From a virus, in the IMG/VR virus record IMGVR_UViG_3300047509_000156, positions 42,482 to 106,481 of that record: a stretch of DNA of 64,000 bases; one strand, written 5' to 3'. Under the pieces are notes generated by a model that saw nothing but the letters and a program-made list of their open reading frames with translations, searched no databases and had not been told where the DNA came from. Position numbers and translations under genes: made by a program. Of this stretch, positions 1-64,000 are shown piece after piece (within the stretch, counting starts at the first letter, position 1; every line of letters starts with the position of its first letter).

Positions 1-150
1 AAGGACGAAGTTGGGACCGGCGATGGAGGTGGGGATGCCCTCGGTGTTGCTCATGTCGAGCAACTGGGCAGTTTCCTGCACGTTCCATTCCTGGGTCGCG
101 TACAGTGTTCCCGCGATGGTTATGCGGGCATCGACGGCACGGCGGCGCAT
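1..150 (-). CDS. Probable tail tube protein, N-terminus (runs off window edge)
   Basis: MRRRAVDARITIAGTLYATQEWNVQETAQLLDMSNTEG...; the W-x-V...D-x-S/T pattern resembles tube proteins; follows the terminator-like gene; RBS AGAAGAGGTATCC is identical to that of the capsid gene. Confidence 0.55.
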   Translation of the reverse strand, partial: MRRRAVDARITIAGTLYATQEWNVQETAQLLDMSNTEGIPTSIAGPNFVL

Positions 151-219
151 GGGATACCTCTTCTCTGGGGTGTTCCGGCCCCGCGCGAATCCTAGCAGAA
201 GAGGCGTATATGGGAACAG

Positions 220-741
220 TCAGCCCGTTCCCTGACAGGGTTCAACCACCTCGAAGGAGATGTGAAGCGCCGACACGTCGTAGTTCTCGTACCACGCCGG
301 CCTGTCGATGGGAGGGTCCTCGTCGTAGTTTACCTCGTAGAGTTCGCTGTACTGCCCTGTGACCGTAACCTCCGTTGGAGACCCGGCGACGGCGCGGACG
401 CAGATTTGCTGCCAGGAGAGGTAATCTGGAAGTCCTGCCGTGTTGTCGAGGTTTCCTGCTGCGATGCGGGTGAGTTCGACGATGTAGGTGTTCAGTTTCG
501 TGTTCAGGCCGTTGGCGCGGGGATCGGCTGTCGTGTTCCAGACGGAGCGGACTGGACGCCCTGAGCAGGTGACGTAGATGAGGGGAAGATTCTCAGGAAC
601 GATGTCGGCCTCTTTTTTCGGCACTTTTCCAGTTATAACCGTGACCGGCGTGCCATTCGTTGTCGCCAGGCTCAGGCCGCTGACGACGTTGTAGGTGCCA
701 ACGAGAAGATCATTCCAATTGGATACGGGTGTGGTAGGCAT
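220..741 (-). CDS. Putative tail terminator/completion protein
   Basis: 173 aa with a PLIYV motif and a C-terminal alternating beta strand; lies just upstream of the putative tube gene. Confidence 0.45.
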   Translation of the reverse strand: MPTTPVSNWNDLLVGTYNVVSGLSLATTNGTPVTVITGKVPKKEADIVPENLPLIYVTCSGRPVRSVWNTTADPRANGLNTKLNTYIVELTRIAAGNLDNTAGLPDYLSWQQICVRAVAGSPTEVTVTGQYSELYEVNYDEDPPIDRPAWYENYDVSALHISFEVVEPCQGTG

Positions 742-745
742 GCCG

Positions 746-1522
746 CTATTCTAGCGGCGGCAGGCCGACAGCGGCGCGGCCATAGGCGATGCAGGCTTTC
801 GACAGATAGGCGTTGGCGTCGATAATCGAGTTGTACCGGCGGCGAAGAGGCTCTCGAAACCCATCTCTTTCGTCAACTTCTCCTTCCAAGAGGCCAGCAA
901 CGCCTTTCACAATCATGCTTCTGTCTTCAGGACTGACATATGGATACTCGCCAAGGTATTCAAGAATACTGCAATACCAGCGGTAGTATTCCCTTCCCTC
1001 GAAAATTGGTACTACTGTTGACGGCGCACGGTCGCGTAGTACGACCTCCTCGATGGGGTGTTTGCTGAAGATAATGTCGGCGTGCTTGAGGAACCGTTCC
1101 TGCGTCAGGGCGATCCGGGCGATGAATCCACGACGGAAGACGACGCTCATATCGCCGGGACGCATATCGCGATAGAGAGGTTCGCGGTTGTGCAGGCACT
1201 GTAGCGGCATGTCGCCTGTCATCTCTTCCCAGACGAGTGGAAAAAGTTCTAACTCGCGGTAGAGGATATCCCTGGTGTCCATGTCGTCGCAAGCACAAGT
1301 GCCGTTTGTGTGCTGCCCACCGCCACGCTTGCGGACACAGGAACCACAGGAGCATTTCTGACGCACCGGATCGAGCGTCAACTGGCCACGGATAAAATCG
1401 GCCAGGTTGTCGCGGCCGTTTTCCTCGAACCAGTCGGCCAGTGCCAGACGCGGTAGATCGTCTCGTGGGGATTCGAGGATAGAGTACATCAGGCTGACGC
1501 CGGTATCGACGGTCAATCGCAT
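746..1522 (-). CDS. TIGR02996 domain protein
   Basis: SILESPRDDLPRLALADWFEENG..ADFIRGQ and FRRGFIARI motifs; AGGAGG RBS before ATG 1522. Confidence 0.85.
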   Translation of the reverse strand: MRLTVDTGVSLMYSILESPRDDLPRLALADWFEENGRDNLADFIRGQLTLDPVRQKCSCGSCVRKRGGGQHTNGTCACDDMDTRDILYRELELFPLVWEEMTGDMPLQCLHNREPLYRDMRPGDMSVVFRRGFIARIALTQERFLKHADIIFSKHPIEEVVLRDRAPSTVVPIFEGREYYRWYCSILEYLGEYPYVSPEDRSMIVKGVAGLLEGEVDERDGFREPLRRRYNSIIDANAYLSKACIAYGRAAVGLPPLE

Positions 1523-1999
1523 ATCCTCCTGGCGATCGTGGTCCAGTATGCCAGTTTTTTGCGGAGTATCGGCGCACAGGTGATAACCGTGCCGTCCTTC
1601 ACGGTAAAGCCGGCACAAAGATAGGACGTGGTTACTTGATACAGGCCATCAGCAAGGTTTGTTTTCACAGCTTAACCACACTGCCGTCGCAAATTTCGTT
1701 CAGGAACGGATATTCGGCATTCTGCGGGTGATCGTAGTATTTCCTGCCGCAGTCCGAGCAGACGCAATCGCCACCGCAGCGGTCCCGGTCGAGGCGCGCC
1801 ACGTCCTTACATCGCAGCACCTCACGTGTCCTTGACGTGGCTACCTGTCGTCTCTCGACGGCGTGGAGCCAGCACAGATGGGTGAGGCTATCGCCTCACC
1901 CAGATGGGTGGGTTACTGGCAGGCTGGCGTCGGGAACGCTATCGCAATACTCCGTCGCCTCGTCGCAGAAAGCACACGTCAGGGATACTTCGGCTGGTT

Positions 2000-2293
2000 T
2001 CATCGACTGTCCTCGTAGTTGTTTCTCGTCAGATTACGGATCTCCGCATCAATTCCCTCGGAGTCGAGGGTAATGTGCGTTCTTGGTTTAGTGGCGAAGA
2101 ACTCCTCGATCTTCTGCCGCACTTCACCGGCTGTCATGGTGCCCGGCCAGGTGGTGCGGTATTCCTTGAACTCGCTGTAGCATTCTCCGCAGATGTAGTA
2201 GCCGCACAGAAGGCCGCAGTGGGGGCAGGGGAAGTTCACAACGTCGCACATACAGTTCCCGCAGCCGTACCGGTGGCAGGCAAGTACGCTCAT
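2000..2293 (-). CDS. Cys-rich hypothetical protein
   Basis: Several CxxC motifs; start overlaps the upstream gene stop. Confidence 0.55.
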   Translation of the reverse strand: MSVLACHRYGCGNCMCDVVNFPCPHCGLLCGYYICGECYSEFKEYRTTWPGTMTAGEVRQKIEEFFATKPRTHITLDSEGIDAEIRNLTRNNYEDSR

Positions 2294-2730
2294 TTATTCA
2301 TCTCCTCTTCCATCAACCCCGTCGCTTCGAGGAAGAACGCCGCGATACCTACGCGAAGCATATCCACGGGAGAAACTCCATTATCCTTGGCTGCCTTTAT
2401 CGTTGCGGCGGCAACGATGATCAGACTGTCGTCTTTCATGGCGCGGTGGATGTCGTTCTCGCTGAACCAGGATTCCCCCATGCACTCCAGTCGCCGCATC
2501 CGCCCAGGAGCGGGCGCCTTGAGTGTACCCTTCTCCACATTGACGCCAATATTAGCTTCGAGTAGTCCCAGAATGCCGACAACGAAGGCGTCCTTGACGA
2601 GCCTCTGCACGTCGGTGTCCTCCGGATCGAACGGATGCCGGCGGATCAGGTCCTCGATGCCTCCTCCACGGCGAAGGTTCTGCCAGAGAGCGTCGGCAAC
2701 GGCAGCGTGTTCTTCAGGTACGTCGGACAT
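2290..2730 (-). CDS. Hypothetical protein
   Basis: AGGAGA RBS; GTCACA-N15-CGTAT promoter at 2762-2787. Confidence 0.7.
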   Translation of the reverse strand: MSDVPEEHAAVADALWQNLRRGGGIEDLIRRHPFDPEDTDVQRLVKDAFVVGILGLLEANIGVNVEKGTLKAPAPGRMRRLECMGESWFSENDIHRAMKDDSLIIVAAATIKAAKDNGVSPVDMLRVGIAAFFLEATGLMEEEMNK

Positions 2731-2801
2731 GGGTGTTCTCCTGGGTGGGCGACTCTATCCTATACGCGGCCGTCGCTATTGTGTGACAGGAAACCCGGAC
2801 G

Positions 2802-2987
2802 TTACGGCGTCATCCCCATTCGATATGTCTTCTGTAGGCTCATCCGAGACTGCCAGGATTTACCCTTTTCCTGCCTCCAGATCCACAGGTAGCACAGCCT
2901 ATCGCACCAGACGCAGTAGACATCCCACGTCCCCCACGGATCGGCGACGGGGACAGGCTTGCCGCAGTGGGGGCAGGGGAAGTTCAC
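2802..2987 (-). CDS. Small Zn-ribbon protein
   Basis: GTG overlapping upstream TGA; FPCPHCG...CVWC. Confidence 0.5.
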   Translation of the reverse strand: MNFPCPHCGKPVPVADPWGTWDVYCVWCDRLCYLWIWRQEKGKSWQSRMSLQKTYRMGMTP

Positions 2988-3265
2988 GTCGTCCTCTCGG
3001 GGATTGCCGCGATGTCGAACTCGATGGGTTCGACTGGTTCTCCCTTGTCGTACCTGCTGATGAAATCCTGCAAGGCATCCGGTGTCAGGTGTCTTCCACC
3101 GCCAATACTGACGTGAAAGGGACTGACACTGACGTAGTTCGTCAGGAGCGGGTCGTACTGCTCGGGCCAGCCGAGTGTCCTGAGAATGCACAGCGACCCG
3201 GCGCACTTGCGGGCGTCGCTCCTGATGCCCCTGTCGATGTCTTCCTGCGTTATCTGGAATTTCAT
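2984..3265 (-). CDS. Hypothetical phage protein
   Basis: MKFQITQEDIDRG...FISRYDKGEPVEPIEF; GGAGA RBS. Confidence 0.7.
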   Translation of the reverse strand: MKFQITQEDIDRGIRSDARKCAGSLCILRTLGWPEQYDPLLTNYVSVSPFHVSIGGGRHLTPDALQDFISRYDKGEPVEPIEFDIAAIPERTT

Positions 3266-3627
3266 GGGTCTCTCCTTCCGAATGTCTGCTTGACCGCCTC
3301 AATGATGGCAGAAACGTCCTCTTCCGTGCCGCGTTTCTTCGTGATGGGCAGGAAATACTTACCGCTCGACGGCCACCACTGAAATATCTGCGCCGAGCCT
3401 TCGTAGAGACAGACGTGAGGAACTTTGGCCGGTTGAATCATACTGATGCGGACCTCGATCCCCAGTGGCGTCATGGCGTCTGTTAGTTGTCGTAGAATGT
3501 CGGCGTAGTCACCCGTATCATCGGTGCCGACGCCAGAGTGTTCGCCACCGCCCATTCCACGTTGGCGTGGTCTCCTTCGCCTGCCTCCTCTTGGCTGTGT
3601 CATGTCGTTCTCTGGCTCCTGTGACAC
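3262..3627 (-). CDS. Hypothetical protein
   Basis: ORF in a coupled chain; start uncertain. Confidence 0.5.
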   Translation of the reverse strand: MSQEPENDMTQPRGGRRRRPRQRGMGGGEHSGVGTDDTGDYADILRQLTDAMTPLGIEVRISMIQPAKVPHVCLYEGSAQIFQWWPSSGKYFLPITKKRGTEEDVSAIIEAVKQTFGRRDP

Positions 3628-3705
3628 GTTTTCGCTCGTCCACCACTCCTCTTCGCCCGCCTCGCGGATTCGGCAAGGCAGTGCGTTATCCTCGCAGTAC
3701 CACTT

Positions 3706-4035
3706 TCACACTGTCTCCAGCGGTGAAAGAAGCGGCATGTCGAGCGTGACGACGAGTTCTCCTGTTTCTAGAGCGTTCTCGAATCGCGCCGAATCGTACT
3801 CGTCGAGTTCGATACCGCACACCGTTCGCGCCTCGGCTGTCGGCAGGGGAATGTCTCTCACCTTGTAGCGTTTCTGCGACTCGATCACCTTCTCGCGTCT
3901 TCGCCTCAGTTCTCCCGTGACGAATCGTCGCAGATCGTCTTCGAGCCAGTCCTGCCGATCCAGCCAGTCTAGGTAGCCAATCGGGATATCACTCCACCGC
4001 TTCCCGACGTACTTCCCGAACGGCATGACTCGCAT
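3706..4035 (-). CDS. DUF3820-like protein
   Basis: MPFGKY.G...DIP..YL.WL motif. Confidence 0.7.
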   Translation of the reverse strand: MRVMPFGKYVGKRWSDIPIGYLDWLDRQDWLEDDLRRFVTGELRRRREKVIESQKRYKVRDIPLPTAEARTVCGIELDEYDSARFENALETGELVVTLDMPLLSPLETV

Positions 4036-4633
4036 AATAGTTTCCCTCTGCGCAGACCTTCCCCCGGCACACTCCCTCACTCCCTCCTGGGTCCTGTAAG
4101 CCTTCGTGTCCTACCCTGCGTGGGAACAGCGATCATCTGCGTCGTGGCTTGTGCCGCGATCAGGATGCTCTTGTTCCCACTGCCGGATCGTTTGCGATTT
4201 TGACTGGGCGAGTGTCGTTTCGCGTTGGCTTTCTTACAGTCCCCTATCGGTCGTTCGGTCGTTTCGGTGTGTTCGGCGGCCTGGGCTATTGGCCATAACC
4301 GCCTCTCCGACACCGGCCACCCCTCGGAACGTCGCTTTCCGCTTGGAACCCGTAGGTCCTCTTCCCTAGCCCGCCAGGAACTACCCCCGGCCTGCTGGAC
4401 TACCGACTTGCTGGCGGGAATCGGCCTTTCGTGGGAAAGTGATCAGCAAGTACCACTTTCGCAGCCGACGCACCGGCGTTTCGTCTCCGGCGCTTCTCTT
4501 GTCGATGGGGTTCGTCTTGCGGCACTTGGAAGGGAATCCTAGAATTGCCTTCATGGTGACGCCGCCAAGCAGACACCATCGTGCCGAACTCGTTCTGGGT
4601 TCGGCATCGTTATTGATACAGTATCTCCCGCTT

Positions 4634-5470
4634 CTACGCAATCAGTCTTCCGAGAGTCAACTTGTCCGACAGGTCGATCTGCCGCTTCCGCCGATCCGCC
4701 TGGGCATAGAGTGCCCGCATGAATCCTGGGTGCGCACGCAACTTGTCCAACGCCCGCGCCACCAGTTGCCGCACCCTCTCCCTGGTAATTCCCAACTCGT
4801 TGCCGATATCCTGTAACGTCCTATCCTCGAAGACGTGCAGGCAAAGAAGACGGAAATCGCGGTCGCTGTCCACGGTGATTTTGAGCAGCAAGAGCAGTTG
4901 CTCTGGTAACTCTTTCTCGACTTCCTCGGTTTCCTCTCGGTCGAGAACCTCGAAGATGTGGTTCTCCTCGCGATGTGATGACGGGTTGCCGTGAGAGTCG
5001 CTTACTCGCTCCAGTTCGCTGAAATGGATGGGAATGCGGATTTGGTTCTTGCTTCCACTCCGGTACTGAGGCCCGACACGCAGATCAGCCGATTCGGCTG
5101 CGATGCCGATGTATGAGCGTATCCAGTGGTAGGCAAAAGAGGAAAACTTGGCGCCAGTTTCCTCATCCCACGGCAAATCGCTGTAGGGGTGCCATGCCCA
5201 CGGAGTAATGTACCGCTGGGCGGCAACAGATAGTCCTATCCAGCCGGCGTCGATCAGGTCGTCGAAGTATTGATCGGTGATGGCTTTGAAACCAACAACG
5301 GCCCAGCCATAGCGCCGACGTGCCAGGGCGCAGGCGATCCGCCGCGCCTCCTTCCATACCAGTCCCTGGTTGTCGGTAACGAGTTGTTGCTCCTCGGGAG
5401 TCAGTTTTCGCAGGGGTGCGTACTTGACCCTACCCGAAAGGTGCCCAAGATGATGATTGTCGGCGTCCAT
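4634..5470 (-). CDS. Phage sigma70-family RNA polymerase sigma factor
   Basis: N.GLV...A, DDLIDAGWIGL, AKFSSFAYHWIR (region 2); TLQDIGNELGITRERVRQL..RALDKLR (region 4); AAGGAG RBS. Confidence 0.9.
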   Translation of the reverse strand: MDADNHHLGHLSGRVKYAPLRKLTPEEQQLVTDNQGLVWKEARRIACALARRRYGWAVVGFKAITDQYFDDLIDAGWIGLSVAAQRYITPWAWHPYSDLPWDEETGAKFSSFAYHWIRSYIGIAAESADLRVGPQYRSGSKNQIRIPIHFSELERVSDSHGNPSSHREENHIFEVLDREETEEVEKELPEQLLLLLKITVDSDRDFRLLCLHVFEDRTLQDIGNELGITRERVRQLVARALDKLRAHPGFMRALYAQADRRKRQIDLSDKLTLGRLIA

Positions 5471-5534
5471 GTTTCTCCTTCGCTGACTGGCCACGGATGT
5501 TAGAAGCATCGCGTGGCCTTTCCCTTATATACGC

Positions 5535-5795
5535 TCAATCGGGCAACTTGTGACAGACGTGATCGGGTTGCACGTCCTCACCGGCTGCCGGGATACCCAA
5601 CAGGGCAGCGGGGGCGCCGAAAGATTCGAGAACACCGTCGCGCATTTTCTCGTAGCCTTCGGCGTACTGTGCCGAACCGCACTCGTCCGTCATGTAGACG
5701 GGCAAGCCGCGATCGGGTGCCATGATCCATTCTTGTTGGGGCAGCATACCAAAGACGCTCCCCAGCGACACGATGATCGAGTCCTTCTCTTCCAT
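5535..5795 (-). CDS. Hypothetical protein
   Basis: ORF with RBS in the minus-strand chain. Confidence 0.5.
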   Translation of the reverse strand: MEEKDSIIVSLGSVFGMLPQQEWIMAPDRGLPVYMTDECGSAQYAEGYEKMRDGVLESFGAPAALLGIPAAGEDVQPDHVCHKLPD

Positions 5796-5796
5796 C

Positions 5797-6183
5797 TCAC
5801 ACTCTCTTCTGTACGTAGGTATTGATCCTCTGATCGTTCAACCCGGTAGCCACCCCACCCATGCGGACGATGTTCCACGTCGTTCCATCGGCTAGAGTCC
5901 AGTAGTCGGCAATCTTCGGTTTCGGACATGGTGATGGAGTCGCGGCGGCAAGGATCTCGGCCCAGACTTCCACCATCTTCGTCGATTTGGCAAGCGTGGC
6001 GCCGACGTGGGATACCTCGATAGCCGTCAGGGGACGGGATTTCACGAACGGCATTCCGTATTTTACAAACACCCCGTCTGACACCTTGACGTTCAGGGTC
6101 ACTGTCTGATTGCTTTGTGCTTCCGGCTCGGTATTCGGTTCAGTCAGCCAATGAAAATCGCCTCCAAGGATGGCGTCGAGCAT
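5797..6183 (-). CDS. Putative head-closure/head-tail joining protein
   Basis: 128 aa; PK..D....ADGTTWNI motif; position between adaptor and terminator. Confidence 0.5.
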   Translation of the reverse strand: MLDAILGGDFHWLTEPNTEPEAQSNQTVTLNVKVSDGVFVKYGMPFVKSRPLTAIEVSHVGATLAKSTKMVEVWAEILAAATPSPCPKPKIADYWTLADGTTWNIVRMGGVATGLNDQRINTYVQKRV

Positions 6184-6279
6184 TTTCCTCTACCTCTCGT
6201 CTGCAAAGACTATAGGATAGATTGAAAGCCCTGGCGTGGTGTAAACACCCAGGGCACGACACGAACCACCTTCAGGGAG

Positions 6280-6900
6280 ATGGCCATGTCCAGTCAGGAT
6301 ACTCCTTTTCGGCTAGCCAGGAAATGCCTTTGGTGCGGGACCGGCTTTGTCGCTAGGCTCTGTGACGTTGTCAGGGGAAGGGGGAACTTTTGCAGCCGCA
6401 CCTGTTCGTCAAGGTACAGGTGCGCAAACAGTAAATTTTCCACGACTGATCTGTTCTGGTTGAAGGTCGATAAGAATGGACCTGTGCAGGAGCATTGTCC
6501 AGAAATAGGACCATGCTGGGTGTGGACGGCCTGTAAGTTTCCCAACGGATACGGCAAGTTTCGTAGCGGGTCGGCCCACCGTGCCAGTTGGAAGATCAGC
6601 AATGGCGACATCCCAGAAGGCATTAGAGTTCTCCATCGCTGCGACAATCCTCCGTGCGTAAATCCATGCCACCTCTTTCTTGGGACCGACGCTGACAATA
6701 AGCAAGACGCGGTTGCCAAGTGTAGGCATTATTGCGGCGACGGCCACCATCTGGCGGTTCTGAACGAGGAAATCGTTCGCAAGGCGCGAGCGATGTACGA
6801 GAATGGTATGAGAGCCTGCGATGTTGCTCGTAGCCTCGATGCTCCTTATGGGCCGATACTGCAAGCCGTCACTAGGAGAACGTGGAAGCATGTCTCCTAG
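6280..6900 (+). CDS. HNH homing endonuclease
   Basis: CWVWT..GYG..AHRASW..VLHRCDNPPCVNPCHLFLGT..DN; N-terminal Zn finger, C-terminal HTH; antisense to the operon. Confidence 0.92.
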   Translation: MAMSSQDTPFRLARKCLWCGTGFVARLCDVVRGRGNFCSRTCSSRYRCANSKFSTTDLFWLKVDKNGPVQEHCPEIGPCWVWTACKFPNGYGKFRSGSAHRASWKISNGDIPEGIRVLHRCDNPPCVNPCHLFLGTDADNKQDAVAKCRHYCGDGHHLAVLNEEIVRKARAMYENGMRACDVARSLDAPYGPILQAVTRRTWKHVS

Positions 6901-7208
6901 TCGCAGGTCGGGCAGCGGTATCCTTTGAGACGTTCGTGGACCATTATACCGCCGCACTTCGCACAGCGCCCGTCGTCGCGGCACAGCTTACCAATAGCCT
7001 CCTCTACGGCGGCGTCACGCTGTTCATCAGTCGAGCCGTTGAACGCCGACGCCACGAGTTTGTTGAGCGACTTCTTCGTGTCGTCTGGTATCCGCTTGTA
7101 CCAGCAGGAGGAGCAAATGCCACGCTCGCCCTCGTGGATCGAGTGCAGAACGCGGTTACAGCCTTCCACGGTACAGCGGTCGTGGACGGTGATTGTTCGG
7201 GTGGCCAT
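6897..7208 (-). CDS. Cys-rich hypothetical protein
   Basis: AAGGAG RBS; CxxC pairs. Confidence 0.6.
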   Translation of the reverse strand: MATRTITVHDRCTVEGCNRVLHSIHEGERGICSSCWYKRIPDDTKKSLNKLVASAFNGSTDEQRDAAVEEAIGKLCRDDGRCAKCGGIMVHERLKGYRCPTCD

Positions 7209-7219
7209 TCTCTTCTCCT

Positions 7220-7453
7220 TCAGACTGCCTTCTTTCGCACCTTGACCGTGACGACTCCAGCGACTGGGCCGTCAAACCGCCCCAACTCTTCCAGTTCGGG
7301 GAACTTCGCCAGGAGTTTCCGGACATAGCGATCCGCCTTGCCTGGGTCGATGTCCGTGCAGAAGGCGATCACTCCACCATTCATGGCCTGCTGGCCGATG
7401 ATCGTGATGCGGTCATCCTCGGGCAGATCGGCAATGTCGGCGAAGGCGGTCAT
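7220..7453 (-). CDS. Hypothetical protein
   Basis: ATG overlaps upstream stop. Confidence 0.55.
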   Translation of the reverse strand: MTAFADIADLPEDDRITIIGQQAMNGGVIAFCTDIDPGKADRYVRKLLAKFPELEELGRFDGPVAGVVTVKVRKKAV

Positions 7454-7659
7454 GATTGGCACCCCCGGATGCAGCGATAACCGTACAGACGATAATGGGC
7501 CATCTGTCCGCCACATTTGGGACAACAAAGGCCGGGGCCGTGTTGGACTTCTTCCTCATCCATCTCCTTGAGGATCGCGGCGGCCTTGGCACGGATCTCC
7601 TCGACGGTCAACTCGCGGCCCAGATCGGCGCCGCCGTCGCTTGGGTGGTACGGCCTCAT
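7450..7659 (-). CDS. Small Zn-ribbon protein
   Basis: CPKCGG...YRC; coupled ORF. Confidence 0.55.
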   Translation of the reverse strand: MRPYHPSDGGADLGRELTVEEIRAKAAAILKEMDEEEVQHGPGLCCPKCGGQMAHYRLYGYRCIRGCQS

Positions 7660-8105
7660 ATTCCCCCTCCTATGTGCTTCTCTGCTTCCTTACGGCGTTT
7701 CTCTTCCCAGAGAGCCTGTGCTTCTTCCGGCGTCGCGCCGACGGGGATCACGCGGTCGCCGTTCGCCTCGACCCAGTAGAACGCGGCCTGCTTGTGCAGG
7801 ACCCTACCGCAGGCAATGTCGGCCGCGTCGAGCGGCGCTTCCACGTAACTGAACAGGTCGAAGTGCGTGCCGCAGTGGACGCACATCGTCCCGCCGTAGA
7901 ATTTCGGATTTCTGGCGTAGGTCTCGCACAGGGCGAGCCCCATGTGCGTGTCGCAACCGCACTTCATGTGCCGGTAGGAGCGGTAGACGGGCATGACAAA
8001 ACCCTTGGCGCGTTCCTCTTCGGAGAGGACGAGATACGCTACCTGTTGCCCGTCTGGTTGATGTTCTCGCAGTCGCGGGTCTTTCGGATCGGTTGTCAGT
8101 CCCAT
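7656..8105 (-). CDS. Conserved phage Zn-binding hypothetical protein
   Basis: YLVLSEEERAKGFV...ETYARNPKFYGGT.C..C motif. Confidence 0.7.
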   Translation of the reverse strand: MGLTTDPKDPRLREHQPDGQQVAYLVLSEEERAKGFVMPVYRSYRHMKCGCDTHMGLALCETYARNPKFYGGTMCVHCGTHFDLFSYVEAPLDAADIACGRVLHKQAAFYWVEANGDRVIPVGATPEEAQALWEEKRRKEAEKHIGGGI

Positions 8106-8112
8106 CAGTACC

Positions 8113-9012
8113 TCAATTTGCGTTGACGTATGGCGCCAAGAGGCCCCCAGCTTCAGATGCCGTTATCGAATACTTGATCTGTTGCTGCATCATGGATAGC
8201 GCCGCGCCCTCATACGATAAATTTGAAAGCAGCGATCCAGCTCTTGTCGATGCCCTCAATTGCGCCACCATTCGCTCCGCTGCCAGGGTAATGTCGTAGG
8301 GTAGTTTATCCCAACCGGCACAGTACGTGACCATCAGGTTGCCCTGGCCGTTGATGGGCACCGTGGAGAGGTTGATCCCTGGCGCGTAATACTTGGTACT
8401 CCACGTCTGGTTAATCCGCCACAGACAACCGCAGCGCGAAGAAGAATCAGGCTGGTCCCTGTCGATCCAGTAGTCGTTGCCGTAGTAGAGTTGCGACGAT
8501 GGCGAAGAAAACGATCCCGGCACGCTGCCACCATATGACAGATCGTCCTGCACGATATTCGCCCCGAAGGAGAGCGTCGTCAACCCCGTCAACGCGGCAG
8601 CCTGCGACAGGGTGATCGTCCCCGTCCCCACCGTGGCAATCGTCGTCAGCGGCTGAATGGCAAACGAGCCGATACAGGATACCCCTTGGCCGGCGAAGAG
8701 GTACTTGGTACTGCTCATCCCCGTCACCACGCTCGATCCGGCGACCGTATTGCCCGTGTAGATGGGTGCCTGTACGGGCCGGTCGCGGAGGATAAGTGGC
8801 CCCTCCGAAGGTCCCGATCCCATCCAGGTGATCGGGTTGGCCGGGTTGGAGGCCAGCATTACCGTCCTTCCCAGGTGTTCCTGGATGGCTGCACTCACCT
8901 CGGCAATCAACTGGTTGAGGATGAAGTCGTAGAGCGTCTTGGAAGGCTGGATACCAAGGACGATCTTGACGGCCGGCAGGGAGGTACAGGGGTCTACGTT
9001 GGGGATGCTCAT
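8113..9012 (-). CDS. Head-tail adaptor/connector (gp6/gp15-like) with an inserted domain
   Basis: SL..VK..LGI, LI...SA.I...LGR, VTYCAGW..LP.DI..A, LLAPY motifs. Confidence 0.8.
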   Translation of the reverse strand: MSIPNVDPCTSLPAVKIVLGIQPSKTLYDFILNQLIAEVSAAIQEHLGRTVMLASNPANPITWMGSGPSEGPLILRDRPVQAPIYTGNTVAGSSVVTGMSSTKYLFAGQGVSCIGSFAIQPLTTIATVGTGTITLSQAAALTGLTTLSFGANIVQDDLSYGGSVPGSFSSPSSQLYYGNDYWIDRDQPDSSSRCGCLWRINQTWSTKYYAPGINLSTVPINGQGNLMVTYCAGWDKLPYDITLAAERMVAQLRASTRAGSLLSNLSYEGAALSMMQQQIKYSITASEAGGLLAPYVNAN

Positions 9013-9332
9013 CAGGACGAACCCACTTTATCTTTGAGAATGTTGCCTATGTGCCAGCCTTTACAGTCAGGGCATTCGTAGGCTTGCAGGACAAAGCCGG
9101 GTCGCTTGCCCATGTGAGAGATAGCTTTTTCAGCCTTCTCTTTGGATCGGTAGCAGGTTTTTCGCACACATCGGTGGTAGATATGTTGTAGCCTGCCATT
9201 ACTTCCTGCTGTTTCTCTGTGGTTGCCGGACAGGTTCAATATATCTGATGCTTTTTCCACAGAGCCACAGATCGATGTCCCGTTCCAGTTCACGCCGCGA
9301 GAACGCCGACGTGGCGAAGACCCATTCGCCAT
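9012..9332 (-). CDS. Hypothetical protein
   Basis: K.CY.S...A...AYECPDCKGWHI motif common in phages; start uncertain. Confidence 0.55.
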   Translation of the reverse strand: MANGSSPRRRSRGVNWNGTSICGSVEKASDILNLSGNHRETAGSNGRLQHIYHRCVRKTCYRSKEKAEKAISHMGKRPGFVLQAYECPDCKGWHIGNILKDKVGSS

Positions 9333-9431
9333 TCGCCATCACCCCATCGTCGGATCGGAAAACATACCCAACCCATACTCGCAGTTCCGAGACGAGCGGA
9401 TGGCGCTGACAGCGGATCTGGGTGACGTGGC

Positions 9432-11270
9432 TCACACGGTTCTCTCAAAGGACATCGCCGGGCACTTCTCATCCTCTACTGCCATCGTATCGATGACGCC
9501 CTCGGGCAGGTCCTGCTTCCTACGGACAAACCACAGCGAATCAGGGCCGTGGCGCAGGACGCCGTACTTCCTCTGGAACCATGTCGAAGCGTAGCCTTCC
9601 GTCAGCGCTTTGTTGACACCTTCCGAGTAGGTGTCATGGCCGCACAGAATCCCTCCCGGCTTGACGTTGATCATCCATAAATCGATGTCCCGCTGCGCTG
9701 ACTCAAAGGCGTGGTCGCCGTCGATAAAGACGACATCCGCCGAGTCGGCAGCAAAGCGCGCCGCCGCCTGGAGCGACGTTGATAGCCACGATTCGATGGT
9801 TAGATCATGACGCAATCGTCGCAATTCGTCGCTCTGTGTTTGCCATGTCTTCATGGCCTCGGCGGGATCGAACTTTTCATTGTCGCCAATTCCCAGGAAG
9901 GGATCGACACAGATCAGTTTGCAGCCCGCAGGAAGGGCCAGGGCGACCGCCGAGGCGCTACGTCCCATCCAGGTGCCCACTTCAACCCAGACGCCTCCTG
10001 GGGCCAATTCTGACGCTCTCTTGGCCAGCCAGAGGAGTTCAGCGTGCGTCATCCATCCTGATACCGAGATGGCGTAGAGCGCTGCTACCTCGGGCGCGAA
10101 GGCGTTATGCTGTGGTTCCAGGGAAGCGTGCGGCACGACCTCAGTGGATCGCCTGGCGAACTCGTGGTTGGCCACCAGCATCTCGACCGCCTTGCCAGTC
10201 ATCGTCTTGCCATTGACGTTCTTCTGGATCTTGTCCAGCAATTCGCCGCCGGAGCGAAGGTTTTCCATTTGCGTTTGCAGGATCGCGCCTGGTGCCCTAT
10301 CTGTCCGGTCGCGGGGAACGCTGGCCTCGTTCCTTCTCAGCAACGGCGTTCCCGTCGCTGGGCACAGTGCGAAGTGCGTCCAATGCCCGGCACGGTCCAC
10401 GTAGGGCTTGAATTCCATCTCGCCATGTGAGGACCCGCACGCCTCGCAGTGCGGCACCAGCAGCGACACGATCCCCGCCTGCGACATCTTTGTCTTCCGT
10501 GCCGATGTGAGATCCGAGTGGATCTTCCGCTGGTGCTTGTGGAGATTGTCGAGTTGTTCGGGTGTGACGATGGCCGGCTTGCCAACCCAGTTGCTTTTGT
10601 GGTGCTGTGCCCAGTTGTCCCAGTCCACGTAGAGCGGCACGCCGGCAAAGAACAATTTGCGGTGGAAACAGCACTCCTCAGTCTCCAGAACCTCCGTCCC
10701 CTTGGCGTTGTAGGTGTAGTCGTACCAGGGCGGCTGGATGATATCGAAGCACTTCCCAGAGTAGGCAATACACCCAGTCCCGAGGTTGGCGACCCGCTCG
10801 ATCCCCGTCCGCCGCGCCGCATCCTCGCGCCCCACGTTGACGACAAGATGCGTCTGGTCCTGTGTCCACGAGTGGATCAGGTTGTTCTCATCAATCGTTG
10901 GGTTCGATGCCGAACCCCACTCGAAGACACAGACATTCTCCTGCACCCCACCCATACAGTAGGGCAATCCGATCACAGCCGGTCCCTGATGATTTAGAAG
11001 GAAGTCAACCATCCTCTCGAAGCATCCATCCTGCACCCACATATCGTCGTCGATCATGAAGACAACATCGGGCTTGATCTGTCTGAGCTGATCGGCGGCG
11101 AAGTTTCTTGCCACATTGGTGGGGAATCGCTTGACGGGCATGTAAACGAGTTCGCCCAGGTCCTCGCGGAGCCGGCAGGTGATCTCGGCATCGACGTGAA
11201 AGCGCGACACCTCTTCGCGATGACTGCCTGAACCCAAGGGTTTGACGAGAGCGATGGTGTACTTGGCCAA
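9432..11270 (-). CDS. Glycosyltransferase (GT-A) fused to a Methyltransf_24-type SAM methyltransferase
   Basis: ARN...FMIDDD, LGTGC (GT-A); VEVGTWMGRSA, VFIDGDH, VKPGGILCGHD (MTase). Confidence 0.85.
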   Translation of the reverse strand: MAKYTIALVKPLGSGSHREEVSRFHVDAEITCRLREDLGELVYMPVKRFPTNVARNFAADQLRQIKPDVVFMIDDDMWVQDGCFERMVDFLLNHQGPAVIGLPYCMGGVQENVCVFEWGSASNPTIDENNLIHSWTQDQTHLVVNVGREDAARRTGIERVANLGTGCIAYSGKCFDIIQPPWYDYTYNAKGTEVLETEECCFHRKLFFAGVPLYVDWDNWAQHHKSNWVGKPAIVTPEQLDNLHKHQRKIHSDLTSARKTKMSQAGIVSLLVPHCEACGSSHGEMEFKPYVDRAGHWTHFALCPATGTPLLRRNEASVPRDRTDRAPGAILQTQMENLRSGGELLDKIQKNVNGKTMTGKAVEMLVANHEFARRSTEVVPHASLEPQHNAFAPEVAALYAISVSGWMTHAELLWLAKRASELAPGGVWVEVGTWMGRSASAVALALPAGCKLICVDPFLGIGDNEKFDPAEAMKTWQTQSDELRRLRHDLTIESWLSTSLQAAARFAADSADVVFIDGDHAFESAQRDIDLWMINVKPGGILCGHDTYSEGVNKALTEGYASTWFQRKYGVLRHGPDSLWFVRRKQDLPEGVIDTMAVEDEKCPAMSFERTV

Positions 11271-11272
11271 GA

Positions 11273-11656
11273 CTATTCTCCCTTTGGATACTTCAACCGT
11301 TCAATCTTCCACTTCTCCATGCGGAATATCGTGCCTTCCTTTTCCATAACGCCTTCGCGTGTTCCCGGCTTGATCTTGATGGTGTGGACGGAGTAGTAGG
11401 ATTCATCCCTCAGAGGCATTATCGCCTCGCGGAACCACAGACGGCCGTTGCTGATGCCCCAGCGTCCGGCGTATCTGGTAGAGAGCCAGGAGGATTCGTA
11501 GTAGCCGTCCGCACGAAGAATGGCGTCGAACTTGTTTGTCCCCCATGTTATTTGCCAGTGGCCAGCAAACGCCGGAACCGTCAGCGGTACGGCAGGTGCA
11601 GGCCGAGGAAACGGCGCCGGTGCCGCGATGGCCAGGCAGAGGAGGAGATGGTTCAT
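11273..11656 (-). CDS. Planctomycete-type secreted small beta protein
   Basis: Signal peptide followed by APAPFPRP and F.G.W. Confidence 0.6.
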   Translation of the reverse strand: MNHLLLCLAIAAPAPFPRPAPAVPLTVPAFAGHWQITWGTNKFDAILRADGYYESSWLSTRYAGRWGISNGRLWFREAIMPLRDESYYSVHTIKIKPGTREGVMEKEGTIFRMEKWKIERLKYPKGE

Positions 11657-11657
11657 G

Positions 11658-11957
11658 CTACTCCGGTATGACGATGACTTGTTTCGATGGCACCACGACG
11701 CCGCCTTCCGCCCATGCGCCGGGAAGATAACTGGCAGGCCAGCCGGGGAACTCCTTGATCCTCCAGGCACCGTCAGGATAGAGCGGCGACGGTTCGATAT
11801 AGGTGGCGCATTCTTTTGGGATGTGGCAAACTCTCAGCAACCGTCCGAATCCATCCTTGACGTTCCAGAGAAGCAGTTTGCCTGTCTGTTTTTCTTTCTC
11901 GGGAAATGCCCATCCAAAGAGACAGGCGATCGTCGATAGGAATACTCGTCTGATCAT
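11658..11957 (-). CDS. Hypothetical protein with an RRxFL N-terminus
   Basis: MIRRVFLSTI; AGGAG RBS. Confidence 0.45.
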   Translation of the reverse strand: MIRRVFLSTIACLFGWAFPEKEKQTGKLLLWNVKDGFGRLLRVCHIPKECATYIEPSPLYPDGAWRIKEFPGWPASYLPGAWAEGGVVVPSKQVIVIPE

Positions 11958-12175
11958 GTTGACTCCTGCCAATGTTTGTCGATTGGTTTGAGTTTACGCA
12001 GGCGACGTATTTCATTGATGGTGAGCGGCCCCGTCTGAAGATCAGGAGCGAAACAGATCATCTTGGCGCATCGTCTGCTTGTTTGTCGTGGTTTCTTTGG
12101 CTGTGGCGTCTTCTTGACGAGGAGCGACAACCCGGTAAGGCCAATAAGAGAAGCAAGAAAGTTTCGCCGGATCAT
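11954..12175 (-). CDS. Hypothetical protein with an RRxFL N-terminus
   Basis: MIRRNFLASL; coupled ORF. Confidence 0.45.
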   Translation of the reverse strand: MIRRNFLASLIGLTGLSLLVKKTPQPKKPRQTSRRCAKMICFAPDLQTGPLTINEIRRLRKLKPIDKHWQEST

Positions 12176-12378
12176 GCGTATTCCTCCACTTCCTGTCCGC
12201 CATCGGCGAAAGCGTTACCAATCTCCTTGACGGCGTCGTACATACCGCCAGTTGGTGGCCCCATGAGGAAACCACCGCCACGGTGAAGGAGTGCCTTGTA
12301 GAGATGCACGAAGACCCTGTCCTGGCATTCCGGTGGCAGTTTGTCGAACTTCTTCCGCAGGTATTCTCCCGTCGTCAT
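12172..12378 (-). CDS. Hypothetical protein
   Basis: GGAGG RBS; coupled. Confidence 0.55.
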   Translation of the reverse strand: MTTGEYLRKKFDKLPPECQDRVFVHLYKALLHRGGGFLMGPPTGGMYDAVKEIGNAFADGGQEVEEYA

Positions 12379-12912
12379 CGCTTCCTCCGTCCGTAACTTA
12401 ACTCATTGAGTGCCGCTGAAATCTTCCTTGCCGCCTGACGCTCCGTCTGATCCATCTTGCCCCACGGGTCGCTCTGCGCCTCGTAGAGTCGTTCCATCTC
12501 CACCGTCTCGGCAGCATTTCCATCGGGGTCGATGTCGTTGAGTTGCAGGAGTATCGAGACATACTTGGCGAAGGGACTCACGGTGGTTGCTCCGTGACGG
12601 GCTGCACGCCAGCATATACACTCGCCGCGTTCTCCACAATGAGACACGGACACAGGTAGAGCATCCTGTGTCCGTGTGACCAGCGTGGAGAGATTGGCGA
12701 TGGGAGATTTCTCAGGCCGGCTTGTCCTGTGTACCCATTTGGGCCGTGAAGAGAGCGGCCATGTAGGCGTCGGCCGCAGCCACGGATTTCAGGCTCTCCG
12801 GTTTGCCCTGTGCGTTTGCCAGAGATGCTGCAAGGATCGAGGTTGCTGCGCCGATAAGTGTGTCATTGGCGGCTACGGTTGGTTTGCTCATTGTTTCTCC
12901 TCAGAGTAAGAA

Positions 12913-13236
12913 TCAGATCGAACCGGAAGAATGCCGCGTGATCGTCAGTTCGCCCCTCTCGTCCACGGCGGCATCCTCAACGAAGTATGGCTCGGCGGCG
13001 CAACCTCCTGCAAGGGCGCTGGTAATCTCGGCCATCATGTCCTTGTCGGGATGCACACAGATGTACGCTTCCAGAATCTTGCCGCACTCGGCCACAAGGA
13101 CGATTTTCTTGGTTGGCAGCCTGATGCTCTGTTTGTGACCGATGCCCAGAGCGTTCAGAAAGGCGTCAACGGCGTCGATTCCTCGCATGGCCATGACTTG
13201 TCTCCAGAGGCGGGCGGCACCGGCAGTATACAGCAT
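12913..13236 (-). CDS. Hypothetical protein
   Basis: ORF following the decoration gene. Confidence 0.55.
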   Translation of the reverse strand: MLYTAGAARLWRQVMAMRGIDAVDAFLNALGIGHKQSIRLPTKKIVLVAECGKILEAYICVHPDKDMMAEITSALAGGCAAEPYFVEDAAVDERGELTITRHSSGSI

Positions 13237-13253
13237 GGCGGCGCGAGATCGTC

Positions 13254-13742
13254 TCAGACGGACGGACTTCTACTGAACCCGCCTTCACCAGTACCGAAAC
13301 CGGGCTGACGTTTCTTCCCGCTGATCAGGAACCCCGACAGCCCAAACGCCCCAGTCGCGGTCGTCGCCGCGAAGGTATTGGCGTTCATGCGGACGTACCG
13401 CTGCGTCCGCAGTCCCATGATGGCCTGGAACAAGTTGGCGCCTGCCGTCGTGGCCGTCACCGTGAGGATCATCTGCGTGATCCCGTAGTCCGCCGAATTG
13501 ACGCCGGAGATCACGGTCCACGACCCCGTGCCAGAGGGTGATTCCTCGGCCTGCACGACGAGGTTGGTTACGTTGGCCACTGTGGGTACGGAGGCGATCA
13601 GCTGCATGGCGATACTGAACTCGCCGTCGCCCGACGTGGCCCAATCAGCCGAAGCACCCTGCGACGTGGCGGCGAGGGTGACGTTGTTGAACTGGAAGGA
13701 GCGAAGCGTCTCATTGACGTAGTCCAGAAGCATCGGAATCAC
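13254..13742 (-). CDS. Putative capsid decoration/cement protein
   Basis: First minus-strand gene after the capsid gene; beta-rich, ES..G..W and RYVR motifs. Confidence 0.65.
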   Translation of the reverse strand: MIPMLLDYVNETLRSFQFNNVTLAATSQGASADWATSGDGEFSIAMQLIASVPTVANVTNLVVQAEESPSGTGSWTVISGVNSADYGITQMILTVTATTAGANLFQAIMGLRTQRYVRMNANTFAATTATGAFGLSGFLISGKKRQPGFGTGEGGFSRSPSV

Positions 13743-13885
13743 CTCATGGAAAATGGGTTACGACGAGTGGAATTGAGGTCACTCGCGATGGGTTTGGGCG
13801 TATAATGAAGGCGGACCCGGCACCGTCCCTTAACGGTGTCAGGTCCTGACCGATCAAAGCACCCTTGACTAGAAAGGGCACCTCG

Positions 13886-14779
13886 ATGGCTACAGGACAG
13901 CGTATCAGGGATCTCGCCGGGCAGCGCTTCGAGCGGCTTCTCGTTCTCCGCTTCGACTCGATCAACCACAACAGCAAGGTTGTCTGGTGGTGCCGTTGCG
14001 ACTGCGGGACCGAGAAGGCGATCCTGGGCGCGCATATGACACGAACCACTGATCCGGTCGTCTCCTGTGGTTGCTGGCGACGGGAGATGCCGAAGATCCG
14101 CGACAGTAAACCGGGGCGACAGACGGACGGCAAGCGAGCGCCGGAATACACGGCATGGTGTGGCGCCAAGGATCGCTGCTGTCGAAAAGGCGCCAGGAGT
14201 TATCCCGATTACGGCGGGCGAGGCATCGTCATGTGCGACGAGTGGCGCGACAGTTTCGATGCCTTCCTGGCCGACATGGGAACCAAACCGGGTCCGGAAT
14301 ACTCTCTCGAAAGGCAGGACGTTAATGGGCCGTATGCGCCATGGAATTGTGTCTGGGCGCTGCCGGTTGAACAGGGCAACAACAAGAGGAACAACGTCCT
14401 GCTGACTTTCCAGGGACGGACGATGAGCGTTTCGCAGTGGGCGCGAGAGTTGGGGATGAAGGTACTTACGCTTTATCAGAGGATTCGTCGTGGCATGTCG
14501 ATTGAGGACGCTTTTACCGCTCCGCTTCGCCAGCAAGGAACACTGACTCCTGAAGAACGAAACAGGAGATACCTGGCTCGTTCCGCTATCAGAGATCGTG
14601 TTCGTCGCGGCAAGATGCCTCACGTTTCAACCCTCAAGTGTGTCTTTTGCGGTAAGCAAGCCGAGCATTACGACCACTACGCGGGCTACGATAGGGCTAA
14701 TCGGCTTACGGTTCGTCCTGTTTGCGAGCGGCATCACCTCTGGGAACATGGCTCTCTTTTGGTCGAGCCAAAAGACTGA
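13886..14779 (+). CDS. HNH endonuclease
   Basis: DLAGQRFERL, WWCRCDCG, SCGC, YGGRGI, SLER.DVNG.Y.P.NC.W...Q.NN; second HNH-like C-terminal segment. Confidence 0.9.
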   Translation: MATGQRIRDLAGQRFERLLVLRFDSINHNSKVVWWCRCDCGTEKAILGAHMTRTTDPVVSCGCWRREMPKIRDSKPGRQTDGKRAPEYTAWCGAKDRCCRKGARSYPDYGGRGIVMCDEWRDSFDAFLADMGTKPGPEYSLERQDVNGPYAPWNCVWALPVEQGNNKRNNVLLTFQGRTMSVSQWARELGMKVLTLYQRIRRGMSIEDAFTAPLRQQGTLTPEERNRRYLARSAIRDRVRRGKMPHVSTLKCVFCGKQAEHYDHYAGYDRANRLTVRPVCERHHLWEHGSLLVEPKD

Positions 14780-14788
14780 CAAATCGCG

Positions 14789-16288
14789 TCATGGGCCGAC
14801 AGTGGCGCAGGAAATTGAATCGCAAAAAGCCACTGTTCCGGGGTGTCTTGGACCTCCGTCGCCCGTGAGCACGCACCTGACCGCGCATTGGTCGCTCGAC
14901 AGAAGTGTATAGCCCACATCGGTTTGTACGAACTCAATTGCGCCGAAGAGGCCCAAGAGGTAGTCCGCCCATCCCGAAAAAAGTACATACGTCGCGTTCG
15001 TCACTCCACCCCGATTGTTGACGACCTGCACCGTCTTCGTCACCGGGTAGCCCGCCAGGTGCGGAATCGCCTTGCCCTTCAAATCGCGCACCAGCTCGTA
15101 CACGAAGCCGCCCACTTGCCCGGCCCCGGAGTAAGGCGTCCACCGCGTCTGACTGAACGCATAACTCAACTGCGGCCTCATGATGAAGCCGCCGTTGTCC
15201 TGGTCGGGATTGCCATTGTTTTCCTCGACCACCATCGGGAAGGAGTAGGCGTCCTGCGGCGAGAGTTGGTTCGGTGAACCCGACGCTCCCGTCTGCGTCA
15301 CTAGCGCCAACCCGTATGGGTTGCCCGAAGCGCTGCCCATCGTGGCCAGTCCCAGCGGTTGTGTCTGAGAGCCGTTGCCCTGGAGGAGGTAGAAGTCCAA
15401 CTGCAAGGCGACACTCTTGAAGATGTCCGCCCTGATCAGGGCCTCGGTAGCCGGCGCCCCGTAGCGCAGCAACTCGTTGGGCAGCACCACCACGGTGATC
15501 ATCTTGCGGGCGTTGAGGTTCAGCGCCCCCGTCGTGACCGTGGTTGGGGTTGTCTGGTTATTTTCCAGTTGCCCCTGGCTGGCTGTGGGCGTGATGAGGC
15601 GGGGGTAGGTGATTCGGCCCGAAGGACCCAGCGGCACGACGGTGGCGCCGGCGTTGAGCAATGCCTCGCGATTTCTCAGGAGTTCGATGGGCGGCCCGAA
15701 GGTTGGGGGAGGGACAAAGGTGCCGCCGCCGGCCTGGTCGGTCCAACTCTGCGCGGGTAGCGCGGCTGCCTTGCCGCCGTAGCCGGAAAGATCGTCGCGC
15801 AGGCCCTTGTTGTCGTAGGCTTTCTTGTACCAGTGCTGGATCTCTTCGGGGTCGGCACGATCGACGCCATGCTGAAGGAGCGATTTCATCTCGTAGTAGT
15901 CATCGTTGCTCATCATCTCCGAGTTGAACCCATCGGGCCACAGAGGGGCGAAGCAGTGCCCCGCTCCGGCGAACTTCTGGAAGCCGCCGCCGGCCTGGAA
16001 GGTAGCGTTGCGGATCTTTTCGGAGAGCATTCCCTCGACCTTGCAGAACTCAGGAGGGATGTGGCCGCCCACCATGCCCAGCATCTTGCCGAAGTAGAAG
16101 CCGCGCGAGGTCATGATGTTTTCACCACGCCGGGCATAGGGCGCCGATCCTGCGGGGGCGCCGAGAACTGGCTGCGCCCCCGTGTCGCGGGCGGCGGCGA
16201 GGCGGGCGTCGGTCGTCTCGATCTTGTTGAGCCGGCTTTCCATGTTGGACAGGACCTTGAGGACCTGTTCAGTGGCGGATTCTGGCAT
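14789..16288 (-). CDS. Major capsid protein (HK97 fold)
   Basis: GG.FVP, IELLR, PNELLR, L.GNGS..P.G, LAGYPV motifs; 499 aa. Confidence 0.92.
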   Translation of the reverse strand: MPESATEQVLKVLSNMESRLNKIETTDARLAAARDTGAQPVLGAPAGSAPYARRGENIMTSRGFYFGKMLGMVGGHIPPEFCKVEGMLSEKIRNATFQAGGGFQKFAGAGHCFAPLWPDGFNSEMMSNDDYYEMKSLLQHGVDRADPEEIQHWYKKAYDNKGLRDDLSGYGGKAAALPAQSWTDQAGGGTFVPPPTFGPPIELLRNREALLNAGATVVPLGPSGRITYPRLITPTASQGQLENNQTTPTTVTTGALNLNARKMITVVVLPNELLRYGAPATEALIRADIFKSVALQLDFYLLQGNGSQTQPLGLATMGSASGNPYGLALVTQTGASGSPNQLSPQDAYSFPMVVEENNGNPDQDNGGFIMRPQLSYAFSQTRWTPYSGAGQVGGFVYELVRDLKGKAIPHLAGYPVTKTVQVVNNRGGVTNATYVLFSGWADYLLGLFGAIEFVQTDVGYTLLSSDQCAVRCVLTGDGGPRHPGTVAFCDSISCATVGP

Positions 16289-16312
16289 TGGATACCTCTT
16301 CTTGTTTTTGGC

Positions 16313-17131
16313 TCAACTCGCCGCTGTTCCGGAGCGGCGTGCCTCGATCGAGGCGAGTTTAGAATCGAGTTTCTGGATAAAGGGAACGATCCCCTTCATC
16401 TGGTGTTCATCCATCTCTTCCATCGGCGCCCCTTCGCCTTCCTCTCCTTCGCCCATGTCGTCCTTGGTACACATCTTCTGACAGTAGGCGCGGAGCGATT
16501 GGGCGTGCTGCATGTGCAGATCGCGCATCATCCTGTCGGGGTGCGTCTTGCCCTGGCTCTCCAGCCAGTCGGCGACGTGATGAATTGGTGAGAGCGTCTC
16601 GTTAACCGCATCGCCCGTGTGCATTCCCTTGCCCGTCATCGCCTTTCCACCCTTGCCGCCCTTCTCCTCCTCTTCCTTGGTGGGCGGCTTCTCTTCCTTC
16701 TTGGGCTTTTCCTCGTCCTTACCTTCCTCGCCGGGCTTCTCCTCGTCGGCCATCGGCTTCTTTTCCCGCTCGCCCTCGGCGGTTTCGGCTTCCTCGATGC
16801 GAGTCTCCCCTTCGGGTTTCTTGGCTGCCGGGTGGACTTCGGGCAACTCCTCGTAACCCCCTTCGATGTCGGGGTATTCCTTCTCGTGGATCGCCCTGGC
16901 CTCGTTGCCCGACTTGCCGAGCATCGTGGTCATCTTGTGGGCAAATTTGCGGACGGGAGGATGTTCGGACTTGTGGCCGCACTCCAGAGCATTCGTGTGC
17001 GCCAGTTTGATCGATTCGTGCAAATTGGCGAGGTGCTGGCAGGAGTAGGGGATCTCCAACTCCTCGTCGCGGTGTTCCGGTGTGGTAGGAGTGTTGGCCG
17101 CTGCTGCGTTTGCCTGCTCTTGTTCGGCCAT
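16313..17131 (-). CDS. Putative capsid scaffolding protein
   Basis: Acidic E/K-rich helical protein immediately upstream of the capsid gene. Confidence 0.5.
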   Translation of the reverse strand: MAEQEQANAAAANTPTTPEHRDEELEIPYSCQHLANLHESIKLAHTNALECGHKSEHPPVRKFAHKMTTMLGKSGNEARAIHEKEYPDIEGGYEELPEVHPAAKKPEGETRIEEAETAEGEREKKPMADEEKPGEEGKDEEKPKKEEKPPTKEEEEKGGKGGKAMTGKGMHTGDAVNETLSPIHHVADWLESQGKTHPDRMMRDLHMQHAQSLRAYCQKMCTKDDMGEGEEGEGAPMEEMDEHQMKGIVPFIQKLDSKLASIEARRSGTAAS

Positions 17132-17410
17132 TGCGGTGTTCCGGGTAGAAATACTGGCTGTATACCCGGTGAATCGGACGGGTTGGATTATCCAGACATA
17201 ATCGCGGCAGTTGAGGCGTTCAAGGCAATTCGCGGAATAGGCGTAGACGCCATATACGCCAGGAGTCTAGGATTTTCGGTGGAACAGCGCGCATCCTGGC
17301 TTCTCCCCCGGCGAGTGAATCCGCCGGGGGAGATTGCTTTTATGGGAGGTGGCTAGTAGAGTTGGTGCCAGTAGGGAACCGCTCGTACCAAATACTTTAC
17401 GGGGGTGAGG

Positions 17411-17446
17411 CGCCGCCAGGCAGAGAAATCTGCCGGCGGCGTTTTT
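17411..17446 (+). terminator. Intrinsic terminator
   Basis: CGCCGCC(A)GGCAGA-GAAA-TCTGCCGGCGGCG followed by TTTTT. Confidence 0.75.
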
Positions 17447-17508
17447 CCTTGTCACACCCAATCAAAACAAGCGTATATGGACACGGTCGCCCCACTACTA
17501 GGGAAACC

Positions 17509-17736
17509 ATGTCCACCATATCGCAGCAGAGAATCGCCTCGATCCGCGTCTGGGCCGCTGATGTTCGTGATCAGGCAGACGATACCAGTGTCAGTGAACT
17601 GGCGTCTTCTCTGTGCCACCTGATCGATTTACACGGCAGGATCGAGGCGGATAACGTCCGTCTTGGTATCGAGACGAGTATTGCACTTCTGATCGGTAAA
17701 CTGGCTTTAACCTGGGCCGGCTGGCCGGGTAAGTGA
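17509..17736 (+). CDS. Hypothetical protein with a C-terminal TM segment
   Basis: Own GTCACA-N15-CGTAT promoter at 17451-17476. Confidence 0.6.
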   Translation: MSTISQQRIASIRVWAADVRDQADDTSVSELASSLCHLIDLHGRIEADNVRLGIETSIALLIGKLALTWAGWPGK

Positions 17737-18351
17737 TTATGTTGGTTGTTCCATGATGGCGTTACCAATGGCCGTGCCGCCGCCGAATTGTTCCTGCTGC
17801 ATCTTCCACGCTACCTCGGCACACCTCTTCCGCTCCATTGTTGTGCCGAAGTTCAGCCCATCGTTGATTCCCTTTTCGCGTCCCTTCTCGAATCCGTGCT
17901 GGTACTGGTCGAGCGACCCGTCCTCCCTGGAGTCGCGGAGCAGGCGGGTCAAAAAGTCGATGTGGGCGAAGAGGTCATTGACGCTGGCGAATACGTATTC
18001 TCGGCTCATGCGGATCGACCAACCACGGTCATTTTGTACGCGCACGTCGTCCTGCACCTTCTTCCACGCCAGCCGCGCCGATTCGAGCGCCTCGTCGGAA
18101 AGAGGATCGCCGGCCACGTCCAGCGACAGAGCGTCCTGCATACCCGCCTCGCGAGCCTCTTGGAGCAACGGCAGAACTTGACCGATCAGGCTTTCAGCCT
18201 CACCTCTGGCAATCGATTCAACCAGGAATGCCTTGATTTCAATGGCGCCGACGCGGATACCGTAAACATGATCCTGCTCGCCGCCGTTGGCCATACGGTC
18301 ACGACACTGTACCTTTACCATCTCCTGGGCGATCTGCTCGTTCGTCTTCAT
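17737..18351 (-). CDS. Hypothetical protein
   Basis: GGAGG RBS; coupled. Confidence 0.6.
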   Translation of the reverse strand: MKTNEQIAQEMVKVQCRDRMANGGEQDHVYGIRVGAIEIKAFLVESIARGEAESLIGQVLPLLQEAREAGMQDALSLDVAGDPLSDEALESARLAWKKVQDDVRVQNDRGWSIRMSREYVFASVNDLFAHIDFLTRLLRDSREDGSLDQYQHGFEKGREKGINDGLNFGTTMERKRCAEVAWKMQQEQFGGGTAIGNAIMEQPT

Positions 18352-18632
18352 GATCTATCTCCTCCGCTGGCAAGACAGCGGCGTATCGACTGGTACGACG
18401 TGTGGTACTTATTACCGATCGCCTCCAGCGTGGCACCTTGATCGCGCATAAGACGCATATCAGCCACGTCGGCAGGGGTGAATCGCGAGCGGCTCTTGTT
18501 GTTGCCGTCGCGAGCGCAGGCCGGCATGGTGGCGGCGCGATCGTCGTACTCTGACTGACAGCCGGCACAGATCCGCAGCGGTGCCGGGCAGATGCGTTTG
18601 CCGCACCATGTACACCCGTACGGTTCGTTCAT
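18348..18632 (-). CDS. HTH domain protein
   Basis: SRFTPADV..MR...G.TL..IG..Y. Confidence 0.55.
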   Translation of the reverse strand: MNEPYGCTWCGKRICPAPLRICAGCQSEYDDRAATMPACARDGNNKSRSRFTPADVADMRLMRDQGATLEAIGNKYHTSYQSIRRCLASGGDRS

Positions 18633-18825
18633 GGCTTCCTCTCGGCTTTCCTTGAGAGCAGTTCGGACTGACGGAAGCAGCGTTCCGTCAACTCCTCGAC
18701 GAGTTTCTTGAGGCGGGTGTTCTCCTCGCAGACAGCAACGATCACCTTGGGCGGTGCGTACTGCCAACTGTGGCCGAGGCGTACTGCCTCTCTAGCGTCG
18801 ATCAGGAGTTCCTCGGTGGTACGTG

Positions 18826-19359
18826 TCATAGGTCCGAGAGCCCTTTCTTGCGAAACTCTTCGATCCACCTCTGCCAGTCGTCGGCCAGGGCAAAGAGGCG
18901 ACGCCGAAGGTAGGAGACGTACTTTTTGTGGTAGAAGACGACTGTGGTGTCCTTCTCCGGGCGGACGGCGTAGTAGGCATAGGCTCCGATCAATCTTCTC
19001 TCTTCGTGGGTCGCTAGAGAGAATTCCTGTACGCTGGCGCGAAAGCCACCAATCATGACCGTACCAGGACCACTCACCTTCTCCTTATCGACCCGCAGCC
19101 ACAGGGATTTGGGCGTCCACCACGCCAATAGGGACATTCTCCAACCGTCGCCGTACTCTGTGTGGATCACAGTTCCAGGGCGGTGGCTAGTAACACGATC
19201 CGCCTTGCAGAACGCGACGATGGGCGTGGCGATCCTGGCGCGCCGACGCCAGGATTTCCGTATCTGCACCTCGCCGGGACAGTTCTCCTCCAGCCAGTCG
19301 GCAAAGGCCAGCCACGACACCGGGTCGAGTCCTCTCTGGAGATGCCGTGGCGGTTTCAC
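18826..19359 (-). CDS. TIGR02996-like protein
   Basis: DPVSWLAFADWLEEN. Confidence 0.7.
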   Translation of the reverse strand: MKPPRHLQRGLDPVSWLAFADWLEENCPGEVQIRKSWRRRARIATPIVAFCKADRVTSHRPGTVIHTEYGDGWRMSLLAWWTPKSLWLRVDKEKVSGPGTVMIGGFRASVQEFSLATHEERRLIGAYAYYAVRPEKDTTVVFYHKKYVSYLRRRLFALADDWQRWIEEFRKKGLSDL

Positions 19360-19543
19360 GCTTCACCACCGCTTTCCTGCCAGTCGAGCCACCAGGGATG
19401 TTCCTCCTCGCACACGCTGTCGGTGTGAGCGTCATCATTGCGAGGCAGAAATCCGTATCCGTCGCAGTCGTGGCACACCGTATAGTCGTTCGTTGGCACC
19501 GGGAACCTATCGACGATTCCCTTACCGCCGCATCGTGTACAGA

Positions 19544-19765
19544 TCATAGCTTCTCCTTTTCTGCTTCGTGGCTTCTCTGCCGCAACGCCTCTGCCAGCGC
19601 ACGGGCGGTTTTCGGATCGAGACGCAAAACGGTGACGGGCTGGGCGAAAGCAACCACGACGCTTCCCTGGTGCGCCATGATGTTGACATCGACGTTGTGC
19701 GTCTCGGGCAGCGTCGCATCTTGGGGCGGCAAGTTTACTCGCGGCTCGAAGTCGTCGTTGGTCAT
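19544..19765 (-). CDS. Hypothetical protein
   Basis: AAGGAG RBS; coupled to csrA. Confidence 0.6.
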   Translation of the reverse strand: MTNDDFEPRVNLPPQDATLPETHNVDVNIMAHQGSVVVAFAQPVTVLRLDPKTARALAEALRQRSHEAEKEKL

Positions 19766-19947
19766 CGCTTGCTCCTTTCCTTTTCCTCTTGCGACATCAA
19801 TTCCTCCCTGAGAACCGTAACCGTCCTGGGTGCCTCGACGCCCAGCCGGCAGCGGCCTCGATCCGTGTTGATGAGGGTAATCCAGATCGGCCCATCCGAT
19901 GTTTCCAGGTAGATCCGTTCACCCGTTTGTCGTCCCAGTACCAGCAT
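19762..19947 (-). CDS. csrA: Carbon storage regulator CsrA homolog
   Basis: MLVLGRQTGERI...RLGVEAPRTVTVLREEL matches the CsrA signature. Confidence 0.9.
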   Translation of the reverse strand: MLVLGRQTGERIYLETSDGPIWITLINTDRGRCRLGVEAPRTVTVLREELMSQEEKERSKR

Positions 19948-20183
19948 CCTTCTTCCTCCTTCTGTGAGAACGGCTTTCCGTTTTTACCTTCGGCCTCTTC
20001 GGTTGTCCGGCGTCTAGTTCGTCCAGCACATGAACCAGACACTCGCCGCACACTCTGGTTATCAGCAGCGGCAAAAATCCCTCGTCTTCCCGGTAAACGA
20101 GATGATCTCCCACGCTATCGCAGCGGTAGCACAGGCGATTTGTCTCGATAGTGCGCGTCGAGTAGGGCACGGCAGCCTCCCGC

Positions 20184-20477
20184 TCACGAGACCTGCGGCA
20201 AGGGTCGGACGTGCCAGCGTCCCTTGACCTGGAAGCCCCAGAAGACGTTGGCGTCGTGCCATCCCTTCTGCCACTGCCGGTAACAGTGCCGGTCGTCGGC
20301 GTGACTGTAGGGGTTGTCCGACAGCCCCTTACCGGCGATGCGGTCGCTGGACCCGCGATTGAACGCTGTCGCCATCTGTTCGGTGAGCGTTTCCTTGTAC
20401 TCCTGTTTCAATCCGCCCCCCCGGTCATCCGAGGGGGAATTCTCGTCATAGCCTGGCATCTTCTCGTGGTCGATCAT
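20184..20477 (-). CDS. Rmf/CrpP-like small protein
   Basis: AFNRG....AG....NPY........W.KGW motif. Confidence 0.6.
   Translation of the reverse strand: MIDHEKMPGYDENSPSDDRGGGLKQEYKETLTEQMATAFNRGSSDRIAGKGLSDNPYSHADDRHCYRQWQKGWHDANVFWGFQVKGRWHVRPLPQVS
20405..20441 (-). CRISPR. Solitary CRISPR-repeat-like unit inside a CDS
   Basis: AATTCCCCCTCGGATGACCGGGGGGGCGGATTGAAAC; 9-bp stem (1 G-U) plus ATTGAAAC end. Confidence 0.6.
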
Positions 20478-20740
20478 TCCTCTTCCTCCACTCGCTCCAC
20501 CTTGAATTCCGGTAGGCTGTCCACGTCGATCAGCCGCCGCATCGCCGCCCGCGCCTCACCAGCCGTCCACGCTTGGACGATGAAGTCGATCTCCGTTCCG
20601 GCCAGGCGCCACAGGGGAGTTGGTTTCTTGAGGTGGACGACGCGGGCACCTATTTCCTTGTTGATATTGGCAAACGCACGCCTCTTACTCTTGGCAGACT
20701 TCAGGGAGGCGATCTGTTCGCTGATGCTTACCCGGCGCAT
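20474..20740 (-). CDS. Hypothetical protein
   Basis: GGAGG RBS; coupled. Confidence 0.55.
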   Translation of the reverse strand: MRRVSISEQIASLKSAKSKRRAFANINKEIGARVVHLKKPTPLWRLAGTEIDFIVQAWTAGEARAAMRRLIDVDSLPEFKVERVEEEE

Positions 20741-21348
20741 ACTTCCTCCTCCGGATACTCGTTACCCCAGCCATCGAAACCCGATCGCCTCTTACGGGAG
20801 AATAGTTCCAGTCGCGGTTCTGGGCTGCACTTCTCGACCATCTCCATGAAGGAGTCTGGTTTGACGCTGTGCGGCAGGCGTTCGGAGAGAAATAGAGTTG
20901 GTATCGCCTCCTCGACTTCCAGACGAAGTTTTCCACGGACGGCGAATAGGCAATGTTCCGTGGCACTGCGGAACCAGTACCCCGTCTTGCACGACGGCTC
21001 GAAGGAAGCCTTGTCGGCCTTTCTTACCTTGCCCCAGGTGATGATCGTCTTGGGTTTGAATCCCCACGCCCTAGCGAGGTCGTGTGCTTCCTCCATGAAG
21101 GAGTTTGTCGTCCAAAGATAGAGGTGGGCGTCCTCCTGAACGAGAGACTGTACGCCCAGACGGATCAGATCGATCATGCTCATCGTCTCGTAGTGACTGC
21201 CAAGATCGGCCTGAATGATCTCTGCCGCCCTCCCCTCCTGGCTGCCCCTGCCGCCATTGCCGACGACGGCGCGTGGCGAGTGATAGGGCCACGGCGGGTC
21301 AGCCACGATGCAGCGGTAGTGCTTCGGAAGATCACTCAATTGTCGCAT
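20728..21348 (-). CDS. MT-A70 family adenine methyltransferase
   Basis: IVADPPW, LYLWTTN, AWGF, HSVKP, RLELFSR, WGNE. Confidence 0.92.
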   Translation of the reverse strand: MRQLSDLPKHYRCIVADPPWPYHSPRAVVGNGGRGSQEGRAAEIIQADLGSHYETMSMIDLIRLGVQSLVQEDAHLYLWTTNSFMEEAHDLARAWGFKPKTIITWGKVRKADKASFEPSCKTGYWFRSATEHCLFAVRGKLRLEVEEAIPTLFLSERLPHSVKPDSFMEMVEKCSPEPRLELFSRKRRSGFDGWGNEYPEEEVCAG

Positions 21349-21360
21349 TTCCGCTCCTTA

Positions 21361-21720
21361 TTAGATTTCCCAGAGAGTAACCACGATCTTGCCGCCCTTG
21401 CACACTTCCTTGCGGATGACATGTAGATCGTCGATATGTTCATCATCCTGATAAACTCCGGCCTTTTGCAGGGCGTCCAAAGTCGATTTGGCTAAGTTAT
21501 CGATATCGCGTCCTCGACGATCAGGAGGGAACACCTCGATAAGCACGCCGAGCCTGCCGTCCATTGGCTTCAGGCGAGCGATAACGCACATGATGCCGAC
21601 TGCTTCCCTGAACAGTTTACCTTCCTCGCTCACAAGAACCTTGATCCCCTTGGGGCAGGCTACATGGCGCCAGTAGTGGTTGACGCTTGGAGCGAAAGGG
21701 AGTTCGATTGTCTGCTTCAT
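21361..21720 (-). CDS. rusA: RusA-family Holliday junction resolvase
   Basis: PSVNHYW, PPDRR.RDIDN..K..LDAL, DD..IDD. Confidence 0.92.
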   Translation of the reverse strand: MKQTIELPFAPSVNHYWRHVACPKGIKVLVSEEGKLFREAVGIMCVIARLKPMDGRLGVLIEVFPPDRRGRDIDNLAKSTLDALQKAGVYQDDEHIDDLHVIRKEVCKGGKIVVTLWEI

Positions 21721-22061
21721 GTCGTCTCCTTGACCACCTCGTACTTTCTGCCGACCCTCTTGATGTACCCCGTAGCGATCAGCCCTCTGGCGCCGGCCAG
21801 ACAGGCGTAGACTCGCCGCGAGCAGGCTGAATCGCTCTCGGCTCCTATGAGTCCGAAATGCGTCTGGCTTTCTTCCCAGCAGGCCAGTATTAGCGTGGTG
21901 AGCGAGAAAGGTTGCTGGAGGTTTTCTGCCACACCGAGAAGCACCTCCACGGCTGATCCGGGTATGAGGATTTTCTTCTTGATGGCGTGTTTCTCGTCGT
22001 AGACGCGGTTCCACTCAGCCTCGTCGTGTGCCGCCAGTGCAGCAGGGGTGTCGTCGTTCAT
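21717..22061 (-). CDS. Hypothetical protein (possibly wHTH)
   Basis: Coupled ORF with GGAGA RBS. Confidence 0.55.
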   Translation of the reverse strand: MNDDTPAALAAHDEAEWNRVYDEKHAIKKKILIPGSAVEVLLGVAENLQQPFSLTTLILACWEESQTHFGLIGAESDSACSRRVYACLAGARGLIATGYIKRVGRKYEVVKETT

Positions 22062-22236
22062 TTATCTCTCCAAAGTCCCAAACGTCTCAGTTCTTCCTCG
22101 GCCTGCCGCGCCAGTTCCTCGATCCGCTCCTCGTGTCCTGGCGGATCGTGCAGGACGAGATCGCCGTGGTGGCGTCTCTGTCTCGTCTTGGTCATCGTCT
22201 CCGATGGCCGGCAGGCGTGAACGCTATTATTCTCCA

Positions 22237-22653
22237 TCAGAATCCTCCGCCCTGCGAGATGTAACCGGCGACCTTCTCGGGCAACGGTTCCGGCTTCACA
22301 TCGGCCAAGTCCATGCGTCCGAGAAACTCGATGGCTAAAGCACGGACGCAAAATGAGTACACGCCCTTACACGTCTTGATCCAGGGATGTCCGCGTACCT
22401 GGCCGTCTGGTTTGCTCCAGGCTTCGAGGAACTTGCACACCAGTTTATCCAGCGGCGTGCCGTACTGGATCGCCGTCGAAAACAGGATGGCCCAGTCGTC
22501 GGCCACTAGGCGGATGTCACCGTTGCCGACGACGAGGAACACCTCCCCCAACTTGCCGTCCTCATAGAGGCCGCAAGTCAGAAACACGTCCGTGCCTCCG
22601 ATATCGACGGACCATGTGAAGGATTTGCGACGGTCGGGGAGTTTACGGTACAC
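22237..22653 (-). CDS. Stand-alone TSCPD domain (class II RNR C-terminal-like)
   Basis: RKLPDRR, G.YEDG..GEVF, S.AIQYG.PL. Confidence 0.8.
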   Translation of the reverse strand: MYRKLPDRRKSFTWSVDIGGTDVFLTCGLYEDGKLGEVFLVVGNGDIRLVADDWAILFSTAIQYGTPLDKLVCKFLEAWSKPDGQVRGHPWIKTCKGVYSFCVRALAIEFLGRMDLADVKPEPLPEKVAGYISQGGGF

Positions 22654-22945
22654 CTTGCATCTCCTTGGATTCTCTCTGTCTTTGAATCGTCACCGCACGC
22701 CACATGGCTTCCAGAGTTTCGTGGAGATCCTTCATCTGATCGGCCTTGCCGCGAACGCCGGCACAGAGCATCTTCTTGATGGCGTGCTGCCGCGCCGGGC
22801 AGGTTATTCCGAACGCCTCCAGTACGCAGTACACGTCAACGAGGATAGGCTTGCCGTTGTCGTCTGCCGGGTGGATCAGACGGAGATACTTGGAGCCGCT
22901 GTGGCTCTGTATTGGCCTCTCGTAAATAGACGGGTCTTTTTTCAT
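22643..22945 (-). CDS. Conserved phage protein (DUF3310-like)
   Basis: DVY.VL.AF.ITCPA.QHAIKK.LCAG.RG. Confidence 0.75.
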   Translation of the reverse strand: MKKDPSIYERPIQSHSGSKYLRLIHPADDNGKPILVDVYCVLEAFGITCPARQHAIKKMLCAGVRGKADQMKDLHETLEAMWRAVTIQRQRESKEMQGVP

Positions 22946-22991
22946 GGTTGTTTCCCAGGCAGCCGGCGGTTCTCCTTGCCCACTATCTCCA

Positions 22992-23091
22992 GTTTCAATC
23001 CACAGCCAGCCCAGCGGCCGGCTGCACCGTCTCATCAGTCCGATCAGATTGGTGGTTTCAATCCACGCCTAACCCACATGGCCAGGCGCAC
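22992..23091 (-). CRISPR. CRISPR mini-array (2 repeats, one 27-nt spacer), type I-C-like repeats
   Basis: GTGCGCCTGGCCATGTGGGTTAGGCGTGGATTGAAAC - CACCAATCTGATCGGACTGATGAGACG - GTGCAGCCGGCCGCTGGGCTGGCTGTGGATTGAAAC. Confidence 0.8.
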
Positions 23092-23116
23092 GATTCCGCC
23101 GGCTGCCTGTTGATCG

Positions 23117-23962
23117 TCAGTGGTCGCGAACCCACACTGTCTCGACCATGCGCCTCTTGGATTCTCCCGATGCGGCGTTGTTCGGCAGCGTCCATTCCTG
23201 CTGCGTTGTGTGCTTGTTCAGCATCCGGTCGTAGAGGTCGTTGCGGTATCCCGAGAGGATAAACTTCGACTTACCGCGAAGCAACTGCTCCAGAAGCCTC
23301 TCGTGCTGTTCGACCGTCATCTCGTGCTGGTAGTCGTCCGTGCTGGCGCGGGTCTCGGGCATGTAGCTTGGATCTAGGTACAGGAGCGTGTTCTCGCCGT
23401 CCTGCTCGCGGCACACGTCGATGCCGTCGTGGTTGAGGATGACGACTCTCTTCAAACGGGCGTGGACCTCTGGAAGTCCCTCGATGCACGTCAGCCACGC
23501 GGATGCCTGCTCGTTCTGTCCACGGCGTGTCCTGTTCCGCGACAGTGGGGCGAAGTGTTTCATTCGCCCAGCGAGCGATTGGCGGCAGCAGATAAAGAAA
23601 CTACAGGCGCGGAGAACACAGGCTGCTGTTCCTTGCGTGGTGATTTCGCTGGAATCTGGAACACCTTTCCACCCGATATTCCTCAGAATTCCGGCGGAAA
23701 CAGTCCACTCGAACTCGCTAAACGGTGTCGCTTCGATGACACGGAAGAACGCCTCGAACGTATGCGGGTGACGGATAACAGTCCAGAAGTTTGTCAGGTG
23801 GCGGTAGAGGTCGTTCGCAACCTCGCTGACACCTTCCGGGTTCTTGGCGAGCAGGACAGACAATCCGCCAGCGAACGGCTCGACGTAGTGCAGGTGCGGT
23901 ATCGAGTCGGTAATCTCGACGATCCTGGCGGCAAGGTATGATTTTCCGCCATTCAGTGCCAC
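23117..23962 (-). CDS. Dam/D12-class DNA adenine methyltransferase (N-terminus disrupted)
   Basis: GGKSYLA, YVEPFAG, EVAND, YLDPSY; the KWH of the usual KWHGGK start is in another frame. Confidence 0.85.
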   Translation of the reverse strand: MALNGGKSYLAARIVEITDSIPHLHYVEPFAGGLSVLLAKNPEGVSEVANDLYRHLTNFWTVIRHPHTFEAFFRVIEATPFSEFEWTVSAGILRNIGWKGVPDSSEITTQGTAACVLRACSFFICCRQSLAGRMKHFAPLSRNRTRRGQNEQASAWLTCIEGLPEVHARLKRVVILNHDGIDVCREQDGENTLLYLDPSYMPETRASTDDYQHEMTVEQHERLLEQLLRGKSKFILSGYRNDLYDRMLNKHTTQQEWTLPNNAASGESKRRMVETVWVRDH

Positions 23963-24255
23963 TTCAAACAGGACGGCACAGGCCGAAACGTCGAAGCGGC
24001 ATTCCTCCTTTCACTGGTCATCTTGTCCCTCCTTTCCCGGTACTTCTCCAGGCATGGCTTGCACACCAGTCCGTAGCGCCAGATCCACCAAGCATCATCC
24101 AGAGGCTCGATCACCTCTTCGCATGTCCGACATGGGTACGCCTTGGTGACGAGGATCTTCTGGGCGCTACGCCGCGCAGGCAGACGCTCGACGGATGCGA
24201 GTTTGCCATGTTCGTCGCGATACTCTCTGTATTCAGGAGCCTGTTCCACACTCAT
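23953..24255 (-). CDS. Zn-finger protein ending in the Dam N-terminal segment
   Basis: CRTC..CKPC then ...PSCLKWH*. Confidence 0.55.
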   Translation of the reverse strand: MSVEQAPEYREYRDEHGKLASVERLPARRSAQKILVTKAYPCRTCEEVIEPLDDAWWIWRYGLVCKPCLEKYRERRDKMTSERRNAASTFRPVPSCLKWH

Positions 24256-24724
24256 CGGAGTTCCCTCCGTCGCGCCACTCGCAGAAAAAGCGCCATAGTT
24301 TACGCTGCATCCGCTCGATACTGCTGTCCTCGGCGGTGAAGCAGTGCCCGCAGGGAAGCACCGCCTTGCCCTCATGGCGTTGTTCCGGTGTCGCGTGATA
24401 GATCGAGGAGAAGTTCGTTCCGTCTGGCCATCTGAATGATTCTTCCGGCGCGGGGCGGTTTTGCCGCTCGACGAGCATCTTGGCCTTCCGCGCCTCAGCA
24501 CGCGCCTTGCGCTTCTCCTGCCGGCAACTGCCGCAATCCTCCTGGGCATAGGAGGCGACCGGGCGAACATGACCGCACTTGAATGCCACGTTCTCCGTCA
24601 GTTTGACGTGACACTTCGGCACCGGCAGGTCGTTGGAGATCTGCGGCTTGTCGGCCACGATGAGTCCCTTGGCCGCTTGTTTACTTCGCATTCGTTCGAG
24701 TCGATCCCCCATCATTTCCTCCAC
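24233..24724 (-). CDS. Hypothetical Cys-containing protein
   Basis: ORF with GGAGG RBS. Confidence 0.55.
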   Translation of the reverse strand: MEEMMGDRLERMRSKQAAKGLIVADKPQISNDLPVPKCHVKLTENVAFKCGHVRPVASYAQEDCGSCRQEKRKARAEARKAKMLVERQNRPAPEESFRWPDGTNFSSIYHATPEQRHEGKAVLPCGHCFTAEDSSIERMQRKLWRFFCEWRDGGNSDECGTGS

Positions 24725-24742
24725 CAGAGTAGTTCGTGCCAG

Positions 24743-24847
24743 TCAGGAAACTGAGCGGCCTTCGTCCCCGACTTTGAAGCCTTCCAGAACCGCCTCGGCG
24801 CGCCGCCAGAGAAAGACCACCAACCATAAGGCAATCCGTTGCAACAT
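24743..24847 (-). CDS. 34-aa hydrophobic peptide
   Basis: GGAGG RBS; MLQRIALWLVVFLWRRAEAV...; directly follows a solitary repeat. Confidence 0.45.
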   Translation of the reverse strand: MLQRIALWLVVFLWRRAEAVLEGFKVGDEGRSVS

Positions 24848-24862
24848 CGTAAACCTCCATGA

Positions 24863-24898
24863 GTTTCAATCCACAGCCAATATTGCGACCGGACGCAT
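24863..24898 (-). CRISPR. Solitary degenerate CRISPR repeat
   Basis: ATGCGTCCGGTCGCAATATTGGCTGTGGATTGAAAC; 27/36 identical to repeat 22992-23027. Confidence 0.65.
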
Positions 24899-25186
24899 CG
24901 GAAAAATCGCCCGCCGCCGGGTTGGACTGCAAACGACAAAGGTCTGGCGCCTCTCCAACGAGGATCGGCACTCCCAGCGGCGGGCGAAGTCACGTCTTAG
25001 GCTTATAAGTCTTCAGAGTGCCGTACACTCCACATCACCTAGCCTTTCCTTGTTTTGTGCTCGCCGGAGCATAGAAGAGAACCCCCAACCACGAGCGTCC
25101 TTTACCACCCTCCGGCGAGCCTGGCCTCTCGGGTGGCCTCGCGATGACCCGCGCCGGCAACGAGCCGGATAGTCTCCCGAGAAGGA

Positions 25187-25486
25187 TCACGCTGTCCGCA
25201 TCGCTTCCGGTTTGCAGACGATAAGTTGCAGGACGGGCTGGATCGTAGCCACTTCTCTGTCCTCGAAGGAGATGACGCCCAGACGCCGTAATTTCCTGAC
25301 GATGTGGTGGACGTGATTGCTCGCCTTGAATCCGCATCTCTTGGCGACCGTGCGAATGGAGATCGGTTTGCGCTCCCGGTAGAGGTCGTAGATGGCGGCG
25401 ATCACCTTGACGTGACCTGGAGGCAGAACGTCGGAGCGGATGGATCGCGGCATGGTGTGGTAGATACTCGGTACTCTGAGAGACAT
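25187..25486 (-). CDS. LexA-like DNA-binding domain protein
   Basis: SIR.VA..CGF.....V......L...G.I wHTH; no protease domain. Confidence 0.7.
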   Translation of the reverse strand: MSLRVPSIYHTMPRSIRSDVLPPGHVKVIAAIYDLYRERKPISIRTVAKRCGFKASNHVHHIVRKLRRLGVISFEDREVATIQPVLQLIVCKPEAMRTA

Positions 25487-25558
25487 GGTCCGTTCTCCGT
25501 TGTTTATGTCTTCCTCTGCACTATATACGCTCCTGTCTCTTGCGTGTGACAGGGAGAG

Positions 25559-25876
25559 TTATTTTTTCTGGCCATTGCCGTTGGTGTGCGTGCCATTCGT
25601 GCCGGCGGCGACGGCTATCTTGGGCTTTTCGGCAGGCTTTTCCTGGGGTCGCTCGGCGTCGAGGTGTTTCTGGTACTCGTCGATGATGAGACCGATCAAT
25701 CGGTCGGCCTCGCTCTTGGCCACGGCGGTGGTGACGTTTCCCAGCGTCTCGCGGTCTTCCATGTTCCCCGAGTGACAGGCACTCATCGTGGCGGCGCGGA
25801 AGGAAACCGTCCCCGAGAGGATAACACCCACGGTCAGGCCGTGGAGGCGTGCGATGGTGCGTTCGCGTGCGGTCAT
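25559..25876 (-). CDS. Hypothetical protein
   Basis: ORF after the helicase. Confidence 0.5.
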   Translation of the reverse strand: MTARERTIARLHGLTVGVILSGTVSFRAATMSACHSGNMEDRETLGNVTTAVAKSEADRLIGLIIDEYQKHLDAERPQEKPAEKPKIAVAAGTNGTHTNGNGQKK

Positions 25877-25894
25877 GGGTGACGCCTTTCGTGG

Positions 25895-28198
25895 CTAATC
25901 GGGGATTGGTTCGTCCGAGACGACGTAAACGTCTTCGTGTTGCGTTGGCGTACTGACCATTGACTGCGCCGCTCCCATAAGCGCCTTTTTGCGCTTGCCC
26001 TGCTGGGCAAGATGGTCCCAGCGCTCGCGGGGTAGGATGTTGTAGACGAGGGACAAATCAAGTCCGACAGCGTGCAGTTCATCCCTGTTTCTTGACTCGT
26101 TGATCCTTTTGAGACAATCGGCTTCAAAGACGGCAGGTTCCTTCCTGGCACCGATGACCAGGGAGGCGAGAAAACGCGACGATGCCTTGCTGGTGGCGAT
26201 GCCGAGATAGGCCATCAATTTGCATTGGCCGGGCGAAGGACCGCTCGCCTGCCAGGCATCCTCCTGAATGCCGCAGAGTGCAGCCACTCTGGCGGGGTCT
26301 GTCCGCAACCGCAAAAGTCCGATCATCCGGCCTGCCAATTTTCTGCTGGGCCGTGCCTCTAGTTTCATACCCAGCGAGTCGATGAATTTCATCTGACCAT
26401 CAGAGGCCAGGTTTGCCGGTGTTTCAAAAGGAGTGCTGTAGCCGATTTCGTTGACCGAGTAGCTGACCTCGGCGCCGGCACGGCTGCGCCGTTCAAACTC
26501 CTCGCGAGCCGCCTGTTCGGCTTCTTCGCGCTCAATACGGATACGCTCCTTGTCGACAGCATCCTGTCTCTTGGCCTCCTCGATGATTTCTTGAACGTCC
26601 ACAGAATCGTCCACGCCGGCAGCGGCGAGCAGCTTTTCCGCTTTCTCCTTGACCTCGTCCGGCAATCCCTCGGCGTAGATTTCAATGGTCGAAGCACAGT
26701 CGGCCAGGCCGGTTATGCCGACCAGATCGACGATGAGGGCGTTGGGCTTTTCGCTTGCCGCGATAGCCGCGCGCCGAGAGGTAGCGTCCGGGTACGTGTG
26801 TAGCTTCTTGGCGAGTGACCGCGCAGGTCGGCAGGCTCGTCCTTTCATTTGCTCGGCAAGAGAGGAGGCTTTTTTGCTGACGGGCCTGAGAACGGCGACA
26901 CAGGACACATCGGGGTCGTTGTAGCCCTCGCGACAAAGGCCGCAGACAGAGAGGAACTGAAACTGGCCGTTCTGGTGGCCTTCATAAACTTGCTTCCTCT
27001 CGTGGGGCGGCGAGGAGCCGTCGAGTTGTCGGGCGTTATCTCCCGACTTGGTGATACTTTCCTTTTCGATCATCTCGCCACACTTACAGACGGCGCCATC
27101 GCCGATCATGGCGGAGGGATACCATCGCGTCAGGCCACAGTCACAGCGAGCCTGGACGCGGGCGTTGATGTAGCGGGCGACGTTCTTCGACATTTCCACA
27201 CCGGGAGAAAAGATGAGCGTGCGCCGGTCTTCGACCAGATCGAGCAGCGGTTCCACCATTGCCGCCAGGTGTTCCTCCAGCGCTCTTTCCAGTGCCGCAT
27301 CGTCGTAGTCGCCATCAGTGCCAAAGAGTTCCGGGTTGCGAAAATCGACGCCGTCCACCTCGATGTAGCGCTGGATATAGGGCACAGCGTAGCCGTCCTT
27401 GACGGCACATCGTTTGACCGTACTGAAGAGGGGAAAGTCGATGGCGATGCCTGGGAATTGCTTGTGGCCGATGGACACTTGATCGAAGCGTTTGGGCGTT
27501 GCCGTCATGCCGAGGCGGCGATGGGAGGGGTTCTGGCTGAACCAGTCGGTAATGTGCCCCACCGAGGGTAATTTGTAGGCGTGCCGGTGTGCCTCGTCCC
27601 AGATGACCAGCCAGTCGAGTCGCCAGTCGAACTTATGCAGGCGGCTGACGATGTTGCCGCTCACTTCGGGCCGCTGCATCTTTTGCGTCATGTCTTCGAG
27701 GACGGCGGCGGTATCTCCTGCTTGCTCGATGTGCCGCAGATAGGTCTTGGCCATGCGTTTAGTCATGGCGCCAACCGAGGTGATGCCATACTTCGCCAAC
27801 TTGTCGAGTTGCTCTGGAGTGGGCGGTGATTCTCGCAAGAGGCTGGCGCGGCTGGCGACCACAATGCGCGGAACGTCGTCGTGGGGAACCTTTTCCGCCT
27901 CCATCTCGATGCCCGGCTCGATGCCGAGAAAGTCACGGATCTCCTGGGAAAACTGCCAGACAAGCTGTTTCTCGTAGGTGACGACGAAGATATGCGCCTT
28001 GTTGCTGCGGCGCATCCAGGTATCGCCAATGAGACAGGCGACGGGTGTTTTACCCGTGCCCGTGGCCATCCGCAACAGTACGCCTTCGATACCGCTGTCC
28101 CAGTGACGAAAAGCCACGTCGTGCGCTTCGGTCTGGTAGTCGCGCGGCGAGAGGCGAGTCGATTTGATGGACTTCTCAAACAGGTCTTGCTGTATCAC
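25895..28198 (-). CDS. SF2 (DEAH) helicase
   Basis: PRDYQ, ATGTGKT, DEAH, GMTAT, EGYNDP, QMKGR. Confidence 0.93.
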   Translation of the reverse strand: MIQQDLFEKSIKSTRLSPRDYQTEAHDVAFRHWDSGIEGVLLRMATGTGKTPVACLIGDTWMRRSNKAHIFVVTYEKQLVWQFSQEIRDFLGIEPGIEMEAEKVPHDDVPRIVVASRASLLRESPPTPEQLDKLAKYGITSVGAMTKRMAKTYLRHIEQAGDTAAVLEDMTQKMQRPEVSGNIVSRLHKFDWRLDWLVIWDEAHRHAYKLPSVGHITDWFSQNPSHRRLGMTATPKRFDQVSIGHKQFPGIAIDFPLFSTVKRCAVKDGYAVPYIQRYIEVDGVDFRNPELFGTDGDYDDAALERALEEHLAAMVEPLLDLVEDRRTLIFSPGVEMSKNVARYINARVQARCDCGLTRWYPSAMIGDGAVCKCGEMIEKESITKSGDNARQLDGSSPPHERKQVYEGHQNGQFQFLSVCGLCREGYNDPDVSCVAVLRPVSKKASSLAEQMKGRACRPARSLAKKLHTYPDATSRRAAIAASEKPNALIVDLVGITGLADCASTIEIYAEGLPDEVKEKAEKLLAAAGVDDSVDVQEIIEEAKRQDAVDKERIRIEREEAEQAAREEFERRSRAGAEVSYSVNEIGYSTPFETPANLASDGQMKFIDSLGMKLEARPSRKLAGRMIGLLRLRTDPARVAALCGIQEDAWQASGPSPGQCKLMAYLGIATSKASSRFLASLVIGARKEPAVFEADCLKRINESRNRDELHAVGLDLSLVYNILPRERWDHLAQQGKRKKALMGAAQSMVSTPTQHEDVYVVSDEPIPD

Positions 28199-29238
28199 TA
28201 TTTGACCCCCATCTGATCGTAGGCGTAGCGCGTGACGCGGCCCGTCTTGTGGCATTGCTTGCAGCCTTCTCCCCGGCAGAGAGGACAGGCACAGTGGCAC
28301 TTGGCCGAGCGCACTGTCTCACAGACCGACTTGAGTTTGTTGATGGCGCTCTTGCGGCGGTCCATGTCAAGGAGCCAGGGATCGTCCGGCATCGTCTCGG
28401 TGAACTTCATGAGTTGCCGGCACCACGACTCCAGTTTACTGTTGAGCCGCTTGATCTGTTGTTCGGTCGTTTCATCTTCGGGCGCTTCCGGCTCCTGGTT
28501 CAAGTCTTCATCAGTCTGCTCGGATAGCGTCTTGCTCTTTTTTTTGCCGCTGCCCTTGCCGAGATTGCGCTTCCTTGCCTTTTTACGCTTGTCTTCACAG
28601 GAGGCACAACCGACCACGACGCCGTTCTTCTTACACTGCGGGCAGAGGATCGGTTTCCCACCACCGGAAATCTGAGCAATCGTCTGCCCTGACTGGCCGT
28701 TGAGGATGACGGAACGGGCGCCATCGCCTTGCTCGGCAGCGGCAGCATCGACGCCGGCAGCGAACTGAGTGGCGTTCTTGACTGTGCGCTCAGAAACGCC
28801 GTGCTCTGAGGCCAGTTCTGCCGCCGTTTTATTTCCTCCCTGTTGGGGAGGAATCGGGCAAAATTTGCCCGATTCCTCCCCAACAGGTGCGCTATTGCTA
28901 CTGCGCGTAAGTTCTCTCTCCTTACCGAGATAGTACAATTTTTGCTCTGGAGTCGCGTTTCGCCTTCCGAACTGGTTTTGGATAATCCAGAGCAATGCCG
29001 CTTCGCGTGAAGGTAGCTCGATTTTCCTTGTAGGAATTTTGAGATGCTTTTCCTCTGCAATATCGAACCGCGTGTGCCCGTCGCCAAGAATCGGTTCGTC
29101 TTCTCCTGGCAGTTGAAGGAGGACAAGCGGGTCGATGTGCTGGCTCTTTTCGATCTCAGCTTCCAGGGTGCTGCGCTCCTCTTTGGTCAGGGCGGGGAGA
29201 TAGGACTTGAACTCCTGATCGATCTTGAAGGATTGCAT
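28198..29238 (-). CDS. ParB-like domain protein
   Basis: KID.EF...LP.LT.EE, DGHTR, NQFGRRN, HTH GVSERTV. Confidence 0.8.
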   Translation of the reverse strand: MQSFKIDQEFKSYLPALTKEERSTLEAEIEKSQHIDPLVLLQLPGEDEPILGDGHTRFDIAEEKHLKIPTRKIELPSREAALLWIIQNQFGRRNATPEQKLYYLGKERELTRSSNSAPVGEESGKFCPIPPQQGGNKTAAELASEHGVSERTVKNATQFAAGVDAAAAEQGDGARSVILNGQSGQTIAQISGGGKPILCPQCKKNGVVVGCASCEDKRKKARKRNLGKGSGKKKSKTLSEQTDEDLNQEPEAPEDETTEQQIKRLNSKLESWCRQLMKFTETMPDDPWLLDMDRRKSAINKLKSVCETVRSAKCHCACPLCRGEGCKQCHKTGRVTRYAYDQMGVK

Positions 29239-29279
29239 GTCTTGCCCTCGACTATATAAGCACGCTATCCTCCGGAAAA

Positions 29280-29396
29280 TCCCCTGGTCCGGCTGAAGAT
29301 GGCCGGGGAATAGCGTGTGGCTCAAGTTGTTCGGTTAGTGGCCCGGACCAGGGGTCACTGAGAAAGCAGTTTATCCAGAGGCGATGTATCCGTCAA
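29280..29396 (-). promoter_or_regulatory. Sigma70 promoter plus structured leader RNA, copy 1
   Basis: TTGACG-17-TAAACT, then CAGTGACCCCTGGTCCGGGCCACT... Confidence 0.65.
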
Positions 29397-29409
29397 CGAG
29401 AAAATCACG

Positions 29410-30396
29410 CTATTTCCCGGCCAGTGCAGGTACGCCAAGAATCTTTGTCTGCCAGGTTTCCCAGCACGTCATGAAGTGCGACAGATGATCGAGGCATGTG
29501 CGGTGTTCGAGGCTATTCTTCTCGTGCGGATAGGAGATAGTCAGTCCGTCTACCATGCCGACGAACTTGTCATACTCGGCCTTGACCGCCTTGAAATCGA
29601 ATAGGGGCTTGCCGTTGCGCTGGTGGCTTTCCTTATTGTCTTCAGGTTCGGAGTGGCCGTTCGTGGTGCCGTTGCGGGACGCCTTTCGCTTCTCGGCAGC
29701 GGCCTTCTTACGTGCTTCTTTGCACTTCTCGCAGTCCTTCACCTTGCCGACGCGCGTACATCGCTCGCAGTAGATCGTCGGTGTCTTGGTGGCGGACTGT
29801 GACCTGCCATCCCTGCCAGCGCGTGTCCTTGTGCCGCCTCCGGTGCCACGCTTTTTTCTGCCGCCGGGACCAGTATTTTTCTTTGAATCATCAGAATGTT
29901 CATCATCTTGTTCATGTTGAGTGGGAGAACTCCCACCTGACATCTCGGTGCGCTCTTTGCGCATCTCTCCAACAAGATGATTACTGACGCGGCATTGATC
30001 TGCGATCCATCGATCAGCCTTGCCGGACCACTCCGTATCGTCCAAAAGCGTGGCGACGGCGTTGCGGCGATCATCATAGGTTCGCCGCTTGCCGTGGGAG
30101 TCGTTGGCACCGCAGGCGTACAGGATCGCGTCCCTTACCGTTCCTTTCTTCACCGTGGCGTTGATTTTCTCCTTGCCGGCCCTCTTCGCGGCTGCCAGGC
30201 GAAAGTGCCCATCGGCGAGATATCGGCCTCCGTTGACGCCATCGCTCTCGAAAACGACGATGTCCGGCATGTCCTTGTCCATATTGGTGCGGTAGATTTC
30301 CGCGTACTCCTCGATGGTCGCCTCGTCCAGTTCGACGCGGATCTGCGTCCCCGCGTCGGTGATGATTGTGCTTACGTCAATAAATTCAGTTGCCAT
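29410..30396 (-). CDS. ParB-like domain protein
   Basis: GTQIR, LADGHFR..A, AN..HG..R...D.R.AV. Confidence 0.85.
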   Translation of the reverse strand: MATEFIDVSTIITDAGTQIRVELDEATIEEYAEIYRTNMDKDMPDIVVFESDGVNGGRYLADGHFRLAAAKRAGKEKINATVKKGTVRDAILYACGANDSHGKRRTYDDRRNAVATLLDDTEWSGKADRWIADQCRVSNHLVGEMRKERTEMSGGSSPTQHEQDDEHSDDSKKNTGPGGRKKRGTGGGTRTRAGRDGRSQSATKTPTIYCERCTRVGKVKDCEKCKEARKKAAAEKRKASRNGTTNGHSEPEDNKESHQRNGKPLFDFKAVKAEYDKFVGMVDGLTISYPHEKNSLEHRTCLDHLSHFMTCWETWQTKILGVPALAGK

Positions 30397-30419
30397 CCTG
30401 CCCTACGGAAAAAGGCGCG

Positions 30420-30549
30420 CCATCCCCGGAATTCACCTGGCTCGGCAAAAGAGTTGCCGGGGATCTGGTGCGTGGTTCGAGTTGATTCGGTAGTGGCCCG
30501 GTCCAGGTGTCACTGGTGCTGATCATAACCCTTGTTCGGTGGGAGTCAA
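30420..30549 (-). promoter_or_regulatory. Sigma70 promoter plus structured leader RNA, copy 2
   Basis: TTGACT-16-TATGAT, then CAGTGACACCTGGACCGGGCCACT... Confidence 0.65.
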
Positions 30550-30565
30550 GAAGATTTCTTCTCAT

Positions 30566-31825
30566 CGAATTGTCTCCAGGAAACCCCTAGCTTCAGCTAT
30601 GGGGAGGAATGGAGACGCCTTCGCCCCCATTCCCGACCTACCAACCTTGTTTCGGACGTTTTTCTTCCGTACAATAGGAGCATGAAACTGACCATTCAAC
30701 TCCAGTTGCTCCCGACACCCGAGCAAGCGGCCCTCTTGCTCGACACGATGGAGCGCGTCAACGAAGCCGCCACCTTCGCCGCCAGGCAGGGATTCGAGGC
30801 TGGAGTCTTTTCCCAACCCTCGATTCACAAACTGGCGTATCGCTCCATCAGGGATCGCTTCGGCCTGTCCGCCCAATTGGCCGTCCGCGCTATCGGCAAG
30901 GCGGTTGAGACGTTCCATCGCGACAAGACCATTTGCCCCGTCTTCAGGCCGCATGGGGCCATCACCTACGATCAGCGGAACCTGTCGTTCAAGGGACTCG
31001 ACAAGGTGAGCCTGGCAACGCTCACCGGCCGCGAGGTTGTCGCGCTGGTCTACGGCGAGTATCAGGCGGAGCGCTTTGACCGGATCAAGGGCCAGTGTGA
31101 TCTCGTCTACCGTGACGGCAAGTTTTTCCTGATGGCCACGGTGGAGTTGCCCGAGCCGCCGCCCGGCGAAGTCAAGGAGTTCCTGGGGATCGACCTTGGC
31201 ATCGTCAACATCGCCACCACGAGCGAGGGCGAGACGTTCAGCGGCGCGAACATCGACCGCAACCGCAAGCGCCGGGCCACCGCCCGCAAGCAGTATCAGC
31301 GAAAGGGGACGAAGAGCGCGAAGCGCAGATTGAAACGACTCGCGAAGTGCCAGGGGCGCTTTCAGAGGCATACCAACCACGAGATCAGTAAGCGACTCGT
31401 GGCAACGGCCAAGGCACTCGGTCTGGGGATCGCGATGGAGGACCTCACCCACATTCGCGGCAGAATCGAGCCAACAGTTTCGCGCCGGTTTCGACGAAGA
31501 TTCGGCAACTGGAGTTTCTCTCAACTCCGGGAATTTGTGAAGTATAAGGCATGTCTGGCAGGCGTACCGTTCGTGCTGGTGGACCCGCGCAACACCAGTC
31601 GGACTTGCTCGCAATGCGGATACTGCGACAAGGCCAACCGCAAGACTCAGGCTGAGTTCGTCTGCCTGCATTGCTCGTACTCCGCGAATGCCGACCGAAA
31701 CGCCGCCGAGAACATCTCTCGGCTTGGGCAAACCAGTAGACTTGCCCCAAAAGTAGCAGTCCTTGCGTCTTCTCTCAACGAAGGCTAGCTGCAAAGCCCC
31801 CGGCTTTAGCCGTGGGGATGTTTAC
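30566..31825 (+). mobile_element. Non-autonomous IS200/IS605-family element (tnpB only)
   Basis: Left hairpin CCCCTAGCTTCAGCTATGGGG and right hairpin CCCCGGCTTTAGCCGTGGGG; ends inferred as TCAT| and TTAC|. Confidence 0.85.
30682..31788 (+). CDS. tnpB: TnpB RNA-guided endonuclease
   Basis: RuvC GIDLG / MEDL / NADRNAA with D-E-D intact; Zn finger CSQC..CLHC. Confidence 0.95.
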   Translation: MKLTIQLQLLPTPEQAALLLDTMERVNEAATFAARQGFEAGVFSQPSIHKLAYRSIRDRFGLSAQLAVRAIGKAVETFHRDKTICPVFRPHGAITYDQRNLSFKGLDKVSLATLTGREVVALVYGEYQAERFDRIKGQCDLVYRDGKFFLMATVELPEPPPGEVKEFLGIDLGIVNIATTSEGETFSGANIDRNRKRRATARKQYQRKGTKSAKRRLKRLAKCQGRFQRHTNHEISKRLVATAKALGLGIAMEDLTHIRGRIEPTVSRRFRRRFGNWSFSQLREFVKYKACLAGVPFVLVDPRNTSRTCSQCGYCDKANRKTQAEFVCLHCSYSANADRNAAENISRLGQTSRLAPKVAVLASSLNEG

Positions 31826-32157
31826 CCACTCTCTTCCTCCCTCCTCTGTTCCTTCGTCTGCCGCTGGAGTCGCTTCACCTCTGCCTCCAGTACCTCGGGC
31901 GTCTGCTTCTCGCGGGCGGCGACGATGGCCCACAGTTGCTCGATGTGGACCTCGCCATTATGGATCAGGCGATGACACTGGCAGGCCCAGTCGGCGCCTA
32001 ACGCCATGAGGTTCCAGGGGTGGTCAATTCGCATCGCCCCGCCAGCGCCACGGCCCCTAACATGGTGCGGTTCGCGTTTCTTGCAGAAACGACGGCACAG
32101 CTCGCAAAATCCAGGCGTGCGAAAAAGTTCGAGCGTTGGCTCATCGATCAGTTTCAT
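31822..32157 (-). CDS. Small HNH-like protein
   Basis: CELC...HH...N..L...C.CH...H. Confidence 0.7.
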   Translation of the reverse strand: MKLIDEPTLELFRTPGFCELCRRFCKKREPHHVRGRGAGGAMRIDHPWNLMALGADWACQCHRLIHNGEVHIEQLWAIVAAREKQTPEVLEAEVKRLQRQTKEQRREEESG

Positions 32158-32357
32158 GCCTTTGCCTTGGCCCGCGCCAGCAGTTCGTTCTCCAGTGCCC
32201 GCTGTGCCTGGATGATACAGGTGTAAGCCTTGCACAGATTGCAGGTGCAGTCGGTGGCGTGCTTTTCAGTACCGATCCGCTTATCTTCGTGTATCCAGCC
32301 GCTCGCTGACTGGAGACACTCCCTGGCGTCATTAAGAGTAATGGCAGTAATCTTCAC
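32154..32357 (-). CDS. Hypothetical protein
   Basis: Coupled ORF. Confidence 0.5.
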   Translation of the reverse strand: MKITAITLNDARECLQSASGWIHEDKRIGTEKHATDCTCNLCKAYTCIIQAQRALENELLARAKAKA

Positions 32358-32359
32358 GC

Positions 32360-33001
32360 TTATCCCCCATACGTCTTGTTCGTCTCGTTAAAGACCCAAC
32401 CCTGGTTGGCGGCGTACTCGTTGATCATCTTCCAGACGATCTTCTTATCTTCCTTGGCCATGCCGGATAGCTGCTCCAGCTTGTCGTTGAAGTCGTCGCG
32501 CTTCGGTCCCAGGTGCAGATACTGCTCCCAATCGCGTACAGTTTGGCTGCGCGGGCAGGCCCAGTCCGGCAATGCTGGTTTTTTGACGAACTGGCGTTTC
32601 TGCGTGTCGTAGTCGCACCATTGCTTGGGCAGGTCGTACAAGTACCTGCCGATTCCCCACTTAACAGCCGTTCGCTTGATCGCGTCGGATACCGCTGCCT
32701 TCATCTTGTCGCCGCTATCTGGCTGTTCGCTTGGTCCGCCAACGTCCTGCTTGGGAATCCACTCGTCGCCGATCCGCAATGACAGGATACACTGTACGTT
32801 GCCATCGGAAAGAGCGGCGTACTCGTCCTTCCAGCCGTCGATCCCCATAACTTCGTCAAGTCTCTCCATGACGCATCTCGCGTCGATGTACGCGATGGCG
32901 AGGGCGCGGTTGCCGCTGACAGCCTGCGGCTTGAACGACACCTCGTCGATGGCGAACGGTTCTCGCAATTGACGAGCGATTAAGTCCGTTGGCTTGCTCA
33001 T
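32360..33001 (-). CDS. Rad52/Sak-like single-strand annealing protein
   Basis: AYIDAR.VMERLD, K.A.SDA.KR.AVKWGIGRYLY. Confidence 0.92.
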   Translation of the reverse strand: MSKPTDLIARQLREPFAIDEVSFKPQAVSGNRALAIAYIDARCVMERLDEVMGIDGWKDEYAALSDGNVQCILSLRIGDEWIPKQDVGGPSEQPDSGDKMKAAVSDAIKRTAVKWGIGRYLYDLPKQWCDYDTQKRQFVKKPALPDWACPRSQTVRDWEQYLHLGPKRDDFNDKLEQLSGMAKEDKKIVWKMINEYAANQGWVFNETNKTYGG

Positions 33002-33501
33002 GTCTTCTCCTTATTTGGCAAAGGTAATTGTTTCTTCGCTTGCTCTGTCTCGATACGCAGGGCGGCTTGCTCTAGGGCGTCCAGAACTTCAGGCGGAACT
33101 TCGCCCGACCGATCCCATCCATGATTGGCGGTAAAGGTCCATCGTGGCAGGGTGAGTGCATCAACCTCTAGGCTGCGACTGGTTAGCGCCATGTTCCACG
33201 ATGGGCATTCAATCGTTATGAACGTATCAGTGGTATGCTCGCCCTTGTACTTGTGGACCTTGACCGCGCTCGACCGGCATTTTCTATAGCGCCGGAAGAA
33301 CTCGCTCGGGTTCACCCTGCCGTCCAGCAGCAAGCCGCGCATTCGCTCTGACACGAGCGCCTGCCGCCGCCGCTTGACCGCCTCGCTCAACTTGCCGTCC
33401 TCCTCAAAGAGATCGGCCAGCGCCAGACAGTAGAGCGGATCGGGCAGTTCTCCCTGAACCAGTATCGTCAGCCGGACGTAGAGGTCGCCGCGTTCGCTCA
33501 T
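32998..33501 (-). CDS. TIGR02996-like protein
   Basis: PDPLYCLALADLFEEDG; own promoter at 33522-33547. Confidence 0.65.
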   Translation of the reverse strand: MSERGDLYVRLTILVQGELPDPLYCLALADLFEEDGKLSEAVKRRRQALVSERMRGLLLDGRVNPSEFFRRYRKCRSSAVKVHKYKGEHTTDTFITIECPSWNMALTSRSLEVDALTLPRWTFTANHGWDRSGEVPPEVLDALEQAALRIETEQAKKQLPLPNKEKT

Positions 33502-33607
33502 GATTCCTCCTTCGCCCTAATATACGCATCTTTCTCCTCGTTGTGACAGGTTAGTTGCGGAATTCTTCGTCTTGCCACGTTCTCCGGCGTGTGATAGTCT
33601 CTTCCTT

Positions 33608-33856
33608 GTGAACGACGAGAAACCAGTTACCGACGAGTTTCTGCGGAAGCGTCTGGCTGCCCTCGTGCAGACATACGCGGGCGAGTACAACCGTGGCATC
33701 TCGGCCTTCGCCCGCGAGCATGGATTCCAGCCCAGTTTCATCAACGAGGTCCTTTCCGCGAAAAAACCTGTCTCCGAACGTCTGGCGCGTCTCGTCGGCT
33801 ATGTCAGAGAATCGAAGTGGGTCCGAATCAACGAGAAGAAAGAGGAAACACCGTGA
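33608..33856 (+). CDS. Cro/XRE-like HTH regulator
   Basis: SAFAREHGFQPSFINEVL; divergent from the replication block. Confidence 0.65.
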   Translation: MNDEKPVTDEFLRKRLAALVQTYAGEYNRGISAFAREHGFQPSFINEVLSAKKPVSERLARLVGYVRESKWVRINEKKEETP

Positions 33857-35136
33857 CCTGTACCATCAAGTCTCACCGTCTCATCCATCCATCCTTGCCG
33901 CTACCGGTGCCGCGATCACTGCCGGCAGTTGCCGCTGGAGGCATCCAGTGGCCATCCTTCACCGGGCAGGCGACGTTGGTGGGCACGTCTGCTGACGGTG
34001 GGACTACCGTCTACTACGACAGCAGCCTCGGTGCCGCTGGTCTGGCAAATGCGCAGGCGTTGGTGAGCGATGCGGCTCGCATCAACGCTCTCGATGATGG
34101 GTTCTTCGGCGTGAAGGGCGGACCAACAAACGTCATCATCTTCGCGCTGGGCGGCGCCACGGATGGAACTGGCGGCGCTGACCATGCTTCCTGTTCCTTT
34201 TCCACGGGTGCGAACATCGAGGTGTGTGCCGCGTTCGGTAAGGACGCGCGCTGCTCCGCACTGTACGAGGCAGAGCGCAGCGAGTGCCAGATGCGGAACA
34301 ACCTCTGTGGACTGTCCACGGGAGAGGCCCTGTCCCGTCTCTGTGCCGAGTACGGTATCTTTCCTTCTGGCCCCAATCCGCTCGCAGATTTTGCCAGTAC
34401 GCCGAGTTGGGTACAGGCTGGCTATCCCAACTGGGTGGATAAGACCCAGCCCAGCGACGGCGACTATCCGAGCATCGGTGCCGGAATGGCCTTCCTCTCA
34501 TGGCTGCGGGCGCAGAAGTTCACTATTGCCCAGATCGCGCAGGCGATGGTGTCTCTGGGAGATTCCGGCACGCTGTCGCAGCTTTACAGCAAACTCACCG
34601 GACACGTCGGCAGTCCCTGGAGCACCTTCCTCGCTGCTGCCAAGGCGCTGCCGGCAATCAAGGACGACGACCCATTCGCTGGGGCGACACCTCTTCCGGG
34701 TGGCAACACCGGCACGCTTACCGTCGGTACCGCCTTGCCCGCCGGCACGCTGCCGGTGAACGGTAACGCTGCCGCCCTGTCCATACCGCAAGGGCTGGCG
34801 ACGGGCACCTATCCTGTTGGCGGTACGGCTACGCCACCTCCGGGTGGACCAACTCTTGCCGCCGCCCAGAAGGCCGCCGCTGGTGCTGTGGACGCCTACG
34901 CGGCACATTACCCGCGATATTTTCGCCCCTACATCACCAATTGTGAACCAGGAGTCAAGGCAGCGCTGGCACAACTGTGGTCCAGCCCGCAGACCAGTTT
35001 CTCCCTGTCGCCACCCGCCGCACTGGCTCTGCCGGGATGGGCGAGTTATCTCGAACAGATCCTCCTGAAGTACGGCGAGCAGGCCCTGGAGCAGATCCTT
35101 CAGGATATCCTCGCTGGCAAGGTTCCGAAACCGTGA
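33853..35136 (+). CDS. Hypothetical protein, possibly a metallopeptidase-like or envelope-acting enzyme
   Basis: GADH, AERSEC, GEALSR motifs and a P/T/A-rich linker; function not established. Confidence 0.5.
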   Translation: MTCTIKSHRLIHPSLPLPVPRSLPAVAAGGIQWPSFTGQATLVGTSADGGTTVYYDSSLGAAGLANAQALVSDAARINALDDGFFGVKGGPTNVIIFALGGATDGTGGADHASCSFSTGANIEVCAAFGKDARCSALYEAERSECQMRNNLCGLSTGEALSRLCAEYGIFPSGPNPLADFASTPSWVQAGYPNWVDKTQPSDGDYPSIGAGMAFLSWLRAQKFTIAQIAQAMVSLGDSGTLSQLYSKLTGHVGSPWSTFLAAAKALPAIKDDDPFAGATPLPGGNTGTLTVGTALPAGTLPVNGNAAALSIPQGLATGTYPVGGTATPPPGGPTLAAAQKAAAGAVDAYAAHYPRYFRPYITNCEPGVKAALAQLWSSPQTSFSLSPPAALALPGWASYLEQILLKYGEQALEQILQDILAGKVPKP

Positions 35137-35241
35137 TCACTGGAGTGAAGAGATGAACCGCGACCTTGTTGGTTTGTGTGAGGCGATCCTTGCCGGCGAT
35201 CTGACGGCTATTACATCCCGCACCCCGACGAGGCCAAAAGA

Positions 35242-36822
35242 GTGCGATCGTACCTGCTGATCACTCTGATCCTCCTCTTCGCCTCCTTTCTCCCTGCCGT
35301 CGATGCGGTGCCACAGCCAAGTCTACAACTGGCTGTGGCACTTGCTAAACTGGACGCCTCGCGCCTTCCTGAGAAGGTCCGCCTCACCTGCCGCTACTAC
35401 TACACGGAGAAACAGGGTAAGGACCTCGAAGAGATCCGCGTCGCGGCACGCTACCACTTCAACCTGCACAGCCACGTCAAGGAACCTGTCGATGTAGTCG
35501 AGATCACCCCCTGGTTGTGGCGCTTCGACTGGGCTGATGCACGCAGAAGGGGCGATCTTCAGATTCTGGCAACCCTGGAGACGGCGGCGACGCTCGATCA
35601 CTTCTTCCACGAACACACACCCACGAAGGTTGATGTGGTCGTTAATACCCTCTGGCCTGGAGGGGTCTTTGCCGGCGACGGAAAGTTCTACGAACGCGGA
35701 GAATCGCCTGTCAGGGTCCGCGCTGGCGGCATCGTCCATACGAGCGCTGCCTGGCCCCCTCTGAGTGATATCAAGGAACTGCGAGAGTTGCTCCAAAGCG
35801 AGGTGCCGATACTTCACTTCGGCTGGTTCATGGCGCAGACTTCCCGCCAGCGTCCCTACGGCCGCGCCAAACAGAACGGTCTAGGTTACTACAACCTCCA
35901 CGGATTAAAATCCAGGGACGATTATTTTAAGTTGATCAAACTGAATATAAAGGACTCCGAGGATATCGACGAGCATATCCGTGCTGCTCTGGAGAAGTCG
36001 GGCATCAACCCCAACGATGGGGCACGACAGATCGCTCGCTTCCAGGCGCTGACGGGCGGATCGTGGGGCACCTTCGACACGGACGACACGAGCAATGGCA
36101 ACAACGCCCTGGACAAGCCAGTCGTCGGCACTTTCAAGCACAACGCTGAGGAATGGTTTTCCCACCTGCCCAACAAGACACCCGTCACTCTGGCCTGTAA
36201 CGACAAGGGGGTGTTGCAGGAGTTCGCACCAACGGACAGTCACGGTTTCAACGACAGTTCGACTCTCAACGCCAGCCAGGACCCCCGCGTCCACGTCAAC
36301 CTGGCCTGCCTCCGCTGTCACTCGGCAGATATTTTGCAACCTATTCGCGATAGTTTTCGTGAGTCCTTCAAAGCGGGCGATTGGTTAGGATTAAGCGCCT
36401 ACAAGGATAGCGTGCGACGAGAACTAACTAGGCAATACCTCGGGAAAATCAACCCGCAAATAGAAGCAGACAATGCTGTTTATGCCGAGGGCATAAGACA
36501 GGCATCGATTACTTCTGCTTACCCGAAAGGATTGACCGTTACGCGCGCGGCTGCGTTGTACGCGCGAAGTTTTCACAATTACGTCGATACGCCTGTTACT
36601 CTTGAGCGTGCCGCAGCCGAACTGGGTTGCGCTCCGGTTGAGTTCCTTGATTCCTTGCGGTTCGCAGCGTCGCCACCTCCTGGCACTGTCGCTATTATTG
36701 ACCTGCCTTTGAGCAGGTTCCTCACGAGAAAGCCGCTGACAATTGGCAGACAGACGTGGGAAGGCCGCTTCGCAGCAGCAAACCAGGCGCTTGCGACTTG
36801 GAGGCTGTCGAGGAAGAGGTAG
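35242..36822 (+). CDS. Secreted planctomycete-type protein with a heme-c motif
   Basis: Signal peptide; CLRCH. Confidence 0.7.
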   Translation: MRSYLLITLILLFASFLPAVDAVPQPSLQLAVALAKLDASRLPEKVRLTCRYYYTEKQGKDLEEIRVAARYHFNLHSHVKEPVDVVEITPWLWRFDWADARRRGDLQILATLETAATLDHFFHEHTPTKVDVVVNTLWPGGVFAGDGKFYERGESPVRVRAGGIVHTSAAWPPLSDIKELRELLQSEVPILHFGWFMAQTSRQRPYGRAKQNGLGYYNLHGLKSRDDYFKLIKLNIKDSEDIDEHIRAALEKSGINPNDGARQIARFQALTGGSWGTFDTDDTSNGNNALDKPVVGTFKHNAEEWFSHLPNKTPVTLACNDKGVLQEFAPTDSHGFNDSSTLNASQDPRVHVNLACLRCHSADILQPIRDSFRESFKAGDWLGLSAYKDSVRRELTRQYLGKINPQIEADNAVYAEGIRQASITSAYPKGLTVTRAAALYARSFHNYVDTPVTLERAAAELGCAPVEFLDSLRFAASPPPGTVAIIDLPLSRFLTRKPLTIGRQTWEGRFAAANQALATWRLSRKR

Positions 36823-37044
36823 AATAGAACCATGGTACTCCTCGGTGGCAGGCGCCTACGCGGCTGCGAACAACGACTACAATCTCGGCTTGTGGGATGC
36901 CTGTTACAACACCTGCGGAGAGGGAGACGCCGCCGACGCCAAGTTCACCGCTTGCTCGAAGGACTTCTCGCTCCAGGTAGGCATCATCATCGACACGCTG
37001 GGTTACATCGACGACATCCTGGCCAACTACTGAAAAGGTGACGC

Positions 37045-37758
37045 ATGGTTCGCTATCTCGCTTTTGCCTCCCTGTCCGTGCTTCTCTGGCCTCTGCCACT
37101 GCTGGCTACCTGTCGCGCCCGCCGCGTCGTGGCGGTCAAGGAAGTGGTCGTCGTGAAGAAGAAGGTCGTTCCGGCAATCGTTTTGACGCCTCTGGCTGCC
37201 TACGTCCCAGGCTACCTCGTCGTCGGCAGCGTCTACACCGGCCCGGCTCCCGGTGTCTACGCACCGACTCCTGCACCTGTTCCTGTACCAACGCCAGCGG
37301 CCACGCCGGTACCGCGAACGACTACCAGTACGGAAACCAGTACGACAACCACGGTCTTCACCGAGGCACAAAAGGCGTGGCTGAGGAAGGAGATCCGCGC
37401 CGCCGTGGGCGATGCTGTCGGCAAGCCTTCGGTGAGGGAAGTTACTCCTGGTGCCACTGCCACTCCAGCGACACCAAAAGAGGAATCGCGGACGACGGAC
37501 GCGCCGGCTATATTCGCCAAGAATTGTGCAAAATGCCATACCGCTGGTCCCAGCCTGAACGCCAAGACGAGTTTCGAGATGTTCTCGGCGGACGGCAAGA
37601 TGAAGGATCTACCCGACAAGCAGTGGGCCAAGGTGGGGGCACGAGTCGCACTGGCGGAAATGCCGCCGCCGATCAAGGATGCTGCCGGTAAGGAATCTCC
37701 GGCGATGTCAGACGAGGACGCCGCCATCGTGGCGAACTACATCAAGAACCGCAAGTAA
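37045..37758 (+). CDS. Secreted c-type cytochrome domain protein
   Basis: Signal peptide; CAKCH and distal EMPP ligand motif. Confidence 0.8.
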   Translation: MVRYLAFASLSVLLWPLPLLATCRARRVVAVKEVVVVKKKVVPAIVLTPLAAYVPGYLVVGSVYTGPAPGVYAPTPAPVPVPTPAATPVPRTTTSTETSTTTTVFTEAQKAWLRKEIRAAVGDAVGKPSVREVTPGATATPATPKEESRTTDAPAIFAKNCAKCHTAGPSLNAKTSFEMFSADGKMKDLPDKQWAKVGARVALAEMPPPIKDAAGKESPAMSDEDAAIVANYIKNRK

Positions 37759-37811
37759 CGCCAGTTACCGCGTTACAATAGATACTGGGGAATCCAACAG
37801 AGGAGAGAATC

Positions 37812-38516
37812 ATGAAGAAACTGATCGTACTCGCCATCGTGGCAACCACCTTGGTCTGGACCTACGAAGCCTCAGCACAGCGCGGCGGGCGCGGGGGTGG
37901 TCGTGGTGTCGCCGGCCGAGGCGGGCGTATCGGCGGCGCCGGGCGTGGCGTGGCCCGTGCCGGTCGTGGTATCGCTCGTGGCGGGAGACTGGCCGGTCGA
38001 GCCGGGCGTGGCGTGGCCCGTGCCGGTCGTGGTATCGCTCGTGGCGGGAGACTGGCCGGTCGAGCCGGTCGCGGCGCTGTTCGGAATGGAGGCCGAGCGG
38101 CAATTGCTTCGGCCCGTCTGGCTCGCGCCGGCTTCCGTGGCAATGCTTTTCGCGGCAACTTCCGTGGGGCGAACTTCATCCGTAACCGCTTCGTGGGCAA
38201 TGCCTCTTTCCGCAACCGTGCGTTCTTCCTGAATAACTTCAACCGCTTCGGTTACGGCAACGCGGCCTTCCTTGGTCGTATCGGCTACGGTAGCGCCGGA
38301 TTCGTCTACCCGTCGCTGGTTGCCGGCTACACGGCACCGCTGGGATTTTCCGCAGCGTCTGGTTACTCCGGATATGCCGCCCCGCCTCTGCCGCCTCTGG
38401 CTCCAGCGGTTTCCGAGGCTGCACCGCCCTGCACGGGATTGCGTGCCGAAGCGGCAGCCACGTCATCGGTGACAACCACGGTAACGACCGTGACCACGAC
38501 AACCACGAATCAGTGA
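37812..38516 (+). CDS. Secreted Gly/Arg-rich low-complexity protein
   Basis: MKK signal peptide, RGG repeats, AGGAG RBS. Confidence 0.75.
   Translation: MKKLIVLAIVATTLVWTYEASAQRGGRGGGRGVAGRGGRIGGAGRGVARAGRGIARGGRLAGRAGRGVARAGRGIARGGRLAGRAGRGAVRNGGRAAIASARLARAGFRGNAFRGNFRGANFIRNRFVGNASFRNRAFFLNNFNRFGYGNAAFLGRIGYGSAGFVYPSLVAGYTAPLGFSAASGYSGYAAPPLPPLAPAVSEAAPPCTGLRAEAAATSSVTTTVTTVTTTTTNQ
37938..38068 (+). repeat. 63-bp in-frame tandem duplication
   Basis: AGRGVARAGRGIARGGRLAGR twice with identical DNA. Confidence 0.9.
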
Positions 38517-38540
38517 GAGTAGTACCTTGGCGGGTACTTT

Positions 38541-38586
38541 GGCCACGGAGGTGAAGTCATAGCCATCTCCGTGGCCGTTTTACTTT
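38541..38586 (+). terminator. Hairpin/terminator
   Basis: GGCCACGGAG...CTCCGTGGCC followed by GTTTTACTTT. Confidence 0.6.
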
Positions 38587-38599
38587 AGGAGGGCGAATC

Positions 38600-38788
38600 A
38601 TGCCGTTTTGGATGCTCGTTTTGGTCCTGGTTACGCTCATCGCCCTGTGTTGGGGTGGTGGGTATGGTTTCTATCGTAGCGCCCCCGACCGGCCGTTCGT
38701 CGGCGGACTTCTGGGCGTCCTGGGCCTGATCCTGTTCATCGTCCTAGTGATGGTGTTCATGCAGGGGCAACAGTTGCCTGGAAGGTGA
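38600..38788 (+). CDS. Small 2-TM membrane protein
   Basis: Two hydrophobic segments; AGGAGG RBS. Confidence 0.7.
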   Translation: MPFWMLVLVLVTLIALCWGGGYGFYRSAPDRPFVGGLLGVLGLILFIVLVMVFMQGQQLPGR

Positions 38789-38884
38789 CATGGATCTCTA
38801 CAACGTCTTCTGCCTTGTCCTGATCACCCTTGTTAGCCTCGATGCCGTGGTACACGACGGGAGAACCTAGCCCCAAAGGACCAA

Positions 38885-39373
38885 ATGGACCACTTAGCCG
38901 CCCTCGTCTCGGCAATAACTGCCCTGGTCATTGCTGTAACCGGCCTGCTGGCAATGATCATCCGACTGTGGTTTCTCATGAAGAGAGGAGACGCCAAGAC
39001 CGACAAGCGCGTGGACCTCATCTGGTCGCGGGATATATCCCGTGGCGAGATGGCAGTCCAGAAGATCGACACGAGGTCGCTGGAGGCAGCCTTCGCCCCG
39101 ATTGCCCCGGCACTCAGGCGGATCAAGTACGACCTACCCGACGCCACTGCGGGAGAACTGGCCGAGGCCATCGAGGACCGGATGGGGGAATGGATTACCC
39201 GGCATATATGCGGACCCCTCCATGTGAAGGACTATATGTGTCTTGCCATCGCTCTCCAGGTGGCCAGCAGCGAGGGGCCAAGCGTCCGCAACCATAACTC
39301 ACCCTGGCGGCGAGTCAAGCCGGCGCCCATGACGGATATCGCGACACCGGCCAAAGAAGATACCGCGAAGTAA
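38885..39373 (+). CDS. Membrane protein (N-terminal TM)
   Basis: Hydrophobic N-terminus; holin-region-like context. Confidence 0.6.
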   Translation: MDHLAALVSAITALVIAVTGLLAMIIRLWFLMKRGDAKTDKRVDLIWSRDISRGEMAVQKIDTRSLEAAFAPIAPALRRIKYDLPDATAGELAEAIEDRMGEWITRHICGPLHVKDYMCLAIALQVASSEGPSVRNHNSPWRRVKPAPMTDIATPAKEDTAK

Positions 39374-39387
39374 CGTAGAGGTTCGCC

Positions 39388-40086
39388 ATGCCTACGGCTG
39401 ACAGGAGCGAACAACGGGAGCATCGGTTCGAGGGGGACATCCGTCCCATCCCCGATCCGACCGTGCTGACCACGCAGCAACTCGCCACTGCGATGACGAG
39501 CCTCAAGGAACTGATCGACGTGCGGTTCAACCAGGCGCACGATGAGGCGATACTGAGGAACGAGATCCTTGAGACTCGCCTGAAAGCGATGGACATGGCC
39601 ATCGCTCTCGTTCAGACCGCAGCCGACCGCATACCGGGCTACGTGGACGAGAAGATAAACTCCCTGCGTTCCGTCCATGAGGAGAGGTTCAACAGCATCC
39701 AGGTTCAGTTCAAGGAGCGAGACGTGCGTACGGAGCAGACCAGCAAGGACAGCAAAGTGGCCGTTGACGCGGCGCTTCAGGCCGCGAAGGAGGCGGTCAC
39801 AGAGCAAAATCGTTCGGCGGCGTTGGCGATTTCCAAGAGTGAGGCATCCACTATCAAGCAGATCGACCAGATGGGACTTCAGATCCAGACAGGGAACAAG
39901 TCAATGGACGACAAGTTCGGTGACATCAAAGAACGACTAACCCGAATCGAGGGCAAGGACGTGGGCCATACTGCCACCGTGGCGCAGCAGTCAACAGCGA
40001 GCAGTTTCATCCTCGCCATCGTGGTAGGCATCGCCGGCATTGTCATTGGCCTAGGGGCAATAGCCGTTTCCGTTCTGAAGCGCTGA
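39388..40086 (+). CDS. Coiled-coil protein with a C-terminal TM
   Basis: AVDAALQAAKEAV..AISKSEA; C-terminal hydrophobic segment. Confidence 0.7.
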   Translation: MPTADRSEQREHRFEGDIRPIPDPTVLTTQQLATAMTSLKELIDVRFNQAHDEAILRNEILETRLKAMDMAIALVQTAADRIPGYVDEKINSLRSVHEERFNSIQVQFKERDVRTEQTSKDSKVAVDAALQAAKEAVTEQNRSAALAISKSEASTIKQIDQMGLQIQTGNKSMDDKFGDIKERLTRIEGKDVGHTATVAQQSTASSFILAIVVGIAGIVIGLGAIAVSVLKR

Positions 40087-40104
40087 GGAGGACAGAACAA
40101 AGCC

Positions 40105-40821
40105 ATGTCCGATGCTTTGCCAGTCAAGGTCTACATCTACGGGCTGTATGACGACACCGGCATTCGGTACGTCGGACAGGGCGCGGACCCAGACAAACGC
40201 CTCCGCGATCACATGCGGAGCAAAAAGAAGAACCACAAGACGAACTGGATTCAGAAACTGAAATCGGAAGAAAAGGCTCCGAAGGTGTGCATCCTAGAGG
40301 AAACCGACGAGGAGAACTTTGAAGAACGGGAACGGTTCTGGATCGCTTTCGGCCGCGAGAACGGCTGGAAGCTGACGAACGCAACGAACGGTGGTATCGG
40401 CACTCGCGGCTACAAGCACAGCAAGGAAGCCCGCCAAAAGATGGCGGACGCGAAGATCGGCAACACCTGGAATATCGGGCGCCTTGCCGGCAAGCCGAAG
40501 AGTGAAGAACAGAAACGGAAGATAGCCGCCACTCTGACAGGGAGGACTTTGAGCGACGAACACAAGCGAAAGATAAGTGAAGCCGGGAAAGGTAGAGTGC
40601 AGTCCACAGAGACACGAAAGAAGCTGTCGGATTTCCATCGTGGCAAAGTCGTGTCTGCCGAATCGCGGCGAAGGATGTCTGAAGCAAGGAAAGGCCGTGC
40701 GCCTTGGAACAAGGGACAAAAGTGCAACCCACCATCCGAAAGCACGCGAAAGTTGCTTTCAGAGGCGATGCGCGAGTACCGCCGCCGGAAGAAAGAGGCC
40801 GTCGCACTCATGAAGCGTTGA
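40105..40821 (+). CDS. GIY-YIG homing endonuclease with NUMOD3 repeats
   Basis: YIYGL..RYVGQ..R...H, E..WI, LTN...GG; repeated S.E...KIS. Confidence 0.9.
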   Translation: MSDALPVKVYIYGLYDDTGIRYVGQGADPDKRLRDHMRSKKKNHKTNWIQKLKSEEKAPKVCILEETDEENFEERERFWIAFGRENGWKLTNATNGGIGTRGYKHSKEARQKMADAKIGNTWNIGRLAGKPKSEEQKRKIAATLTGRTLSDEHKRKISEAGKGRVQSTETRKKLSDFHRGKVVSAESRRRMSEARKGRAPWNKGQKCNPPSESTRKLLSEAMREYRRRKKEAVALMKR

Positions 40822-41001
40822 GGAGATCGAGATGCCCGTAGACAAGGCGGAACTGGAACTGGCGGTAGAAAAGGTAAGAGAGGAACTCTCGCGTCAGATG
40901 GCGCAGGAGATCAGTGACATTCATCTCAGGATGGACGCCGCTCTTATGTACATGGATGAACGCCTGAAACGCCTCGAAGGCAAAGAAGCGCCGAGGTAGG
41001 T

Positions 41002-41253
41002 ATGGACTGGAAAACAATTTTCGCTTCGTTCTTCGCAGCCCTGATAGCCGCCCTGCCTGGTATCTTGGGTGCCATCAAGAACTGGCAGGACAACAAGGCG
41101 CTCAAGAAGGACCTAGAGAAGAACACCGAGTTGACGAGTACCACGCTGATGCAGGCCGTTGATACCGGCGACAAGGTAGCCGAGATCCACACCGCCACGG
41201 GCGCCCGATCATCCCCTCCACCTATTCCTGGCGATCCAAGGAGCCATCTATGA
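41002..41253 (+). CDS. Small membrane protein (holin-like)
   Basis: N-terminal TM with charged tail. Confidence 0.55.
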   Translation: MDWKTIFASFFAALIAALPGILGAIKNWQDNKALKKDLEKNTELTSTTLMQAVDTGDKVAEIHTATGARSSPPPIPGDPRSHL

Positions 41254-41520
41254 AACTTCCTGTGAAGATCAAGGCTCTAGTAGTCCCCACGGTGGACATT
41301 CTGGCCGCAATGGCTCAGAGTGACAAGTTGACCGAGGAGGTTCGGGCGACTATCGCCGACCTGTACAGTAAGTGGCTGAAGGAGTACCCCGAACTGGCAA
41401 GGGGCCACCAGATGGAGGAAGGGCCTTGAGTCTGCGGGGGGACTGGCTCTTTACCCTTCTCGTCGTCTGCCTCTTCCTGGCTGTCGCACTGATCGCTCTG
41501 GCTGAGTACCTGCGGAGAGG

Positions 41521-41739
41521 TTAGTGGCCCTCCAGTTCCGCCAGCTTGTCGATCGAGGGCGGGTCGCGTACTTCCAGAATCGTGCCTTCTTTATCGGCCA
41601 GATGGACAAGAGCAGCGGCCGGCTCCCATGATGCCTCTGGGTTGTTCGGGCGGAAATGAATGCCGACTATCTGTGCTGGGTTGACGAGCCAGTCTTGTGG
41701 CTTGTTGTCTATCCAACTATGGGCAAGCAGCCGTATCAT
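41521..41739 (-). CDS. Hypothetical protein
   Basis: GGAGG RBS. Confidence 0.55.
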   Translation of the reverse strand: MIRLLAHSWIDNKPQDWLVNPAQIVGIHFRPNNPEASWEPAAALVHLADKEGTILEVRDPPSIDKLAELEGH

Positions 41740-41742
41740 CTC

Positions 41743-42375
41743 TCATCCTCCCACTTGTGGCGGTTTGATCGGCGGCAAGCCAACGAGTTCTCTGCCCCAG
41801 GCGACACAGGCGACCGATAGCGCCCAGAAGGCAGCTTCCTCGCTGTCATGGCGCGGCTCTTTGTGGGCGCCGCGTTCGTTGAAACGAAGTCCAGGCAGTT
41901 TCATGCCGATATAGAGCGGTAAGATATCGCCAGTCCAGTAATGCCTTTGATTACCGCCGATCAGCCATCGCCAGACTTCTTTGCCTCTGGTTCTCCTGTT
42001 CTGAAGCCTCATCGGCTTCTTATCAGTCAGCCTAACTTCAGTGATCGGCTGCTCAGAGAACAGCGTTTCGGCGTGTTTGAGGAAGTCTTCACAACTCATC
42101 TCGACGCCAACCACAAAACCTCGATGGACGGTCCCCGAGGCGTTGAGGAACCTTCTCTTCTCCGGCGAGCGCCAAGACTCTGCTATACCGATAGCGCCGT
42201 CGAGTGTGCAGTGCAGTTGCCCGTATGGTTCCAGGACTCTCTCGCGGATGTACGCTGCACGCTCGATCTCGCCGGCCTCGTCGATGGCGTCGGCGTAGAC
42301 GAGACGAACGTCGTCCCTGTCTGGTTCTTCGAGGATGGCCCACAGGAGGCTATCGATGGTGGGCTGGGTGATCAT
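41743..42375 (-). CDS. TIGR02996 domain protein
   Basis: LLWAILEEPDRDDVRLVYADAIDEAG..ERAAYIR; HRGFV; PITEVRLTD. Confidence 0.9.
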   Translation of the reverse strand: MITQPTIDSLLWAILEEPDRDDVRLVYADAIDEAGEIERAAYIRERVLEPYGQLHCTLDGAIGIAESWRSPEKRRFLNASGTVHRGFVVGVEMSCEDFLKHAETLFSEQPITEVRLTDKKPMRLQNRRTRGKEVWRWLIGGNQRHYWTGDILPLYIGMKLPGLRFNERGAHKEPRHDSEEAAFWALSVACVAWGRELVGLPPIKPPQVGG

Positions 42376-42692
42376 GCTTCCTTCTCCAGTTGCGCTACCA
42401 CATCCAGTACCTGTTCGCGAGACAATTCCCAGCGGTCCTTGGGCAAGCCGTAGACTACCTTGAACTTGAACTCCTGGTAGAGCGCACAGGCTCGCTCGTC
42501 ATCGTTGAGGGCGTCGGCCAGGATCGCTAGGGCCAATTGAGAGGGGCCGCTCCCGGCGTAGCCCCATTCGTAGCCGGTTTGGCTGTGGTTGCGTAGATCG
42601 AGACGCGGCAGCAAGGCGTATCTGCGGTAAGCGTCCTCCACATCTATCATCACTCCATTACCGACGCGCAGGCCGTGGTAGCGTTCGGCTAT
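42372..42692 (-). CDS. DUF6166-like protein (start uncertain)
   Basis: NHS.TG.EWGY.GSGP.QLALAIL. Confidence 0.7.
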   Translation of the reverse strand: MAERYHGLRVGNGVMIDVEDAYRRYALLPRLDLRNHSQTGYEWGYAGSGPSQLALAILADALNDDERACALYQEFKFKVVYGLPKDRWELSREQVLDVVAQLEKEA

Positions 42693-43691
42693 GCGTACAT
42701 CCCACCACGCCAGACTGCCGGCCACGCTGATGTACTTTCCGTAGCCGGGCGAGAGGAGCATCTTGAAGATCGCATAGATAGCCGAGTAACCGAACAGCGT
42801 GATCGGCCGGCAGATTTCGCCGCGACGATTGGTCGTCAGTCTCTTCCGCGTACCTCTCTGGAGCGTGTGGCTTTCGTAGTCCGGCGTCCATCCAGGCACA
42901 GTGCGCCAGGATGGAGCGGTCAAAGCCAGGGGGGATGGGCGGCCATTCCGTGTAGGAGAGGGTGAACGCCGGTTTGCACTCGGGTTCCTCCAGCACCGCC
43001 AACCCCTGGGCATGGACCTTCTCCAGCCAGTCGCTGGCGATGACCAGATGAAGACGCTCGTGTGGCTCATACCTCTTCTCGCGGAAGTGATTCTGCCTCA
43101 ACTTGCTGGGTGAGCCGAAGAATAGCTCGATCTTCCAGTGCGGCGGGAAGAAGTGCAAGCCCTCGATCACCGTGAGGGTGTCGCGGTAGCGCTGGGCGAG
43201 GACGGATTGCTTGGCGGCGCGGGTGCTCACGACGTTCGCCCTCCGAAGTCCCATTGGGTGAGCCGAGACTTGTTCGTCGGGCTGGCTAGCTCGGGCAGGT
43301 TCAGCGCCACAATCGCCTGCTGGTGTAACTCCTTGAGCGCCAACTCCGCACTCGACATGATACACTGCATCCCGCCCCAGCGCACGAGGCAGCTCGATGC
43401 TTTCTTGAAGGTCCCATCCGCCGAGCGGTGCGGGCCGCGAACGCACCTTGCGTGGAGGATTCGGTAAGCCGCATCGGCGCCGGGGCAGGGGACCGGATCG
43501 GCGTAGAGGACAAAGAGGTCCTCGCGCAGGGGAACTTGCCTGACCCGGGTGCGCAGGTCGGCGCCCTCAACGCCCCGGTCTACCTCATGGACGCCGCCGA
43601 AGAAGTGTCCGCGCATACTCGCCGTGCTTGAGGCGTACCGTGCGAAACGTTGGCCTGTCTCGCACGTCCCATTCGTGCATGTCAGTGATTC

Positions 43692-43967
43692 TCATGGTTC
43701 CTCTGGAATTGGATCGTAAGCGTGTTTGGCATACCCGCTTTCGTGGTAGTACGCTTCCGTATGACGCCACAACGTGAGAAGTTCGTCGGACCAGTGCGCG
43801 TTGCCGTGCGACAGCATTTGTGATACGTGTCTGCAAGCATTCGCCAGGTCTTCAGCGGTGTGCCAAGGACGTTTGTTCGTGCGGATCGCTTCTTCAAGTT
43901 CCGCTCGCTTCGTGCGCAGGAGCGTTTTCAACCGCTCCTCTTCACCCTTCAGGGAATCTTCGCTCAT
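43692..43967 (-). CDS. Hypothetical protein
   Basis: MSEDSLK.. with GAGG RBS. Confidence 0.5.
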   Translation of the reverse strand: MSEDSLKGEEERLKTLLRTKRAELEEAIRTNKRPWHTAEDLANACRHVSQMLSHGNAHWSDELLTLWRHTEAYYHESGYAKHAYDPIPEEP

Positions 43968-44449
43968 GATGTCCTCACAATACCCACAAGCAAGGAATAG
44001 CCCGCGTTCGTCTGGAGGGAATTGCACCCTCTGGCCTTGACGTTCGCCAGTACGCATGAGTAGCGAACAACCTTGCTCGTAGGTGTCTCATCGCCGGCCC
44101 CGTCGCCGGCCCTTCTTGTGGTTGATCTTCTTGTACGAATGGCGGGGGCGGGGTGCTGGGCGGTCGATGCGGAGAAACGGCCCTGCGCCGACTGCCAGAA
44201 TCGGTGGATGATCGAGAGCCCCTCCTTCTCCACGGTCTGCCACCAGTCCTCGGGGAGGACAGCCTGGACGTGGAGGGTGTGTTCCCCGCACGACAGGATC
44301 ATGTCGGGAGAGCCCACGCTCACCTGGACACGCGCTTTCCAACTCGGGCCGCGCAAGGGCGCATCGATACCCACGAGTGCCGGCAGGCAGCTTTCCGCCC
44401 AGGTCTGGACCAGGCGGGTGGCCAGGGTGAGGTCGTGTTGCGAGGGCAT
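43964..44449 (-). CDS. Hypothetical protein
   Basis: Shares a DW..V...GL motif with the ORF near 42900-43150. Confidence 0.45.
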   Translation of the reverse strand: MPSQHDLTLATRLVQTWAESCLPALVGIDAPLRGPSWKARVQVSVGSPDMILSCGEHTLHVQAVLPEDWWQTVEKEGLSIIHRFWQSAQGRFSASTAQHPAPAIRTRRSTTRRAGDGAGDETPTSKVVRYSCVLANVKARGCNSLQTNAGYSLLVGIVRTS

Positions 44450-44452
44450 GTG

Positions 44453-44668
44453 TCACTTTCCTGTCGTCTTGCGGCGGTATGCCTCTCTTTTCCAGGCGTT
44501 CACCCGGCGACGTCCTCTGGGCGTCTGCCGCAGTCGGGCGCTGTAGTCATTCATACAAGCCTTGCACCAGCTACGCGCCCTGCCGTTTTGGCGGTAGAAG
44601 TCGTCGAGTGGAAGGACTCGGAGGCAGTGCTTGCACTCCTTGGTCAGCGTCAATGTGTCGTCCCTCAT
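44453..44668 (-). CDS. Small Zn-binding protein
   Basis: K.C..C....PL..FY....S.CK.C. Confidence 0.65.
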   Translation of the reverse strand: MRDDTLTLTKECKHCLRVLPLDDFYRQNGRARSWCKACMNDYSARLRQTPRGRRRVNAWKREAYRRKTTGK

Positions 44669-44952
44669 TGCTGTTTCTCCTTGGTTAGCGTCCGCGAATC
44701 TGGTCGCACAACTCGATCAATTCCTTCAGGCATGGCGTCTGAGCGGCATCTGAGCGCCGCAGAAAGTCGGCCACGGCACATGCCTTCTCGAAGAGGTCGT
44801 CGCGTTGGCTACTGGCGAAACTGATCGACACCTCGCGCAACTCCTTAGCCAACTTGTCGGCTCGGCTCGACAGAGAGGCCAGGTAGGTACAGGCGTTGCT
44901 GTAGGGGTTCTTCACGGGGTACTCCAGGGGGGGGGGGATGGGTGATGGTTTG

Positions 44953-45771
44953 CTACGCCGTGGCGATAGAGAGCGGCTTCTCTTCACCGGGAATCGGGAA
45001 CAGTTCCTGGTCGGTCGTCACCAGTTTGGTGAGCCTCTTCTGCTCCAGAAAAGCGACGAGTGCCGCCTCAGCCTGGCGGTAAAGTTCTCGCCGCGACCCT
45101 GATTGTTCTGGTAGGACTTCAAGGACGAAGTTTCTCAGGAGGATCGCCGCCTCGTCACCGGGGACCATCATGCCACTCTGGAGAACTTCGCCGAAGCGTT
45201 CCAGCATCTTCTTCTTGGCCTTGCCGATGGCAGCGCGGACCACGACGGCGCGAATCGAAGAAGAAACGAACTTGCCGCTGGGAAGAATCTTGTGCGCCAG
45301 TGATACCTGCTCGCCGTAAGTCTGCATGAACTCGTCCACTTCCTTGTCTGAGATCGCACAGAATCCCTTCATGGCCGGGCCGTAGAGGAGTCTGCGAACA
45401 GTGGGGCCACAGCCGCGCGGCCAGTCCTTGTCGGCGATGCGGAAGTTGTCGTCCGTCGAACGTCTCTGGCAGCCGTCGAGAACGAGGAAAGAATCCTTGG
45501 GCAGGCCGTGCATGACGACCGAGTCGAAGGAGACGCCAGCTCGGGAGCAGGCAGTCAGTCGTTTCTTGCCGTTGATCAGGTTGTGGTCCACGCCGAAGGA
45601 GATGGCCTGGTCGGACAACTCCCATCGGCCGTTCTCCATGTCGGACTGGTACTGCGCCACCTTGCCCTCGTTGAGCCGGCGGTTGCGCGGATGGTCCCGC
45701 GTCAGCCAGTTCTCGGCCATCTGTGGGGTGATGGTCATGATCTCTACCGTTGGTTGCTGCCGTCGCGTCAT
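44953..45771 (-). CDS. ParB-like N-terminal domain phage protein
   Basis: ITP.MA..WL...NR.L....V..Y..DM..G.W; LING..RL.A. Confidence 0.8.
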   Translation of the reverse strand: MTRRQQPTVEIMTITPQMAENWLTRDHPRNRRLNEGKVAQYQSDMENGRWELSDQAISFGVDHNLINGKKRLTACSRAGVSFDSVVMHGLPKDSFLVLDGCQRRSTDDNFRIADKDWPRGCGPTVRRLLYGPAMKGFCAISDKEVDEFMQTYGEQVSLAHKILPSGKFVSSSIRAVVVRAAIGKAKKKMLERFGEVLQSGMMVPGDEAAILLRNFVLEVLPEQSGSRRELYRQAEAALVAFLEQKRLTKLVTTDQELFPIPGEEKPLSIATA

Positions 45772-45918
45772 AGCGGGTTCTCCTGGGAAAAACGGTTGCC
45801 TTGTTCTCTCTCGACGTTATACTATACGCAGTTGTCTCCTTCTTGTGACAGAGAGATCGGTAGAATCCAGAGAATATCGGTCACAGTCCGGATGAATCGG
45901 CGTATATCAAGTGTCGCC

Positions 45919-45955
45919 ATTTTCCCCCGGCCAAAATCCGGGGGCGGATTGAAAC
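45919..45955 (+). CRISPR. Solitary CRISPR-repeat-like unit in a 5' leader
   Basis: ATTTTCCCCCGGCCAAAATCCGGGGGCGGATTGAAAC, between promoter 45880-45907 and the RBS. Confidence 0.7.
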
Positions 45956-45977
45956 AAGAGAGAAAGGACGGTGAAAC

Positions 45978-46584
45978 GTGGAGACGGCAGAACCCAAGGA
46001 ATCCTGGCGGATTGTCTGGCGAGCGGCGGCGGATTTGATCTCTCTGGAGGAACTGCAATTTATTCAGGTGACATTGGCGAGCGATGATCCGAGATGGGTC
46101 CAGGGCGCCACGACCAGTCCTCCCCCCTTTGCAGGCTGTGGCAGATTGGCCCGTGGAAGCCGCCTGTCTGTTCGGCCTATGTGGAGTGTTCAGCGGCGGC
46201 GGTTGGGGAGAGGCAATCGTCTCGGACACTGAGGATCGGTTTGCGAGACTCTGTTTCGACGTGGACCAGAAACTAGGCGAGCCTGCCGGCGTGAGATTTT
46301 TGCTCAACTGGCATGATGAGGCGCCCCGTGAGGAGGTCCGCCAGTCCTTACTCACAGAGATTACGGACGCCATCTCCTCCCGACTGTCCTCCCTCCGCGA
46401 CCGTCTCGCCAATCTGGGCGGGCAGCGTATCCTCGCCGAGGTGGAGTTGCAGGACTTCCTCGCGGAAGGTGACACGGGACTCTCGCCGGACCCGTCCCGT
46501 GGCAAGGCGGCACAGGAACGCCTCGACACCATCAACGCCGAGTACGCACAGGTGCGCGAGGAATACGCTAGGGCTACGGCGTGA
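45978..46584 (+). pseudogene. Planctomycete-type hypothetical gene split by a +1 frameshift
   Basis: ESWR.VWR..DDPR.VQGATTSPPP continues as LQAVADWPVEAAC in another frame at the C6 run near 46122. Confidence 0.65.
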
Positions 46585-46652
46585 ATTGTTGTCACAACTA
46601 CGAGAATATGCCGTATATCAGGGTGTCGCCCGGAAGCGTAAGGAGAAGAACC

Positions 46653-46925
46653 GTGAGCAAGAAGACAGCGAAAGGTGTTCGCTCAAAGGTAACTCTCTAC
46701 ATCGACAGCGGCGCCGTGCAGGTCTTTGCTGGACAGTTGCATCCCGCCGTGTTCACCGAGGAGGAAGCCTGCCGCATTCTCCTAGCGCATAAGGATCTCC
46801 TTGCCGCGTGTCGCAGCGCCCTGACACTCGTTGCCACAATGCAGAGTATGCCGCCGTCTGTGGATTGCATTGAGAGCGTTCTCGAGCAACTCGAATCCGC
46901 CATCGCCAAGGGAGAATCGCCGTGA
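46653..46925 (+). CDS. Hypothetical protein
   Basis: Own promoter at 46591; AAGGAG RBS; DLLAAC..A...AIAK motif. Confidence 0.6.
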   Translation: MSKKTAKGVRSKVTLYIDSGAVQVFAGQLHPAVFTEEEACRILLAHKDLLAACRSALTLVATMQSMPPSVDCIESVLEQLESAIAKGESP

Positions 46926-47142
46926 TCCAGACTGTGAATAAACTTGTCGGCAAGATCGCCGCCCGTGCCGCCGAGTTGGCCAACATGAAAATCAACCGGC
47001 TCCGTCTGGAGGCACCAGCCTACGAGGAGAGCGTCGCTGCTCATTTGAGGATCGCCAAGTTGGATTTCCCTGACCGAGGAAGACTCATCGAGGCGATTCT
47101 TCTGGAGGAGTTCAGCGAGGAGTTTGATCGGAGTATTGATCC

Positions 47143-47454
47143 ATGACACCCACCACCCCCATCCGTGGCCTCCACGATGTCACGCGAATCGCCAGTGGCT
47201 ACGGCATCCCCTGGCAGGTCGCCCTGACGCCCGAATGTTTCGAGAGGTGTATTCGCGTCGGCGTCTTCTGGAGCAAAGAAGAGGACCGCCTCGCCGACGT
47301 GATTTACGCCCTTGCCGTCGCCCTGAGAAGCTGCCGCTGGTGCTGGCGTATCTACGTACCCTCGGGGACACGAGTTCCCGACGTGGTTAAACTGCGGGCA
47401 CGGCGGGAGGAGAATAACGAGGAAGTACGAATTATCGTGGACCTGGAGGAGTGA
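47143..47454 (+). CDS. DUF6573-like protein
   Basis: DVT..A...GI...VALT...E..RL.DV. Confidence 0.55.
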   Translation: MTPTTPIRGLHDVTRIASGYGIPWQVALTPECFERCIRVGVFWSKEEDRLADVIYALAVALRSCRWCWRIYVPSGTRVPDVVKLRARREENNEEVRIIVDLEE

Positions 47455-47652
47455 TGAACAAATACGAACTGGCAGCCAAGATCGGCGATCTGGCTGAAGA
47501 GGCTGGAGAATCCTACGCCGCCGTTGTCCTGCTCGCCCTGGCCGGAGCGGTAATGATTGGACTGGAGAGAGAGTTGGCCGATGTTTGTGTTCTCGTCTCG
47601 CAGAGACAGAAGGATTTCTGCGACAGAAGTCTCAAGGCAAAGGATAACTAGC

Positions 47653-48141
47653 ATGGGAGACCGTAGCCGCTTCCGACTGTTCGCTCAACTGATCGCCGAG
47701 AGGTTCCCTGACCGCAAGGCGCGAATCGCCGACGTGGCCTGTGGCAAGGGGCAACTGCACAGTGAGTTGCACCTCCTGGGTTATCGCAACGTCGTCTCCT
47801 GGGACAAGCGGAAGAGGAACCTGCGGCGACTTTCAGTGGGATTCCGCTACGAGTGGTTCGACTACCGAAACGCTCCCAGGGGTTACGATCTGGTGGTTGG
47901 GATGCACCCCGACGAGGGCACGGACCACATAATCCTGTACGCCGCCAAGCACAAGGTTCCTTTCCTCGTCTGCCCCTGCTGTGTGCTTCCAAGTGCTGCG
48001 GAGTACGGCGGGCAGCGTGCCTGCTACACGGACTGGATGCGTCATCTCGTCGGTTTGGCACGTTCCCGAAGGATGACGACCGACACCGTATCTTTGCCGA
48101 TGGATGGACGAAAACAGGTAATCGTGGGAGGCTGTCGATGA
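47653..48141 (+). CDS. SAM-dependent methyltransferase-like protein
   Basis: ADVACGKG.L, VVGMHPD, PF.V.PCC. Confidence 0.8.
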   Translation: MGDRSRFRLFAQLIAERFPDRKARIADVACGKGQLHSELHLLGYRNVVSWDKRKRNLRRLSVGFRYEWFDYRNAPRGYDLVVGMHPDEGTDHIILYAAKHKVPFLVCPCCVLPSAAEYGGQRACYTDWMRHLVGLARSRRMTTDTVSLPMDGRKQVIVGGCR

Positions 48142-48473
48142 GCGTCATGAACCTGCGCTGGCGTTCCGATTCCAAGGTGGAACTGACCCTGTGCTGGCCG
48201 GACGGTCGCAGTTTCGTTACCGTTGCCACGAGAAACGGTGATCACATTGACATCGACACGCCTTATTTCCCCGACAAAGGCGACATCGATTCAGTCGAGG
48301 CGATACGCGACGTGACGCAGTGGTTGGCGCTGGGAGCCTGCTGTGCCCAGATGCTTGTCGGGTTCGACCACGCCACACTGGAAGATCTCGTCGCCGGCAG
48401 GAAGATGCTCCAGATTCCCAACCCGATCATCTCCATCACAATCGGGGTGGTGGACGCTGTGGAGGATAAGTAA
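48138..48473 (+). CDS. Hypothetical protein
   Basis: Coupled ORF. Confidence 0.5.
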   Translation: MSVMNLRWRSDSKVELTLCWPDGRSFVTVATRNGDHIDIDTPYFPDKGDIDSVEAIRDVTQWLALGACCAQMLVGFDHATLEDLVAGRKMLQIPNPIISITIGVVDAVEDK

Positions 48474-48973
48474 TGTCAGAACGATTCATGACGCCCGAGA
48501 ACGGGCTTTGCTCCTTTTTGCCGAAACGAAACGATTTGAGGTATTTAAGAGTAAAAAAGGAGCAAAGCCCCGAGAACGCCGACGCCTTCGTGGATTTTCC
48601 GCCCGCCCGCAAGGAATGCCCGAATCATCTTCCCGATGGGAGGCTTTGTGCCCGCTGCCACGGTTTCGGCGGCTGGAACCTGGAATTGAACGCCTACCCG
48701 AAAACGAAGGAGCAAGAAGATGCGATCCGCGACAACCTTCGCAGGTGTCCGGTGACGAACCTGCCCGGTCCCGACATGACGAACGCCGAGTTCCGGCATC
48801 ACTATGTCCACTTCCGCGCCAGTTGCTCCAACTGCAACGGCTGGGGTTGGGTCAAGAAGGAACAGGGCGATCATGTCCACGAGTGGGTGGAGAGCCGCAA
48901 TGTGGGGAAATGCCTGAACGAGTACACCTGTAAGACGTGCGGTGAAAGGCAGACGGTGGATTCGTCGGACTAG
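48473..48973 (+). CDS. Zn-finger protein
   Basis: C..C.G.G motifs. Confidence 0.65.
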   Translation: MSERFMTPENGLCSFLPKRNDLRYLRVKKEQSPENADAFVDFPPARKECPNHLPDGRLCARCHGFGGWNLELNAYPKTKEQEDAIRDNLRRCPVTNLPGPDMTNAEFRHHYVHFRASCSNCNGWGWVKKEQGDHVHEWVESRNVGKCLNEYTCKTCGERQTVDSSD

Positions 48974-49356
48974 CGGATGGTATTGCGCCCGGCCTGCTGG
49001 TCGGGTGTGGATTGAAACGCCTGAAGCGCCATGATCTCCTGTTGCTTCCTCTCGATCTCCCTGGCCTTCTCCTCGCTCTTGCGGAGTTCCGCTGCCTCGA
49101 TGGCGGCGGCCAGGTCATCGGCACAGTGCCCGATCAGTGCCTTGGCCTGGTCGATCGACAGGGTGATCTCTTCGTGGGTCGCCGTGGGTGTCGGTCCGGA
49201 GTGGTGCATAAGAGGAGGAAGGGGCCGGCGGATCTTGATGGACGTACCGGAGGCGAGGATCAAGATGGCGTCGGGAGGGAGGGCTTTCTTGGCCATGTGG
49301 GACAACCTTACGGGTGGGGGCGGAATCGGCTCTGGGAGGCGGTAAACGTGGTTCAT
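48970..49356 (-). CDS. Hypothetical protein
   Basis: Coupled ORF; C-terminus encoded by the antisense of a CRISPR-like repeat. Confidence 0.55.
   Translation of the reverse strand: MNHVYRLPEPIPPPPVRLSHMAKKALPPDAILILASGTSIKIRRPLPPLMHHSGPTPTATHEEITLSIDQAKALIGHCADDLAAAIEAAELRKSEEKAREIERKQQEIMALQAFQSTPDQQAGRNTIR
48983..49018 (+). CRISPR. Solitary CRISPR-repeat-like unit
   Basis: TTGCGCCCGGCCTGCTGGTCGGGTGTGGATTGAAAC; 9-bp stem with 2 G-U pairs. Confidence 0.7.
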
Positions 49357-49553
49357 TCCTTCGGCTTCATGATGTCGGCGTACATGGACTTGGCGTCCTC
49401 GTTGAGGGAGTCGGCCAGTGACTTACCGCCCTCGGCGCGACGCTGCTCGGAGTATCCAATTGCAACTGCTTGTGCTTCTGGTTTTCCCGCCCGGCGTTCC
49501 GTGGCGATGTTCTCGGATCGTGCTTCGTCCGAAGGGGAATGGTTAAGCGGCAT
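49353..49553 (-). CDS. Small phage protein
   Basis: MPL....S..A.S.NI..E..AGKP..QAVAI motif. Confidence 0.7.
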   Translation of the reverse strand: MPLNHSPSDEARSENIATERRAGKPEAQAVAIGYSEQRRAEGGKSLADSLNEDAKSMYADIMKPKE

Positions 49554-49902
49554 GGCTGGCTCCCTCTTTCTCTGGGGCGACGACGGCGAGCAGGTGGCTC
49601 TCCGGCATGATAACCAATGTTTTGCCGTTATGCTCAACCTCGGAGCCCTGGTAGCGCGGGTAAAGGACGGTGTCGCCGACCTTAACCGTCAGAGGGTAGC
49701 GGCCTTCCGTCGCGTATCGCGTCTGGGTCTTGGCGGAGAGCATCTCGGGCACTACGAGTCCTGGCCCAACAGCAACCACGGTGCCGCGCTGCGGCTTATC
49801 CTTGGCCGTATCAGGGATGTACAGACCGCTCTTGGTCCGGTCGGGTGCCTCCAGAGGATCGATGACAACGCGGTCGTTCAGAGGAGAGATCGGGTAACTC
49901 AT
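49543..49902 (-). CDS. groES: Co-chaperonin GroES
   Basis: PLNDRVV, TKSGLYIPDTAKDKPQRG.VVAVGPG, VKVGD.VLY..Y.G. Confidence 0.95.
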   Translation of the reverse strand: MSYPISPLNDRVVIDPLEAPDRTKSGLYIPDTAKDKPQRGTVVAVGPGLVVPEMLSAKTQTRYATEGRYPLTVKVGDTVLYPRYQGSEVEHNGKTLVIMPESHLLAVVAPEKEGASHAA

Positions 49903-49984
49903 GGAATTACTCCTGGTTTCGTGGTCACAGGTTACTACGAGTAGCGTATATGACTCGTCGCCCGTCAGCAACACGGAGAGAAAG

Positions 49985-50370
49985 ATGAATCACATTGAAG
50001 CCTTGCGGAATCTCCAGCAGGAGACTGGGCACCCCGGTCACGAACTGGGTACGTTCCTGCTCCAGAACAGCAACTCGCTGCCTTACCTCGCGGAGCAGTT
50101 GAAGTTTCAATCCCCTCCTTCGCGGGGCACTTCTGCGGACTCAAGGAGAAGAACGATCTGGACGCACACCGCTGGCGCGATTACGAATTGGTGGAAGTCG
50201 GATGGATTAACGGCGTGAATCCGAAGACGGCCCGCTCGCTTGTTGAGGCCGGCGTTCTGGTCGAGGACATGCCTTTCGATATGGACGCGAACACCAACTC
50301 CCATGTTCGCCTACCACGGCTGGAAGAGGTGTATCCGAGAATCGGCAAGCCGCTGATCGATGTTCTTTGA
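49985..50370 (+). pseudogene. Gene apparently interrupted by a CRISPR-like repeat
   Basis: Own promoter at 49924; MNHIEAL..EQLK in one frame and KEKNDL..VEAGVL in another, flanking the repeat. Confidence 0.5.
50104..50140 (-). CRISPR. Solitary type III-like CRISPR repeat
   Basis: GTCCGCAGAAGTGCCCCGCGAAGGAGGGGATTGAAAC, 37 nt with CCCC/GGGG stem. Confidence 0.7.
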
Positions 50371-50703
50371 CTACGGCAGACGAATCTGCCCGCCCAGTAA
50401 TCGCCTCAAGGCGTGAATAATCTCTGCCCGCCGGGAACGCCGGTTCTCGGCAGCCCTGGCGTCCACCCGCGATAAGAAAGCGAGGCTTATACTTCTGAAC
50501 GTGCATCCCAGCAGTCCCTCATTCTCCTCGCTGTCGAGGTCCACGACGGACAGCGGCGGCCGGTCGAGGTGGGACGCGACGGCAGCGAGGACGACGGCCT
50601 TGCGGGTTCTTCCCAGCCGGGCCGCTTCCCGATCAAGGCCGGCGACGATCCAGGAGGGGATCTCGACATAGAGCATCTTCAGGCAGGCTTCGCGTTGCAT
50701 GAG
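50371..50703 (-). CDS. Tandem ribbon-helix-helix protein
   Basis: LD.EA.RLGRTR..V and RVD.RA....RSR..EI; start uncertain. Confidence 0.6.
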   Translation of the reverse strand, partial: LMQREACLKMLYVEIPSWIVAGLDREAARLGRTRKAVVLAAVASHLDRPPLSVVDLDSEENEGLLGCTFRSISLAFLSRVDARAAENRRSRRAEIIHALRRLLGGQIRLP

Positions 50704-50811
50704 TCCAGCATATACAAAGCGCCCGAACCCAAGAAGGAGAAATACCAATGACAGCGACTCAGAAGATCCAGCGATTTCGCTCAAGATTGCCCTCAAAGAA
50801 GCCAAATAGCC

Positions 50812-51189
50812 ATGACCATTACTGACCTGGAAAACCTGCTCGCCCTGGTCCTAGCGGACGGACCCGGCGCCGACGTGCAATTGATCGCTGCCGACGCGGC
50901 AGAGGACGCCGACCGTCCCTTCCTGGCTGAATGTCTGCGCTGGATGCACGCCGGCAAGAAGTGGCCAGATCATGGTGAACATTTGCCAGATGGAGCAACG
51001 TGGAGGTGGTATGAAAGCAGCGATCACCCCGAATCGTCGCGTCTCCCACAATGCGAGGGAGAGTTTGTTAAGTTCTGGCGTTCTTGGAAATGGCATGATT
51101 CGGTTGCTACTGCTATCCGTACCTTGTGGAGCGATTGGGAGACTGCCCGCAGGAGCGGATGGCAGCCGGAAAACCTGTCACAACCCTGA
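50812..51189 (+). CDS. TIGR02996-like protein
   Basis: LLALVLADGP..DVQLIAADAAEDA. Confidence 0.65.
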   Translation: MTITDLENLLALVLADGPGADVQLIAADAAEDADRPFLAECLRWMHAGKKWPDHGEHLPDGATWRWYESSDHPESSRLPQCEGEFVKFWRSWKWHDSVATAIRTLWSDWETARRSGWQPENLSQP

Positions 51190-51244
51190 CCTTACGACGT
51201 ATCTCTAATATCGCCCCTAACCCGCCAAGAGGAGGGATGAGACG

Positions 51245-51544
51245 ATGACACCCACAGTTACGCGACAGACGATCCTGATTCGGCCGGTCGGCGGTAGTGA
51301 CGACACCGGCACCTGGGACGAGTTCCCGCTGGACGACCAGGCCGAGGCTCGCGTGTTGGATCGCTGGCCGGATGCCGAGATCCGGGGACAGGTCGCCATC
51401 AGCCGCGCGACCTACAAACAGGCTCCTTCGGTGATCGGTGCAGACCTGACACCGATCTGCCGCCAGCAGGTGGAGGGAGAGATCCGGTCGCGCATGAGTC
51501 AGCATCCGGTACAGGTCGCGTCGATCCGTAGCTACTACGTCTGA
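51245..51544 (+). CDS. Hypothetical cassette gene
   Basis: Promoter at 51177 plus CCCGCCAAGAGGAGG leader. Confidence 0.65.
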   Translation: MTPTVTRQTILIRPVGGSDDTGTWDEFPLDDQAEARVLDRWPDAEIRGQVAISRATYKQAPSVIGADLTPICRQQVEGEIRSRMSQHPVQVASIRSYYV

Positions 51545-51608
51545 CCCCCACCCCCTCCGGCCAGCGGCACCGGCGGGGATAACGAGGCCGCTGAGGGAGG
51601 GGTGGGAG

Positions 51609-51848
51609 ATGGAAAAGTCAACGCAGTGTATGCACGGCCGTGCATATTGGTCACAGGGAGGGTGCGTAGTTCGCTCAATGCACTCTGAATCGAAAAGCGT
51701 GTACGAGTTCACCTTCGCTTCGGAAGCGGAGGCTCAACAGGCTGTCGAATCCAGGGGCCCCTATTCGACCTGGGGTGCATCGGCATTCACTGATGCACAC
51801 GACGGAGGCAGGGGGCCGCGTCCGCTTCGCGTCGAAAAGGTCAGCTAA
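51609..51848 (+). CDS. Hypothetical protein
   Basis: GGAGG RBS. Confidence 0.5.
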   Translation: MEKSTQCMHGRAYWSQGGCVVRSMHSESKSVYEFTFASEAEAQQAVESRGPYSTWGASAFTDAHDGGRGPRPLRVEKVS

Positions 51849-51895
51849 CCCCGCCCCTCGCCCCCGTGCGGCCTGGCCGCTGAGGAGGATCACCC

Positions 51896-52093
51896 GTGAA
51901 ACTCACCATGCGACTCTTGGAGGCGATCATCGAAATGGCGACTTGTGTCGAGGCCGGTAGCGTCGATGACTACCGTGGTGGTTCGGAGTCCGTGGCTGAC
52001 CGCAAGGCATACGAGGACGCAATCGACGCCGGTCTGTGGGCACGGCAGGAGAAGCGTCGGCGCGGGCAGCGAAGGATGGAGGCTCACCGATGA
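51896..52093 (+). CDS. Hypothetical protein
   Basis: AGGAGG RBS. Confidence 0.55.
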   Translation: MKLTMRLLEAIIEMATCVEAGSVDDYRGGSESVADRKAYEDAIDAGLWARQEKRRRGQRRMEAHR

Positions 52094-52350
52094 AGGAACT
52101 CAGTCTCAGACAGGCCCAGCGCTGCGAGGAAGCCCGCGAGCCGGTATGCAAGTGCCGGTGCGGTGGGAGACTGCACGGCGCCAAGAGGAACGGCGGCAGC
52201 GCGTCCTTCTTTGGCGAACTGCCCGAGGACGACCCGCACCATGTTGACACGCCCGCGCAAAAGCGCGAGAAGCGTAATGCGAAGAAGCGAGCGGAGACGG
52301 AAGCGCGATTTGAGGCGCGCATGAAGTACCTGGGAGGACTGACCAGTTAA
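52090..52350 (+). CDS. Cys-rich small protein
   Basis: C..A....C.C.CGG..HG. Confidence 0.65.
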   Translation: MKELSLRQAQRCEEAREPVCKCRCGGRLHGAKRNGGSASFFGELPEDDPHHVDTPAQKREKRNAKKRAETEARFEARMKYLGGLTS

Positions 52351-52705
52351 GGAGCTGCTTGACCTTGCCTCGTGGATCTCCCGCCACCCGCGATTCAGGA
52401 GCCTCTTGCGGTTCCTGCCGGGTGGGGGATTTGTGCGGATCACCGCCGGCCGTAATTGGCTGGACGTGGCAGATGCGGCCGGGGTGTTGCGGAGTGTGCT
52501 GATAAGCCGTACAGCCCGATCGCGCATCGCCCGCCTCTTCGAGAGCGAAGACTTGGGACCATCAACCCTCGCCGCCGCCACCCACGCCCTTCGCCAGCGT
52601 GCGGCACAGCTGCGACGTAGGTATCCCGAGGGGTAATTTTCTGTCACAACGGCAGCGTTCGACCGTATATCTGATCGTCGCCCTACCCGCCAAGGAGATA
52701 GAACA

Positions 52706-52933
52706 GTGGAGAATCACAGCAAATTCCTCGCCCGTGCCCTGTACTGGAGCGAGGGAAACAAGGAATTCCGCCGGCAGAATCAGTTCTGGGACTGGCGCCT
52801 TTCCGCCTGCCCGTATCCTGTCCTCTCGGAAGCCTGGGAGTGCTGGCGTACCGGCTGGCTCGCAGGGATGGAGGAAGCCAGGGGTGAGCGGTATAGCGAT
52901 ACACCGGATGGGGACGGCGACGTTCCTTTTTGA
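52706..52933 (+). CDS. Rmf/CrpP-like small protein
   Basis: CPY......W..GW motif; promoter at 52643. Confidence 0.55.
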   Translation: MENHSKFLARALYWSEGNKEFRRQNQFWDWRLSACPYPVLSEAWECWRTGWLAGMEEARGERYSDTPDGDGDVPF

Positions 52934-52999
52934 TCGGTCACAATCGCCCGATGGTTGCGTATATAAGTTGTTCGCCTCAAACAGCCAAGGGAGAGAAAC

Positions 53000-53563
53000 A
53001 TGACGACTGCACAAGAGATTGAAACACTGGCCGCGCAGATGGGGTTGAGCCTAAAGACGGAATTCGTGCCCTTCTCGCGGTCCCGTAACAAGGGCGAGAA
53101 ATCGCCTTCGCTCAACTGGAAGGTGACGCTATGGAAGGGACTGGCTGGGCCGGCTGTCCCGTTGCCTTCAATCGAAGCGCACGCCATCTTGACGACCGAC
53201 TACAGCGCCGGTTGCGCCCACTGTCCGAGTTACGAGCAGGGAAATAATAACGCCCCTCGCGCCGTGGCGGTCGATGCCGAGTGCGAGACCGGGTACGCTC
53301 ATAGCATCATGGGCATGAATACAAGGAAAACCGGCAAGCGGATTGCGCCGTCCTTCGCGGACGTGCTGTATTCGCTGGTGATGGATGCGGGCGTGATCGA
53401 CTACGGCAACTTTGAGGAGTGGGCCAGCGCTTTCGGCTGCGACATCGACAGTCGCACAGCGGAGCATACTTACCGCTCCTGCCTGGAAATCGCGCTCAAA
53501 CTGCGAAACGGCATCGGTGAGGAGGCATTGGCAAAACTCCGCGAAGCGTTCACCGACTACTAA
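53000..53563 (+). CDS. Hypothetical phage protein
   Basis: P...DVL.SL..DA...FEEWA..FG.D.DSR.A...Y..C; promoter at 52937. Confidence 0.75.
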   Translation: MTTAQEIETLAAQMGLSLKTEFVPFSRSRNKGEKSPSLNWKVTLWKGLAGPAVPLPSIEAHAILTTDYSAGCAHCPSYEQGNNNAPRAVAVDAECETGYAHSIMGMNTRKTGKRIAPSFADVLYSLVMDAGVIDYGNFEEWASAFGCDIDSRTAEHTYRSCLEIALKLRNGIGEEALAKLREAFTDY

Positions 53564-53624
53564 CCGTCACATTATCGCCCCTCTGTCGTATCTACCCTGT
53601 CGCCCCTTCTTTGGAGGAAAAGTC

Positions 53625-53801
53625 ATGTTTGAGGATTTGACAGCGGTAAAAGCCTGGCTGTTGTGGGCCGGACTCGGAAAGCAGATCGACACGCTATCCG
53701 AGGGCCTTTGCTACGAAGATGACGGCGATACTTATCGCCTGATCGGTAAATGCGAAGAGATGCGTGCCGCCCTACTTCCCTTGTGGGAAGGCAAACTGTA
53801 A
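53625..53801 (+). CDS. Small cassette gene
   Basis: Promoter at 53566; GGAGG RBS. Confidence 0.55.
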   Translation: MFEDLTAVKAWLLWAGLGKQIDTLSEGLCYEDDGDTYRLIGKCEEMRAALLPLWEGKL

Positions 53802-53834
53802 CCCTATCGCCCCTTCTTAGGAGGTTGTGGAACC

Positions 53835-54047
53835 ATGCCGGAAACGATTGGCCCTGTACTGGTGGAAGCGGAATTGCTGGAGCAACTGGCAGCGAAGTGG
53901 GAAGATACGGCGGCTGAATTTCGCTACGAAATACACGGCACCAACGAGCAGACTCCTAGTTACGGATGGCTGCAAGGAAACGCCAGATCGTACCGTATGT
54001 GCGCCGAAGAACTCCGTGCCCTCATCGCCTCCAAGAAAGGACCGTAA
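53835..54047 (+). CDS. Small hypothetical protein
   Basis: AGGAGG RBS. Confidence 0.55.
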   Translation: MPETIGPVLVEAELLEQLAAKWEDTAAEFRYEIHGTNEQTPSYGWLQGNARSYRMCAEELRALIASKKGP

Positions 54048-54117
54048 TCTAGGCTGTCACAAGGAAAAGATCCGGACGTATATGAGTTGCCCACAACATC
54101 CCGCCAAGGAGAAAACC

Positions 54118-54660
54118 ATGAGCAAGAGAGAACTGCTTTCGATCCGTACCGCACTAATTCAGGACGACAATCCCGATCTGTCCTACCTCGGAAAGTGGGC
54201 CAGTCGGTCCAGGGGACAACACTGGATCGACCGCGACACGGGAACGCTCTACGACCCCGACGGCAACGAGATCGCCACGCACGAAGACGGTGGGGTGTTC
54301 TTGGACCGCAACGCCTTCGAGCTGTTCATCGTGGGCCAGTGGGCCGGTGATGAGAACGTGAAACTGTCCGATGCCATCGAGTACTCTTTCCGCGACTGGA
54401 AGCGCATGGAAGCCTTTAACGACAACGAATGGGAGATGTACGGCGTGGTGTGCCGGGCCAAGTGGAAGGATGAGGCGGGATACGAGCATACGATCGACTC
54501 GCCTGGACTGTGGAGAGTCGAATCGGACAGCGGCAAGGACTACTTCCGCGAGATAGCCGAAGATCAGGTGTCCGAGATCCGCGCCGATCTCGAAGCGTTG
54601 GGATTCTCCGAGGAGGAGGTAGCCGCTGCGATGGACCTGGAAACGATCGAGTCGGAATAA
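54118..54660 (+). CDS. Acidic hypothetical phage protein
   Basis: D.D.SYL, S.GLW.VESDS...Y; promoter at 54056. Confidence 0.7.
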   Translation: MSKRELLSIRTALIQDDNPDLSYLGKWASRSRGQHWIDRDTGTLYDPDGNEIATHEDGGVFLDRNAFELFIVGQWAGDENVKLSDAIEYSFRDWKRMEAFNDNEWEMYGVVCRAKWKDEAGYEHTIDSPGLWRVESDSGKDYFREIAEDQVSEIRADLEALGFSEEEVAAAMDLETIESE

Positions 54661-54720
54661 CCTGTCACACCTTCGCCCGTTGTTCGTATCTCATTCGTCG
54701 CCCCAATACGAGGACAGGCC

Positions 54721-54921
54721 ATGATTGCAACCATCAAAGAGGAATGCGCGTGTGCCTGGTGCAATTCGCCGCTCTATGTGGGCGACAGGGCCATATTCGA
54801 TGACGGCAAGGACGGCCTTTATCGCTGGTGCTGTAATCCCAGGTGCCGCGACCGCGCCCGCCGCAAAGCCGGCCTGCCCACACCGATGCCTGCCCCGGCG
54901 CCGGTTGTATGGGACGATTAA
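54721..54921 (+). CDS. Small Cys-rich cassette gene
   Basis: Promoter at 54664. Confidence 0.6.
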   Translation: MIATIKEECACAWCNSPLYVGDRAIFDDGKDGLYRWCCNPRCRDRARRKAGLPTPMPAPAPVVWDD

Positions 54922-54982
54922 CTGTCACACCTTCGCCCTTCAAGCGTATATCCCGGTGTCGCCCGTTCCAGGGAGAAAGCCA

Positions 54983-55528
54983 GTGGACAAGATCAGCCAG
55001 ACCGCTACCATTGTGGACTACCACGCCATCCAAGAGGCCATCGACCGCGAACCGCTCGAAAGTTACCATCGGCTCGCCTTGGCTGATTGGGCGGAAGAAC
55101 ACGGCGACGCGATCACGGCCAAGAGGCAACGCGACATCGCAGTTGCCATCGAAGATCCCAGCAATTACGCCGTCGCCTACTGGCAGGGAAGCGAAGCGCT
55201 GGCGCACGCTAGGGGCAAGGAAAAGAAGCTGGCCGGCAACACCTACCTCTATCGCATCGACCGCGACCGGCTAGGAATCCGCCTGCACAATACTACCATC
55301 GTGGAGATTCACGCGGACGGTACTTTTACGCTCAATTCCGGCGGATGGTTGACGGCGGTAACGATGGATCGCATCAGCGAGAACAGTCCGGCCCGGTTGA
55401 CTGGTCGCAACGCACAGCGCCGCCGGAACAGCGAAGACATCGAAGGCGTCTGGTGGCTCCGCTTCGACGGCAAGGTCGTGCCTTTCTTCGACGGAATCAG
55501 GATCGACGCTTACGGATGGGTGATTTGA
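54983..55528 (+). CDS. TIGR02996-like N-terminus fused to a phage domain
   Basis: AIDREP.....LALADWAEEHGD, then LH.T.IV....LNSGGW.T..T..RI. Confidence 0.75.
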   Translation: MDKISQTATIVDYHAIQEAIDREPLESYHRLALADWAEEHGDAITAKRQRDIAVAIEDPSNYAVAYWQGSEALAHARGKEKKLAGNTYLYRIDRDRLGIRLHNTTIVEIHADGTFTLNSGGWLTAVTMDRISENSPARLTGRNAQRRRNSEDIEGVWWLRFDGKVVPFFDGIRIDAYGWVI

Positions 55529-55588
55529 TCCGGTCACAAAGCGCCACGGATGGCGTATTCCCTTCGCCCGCATTCCTCTGGAGAGAAC

Positions 55589-55738
55589 ATGAGACAGCCA
55601 GTGTTGCTTGACCTGTTCTGTAAAGCCGGCGGAACGTCGCATGGCTACGCTCGCGCTGGATTCGACGTGATCGGCGTTGATATTGAACCGCAGCCAAACT
55701 ACCCGTTTAACCCCATCGTCCAGGCTGATGCGCTATAA
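55589..55738 (+). pseudogene. Truncated DNA cytosine methyltransferase
   Basis: LLDLFC.AGG...GY..AGF.V.GVDI.PQPNYPF..QADAL then stop; catalytic PPCQ absent. Confidence 0.8.
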
Positions 55739-56103
55739 GTGCTTCGCGACCTGATCTCTGGTATCGGTATCCAGACGCGCGGCAGGATGCTGAAGCGCTA
55801 CCTGTTGGAGCGCTACCCTTATGGCTGGGGAAGCTACACTTTCCCCATTGAGCTAGGCAAAACAGCCGGCCAATCGTGGAGCGGTTCCGGCAACAGCATT
55901 TCCGCTCGCGATATTGATTCACGTTACTAGAGAACGTTGGTCACAACCATCTCGCCAGAGCGTATATGAGGCATCGCCACAAACAAGGGAGAAGACCATG
56001 AAACAGGCAATCGAAACACTGGCCGGCGAGATGGGACTGACACAACCTCGCCCCTGATGCGTATATGTGTTGTCGCCTTCAACCCGCCAAGAGGACAGAA
56101 GAC

Positions 56104-56721
56104 ATGAGCAATCACGGCATCGACTACGGCATGGGAACGACGAACATCGACCGCGAAACGGGCATCCGCTACGGGGTTATCTCCGTCCATGAGGTAACGC
56201 AAGCGTGGTGCGATTCGTCGGAAGCGGACTACGGCGAACCTCGTTGCCCTGAGTGCGGCAATGATGCGGTTGATGGGGATTCCGCTATCGACAATGACGG
56301 TATCTTGGACGATCTGCGGGAAGAGGGCACGTTCACGCCGGAAGAAATCGAAGACGGCGACAGGCAGTATCTCGGATGGAAGATCTTGCACCACGCTTGC
56401 GGCGACTACGCTTGCGATTCCTGTCGTCTGCTGTTCGACGGCGAAGACGCCTACGGTGACGAACCGCTCTCCTTCACCTTGGACGATGGGGAGTACAAGG
56501 CGGAACAGGGTAGCGACGGTGATATCTTCATCTTCTCCAGCCCGTACTACACCTACGCTCAGTTCTGCTCCCCCTGCGCTCCTGGCGCGTGCTACCTGAT
56601 GAATCCGACCGATACGGATGGACCGAAAGCGTACTGTTTCTCCCACGATTGGTTTGATGGAGGCAAGGCGCCGTATCCCGTGTACCGTGTCTCGGATGGA
56701 ACGCTGGTCGAGCCGGAATAA
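56104..56721 (+). CDS. Acidic Cys-rich phage protein
   Basis: N.D.ETGIRYGVI, SPY...CSPC.PGA; promoter at 56039. Confidence 0.75.
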   Translation: MSNHGIDYGMGTTNIDRETGIRYGVISVHEVTQAWCDSSEADYGEPRCPECGNDAVDGDSAIDNDGILDDLREEGTFTPEEIEDGDRQYLGWKILHHACGDYACDSCRLLFDGEDAYGDEPLSFTLDDGEYKAEQGSDGDIFIFSSPYYTYAQFCSPCAPGACYLMNPTDTDGPKAYCFSHDWFDGGKAPYPVYRVSDGTLVEPE

Positions 56722-56801
56722 CAACCGTCCGCGCTGGTCACAATGGGCCGGCGCGGACGTATCTTGTCCACCCGAACAATCCTAGGCAAAGAGGTGATGC
56801 G

Positions 56802-57467
56802 ATGCGAGGAACAATGGACATTGACCGGATGGCGGAAGAGGCAATGGGTAACTGGCGCCGTTTCGAGTCATTCTGCTGGGATCGTGCTTACGAGTTAGAA
56901 GACGCCGATTCGTGGTGCATTGTCTACGGCGCCAACCGTGATAGCGGGCTACTTGACCAGAGTAACGCGGAGGCAACCGACAAGGCGCTTGAGTCGTTCA
57001 TGGATGGGGATAACCCCGATGTCCTCTCGGAACATCATGGACACTGGGGATGCGGATGGGTAGATGGATGGGCAATCCGCGTCCGCGACAGTCAAGGCGC
57101 CTTGACTCCGGCATTCCGCGCTTACTGTGAACTGCAAGAGGCGCTTGAGGATTACCCCGTTCTGGACGAGGAAGACTACTCCCGTCGCGAGTACGAAGCA
57201 ACCATTGAAAACCTGTCCGATGCGGCGCGTGGTCTCGACTACGAATTGCCAGAGGGGTGGGAAAGCGAAGTCTTTTCGTGGTTGTGGGATCATGGCAGCA
57301 TGCTGGAAGCGCTGGGGATTCCTCTGGAATGGTGCGATGAATGGGACGACTGTAGCGAGTGCAACGGACTACTTCGGCATCAACCCGATTCCTACGGATG
57401 GACACCTTCCTATTCGGAAGAACTCTTGCGGTCCGGCGAGATGGTTTGTCTAGAGTGCGCCGAATAG
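56802..57467 (+). CDS. Acidic phage protein
   Basis: RDS.LL..SN, HW.CGWV, L.DYPVLDEED.S..EYE; promoter at 56737. Confidence 0.75.
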   Translation: MRGTMDIDRMAEEAMGNWRRFESFCWDRAYELEDADSWCIVYGANRDSGLLDQSNAEATDKALESFMDGDNPDVLSEHHGHWGCGWVDGWAIRVRDSQGALTPAFRAYCELQEALEDYPVLDEEDYSRREYEATIENLSDAARGLDYELPEGWESEVFSWLWDHGSMLEALGIPLEWCDEWDDCSECNGLLRHQPDSYGWTPSYSEELLRSGEMVCLECAE

Positions 57468-57530
57468 GTCATACCCCATCGCCCCGTCCGTATCTCACTC
57501 GCCCAACATTCCCGCCAAGGGAGATAAGAG

Positions 57531-57749
57531 ATGTTCACACCGCGACACGTCGCCGGGCTGATCCGCCGGCTTCCCCGGAATGCCAGTGTATGCGTCCAGG
57601 TTGAGTTAGGCCGCACGAACGGCCGGATAACCGGCTCGTTGCTCCCCGTCCCGCGTATCGTCGCTCTACGTGCCATCCGGAGGCTCTACGGGACGGGGGC
57701 AAAGGTGGCGGTATCGGATTTCTGCGGGGATCTTGTGCTGGGAATGTAG
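57531..57749 (+). CDS. Small cassette gene
   Basis: Promoter at 57468 plus CCCGCCAAGGGAG leader. Confidence 0.6.
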   Translation: MFTPRHVAGLIRRLPRNASVCVQVELGRTNGRITGSLLPVPRIVALRAIRRLYGTGAKVAVSDFCGDLVLGM

Positions 57750-57809
57750 GTCACAACGGCGCCGGATGAGCGTATTTGAAGTGCCCAAAATCACCAAGAG
57801 GAATCGATC

Positions 57810-57983
57810 ATGCACGAGACGAACGCCACTATCCGCGATCGGGACGGGTTTCTGACGCGGGGCAACGTGTACCGGGAAACGGGACAAATCGGCCGGTACA
57901 TGGTGGAGCGCTTTTACGTTCTCCGTGGTTGCGCCGGACGTATGTACGTCAAGATGTTCAACGGTCGGTGGGTGGAAGCCTAG
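57810..57983 (+). CDS. Small cassette gene (57 aa, not in ORF track)
   Basis: Promoter at 57750; GAGGA RBS; stop abuts the next promoter. Confidence 0.55.
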   Translation: MHETNATIRDRDGFLTRGNVYRETGQIGRYMVERFYVLRGCAGRMYVKMFNGRWVEA

Positions 57984-58036
57984 GTCACAAATATCGCTCC
58001 GCGTATCTTGTTCATCGCTAACCGGGAGGACGGATC

Positions 58037-58198
58037 ATGTGGATTCTGAGTTATCTGAGGCAGTATGGGAATCGGTTCACGGAGTTCCGTACAGAGTACA
58101 CCAGCATTGAAGCGCTCGAAAGCGCGATTGCCATGCTGAGCGGGCAAAGCGGTGTTTCGGCTATGAATGTCACATTCGACAACCGGGCGCATATCTGA
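58037..58198 (+). CDS. Small cassette gene (53 aa, not in ORF track)
   Basis: Promoter at 57984; GGAGG RBS. Confidence 0.5.
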   Translation: MWILSYLRQYGNRFTEFRTEYTSIEALESAIAMLSGQSGVSAMNVTFDNRAHI

Positions 58199-58234
58199 GG
58201 TAGAGAACACCAATCCGCCAAGAGGGAGAGAACA

Positions 58235-58741
58235 ATGCAGACAACGGAAACGGTCGAGAATCTCGCGAGTATGCTTGCCGCCGTCGAAAGTGCCCCGATG
58301 GACATTGACGCAAGGCGCATTCTCGCGGATGCCTACATGGACGCGCAGCAAGACGGCATGGCAGAACATCAGCGTAAGATCGTCGCCGGACTGGAGAAGG
58401 TCAAGGATTGGCGCGGCGCAACGATCGGCAAGGGACACGCGATCTATCGCACTCTTACCGATCGGCTCAAGTATCGGAAGAAGGAAGGGCGTGTTCACGT
58501 TGCCCTCTCCGTGAGCATCACGGGAACGTGGTGGGATGGTGGTTCTAGGTCGTCGTTCTACGCTCTGGATCTCACGACCGGCGCACTCTCCCCAATCGCC
58601 GGTCCACAATGGGGAGATGCAAAGCCTAGTATCGAGCATCCCATCCGCAAGGGAATTGCCATCGTGGAGTGCGGTACGTTCTGCGGTAAACCGGCGACGG
58701 CGCGAATCACTCTGCATCCCGATGACGCATGGCGAATCTAA
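58235..58741 (+). CDS. TIGR02996-like N-terminus fused to a phage domain
   Basis: LAAVESAP.D...RRILADAY, then T.WDGGSRS...F.GK. Confidence 0.7.
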   Translation: MQTTETVENLASMLAAVESAPMDIDARRILADAYMDAQQDGMAEHQRKIVAGLEKVKDWRGATIGKGHAIYRTLTDRLKYRKKEGRVHVALSVSITGTWWDGGSRSSFYALDLTTGALSPIAGPQWGDAKPSIEHPIRKGIAIVECGTFCGKPATARITLHPDDAWRI

Positions 58742-58819
58742 CCTGTACGCTCCGCGTCACAACAGACGGCGCGGAGCGTATCTTGATTGCCCATAACCAC
58801 GAATGAGGGAGAAGGACCA

Positions 58820-59041
58820 ATGAAGGTTTGCGAAACATGCGGTAATGACATCGACGGCGCTCGCGATGGGGAGAATACCTGTCGTGATTGCGATGAATTT
58901 GCGACCATTGGCGTTGTCGGTGCGCTGCAAGCCGCAAAGCGCCGCAAGAGGAACGCTAGCAGACGGGCAAGGGAAAACGCTCTGCGGTCGTGCGGACTAG
59001 TCAAGGTGAGAGGTGCGCTTGGCGGGACGTATTGGGAGTAA
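58820..59041 (+). CDS. Small phage protein
   Basis: GLVKVRGALGGTYWE C-terminus; promoter at 58756. Confidence 0.7.
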   Translation: MKVCETCGNDIDGARDGENTCRDCDEFATIGVVGALQAAKRRKRNASRRARENALRSCGLVKVRGALGGTYWE

Positions 59042-59119
59042 CGTGTAGGACCGGCGAGCAACCACGCGAAAGAGCGTACAATAGTGGTTGCTCGCCGTTT
59101 CTCTTTAGGTAATCACCAT

Positions 59120-59641
59120 ATGTCGGCACGCGGAAGAGGCGGAATCACCCTGGAACAAGTCATGGTCCGCAGGCAGACGGCATGGCAACTGCGGTGCAAA
59201 GGTTTACCGTACCGCGACATTGCGAAGGAGATGGGGTTATCGTATCGCTCTGCTTTCCGGCATGTTGAGAAGATGCGCGAATGGTGTCTGAAGAACGCCA
59301 CGCAAGACTATGTTGCCCGTTTGCTGGAGAAGGAAGAACAATTCCTTGAGCTAGCCAACCTGGCAAGGACAGCATACGAGCGTAGCGTTGAACAGGGCAC
59401 ACCGGACGGCTCCTGGCTCGATCGTGCCGCTAACTATCTGGGGAAAGCCGCCGCCCTCTGGCAGCCAACGCAAGCAACGGCCAGTGTAACCGTCACCACG
59501 ACCACATCCGATGGAGATTCCGCCGCGCTTGCACGGTTCTTCGCTGGGGTATTCTCCCAGCAGAAGGCGCCTGAAGCGCTTCCAGCCGTCGTGGAAGTAG
59601 AGTCTCGGAAGTTAGAAGCCGAACCTACGGACGGGAAGTAG
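59120..59641 (+). CDS. Putative terminase small subunit (HTH)
   Basis: RR..A..LR..G..YR.IA..MG.S HTH plus helical core. Confidence 0.6.
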   Translation: MSARGRGGITLEQVMVRRQTAWQLRCKGLPYRDIAKEMGLSYRSAFRHVEKMREWCLKNATQDYVARLLEKEEQFLELANLARTAYERSVEQGTPDGSWLDRAANYLGKAAALWQPTQATASVTVTTTTSDGDSAALARFFAGVFSQQKAPEALPAVVEVESRKLEAEPTDGK

Positions 59642-60127
59642 TCTCACCTAATGCCCGCCAATCGTGATTAATGGCACCAAGGGCGCGAGCAAGGCGCATT
59701 CGGCCTACAGGTCGTCTTGCGGAACGATCGGCGTTTATACGCGATCCTGTACGTTCACTTTGGTTTACAAAGTGAACAGCACTTAAGTCCTTAAAAATTG
59801 CCGTGGTTACGTCGCGAACTCCGGGAATTCAAACGATCGTTTGAGGGGAAAACGGCCTTTTGCCCTGTCACAACCTGGAGAAGCGAGCGTATCTATAGTA
59901 TCGCCTTCAACCTCAGACACGGGAGAACATCAATGGCCGCTGTTGTTCGGTCCGCCCTCCGCGCTCTCTATGCTCGCCAGACGAGACGAGCTAATCTCCG
60001 TGCTCGCCGCATCCTGGCATGGCGCAGAGCACGCACCGCCAAGTAACCCTATTACGCACGCGCCGTCACAACACGACGGCGCGTGCGTATCTCTGTTAGT
60101 CCGTTCAACCCGCCAAGGAGACCGATC

Positions 60128-60655
60128 ATGCTTCATGACACTATCCACGCCAGCGATGACACCACGGCCATCGACGTTGTGCCGGCCCGCAAACCCCGCA
60201 GCCGCAAGCCGGCTCAGACGGTCAAGGCGCCGTCGGCTGCCGCAACCTCCCGTGCCTACGCTGCACAGCGTGCGGAGCGCTGGAGTCGGGCCTACACCTA
60301 CAGCGCCGTCGTCCTGTCGTCCGGCCTCAACGCCTACGCTGCCGCAACCGAGTCTCACGCCGTCAACCCGTACATGATGGCCGCATCCGCCCTGATCGGT
60401 GCCGTTATCCCCGTTCTCGTGTGGATGCTCGGCTCTGTCGTTGCTTGGAGCTACAAAGCCGGCCACCGCAGGCTGTCCTACGTCACCGGCGCCGTTGCCG
60501 GTTGCGTCCTTGCTCTGTCCGTCGTTCACGTCGCAGGCGCCCTTGGTGCTCTCACTGGCTCCGGAGTCATCCTCAGCGCCCTGCTCGCCATCGGCATCGA
60601 TTGCGGCCTGGTTGCGAGCGAAGCGACGGCCATCCTGGTTTCCGTTGCAGAGTAG
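60128..60655 (+). CDS. Multi-TM membrane protein
   Basis: Four hydrophobic segments; promoter at 60065. Confidence 0.7.
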   Translation: MLHDTIHASDDTTAIDVVPARKPRSRKPAQTVKAPSAAATSRAYAAQRAERWSRAYTYSAVVLSSGLNAYAAATESHAVNPYMMAASALIGAVIPVLVWMLGSVVAWSYKAGHRRLSYVTGAVAGCVLALSVVHVAGALGALTGSGVILSALLAIGIDCGLVASEATAILVSVAE

Positions 60656-60733
60656 CCCAATCCCGCCCCCGTCACAACCGACGACCGCCAGCGTATCTCT
60701 TGTGCCCACCCTTCGCCCGCAAGGAGCATCCTA

Positions 60734-60922
60734 ATGTGTTACGACAATGGTTCTCGCGTCGCGATCGTCGTCCCCTTCGGCCCCAACGCGGGGCAGGTTT
60801 GTGGGCACGGTACCGTGATCGGGTTCATCACCAGCGGCATCGACGGGCGATGCTACTTCGTGCGGGAGGACGACGGCACGACAGTCCAGCACAGCGATTC
60901 GTGGATGCGCAAGGCGCGGTGA
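60734..60922 (+). CDS. Small SH3-like cassette gene
   Basis: Promoter at 60671; G.RV..GTV..Y.V..DDG. Confidence 0.55.
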   Translation: MCYDNGSRVAIVVPFGPNAGQVCGHGTVIGFITSGIDGRCYFVREDDGTTVQHSDSWMRKAR

Positions 60923-61118
60923 CGGCCAGCGGGGGAATCGCCCATCCCCGGTACTGGCGCTTCGCCGGAGGATTGCGGGGAGGGGGCGGTGGGTGTCCTT
61001 CTATGCCCATACCATTTCTCGTCACAACGTGGTGACAGGGTACGGTACTGGCGCTCGCAGCGATATTCGCTTCCTGCCCTCGATGGGTGTCTTCCCGTGC
61101 CTCCGACATTACCTGTCG

Positions 61119-61580
61119 CTACGCCGTGACGCCGGCCTCCACGAACGCCTTGCAGATTCGTCGAAGTCTCTTGACGACCCACTCCCAACTACTGTCGTAG
61201 AAGTGCGAGTAGTCGTCGTCCGGTTCCCACAATCGATCGCGATACCGGCTCTTGAAGATGTAGGCGGACATGACGTGCCGGCACGTTCCCATCGTGGGCG
61301 GGTTGGGGATAAACGACGCAATGACGCTGAACTTTGACCGGCGGGAGAGACAGATAATCGTCTTGTCCGTCTTTCGTGTCAGGTAAACCAACTCATCGGC
61401 CGTTTCAAAGGAATGGGCCAGATCGATCCACGAGCGAAGCAGTTTATCCCCCCACGAGGCCATCAGACGCCATACGGCACTCTCTGGATTGCCGCGTTCT
61501 TCGAGGAGATCGGCCATCGCTAACCATGCCAGTGGGGAGCGGTCGATAAGTATAGCCTTCTCCTGAGGTGTGTGTCTCAT
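61119..61580 (-). CDS. TIGR02996-like protein
   Basis: AILIDRSPLAWLAMADLLEERG; promoter at 61649-61674. Confidence 0.7.
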   Translation of the reverse strand: MRHTPQEKAILIDRSPLAWLAMADLLEERGNPESAVWRLMASWGDKLLRSWIDLAHSFETADELVYLTRKTDKTIICLSRRSKFSVIASFIPNPPTMGTCRHVMSAYIFKSRYRDRLWEPDDDYSHFYDSSWEWVVKRLRRICKAFVEAGVTA

Positions 61581-61741
61581 GATTACTCCACGTTATAATC
61601 GACACCGGCCATGCGTCTTTCTCCTTTCGGTGACAGTGATACTCTACTATACGCCCCATTCCCCCATCCGTGACAGATATTCCACGGATTTTCCTTCTCC
61701 TGCTGGTGACAGTCGCGTAGAATACCACCAAAGGAGAAGCT

Positions 61742-62107
61742 ATGAGTCACCCGATCGAATCTTATACTGAAGGTTGGCAGAAAGTCCTGCGTGAATGGCT
61801 GGAGTACGCCTACAACCGTGGCCGTGAGGATGTCTGCCAGAATCCTATTAGAACGCCGCAAACCCCCATCTCGGCAGACGAGATGCGAGCGGCCCTGGTG
61901 GCTGCCTGGGATGCCCTCGACGAACGTATTCGTGCGAGAAACATCCAGGTTAATTTCCACGACCTGGCAACCGATCTGGCGCCTCTCATCAAACTTCCCT
62001 GTGCCGCACCCTATTCCGCTCCTTCCTGGGAAGAAGGCTTCGAGGCCGGCTTCAAGGCAGGATTCTCTTCCGGGCGCTCCGATTCAGTCATAACGCCGAA
62101 CCCATGA
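61742..62107 (+). CDS. Hypothetical protein
   Basis: AAGGAG RBS; TAGAAT upstream. Confidence 0.6.
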   Translation: MSHPIESYTEGWQKVLREWLEYAYNRGREDVCQNPIRTPQTPISADEMRAALVAAWDALDERIRARNIQVNFHDLATDLAPLIKLPCAAPYSAPSWEEGFEAGFKAGFSSGRSDSVITPNP

Positions 62108-62212
62108 AACTCCTGATCCTTGCCGACGCCTGCCTGATCTACCTCATCGCTCTGTCGCTCTACGGGCACACAGAGGCCAGGACCTATTTTAAGGAATGCC
62201 TGGAGGAATCCG

Positions 62213-62719
62213 ATGGCTGATTCTGGTGGAACCCTGGGAAACCCATTCGTCCCGTCTTCAGAGACGATCGACTACTTCAACGATGAAGGTGTCTGGACGG
62301 AAGTCATCTCCAGCAACGTGACGCACTTCGCCTTCTTCTGGATGATCTCCCATGAGGGCAACAGGCGCCTCGTCACCGGGGTCCTGGGCGTCAAATACTG
62401 GTGGAAAGGCGCAGGGGCAACCTACCTCTACATGGGCGTTCCGAGGCACTACTTCGAGGCAGCCGTCAACACCTCCGGCGCCGGCACGTCGATCCACGGA
62501 CGGGGAGCCATCAAGAGTTTCTCCGAAGGCCGGAAGGTGGTCCGGGCGAGTAGGGCGGTGTCGAAGCACTTTCGCGTGACGCCCAGATTAGATAGGGGCG
62601 CATCAAATGTCCTTCCAAAGGGTATTTCGGAAGAAGGAACTGGCGGCAGCGCCGGCCCCGGCGGGTGGACCTGGAGAAATTTACGCCGTACCCACATACC
62701 CTATTCACACGTGTCCTGA
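62213..62719 (+). CDS. KTSC-like domain protein
   Basis: V.SSNV....L.V.Y....Y.Y.GVP...F......S.G. Confidence 0.6.
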   Translation: MADSGGTLGNPFVPSSETIDYFNDEGVWTEVISSNVTHFAFFWMISHEGNRRLVTGVLGVKYWWKGAGATYLYMGVPRHYFEAAVNTSGAGTSIHGRGAIKSFSEGRKVVRASRAVSKHFRVTPRLDRGASNVLPKGISEEGTGGSAGPGGWTWRNLRRTHIPYSHVS

Positions 62720-62901
62720 GCAGGCAACTCCATCAGTCCGGAACGTTTTCCCTGTCCCTTCTCGGGTTTGAATGGATTCGCTGCAAACTCCCGCTCGCAG
62801 CCGCAGCAGAGGATCACATCAACCCCCTCCAACTTCTCGTCGGACTCGATCCAGTTAAACTCCCCGCAGTGCGGGCAGGCGAGCCGGTGCCAGGTCTCCA
62901 T
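62701..62901 (-). CDS. Small Zn-ribbon protein
   Basis: CPHCG...CCGC; AAGGAG RBS. Confidence 0.55.
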   Translation of the reverse strand: METWHRLACPHCGEFNWIESDEKLEGVDVILCCGCEREFAANPFKPEKGQGKRSGLMELPAQDTCE

Positions 62902-62902
62902 A

Positions 62903-63493
62903 TCATTCTCCTTCGAGGGCGGATTTGAGGATACTGATGGTTGCCGAGTGCGCCGTTGCGCTTGTCATTTTCTCTGCCAGGAACTTCGCCTTCTCGATCG
63001 CCGAACGCAGCCGATCGATCTCCTCCCTGGCCTTCGTTGGTGGTAGCGGTGGGCGATCGGAGAAGTCGGCTAGTTCGGCCAGGAGAGTCTTCTTGATTGT
63101 TTCCGCCGACAGAGAGAATGACAACGACCTGTCGATGGCCTTCTCGATCCGTCTCCGCAGATCCGCCGCCCCCTGGGCGTAGAGTTCGTGGTCCTGCTGG
63201 AGTATGTCGAGCAGGTTATCCCTGGCGTCGATCTCGGCAAGGAGGAAGCGAACATCATCAGCGTAAGGGCCAACATATCGGGCGCGGTCGTGTAGTTCTG
63301 TCGTTCTAACCATATCCCTGATCTTGGCCATCTTGACGCCGTTATCGGTCGCCGCCTTCGCCCTGTTATCCTCCAGTGCCGCGTCGATGGCCTTCTGGAT
63401 TTCCATTTCTACGGACCAGGATTCTTTGGACGATCCGCCTCCGCTGGTTATTTTTCGTGCGGCATTGTAGGCGTGCTGACTGATGTCGCTCAT
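62903..63493 (-). CDS. Hypothetical coiled-coil protein
   Basis: Promoter at 63516-63541. Confidence 0.65.
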   Translation of the reverse strand: MSDISQHAYNAARKITSGGGSSKESWSVEMEIQKAIDAALEDNRAKAATDNGVKMAKIRDMVRTTELHDRARYVGPYADDVRFLLAEIDARDNLLDILQQDHELYAQGAADLRRRIEKAIDRSLSFSLSAETIKKTLLAELADFSDRPPLPPTKAREEIDRLRSAIEKAKFLAEKMTSATAHSATISILKSALEGE

Positions 63494-63577
63494 TCCTTAT
63501 CTCCTTATCCTTCAGATACGCTCTCTTCTCGCCATTGTGACAGCGATTCCCTAGAATACCACCCAGGAGGCAATCCG

Positions 63578-63772
63578 ATGAAAACCGAATACTTCACGAT
63601 TCAGATGCGGCACGGCAACGAAATGCAGAACTGGCGTGCCCTGAAGGACGGCGCCGGCAACATCCGCCGCTTCTCCGAGACAGACGCCAAGGCCGAGAAA
63701 GACCGCCTGACCGCCCTGGACAACGGCCTGGCCATCGAGATGGTCAAGGTGACGGAGGAAGTCGTTGATTGA
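63578..63772 (+). CDS. Hypothetical protein
   Basis: AGGAGG RBS; TAGAAT upstream. Confidence 0.6.
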   Translation: MKTEYFTIQMRHGNEMQNWRALKDGAGNIRRFSETDAKAEKDRLTALDNGLAIEMVKVTEEVVD

Positions 63773-64000
63773 CACTCTTTCGCCTCCTCTGGAATCTCTA
63801 CTCGCGGGCATGGCGCAACTCGCCGACCGGCCCGAGGCGATCCAACCCTATATCGATTCCCTTCCCGTCTGGACGCGCAAACAACTCGACGCCGTCAAGC
63901 GGGCCATGATCGGCAAGCCCCAACCACTCGACCGCTTCTGGCTCGACCCATCCCGCCTCATGTCGGACGCCGGCATGACACCCGATCCCTGGCAGATGGA
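63765..64000 (+). CDS. Probable terminase large subunit, N-terminus (runs off window)
   Basis: DP..LM..AG..PDPWQ Q-motif; GGAGG RBS before TTG. Confidence 0.6.
   Translation, partial: MIDTLSPPLESLLAGMAQLADRPEAIQPYIDSLPVWTRKQLDAVKRAMIGKPQPLDRFWLDPSRLMSDAGMTPDPWQM

Follow-up and report, generated by a model that had tools for sequence, protein, structure and literature searches.

A rigidly spaced, ECF-type promoter-like signal heads the small-gene cassettes of an uncultured phage that probably infects planctomycetes

In the 106,481-bp circular genome of an uncultured phage, whose hosts are probably planctomycetes, one short sequence recurs in front of gene after gene, above all in an array of small cassettes. 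What kind of signal is it, and which factor reads it? An initial annotation of a 64,000-nt stretch of this genome (the window) took the repeat for an ECF-like promoter related to that of ECF41 sigma factors, defining an early host-takeover regulon that a host ECF sigma or the phage sigma would read and that would be built of exchangeable modules. We examined the repeat, its gene context, its occurrence in genomes of the host phylum and the sigma factors that the phage itself encodes.

The window contains 25 exact matches to the pattern GTCACA-N15-CGTAT, compared with 0.02 expected (100 dinucleotide shuffles, none with more than one match). When copies with one mismatch are included there are 31 in the window (Table 1), close to the 30 or so first proposed, and 33 in the whole genome. 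The 25 copies originally listed for the region 45824-63541 are 20 exact ones and five variants (GACACA at 56039, GTCATA at 57468, CATAT at 58169, GTCACG at 61674 on the minus strand and the N12 copy at 57984); the five listed elsewhere are all exact (2762, 5529, 17451, 25525 and 33522), and a sixth variant was found at 13778 on the plus strand. Spacing is as fixed as had been claimed, exactly 15 nt in 32 of the 33 copies, with the copy at 57984 (12 nt) as the sole exception. The two half-sites are coupled, since 27 of the 51 GTCACA hexamers in the genome have CGTA at N15, and 24 of the 43 CGTAT(A/C)T sequences have the -35. The consensus reads c(T/G)GTCACAA (-35), a 15-nt spacer and gCGTAT(A/C)T (-10), and the search pattern itself fixes GTCACA and CGTAT in the 25 seed copies, of which 14 have T and 7 have G immediately before GTCACA. 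No other two-part motif is enriched in the phage genome. Sigma-70 consensus sites with 10 of 12 matches number only three in 106 kb, and such sites show no excess in the cassette array.

Table 1. Copies of the repeat, associated hairpins and the S2 gene, in window coordinates
Positions	Strand	Feature	Folding
2760..2787	-	exact copy, TCGCC leader, heads 146-aa gene 2290-2730	
5527..5554	-	exact copy directly upstream of 278-aa sigma gene	
4634..5470	-	sigma factor S2, 278 aa: sigma2, long linker, RpoD-like sigma4	
13778..13805	+	variant copy GTCACT...CGTATAA, before 297-aa gene 13886-14779	
17451..17478	+	exact copy, TCGCC leader, heads 75-aa gene	
25523..25550	-	exact copy, AGAGA-type spacer, heads minus-strand gene string	
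33520..33547	-	exact copy, AGGAGA spacer, heads minus-strand string including helicase gene 25895-28255	
45822..45849	-	exact copy, divergent partner of 45880, heads 272-aa gene 44953-45771	
45880..45907	+	exact copy, first of plus-strand array; leader with CRISPR-repeat-like unit	
46591..46618	+	exact copy heading seven tightly packed or overlapping genes (46653-48973)	
49924..49951	+	exact copy	
51177..51204	+	exact copy, full TCGCCC and CCCGCCAAGAGGAG leader	
52643..52670	+	exact copy, full leader	
52937..52964	+	exact copy, 3 nt past preceding stop	
53566..53593	+	exact copy, 2 nt past preceding stop	
54056..54083	+	exact copy	
54664..54691	+	exact copy, TCGCCC in spacer too	
54924..54951	+	exact copy; spacer 10/15 identical to 54664 spacer	
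55533..55560	+	exact copy	
55940..55967	+	exact copy, 19-codon frame only; possibly truncated cassette	
56039..56066	+	variant copy (GACACA)	
56726..56764	+	14-bp hairpin 56726-59 with -35 in loop, exact copy 56737-56764; putative terminator/promoter composite	-29.7 kcal/mol, z -5.3
57468..57495	+	variant copy (GTCATA), adjoins preceding stop codon	
57750..57777	+	exact copy; -10 is CGTATTT	
57984..58008	+	only copy with 12-nt spacer	
58169..58196	+	variant copy (CATATCT -10)	
58745..58783	+	14-bp hairpin 58745-58781 with exact copy 58756-58783	-25.8 kcal/mol, z -5.4
59867..59894	+	exact copy	
60053..60092	+	15-bp hairpin 60053-60089 with exact copy 60065-60092	-31.7 kcal/mol, z -8.0
60671..60698	+	exact copy, last of plus-strand array	
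61647..61674	-	variant copy GTCACG...CGTATAG, before 153-aa gene 61119-61580	
63514..63541	-	exact copy, purine-rich spacer, heads 196-aa gene 62903-63493	

All copies in the window are oriented toward a gene, as the initial annotation had it, although for the one at 55940 this is just a 19-codon frame read from the sequence. Start codons with a Shine-Dalgarno sequence lie mostly 28-40 nt past the motif (full range of called starts 17-80, with two calls doubtful). Many copies were said to begin close to the previous stop, and in about 20 of them the preceding open frame does end 0-18 nt before the -35. The leader elements described earlier were recovered as well: 17 of the 33 copies have TCGCC 6-8 nt past the motif (background density about 2.8 per kb-strand), and 8 have CCGCCAAG or a one-base variant of it at about 17-19 nt. 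The arrangement is densest between 52.6 and 60.9 kb, where 18 copies fall within 8.3 kb and nearly every small gene has its own. BLASTP detected no paralogue pairs within the plus-strand array, and the 10 cassette proteins tested contain no Pfam family and a single NCBIfam match, TIGR02996, which is sub-threshold. Three of the 31 window copies sit in strong hairpins (z -5 to -8), and the remaining copies have no stable fold. Outside the window, one copy stops 14 nt short of the mature 5' end of a tRNA-Thr; the signal therefore acts on transcription and not on translation.

These properties support a promoter-like regulon signal of ECF type, as first proposed; the ECF-like shape lies in the CGTA of the -10, the inflexible spacer and the ECF41-type -35. 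Like the repeat, promoters of ECF (group 4) sigmas have two parts, CGT in the -10 and a spacer fixed at about 16 nt; the -35 of the repeat, GTCACA, lacks the AAC core of most ECF groups. SigB/SigF-type promoters (GTTTAA-N12-15-GGGTAT) likewise resemble the motif, and the label 'ECF-like' is therefore not unique. A GTCACA-type -35 has been described only for ECF41 (PMC3426412), whose published signature, TGTCACA-n16-CGTC with a spacer of 16 +/- 1 (Wecke et al. 2012, PMC3426412), had been quoted correctly. The phage -35 is identical to it, often with the leading T, the -10 shares CGT, and the fixed spacer falls within the published range. Membership in ECF41 was nevertheless rejected. The spacer is 15 and not 16 nt, and the -10 reads CGTAT(A/C)T and not CGTC; the phage promoter has some 30 targets, whereas an ECF41 sigma has one COE-sigma operon. 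Furthermore, the phage has neither a COE gene nor a sigma bearing the SnoaL-like C-terminal extension, and neither of its own sigmas is ECF41-like: compared with the ECF41 proteins of planctomycetes, neither gave a match at a cut-off as loose as E<=10.

The phage has genes for two sigma factors, S1 and S2, and no RNA polymerase gene was found among 37 of its proteins scanned (27 large ones genome-wide and 10 from cassettes). S1 is a 1,206-aa protein encoded outside the window (genome 7276-10896), with an ECF domain at its C-terminus fused to a 1,000-residue N-terminal region. The C-terminal domain passes TIGR02937 and PF04542, and the protein ends 8 residues past the TIGR02937 match, which covers sigma4, a domain that Pfam does not recognise here. 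In the predicted structure the domain forms sigma2, a linker and sigma4, and among solved structures the closest folds are those of ECF sigmas (SigH, EcfG-type RpoE, SigL, AlgU and SigW). No relatives of S1 were found, and it stands as a singleton. S2 is the sigma noticed in the initial annotation, and it does sit behind a copy of the motif; it matches PF04545 at 1.5e-13 and TIGR02937 at 68 bits. It does not resemble an ECF sigma: its region 4.2 has the RpoD-type sequence TRERVRQ, and the nearest folds of its model (AF2 and Foldseek) are SigA, RpoS and sigma-32. We tentatively favour the ECF domain of S1 as the reader of the motif, while granting that it falls somewhat short of an even chance.

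A host ECF sigma, ECF41-like or of another group and possibly activated by the envelope stress of infection, is an unlikely but serious candidate for the same role. The (T)GTCACA of the -35 and the CGT of the -10 fit the ECF41 signature, there are dozens of ECF candidates per planctomycete genome, 11 of 201 Planctomycetota genomes have a SigJ/ECF41-type sigma above the family cut-off, and TGTCACA-N16-CGTC is present at all seven planctomycete ECF41 loci checked; that the phage -35 is identical to that of such a host family also counts against S1. However, the phage spacer always falls one base short of those in the seven host promoters, the -10 has CGTA for CGTC, and the leading T occurs in only the 14 of 25 copies given above. 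ECF41 sigmas govern a single operon and were met in only about 5% of the sampled genomes, and the MAG with the closest TnpB shows none above the cut-off. The motif itself has 69 matches in the 201 genomes, at most four per genome, like a reversed-pattern control, and its density in the phage is some 3,000 times higher; none of the conserved host matches inspected lies upstream of a sigma gene. Moreover, a phage with two sigmas of its own has less need of one from the host.

S2 itself might read the motif and activate its own gene, with a middle class of genes following once the first S2 had been made from read-through or a weak host promoter, a course that we consider fairly improbable. Autoregulation is typical of alternative sigmas, a perfect copy of the motif lies directly upstream of the S2 gene, and S2 is likewise a two-domain sigma with a strong TIGR02937 match; both of these facts count against S1 as well. 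In phage G001, too, the S2 homologue lies behind that phage's own multi-copy promoter, cgGTcGTAGAAT, half the copies of which contain CGTA, as in the -10 studied here. Against this, region 4.2 of S2 retains the RpoD residues R-E-R-x-R-Q, which read TTGACA, with G as third base and not the C of GTCACA, and its predicted fold groups with group 1-2 sigmas and sigma-32 and not with ECFs. The S2-bearing phages G003 and G004 have no multi-copy two-part motif; phages that have S2 in common with this one share few other genes with it and lack its motif, and IMG/VR and the JGI metagenomes yielded no motif-bearing relative. The S2 homologue of G003 is preceded by a sigma-70-like promoter (TTGAAA-N17-TAGACT) and that of G001 by a TAGAAT extended -10; S2 there therefore looks like the product of an early promoter and not the reader, and in the present phage the first S2 would have no obvious source. 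It is very improbable that the repeat instead binds a repressor, recombinase or packaging factor, or is a host housekeeping promoter. Seven copies have TCGCCC in the spacer and again downstream, which may mark where a protein binds, and repeats at gene boundaries could serve recombination, but the motif is asymmetric, two-part, variable in its spacer and strictly gene-oriented, it keeps promoter-like distances to start codons and to the tRNA 5' end, and the genome offers no other candidate class of promoter. Its chance-level counts in the 201 genomes contradict a role as housekeeping promoter.

We return to S1. The full account that we prefer, in which the motif is the main phage promoter class, of ECF type, read by the ECF domain of S1 and driving a pre-late programme, has in our judgement just under an even chance. 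A two-domain, ECF-type alternative sigma would act on the host RNA polymerase core, and transcription would start about 6-8 nt past the -10, at the conserved (G)TCGCCC or immediately upstream of it, leaving an untranslated leader of about 20-35 nt that ends in the AAGGAG ribosome site. Most units have no terminator between them, and downstream genes would therefore receive summed transcription; the three hairpin copies may stop upstream transcripts and restart transcription at the same spot. The same promoter would drive the S2 gene, the helicase block, tRNA-Thr and other genes, and would therefore define a pre-late programme, with S2 the likely sigma for the few late promoters that the phage would have. 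The early host-takeover timing first proposed is an inference, and the regulon also takes in the helicase block and a tRNA. The S1 gene lies in a late-looking same-strand string downstream of the portal gene, with no copy of the motif; S1 would therefore have to be carried in the virion or made very early, and early action would need virion delivery, given the late-looking string. A bolder version, decidedly improbable as it stands, is that S1 is packaged and injected with the DNA, its ECF domain loading the host core at once and firing some 30 promoters, so that the pre-late programme would run without a host sigma. If true, the phage would do with a sigma factor what N4-like phages do with the virion RNA polymerase that they inject.

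The cassette layout has parallels in other phages, such as the PeSL (promoter-early stem-loop) cassettes of T4-type phages (Arbiol et al. 2010, PMC2839356; Comeau et al. 2014, PMC4122927). In both, a conserved short unit precedes many small, unrelated and mostly uncharacterised genes where a large phage genome is plastic, a conserved promoter unit lies between small variable ORFs, and some units look like composite terminator/promoter hairpins. Recombination at PeSL units is documented between related phages (PMC2839356, PMC4122927). PeSLs, however, carry early promoters of sigma-70 type, served by the primary sigma of the host, whereas the promoter here is of ECF type, with a stem-loop in only 3 of 31 copies. 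A second parallel is gp36 of phiEco32, a phage sigma for middle and late promoters that is made after sigma-70-dependent early genes and recognises essentially a single -10-region element, AATGTA (PMC12276001). The motif described here, in contrast, has two parts and seems to serve the pre-late genes, a sigma gene among them; an early class of sigma-70 type is not visible in this phage. Nevertheless, two sigma genes are found together with a phage-private consensus for which 201 Planctomycetota genomes show no enrichment, and the likeness to phiEco32 would be that of a phage sigma redirecting the host core RNA polymerase to a private consensus repeated throughout the genome.

The GTCACA-N15-CGTAT repeat reported in the initial annotation was confirmed: the window has 25 exact matches, where chance would give 0.02, and their positions agree with those listed. 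Copies with one mismatch were found at 13778, 56039, 57468, 58169 and 61674, and the copy at 57984, whose spacer is 12 nt long, carries a 3-nt spacer deletion. The whole genome holds 33 copies, and the 42 kb that lie beyond the window contribute just two of them. The half-sites of the motif are tightly coupled: CGTA is present at N15 from 27 of the 51 GTCACA hexamers, and 24 of the 43 CGTAT(A/C)T sites have the -35, the extended consensus being c(T/G)GTCACAA-N12-aG-CGTAT(A/C)T. A blind scan of all 5-mer/5-mer dyads recovered this motif and nothing else comparable, and after masking no second repeated motif was found in the intergenic DNA. A second (late) promoter class was also sought by masked dyad and hexamer enrichment, which gave only coding repeats and terminator hairpins. 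Separately, the -10 of the motif occurs without GTCACA in two AATCCTAG-N8/9-GGCGTATATGG sites, one of them shortly before the capsid gene string and after a terminator hairpin; this site could be a late-promoter variant.

Every copy in the window points at a gene. Start codons with a GGAG-type ribosome site lie mostly 28-40 nt past the motif (called starts, 17-80 nt), and in about 20 copies the preceding open frame ends 0-18 nt before the -35, at times abutting it (TAG/GTCACA). The stretch from 52643 to 60922 holds 18 copies in 8.3 kb, or about one per gene. The leader is conserved in the plus-strand array; 17 of 33 copies have TCGCC 6-8 nt past the motif, and 8 have CCGCCAAG, or a one-base variant of it, at about 17-19 nt. 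No paralogue pairs were detected by BLASTP within the array and no Pfam family in any of the ten cassette proteins tested, which indicates that the repeated part is the regulatory unit and that its cargo is not repeated.

Spacers also fall into groups. The element just past the -10, TCGCC(C), is found inside the 15-nt spacer of seven copies, where about 0.2 would be expected, and could be there a second binding site for a regulator or the trace of a promoter duplication. A further sub-family is marked by a spacer rich in purines, (A)GGAGA(A), with up to 13/15 identity between copies; five of its six members lack the TCGCC leader and mostly head strings of minus-strand genes, and the sixth, at 59867, combines this spacer with the TCGCC leader. 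The (A)GGAGA(A) copies may form a separately regulated subclass.

Location of the features discussed in the text
Feature	Location	Strand	Remarks
S2, phage sigma gene	window 4634-5470		278 aa
S1, giant protein with sigma domain	genome 7276-10896	minus	1,206 aa, outside window
Large-terminase ATPase	phage genome		
Portal protein	phage genome		
Capsid protein	window 14789-16288		
Helicase	window 25895-28255		
TnpB-type transposase homologues	phage genome		n = 2
tRNAs	phage genome		n = 2
Motif copies with TCGCC(C) in spacer	window 52937-57495		seven, e.g. 53566, 54664, 54924, 56039
Motif copies with (A)GGAGA(A) spacer	window 25523-25550, 33520-33547, 45822-45849, 59867-59894, 63514-63541; genome 15464-15491		
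Motif copy before tRNA-Thr	genome 5482-5455	minus	GTCACG-N15-CGTATAT, outside window
AATCCTAG-N8/9-GGCGTATATGG	window 189-211; 17252-17273	plus; minus	
Hairpins enclosing motif copies	window 56726-56759, 58745-58781, 60053-60089		GC-rich, 14-15 bp
GGAGGAATCGGGCAAA(A/T)TTTGCCCGATTCCTCC hairpin	window 28851-28875; genome 14399-14423		two intergenic copies
Paralogous gene pair	window 13886-14779; genome 32328-33089	plus	37% identical
cgGTcGTAGAAT copies in G001	e.g. 18496, 23101, 35747	minus, minus, plus	most in 18-40 kb block of small genes

The motif is very probably a promoter for an alternative sigma factor of the sigma-70 family. One of the copies outside the window ends 14 nt short of the first base of tRNA-Thr, and a tRNA gene depends on a signal for transcription but none for translation. 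Sites matching the sigma-70 consensus at 10 or more of 12 positions number only three in 106 kb, with no excess in the array. The 37 phage proteins scanned, 10 of them cassette proteins and 27 large proteins from across the genome, included no RNA polymerase, so that the motif is expected to be read by the core enzyme of the host together with a sigma factor. The housekeeping sigma of the host is an improbable candidate: 201 Planctomycetota genomes gave 69 matches to the motif, at most four per genome, and a reversed-pattern control gave a similar result. A host housekeeping promoter was rejected on this chance level, and the motif is about 3,000-fold denser in the phage. Where matches in host genomes were conserved, they resemble coding or palindromic operator-like sequence and not ECF promoters. 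One of the three sigma-70-like sites of the phage, TTGCCA-N16-TAGAAT, belongs to the genome 32328-33089 member of a paralogous pair of plus-strand genes set among minus-strand genes; the other member, in the window, has a variant motif copy in front.

Hairpins with folding energies from -26 to -32 kcal/mol (z -5 to -8) enclose three copies, at 56737, 58756 and 60065. In each, the loop is made up by the -35 hexamer and the CGT of the -10 forms the end of the 3' arm; behind the hairpin comes a T-rich, TATCTTGT-like run, to which the TATCT of the -10 contributes. The same bases would thus serve as a promoter in DNA and, in RNA, as a terminator for transcripts arriving from upstream. No stable fold was found at the remaining copies, so most cassettes would be read through. 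No known RNA family was detected in the window. A different, perfectly palindromic hairpin, GGAGGAATCGGGCAAA(A/T)TTTGCCCGATTCCTCC, is likely to be a bidirectional terminator, and a palindrome AATAGGCGCG-N3-CGCGCCTATT, present between genes in seven copies in IMG/VR phage G003 (IMGVR_UViG_3300043444_000523) and five in G004 (3300044511_000090), probably represents bidirectional terminators common to these two related phages.

Two sigma proteins are encoded by the phage. S2 matches Pfam Sigma70_r4 and TIGR02937 (68 bits), region 4.2 has TRERVRQ, the sequence found in RpoD, and the gene begins directly behind a perfect motif copy. The S2 model (35-sequence alignment, pLDDT 79) shows sigma2, a long disordered linker, sigma4 and a C-terminal helix, and its closest solved folds are SigA, RpoS and sigma-32. 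The family alignment of 35 sequences also has a conserved tail, DFxxxxxGxxIA, after the C-terminal helix beyond sigma4. S1 is recognized by its last 170 residues, which pass TIGR02937 (44.4 bits, cut-off 42.9) and PF04542, and which were modelled from the single sequence (pLDDT 77) as three sigma2 helices, a 28-residue linker and a four-helix sigma4. The solved folds closest to this model are ECF sigmas: SigH, EcfG-type RpoE, SigL, AlgU, BldN, SigW, CnrH and sigmaE. Homologues of S1 were absent from the protein collections searched, and even the best planctomycete ECFs are no more than 25-33% identical to it; no GTCACA-like promoter was found upstream of these nearest host ECFs. The S1 gene lies about 8 kb downstream of the portal gene, on the same strand, and has no motif copy of its own. 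The arrangement is unusual, with the motif driving one sigma gene and a second sigma, an ECF, fused to a giant protein, and it makes a testable question of how early transcription begins in a phage without sigma-70-type promoters.

As reader of the motif we tentatively favour S1, because its fold class fits the promoter class, S2 is RpoD-like, and the phage has no sigma-70-type promoters. If S1 acted first it would have to come in with the virion, and such delivery we regard as improbable. S2 is itself an unlikely reader, though it may be autoregulated. The CGTAGAAT of phage G001 and the CGTATAT found here have CGTA in common. A host ECF sigma, slightly less unlikely than S2, is the alternative to which the comparison with ECF41 is relevant, and some other reader takes the probability left by these three.

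The published ECF41 signature is TGTCACA-n16-CGTC (PMC3426412), with the same -35 as the phage motif. SigJ/ECF41-type sigmas score above the family cut-off in 11 of the 201 Planctomycetota genomes, and TGTCACA-N16-CGTC is present at seven of the 11 loci (L128, L130, L132, L133, L135, L136 and L138), in six of them some 600 nt ahead of the sigma gene; the signature thus extends to Planctomycetota. At these seven loci, however, the spacer is one base longer than in the phage and the fourth base of the -10 is C instead of A. ECF41 genes, moreover, have a COE gene context that the phage lacks, and neither S1 nor S2 resembles the planctomycete SigJ/ECF41-type proteins. Spacer, -10, gene context and sigma type therefore exclude the motif from ECF41. 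'ECF-like' describes the shape of the motif and is no proof of class. The SigB/SigF-type promoters, GTTTAA-N12-15-GGGTAT, and the CGTA -10 of Bacillus SigW are also similar to it.

The S2 family comprises about 36 clusters. Four IMG/VR phages have S2 homologues (27-34% identity) and few genes in common with this phage; both the motif and S1 are absent from them. In G003 the homologue lies behind a sigma-70-like promoter, TTGAAA-N17-TAGACT. In G001 (IMGVR_UViG_3300044680_000064) the sequence cgGTcGTAGAAT, which is an extended -10 having the canonical TAnnnT and no fixed -35, occurs 14 times, once directly before the S2 homologue. From their upstream sequences, the S2 genes are read as products of the early promoter class of each phage; the analogy would make the GTCACA motif the early class of this phage, with S2 serving its later genes. 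No motif-bearing relatives were found in IMG/VR (two single matches) or in JGI metagenomes (six single matches, with no shared proteins), these matches being consistent with chance, and nothing similar was found in the GenBank phage collection.

The window covers bases 42482-106481 of the 106,481-bp phage contig, whose two ends overlap, making it a circularly assembled genome. The strongest pointer to the host is a Planctomycetota MAG contig with 73% identity to a phage TnpB, and one cassette protein has a weak, sub-threshold match to TIGR02996; a planctomycete host is a lead, short of a result.

Should the reader prove to be a phage ECF sigma, sigma and promoter would make a compact orthogonal pair that comes with some 30 natural variants of the promoter. 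Such a pair would help in working out how a -35 of non-AAC type is recognized by ECF-type sigmas, and could supply parts for synthetic circuits.

There are hints of cassette turnover. At 55940-56059 a perfect promoter and leader precede only a 19-codon frame running into the next motif copy, and this cassette looks like one whose gene was deleted. The 3-nt spacer deletion points the same way, as do sub-families of spacer and leader: 54664 goes with 54924, for example, and 51177, 56039 and 60065 have almost the same leader. Taken as a whole, the observation made in the initial annotation holds, and its interpretation as an early regulon of exchangeable modules is partly supported. In layout the array comes closest to the PeSL cassettes of T4-type phages, in which short units that combine a terminator with an early promoter lie between small variable genes and mediate gene shuffling (PMC2839356, PMC4122927). 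The promoter type differs, however, and the stem-loop is rare here (3 of 31 copies). The mechanistic precedent is provided by the phage sigma regulons of the phiEco32 gp36 type (PMC12276001).

Follow-up and report, generated by a model that had tools for sequence, protein, structure and literature searches.

Several described systems bear on a CRISPR repeat that is carried by a virus. Type III systems are said to discriminate self from non-self through tag:anti-tag pairing, as reportedly described by Marraffini and Sontheimer in 2010. In type II systems, the tracrRNA is a host component required for processing, and its anti-repeat pairs with the pre-crRNA. Mini-CRISPR arrays borne by viruses were reportedly described by Medvedeva et al. 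in 2019, and Varble et al. are said to have reported, also in 2019, that phages recombine with CRISPR arrays where a spacer matches a protospacer, with transduction of CRISPR loci in staphylococci. To our knowledge, the gain of an anti-tag through uptake of a repeat by a phage has been proposed as a rare escape route and is undocumented. Viral solitary repeat units (SRUs) go back to Faure et al. 2019, as cited in PMC10651486, where virus-borne mini-CRISPR arrays are also cited as a matter of inter-viral conflict. RNA anti-CRISPRs (Racrs) were described by Camara-Wilpert et al. 2023 (PMC10651486), and the accompanying SRUFinder survey covered intergenic DNA only. The effect of an anti-tag on Cas10 has been demonstrated experimentally for type III-A: antisense transcripts of the array are treated as self, Cas10 is inactive, and immunity against a plasmid target is abolished; creation of a tag match is one of two named escape routes (bioRxiv 10.1101/369744).

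Here, we describe a repeat unit, S7, in a complete phage genome of 106,481 bp with direct terminal repeats of 126 bp (IMG/VR record IMGVR_UViG_3300047509_000156). The window analyzed consists of the final 64 kb of this genome (64,000 nucleotides, positions 42,482 to 106,481 of the record), and all positions refer to it. S7 resembles SRUs and Racrs in being a lone repeat look-alike, with hairpin and handle kept, in a cas-less phage that carries other units, one of them behind a promoter. It differs in lying inside a gene whose frame it shifts, antisense to the sole predicted transcript, and would be masked by SRUFinder. With tag:anti-tag discrimination it shares a predicted cassette mRNA in which phage sequence is followed by the complement of the 8-nt handle, the configuration that keeps Cas10 inactive, but for S7 no matching spacer was found among 110 spacers of related arrays. 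As with virus-borne mini-arrays, host-type repeats reside on a cas-less virus, and the phage has a repeat-26 nt-repeat unit of its own at 22992–23091; S7, in contrast, has no second repeat inside 150 nt and hence no defined spacer. An RNA that bears the complement of a CRISPR repeat and is able to pair with pre-crRNA recalls tracrRNA, except that at S7 the complement is that of a type III/Cas6 repeat, is carried by the phage, and would hinder rather than help. Recombination of the phage/array type would explain how array DNA beside a spacer entered the phage and why the spacer/repeat border is exact, but at S7 one repeat and 4 bases are retained, and the spacer match is hypothetical. The kind of element to which S7 belongs is already known; its intragenic, frameshifting, antisense position is new.

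The repeat unit and its host-type arrays

On the plus strand, S7 reads GTTTCAATCC...GCGGAC, a sequence that gave 0 matches among 100 shuffles and is single-copy in the phage genome, even when up to 3 mismatches are allowed. Its left flank shows a 15/20 partial resemblance to the repeat (p ~0.03), and nothing else was seen in the flanks. With one repeat and no spacer, S7 is neither an array nor a mini-array, which comprises at least two repeats and a spacer. The 24-nt core is found exactly in 1 of ~185,000 species genomes, a Myxococcota metagenome-assembled genome (MAG) whose CRISPR arrays contain it 94 times. In plus-strand order, the first 26 nt of S7 are identical to the MAG array repeat and the other 11 nt differ. 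The identical 26 bases comprise the hairpin and the 8-nt handle, the predicted fold is the same as that of the array repeat, and the tail AUUGAAAC is kept. In terms of the 90%/90% rule of SRUFinder, S7 is a partial match to this array repeat (genome G001; 26/37 exact, 34/39 identity in a gapped alignment), the only related repeat compared. Against the Rfam family CRISPR-DR10 (RF01323), S7 aligns over positions 1–37 of 37, on the minus strand, with 32.4 bits and an E-value of 1.4e-5; this is below the gathering threshold of 39 bits, and no gathering-level match was obtained. Judged by sequence and predicted fold, S7 is a genuine type III-type CRISPR repeat unit, far beyond chance. It has the marks of a solitary repeat unit, namely similarity to a repeat in sequence and fold, solitary placement (~100 bp), and an element devoid of cas genes.

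The three arrays of the Myxococcota MAG comprise 51, 45, and 17 repeats; the repeats measure 37 nt and the spacers mostly 39–41 nt. All three have a conserved leader on the GAC side; the transcribed repeat therefore ends ATTGAAAC (tail AUUGAAAC), and the canonical strand of S7 is the minus strand. The contig of one array also carries Cmr2/Cas10, Cmr3, Cmr5, three RAMP proteins, and Cas6, plus Cas1, a gene content that identifies the locus beside the array as type III-B (Cmr/Cas6). A reading of the window made from its letters alone (hereafter, the sequence-only reading) had called the repeat type III-like, and the Cmr/Cas6 locus on the contig of a matching array bears out this label. A sister repeat, identical to S7 at 31/38 positions and nearer to it distally, is present in a second Myxococcota genome. 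The repeat family was found in these two Myxococcota genomes only, with a III-B Cmr/Cas6 locus on the array contig in one of them.

The exact 37-nt repeat was absent from the genome contigs searched, and the 24-nt core was absent from the viral contigs and metagenome contigs searched. Among 401 sampled Myxococcota, a search for the core with up to 3 mismatches returned the one MAG only. When the 110 spacers of the MAG arrays were compared with the whole phage, only chance-level matches of 13–19 nt were seen; neither flank of S7 matched a spacer of these related arrays, a check against host spacers that the sequence-only reading had proposed. Because no spacer matched among the 110 and no array in the collections has the exact S7 variant, the host of the phage is probably an unsampled relative. 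A comparison of 20 kb of the window with 61 relatives of the MAG yielded repeat matches, matches at the level of groES, and GC-rich chance matches; three matches in one relative (G410) were outside arrays.

The interrupted gene and its protein family

The features of the locus are collected in Table 1. The neighboring genes on either side of S7, groES and a tandem ribbon-helix-helix (RHH)-like ORF, are both on the minus strand. The latter has weak matches to RHH_1 and FitA-like RHH (E ~0.03) and to a PHROG transcriptional repressor (E 0.005), its GC3 is coding-like, and it is the sole candidate source of a minus-strand transcript, which would carry the repeat in sense. The RHH ORF, the S1 ORF, and the S6 ORF have no relatives in IMG/VR; in the protein collection, the S1 ORF matches itself alone. 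A 2.9-kb segment comprising the locus had no match among 50,697 GenBank phages. The interrupted gene is an accessory cassette gene within a region of small cassettes.

Table 1 Features at and around the repeat unit S7 (window coordinates).
Feature	Position	Strand	Remarks
groES (Cpn10) gene	49543..49902	-	divergent from interrupted gene; Pfam Cpn10 E 2.3e-26
Phage promoter-like motif GTCACA-N15-CGTATAT	49924..49951	+	points into interrupted gene; 33 nt before ATG at 49985
ORF A, 5' half of interrupted gene	49985..50104	+	40 codons, frame 2; RBS GGAG 49975-49978
Solitary 37-nt CRISPR repeat unit S7	50104..50140	-	canonical reading, ending ATTGAAAC, is the minus strand
Inferred 41-bp insert	50105..50145 (equally 50102-50142 and registers between)	.	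AAG/AAG flanks
ORF B, conserved core of winged-helix/HhH-like family protein	50143..50370	+	frame 1; no start codon before 50188
Possible restart codons TTG 50188, GTG 50191	50188..50193	+	would yield 59-60-aa core-only protein
Terminator-like hairpin, 3' end of interrupted gene	50341..50357	+	consensus scan only; count not above shuffles
Tandem ribbon-helix-helix-like ORF	50371..50700	-	convergent with interrupted gene

ORF A begins at its ATG and reads ...LPYLAEQLK up to 50104; the frame as it stands continues through the repeat to a stop at 50216–50218. From 50143, a different frame, that of ORF B, reads KEKNDLDAHRWRDYELVEVGW... (KEKNDLDAHRW...) until the stop at 50370, with no ATG, GTG, or TTG before 50188. 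AAG triplets are located at 50102–50104 and 50143–50145, and deletion of 50105–50145 (41 nt) generates one 114-codon ORF. The sequence-only reading had reported the end of the ORF, the repeat, the positions of the AAG triplets, the change of frame, and the restoring 41-nt deletion, all of which we confirm. Restoration of the frame by a deletion is weak evidence, since the edges of the insert are free and 37, 38, or 39 nt can always be chosen. Owing to the AAG/AAG flanks, the 41-bp insert has four equivalent registers, each composed of the whole repeat and 4 bases.

Over ORF A, the GC content at codon positions 1/2/3 is 0.62/0.30/0.78, a contrast equalled by no off-frame 40-codon window in the long ORFs of the phage. 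Over ORF B (50143–50367), the corresponding values are 0.67/0.33/0.69, with an unusual low GC2 that is common to ORF A. The change of reading frame coincides with the repeat: both codon-position GC and the family profile place the switch there, and not elsewhere in the gene.

In its own frame, ORF B is 52–78% identical to small proteins of 64–91 aa (75–78% to P0004 and P0005), with E-values of 6.5e-31 to 7e-12 against proteins of near length, and contains the conserved core ...VEVGxINGVxPRTAxSLV...HVRLP. A profile search of 1.8 billion representatives identified 54 family members, nearly all of them single ORFs of 63–110 aa; two of the 54 are large multi-domain proteins. Nearly all members match from residue one, opening with MTxxQxxLLKR; the N-terminal helix motif MTxxQxxLLKRxIxAxR begins at residue 1–2, within the core's own ORF. 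ORF B scores ~90 bits against the family profile and matches from profile position ~41–43 of 97. Peptides encoded by the repeat, in either frame, occur in none of the fetched family members (P0004–P0060), so that the segment is not one retained by these homologs. The core of ORF B may still be translated from TTG 50188 or GTG 50191; a 59-aa product of the phage contig (P0003; E 2.9e-22 in the family search) is present in the protein collection, and natural family members of 63–65 aa exist (P0007, P0059, P0023).

In a confident AlphaFold model of the close relative P0009 (pLDDT 89), the N terminus forms a long helix, after which comes a compact domain of helices and strands; for this model, Foldseek returned weak winged-helix (MarR/ArsR-like) matches alone, with E-values of at least 0.4. 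Searches of the interrupted gene against PHROGs and Pfam gave only a sub-threshold HhH_5 match, and a sequence search of the PDB gave nothing. Members of the family are probably small proteins that bind DNA. One distant member is intact on a phage-like metagenome contig (L040). In IMG/VR, relatives of ORF B were not found with an alignment query, and a protein query gave one weak match of 17 residues, probably spurious; there were none in 401 Myxococcota genomes.

Close homologs align with ORF B from KEKNDL on, 45 nt upstream of its earliest possible start codon. Since homology starts right after the repeat, where there is no start codon, the gene was truncated or interrupted exactly at this point, and an origin of the repeat in place is therefore implausible. 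It is likely that a host-derived repeat was really inserted into a gene, and we consider it just as likely that ORF A is the original N-terminus of that gene. The joined ORF, with the 41 nt removed, aligns with P0004 and P0005 with no gap across the junction and with LLQ, A, and K in register. Scored gapless and anchored, ORF A itself has a weak similarity to the family, within the top 3.5% of a null composed of phage peptides. It has no profile-detectable similarity to the conserved N-terminal helix of the family, and no homologs of its own, longer proteins included. Given that no homology between ORF A and the N-terminus of the family can be detected, the event may have been a more complex rearrangement than a clean insertion. 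We found no pre-insertion allele and no close relative of the phage in IMG/VR or among the 50,697 GenBank phages. For the joined protein, whose intact homologs the sequence-only reading had suggested searching for, the alignment with P0004 and P0005 is gapless, and ORF A adds 0 bits to the family profile score. Its broader proposal, that repeats are acquired by insertion or recombination, is partly supported, for S7, by the frame switch and the repeat-free homologs; the clean form of that insertion is weakened by a non-homologous ORF A and by the lack of a pre-insertion allele and of a matching spacer.

We regard it as improbable that ORF A and ORF B never formed one interrupted gene, being instead unrelated neighbors, a 5'-truncated fusion, or the two parts of a programmed frameshift that includes the repeat-encoded segment. 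This alternative draws on the 0 bits added to the profile by joining ORF A, on the lack of homologs of ORF A, on the family motif MTxxQxxLLKR, which is found nowhere in the phage, ORF A included, and on the fact that a deletion chosen to restore the frame is no test. However, ORF B is no intact separate gene, since its homology extends upstream of any start; ORF A is preceded by a promoter motif and an RBS and shows a strong coding signal as well as the low GC2 of ORF B; and the rank of the anchored score, with LLQ and A..K in register, is accompanied by the existence of N-terminally extended family members (P0014–P0016). The frameshifting variant is further opposed by the absence of a visible X_XXY_YYZ slippery site in or before the repeat, on which ground we rejected programmed frameshifting.

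Two other origins were considered and rejected. An assembly artefact is contradicted by a clean 41-nt insert that is one of seven units in a complete, terminally redundant genome, unlike chimeras. Off-target spacer integration by Cas1–Cas2 is expected to duplicate a repeat-length target, whereas only 3 bp are duplicated at S7.

Transcript direction and the other repeat units

The motif GTTTCAATCC occurs seven times in the window, where 0.22 occurrences are expected, and nowhere else in the 106-kb genome. Each copy heads a 37-nt unit, and the seven units belong to three sequence classes. A clear hairpin with GGAUUGAAAC after it is predicted for every unit except the one at 24863, which folds only weakly. 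The six units other than S7 are placed for sense transcription: four are in a minus-strand operon below a promoter motif at 25550, one starts 11 nt past the promoter motif at 45880–45907, and one starts 8 nt past the stop codon of a plus-strand gene. Five of these six look intergenic or lie in what looks like a 3'-UTR. S7 is the sole member of its class, the sole unit inside a gene, and the sole unit antisense to the nearest promoter motif. Of the seven units, S7 alone could be matched in our searches to arrays whose cas type is known (type III-B); for the other two classes, no arrays turned up in those of the 61 MAG-related genomes that were searched.

The promoter expression GTCAC-N(12-22)-CGTATNT had 25 matches across the 106-kb genome, against 0 in a reversed control. 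On the minus strand upstream of S7, there is neither a phage motif (up to 3 mismatches) nor a sigma-70-like site, and neither was found for the RHH-like ORF. Because the motif is present here on the plus strand only, the transcript supported by sequence is the cassette mRNA, which would carry the reverse complement of the repeat, and we infer that the plus strand is the only one transcribed at S7. The unit thereby departs from Racrs, which are intergenic, expressed in sense as small RNAs, and often placed directly behind a promoter: it sits in a coding cassette whose promoter motif drives the antisense strand. On the plus strand, ...GCAGTTGAA is followed by GTTTCAAT, and phage sequence directly abuts the complement of the 8-nt handle. 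The predicted cassette mRNA continues from phage sequence into GUUUCAAU..., which is exactly complementary to the crRNA 5' handle AUUGAAAC and constitutes its anti-tag. An anti-tag configuration, with the 8-nt handle complement directly 3' of the would-be target, is therefore present in the predicted transcript at S7.

Acquisition and possible roles of the repeat

That S7 has some role in CRISPR evasion appears rather probable. The reading we favor, if tentatively, is that it is a self-mimicking escape scar, acting specifically through the anti-tag mechanism. According to this reading, a transcribed phage gene would have received a copy of the complete array repeat of a type III-B (Cmr/Cas6) system in a Myxococcota-like host, in a ~41-bp patch formed by the 37-nt repeat and 4 bases, with AAG microhomology at the junctions, at the end of the gene's first helix. 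The receiving cassette would be self-contained, with phage promoter motif, RBS, ORF, and terminator-like hairpin, and would hold the repeat in antisense. A replicating phage genome would copy-choose or gene-convert from the host array, seeded at a spacer that targets the cassette mRNA, and such copying would make the left junction coincide exactly with the border between spacer and repeat. The antisense orientation would be forced, since functional type III spacers are complementary to the mRNA. Copying would then switch back to the phage template at the AAG microhomology. The targeted site would thereafter resemble an antisense transcript of the array and would be bound, yet Cas10 would stay inactive. 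The cost of the scar would be an accessory DNA-binding protein, the core of which is perhaps still made from an internal start. This reading implies, by inference on both counts, a host array that once contained a spacer against the left flank of S7 and a host Cmr complex subject to the anti-tag rule.

Copy-choice lacks key support, because no host spacer that matches the left flank is among the 110. The anti-tag reading is also weakened by the length of the patch, since 8 nt suffice and a stop 4 nt past the complete repeat is not predicted, and by the limitation of the protection to the adjacent 35–40 nt. A patch that contains the whole repeat is itself informative: in an array with a 77-bp period, a random 41-bp piece includes a whole repeat with a chance of 5/77 (~6%, by arithmetic from the spacing), so that selection or a border-specific mechanism is implied.

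The sense placement of the six other units, one of them directly behind a promoter, suggests that decoys are used in this genome. As a Racr decoy, S7 would be transcribed by minus-strand read-through from the RHH gene in the direction of groES, and its sense hairpin and handle would be bound and cut by the host Cas6; Cas6/Cmr subunits would be tied up or loaded with a harmless guide, and the disruption of the gene would be collateral. The 26 nt relevant to Cas6 do not differ from those of an actual type III-B repeat, whose fold S7 preserves, S7 is solitary, no match to Cas6, RAMP, or Cas1 genes was found in the 106-kb phage genome, both genes that flank S7 are on the minus strand, and Racrs have been validated experimentally for several CRISPR types (PMC10651486). 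We nonetheless consider a decoy rather unlikely for S7. No promoter of either kind was found upstream on the minus strand, and the sole predicted one makes antisense RNA; sense transcription would have to converge with the cassette mRNA; and, unlike S7 within its ORF, the Racrs described occupy intergenic DNA, in many cases immediately after a promoter (PMC10651486).

A functionless scar, in which repeat DNA from a host array or another phage was captured through illegitimate recombination into a dispensable gene and is as yet undecayed, is unlikely. The junctions share only 3 bp of microhomology, the interrupted gene is an accessory one among small cassettes, and the two halves have kept a fresh coding appearance, which fits a recent event. 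Set against this are the ~6% expectation of a whole repeat in a random 41-bp array fragment and the maintenance of seven units, with hairpin and handle retained across diverged copies, which argues for selection.

Distinctly less credible is an anti-repeat RNA, in which the 37-nt complement in the mRNA would pair with repeats of the host pre-crRNA and block Cas6 or recruit RNase III, resulting in fewer functional crRNAs. The orientation fits the sole predicted promoter, and the whole repeat, needed for pairing and unneeded for an anti-tag, is retained; but Cas6 binds repeats co-transcriptionally, so that the antisense RNA must compete, and a frameshifted ORF is an odd vehicle for a regulatory RNA. 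We know of no precedent for an anti-CRISPR of this kind, and none turned up in a literature search aimed at anti-tag escape.

The anti-tag reading of S7 may be extended to the wider class, although we hold this generalization to be doubtful: solitary type III repeats of phages would be born by spacer-guided copy-choice or gene conversion, an anti-tag placed behind the protospacer would give escape as 'self', co-option as decoys would come later, and S7 would be a fresh intragenic example.

S7 bears on the route by which phages gain solitary CRISPR repeats. With coding regions masked, the published surveys did not consider repeat copies that are intragenic or antisense. The S7 locus presents an acquisition that is datable and mechanistically readable, with a patch as long as a repeat, 3 bp of microhomology, and fetched homologs that lack the segment. 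Should S7 prove to be just a decoy or scar, it adds an ordinary further example to a known class. Its orientation raises the idea that a captured repeat may instead act as a 'self' mark in a phage mRNA, against RNA-targeting type III systems, rather than as a decoy. If true, this would give phages a natural way around type III immunity, otherwise regarded as hard to evade except via deletion.

Seven solitary repeat units and their settings

Seven solitary CRISPR-repeat-like units, falling into three sequence classes, are distributed along the window. The canonical strand of each ends in GGATTGAAAC, a sequence found seven times against an expectation of 0.22, with all seven copies confined to the half of the phage genome covered by the window. 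A clear hairpin is predicted for six of the units, the exception being that at 24863. A search of 61 Myxococcota genomes turned up no arrays carrying the two repeat classes other than that of S7, the unit that probably interrupts a small phage gene.

Solitary repeat units and associated features (window positions)
Positions	Strand	Feature	Setting
20184-20477	-	ORF	residues 33-76 match Pfam RMF
20405-20441		repeat unit	in frame in N-terminal extension of ORF 20184-20477
22992-23028		repeat unit	intergenic gap within minus-strand operon
23055-23091		repeat unit	same gap
24863-24899		repeat unit	
45880-45907		promoter-like motif	
45919-45955		repeat unit	11 nt past motif
48970-49356	-	ORF	strongly coding
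48982-49018		repeat unit	convergent gene junction
50081-50100		left flank of S7	
50104-50140	-	repeat unit S7	probably interrupts small gene
50371-50700	-	ORF	adjoins S7

The two diverged units at 22992-23091 are separated by 26 nt, giving a repeat-spacer-repeat layout, and two further units overlap ORFs. No start codon lies between the unit at 20405 and the RMF (ribosome modulation factor) domain, and for that reason this unit may be a second intragenic one, in frame and in sense orientation. The unit at 48982 starts 8 nt past the stop of a Cys-rich plus-strand gene and, read antisense, encodes near-C-terminal residues of the minus-strand ORF at 48970-49356.

Flanks and neighborhood of S7

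Beside one repeat instance in an array of a second Myxococcota genome (L056, G263:C133, around 8552-8598), the spacer ends agree with the phage S7 flanks (window 50092-50145) in 9 of the 10 bases closest to the junctions; the runner-up among 131 repeat instances reaches 6. The complete spacers flanking this instance do not match the S7 flanks (16/41 and 15/36), and the agreement, though odd, is probably due to chance. Of the 20 bases of the left flank itself, CCTTACCTCGCGGAGCAGTT, 15 agree with the repeat-unit interior read in the same orientation, a likeness with p about 0.03 when compared with shuffled sequence; this stretch could be a homeologous patch aiding repeat capture, or a chance likeness.

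The ORF adjoining S7 encodes a tandem pair of ribbon-helix-helix-like halves, a predicted architecture resembling an Arc/CopG-type repressor in single-chain form. A promoter for this ORF was looked for and none was found.

In the Myxococcota MAG whose arrays carry the S7-type repeat, contig G001:C96 (L038/L049) contains a Cas6-bearing Cmr operon of type III-B adjoined by two large MopE-repeat/beta-helix proteins, and its Cas1 region lies beside a protein with an AEP-TOTE primase domain.

A promoter-like motif family

The motif GTCACA-N15-CGTATNT occurs in 25 copies in the whole genome versus 0 in the control, with a spacing of nearly always exactly 15 nt. The copies lie mainly within window positions 45880-63541, most of them upstream of small plus-strand genes, and as a set look like a phage-specific (ECF-like) promoter regulon. 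At 45880-45955, a promoter-like motif precedes a repeat unit in sense orientation, which is the cleanest candidate of the phage for a Racr-type arrangement (RNA anti-CRISPR, a solitary repeat unit expressed as a decoy).
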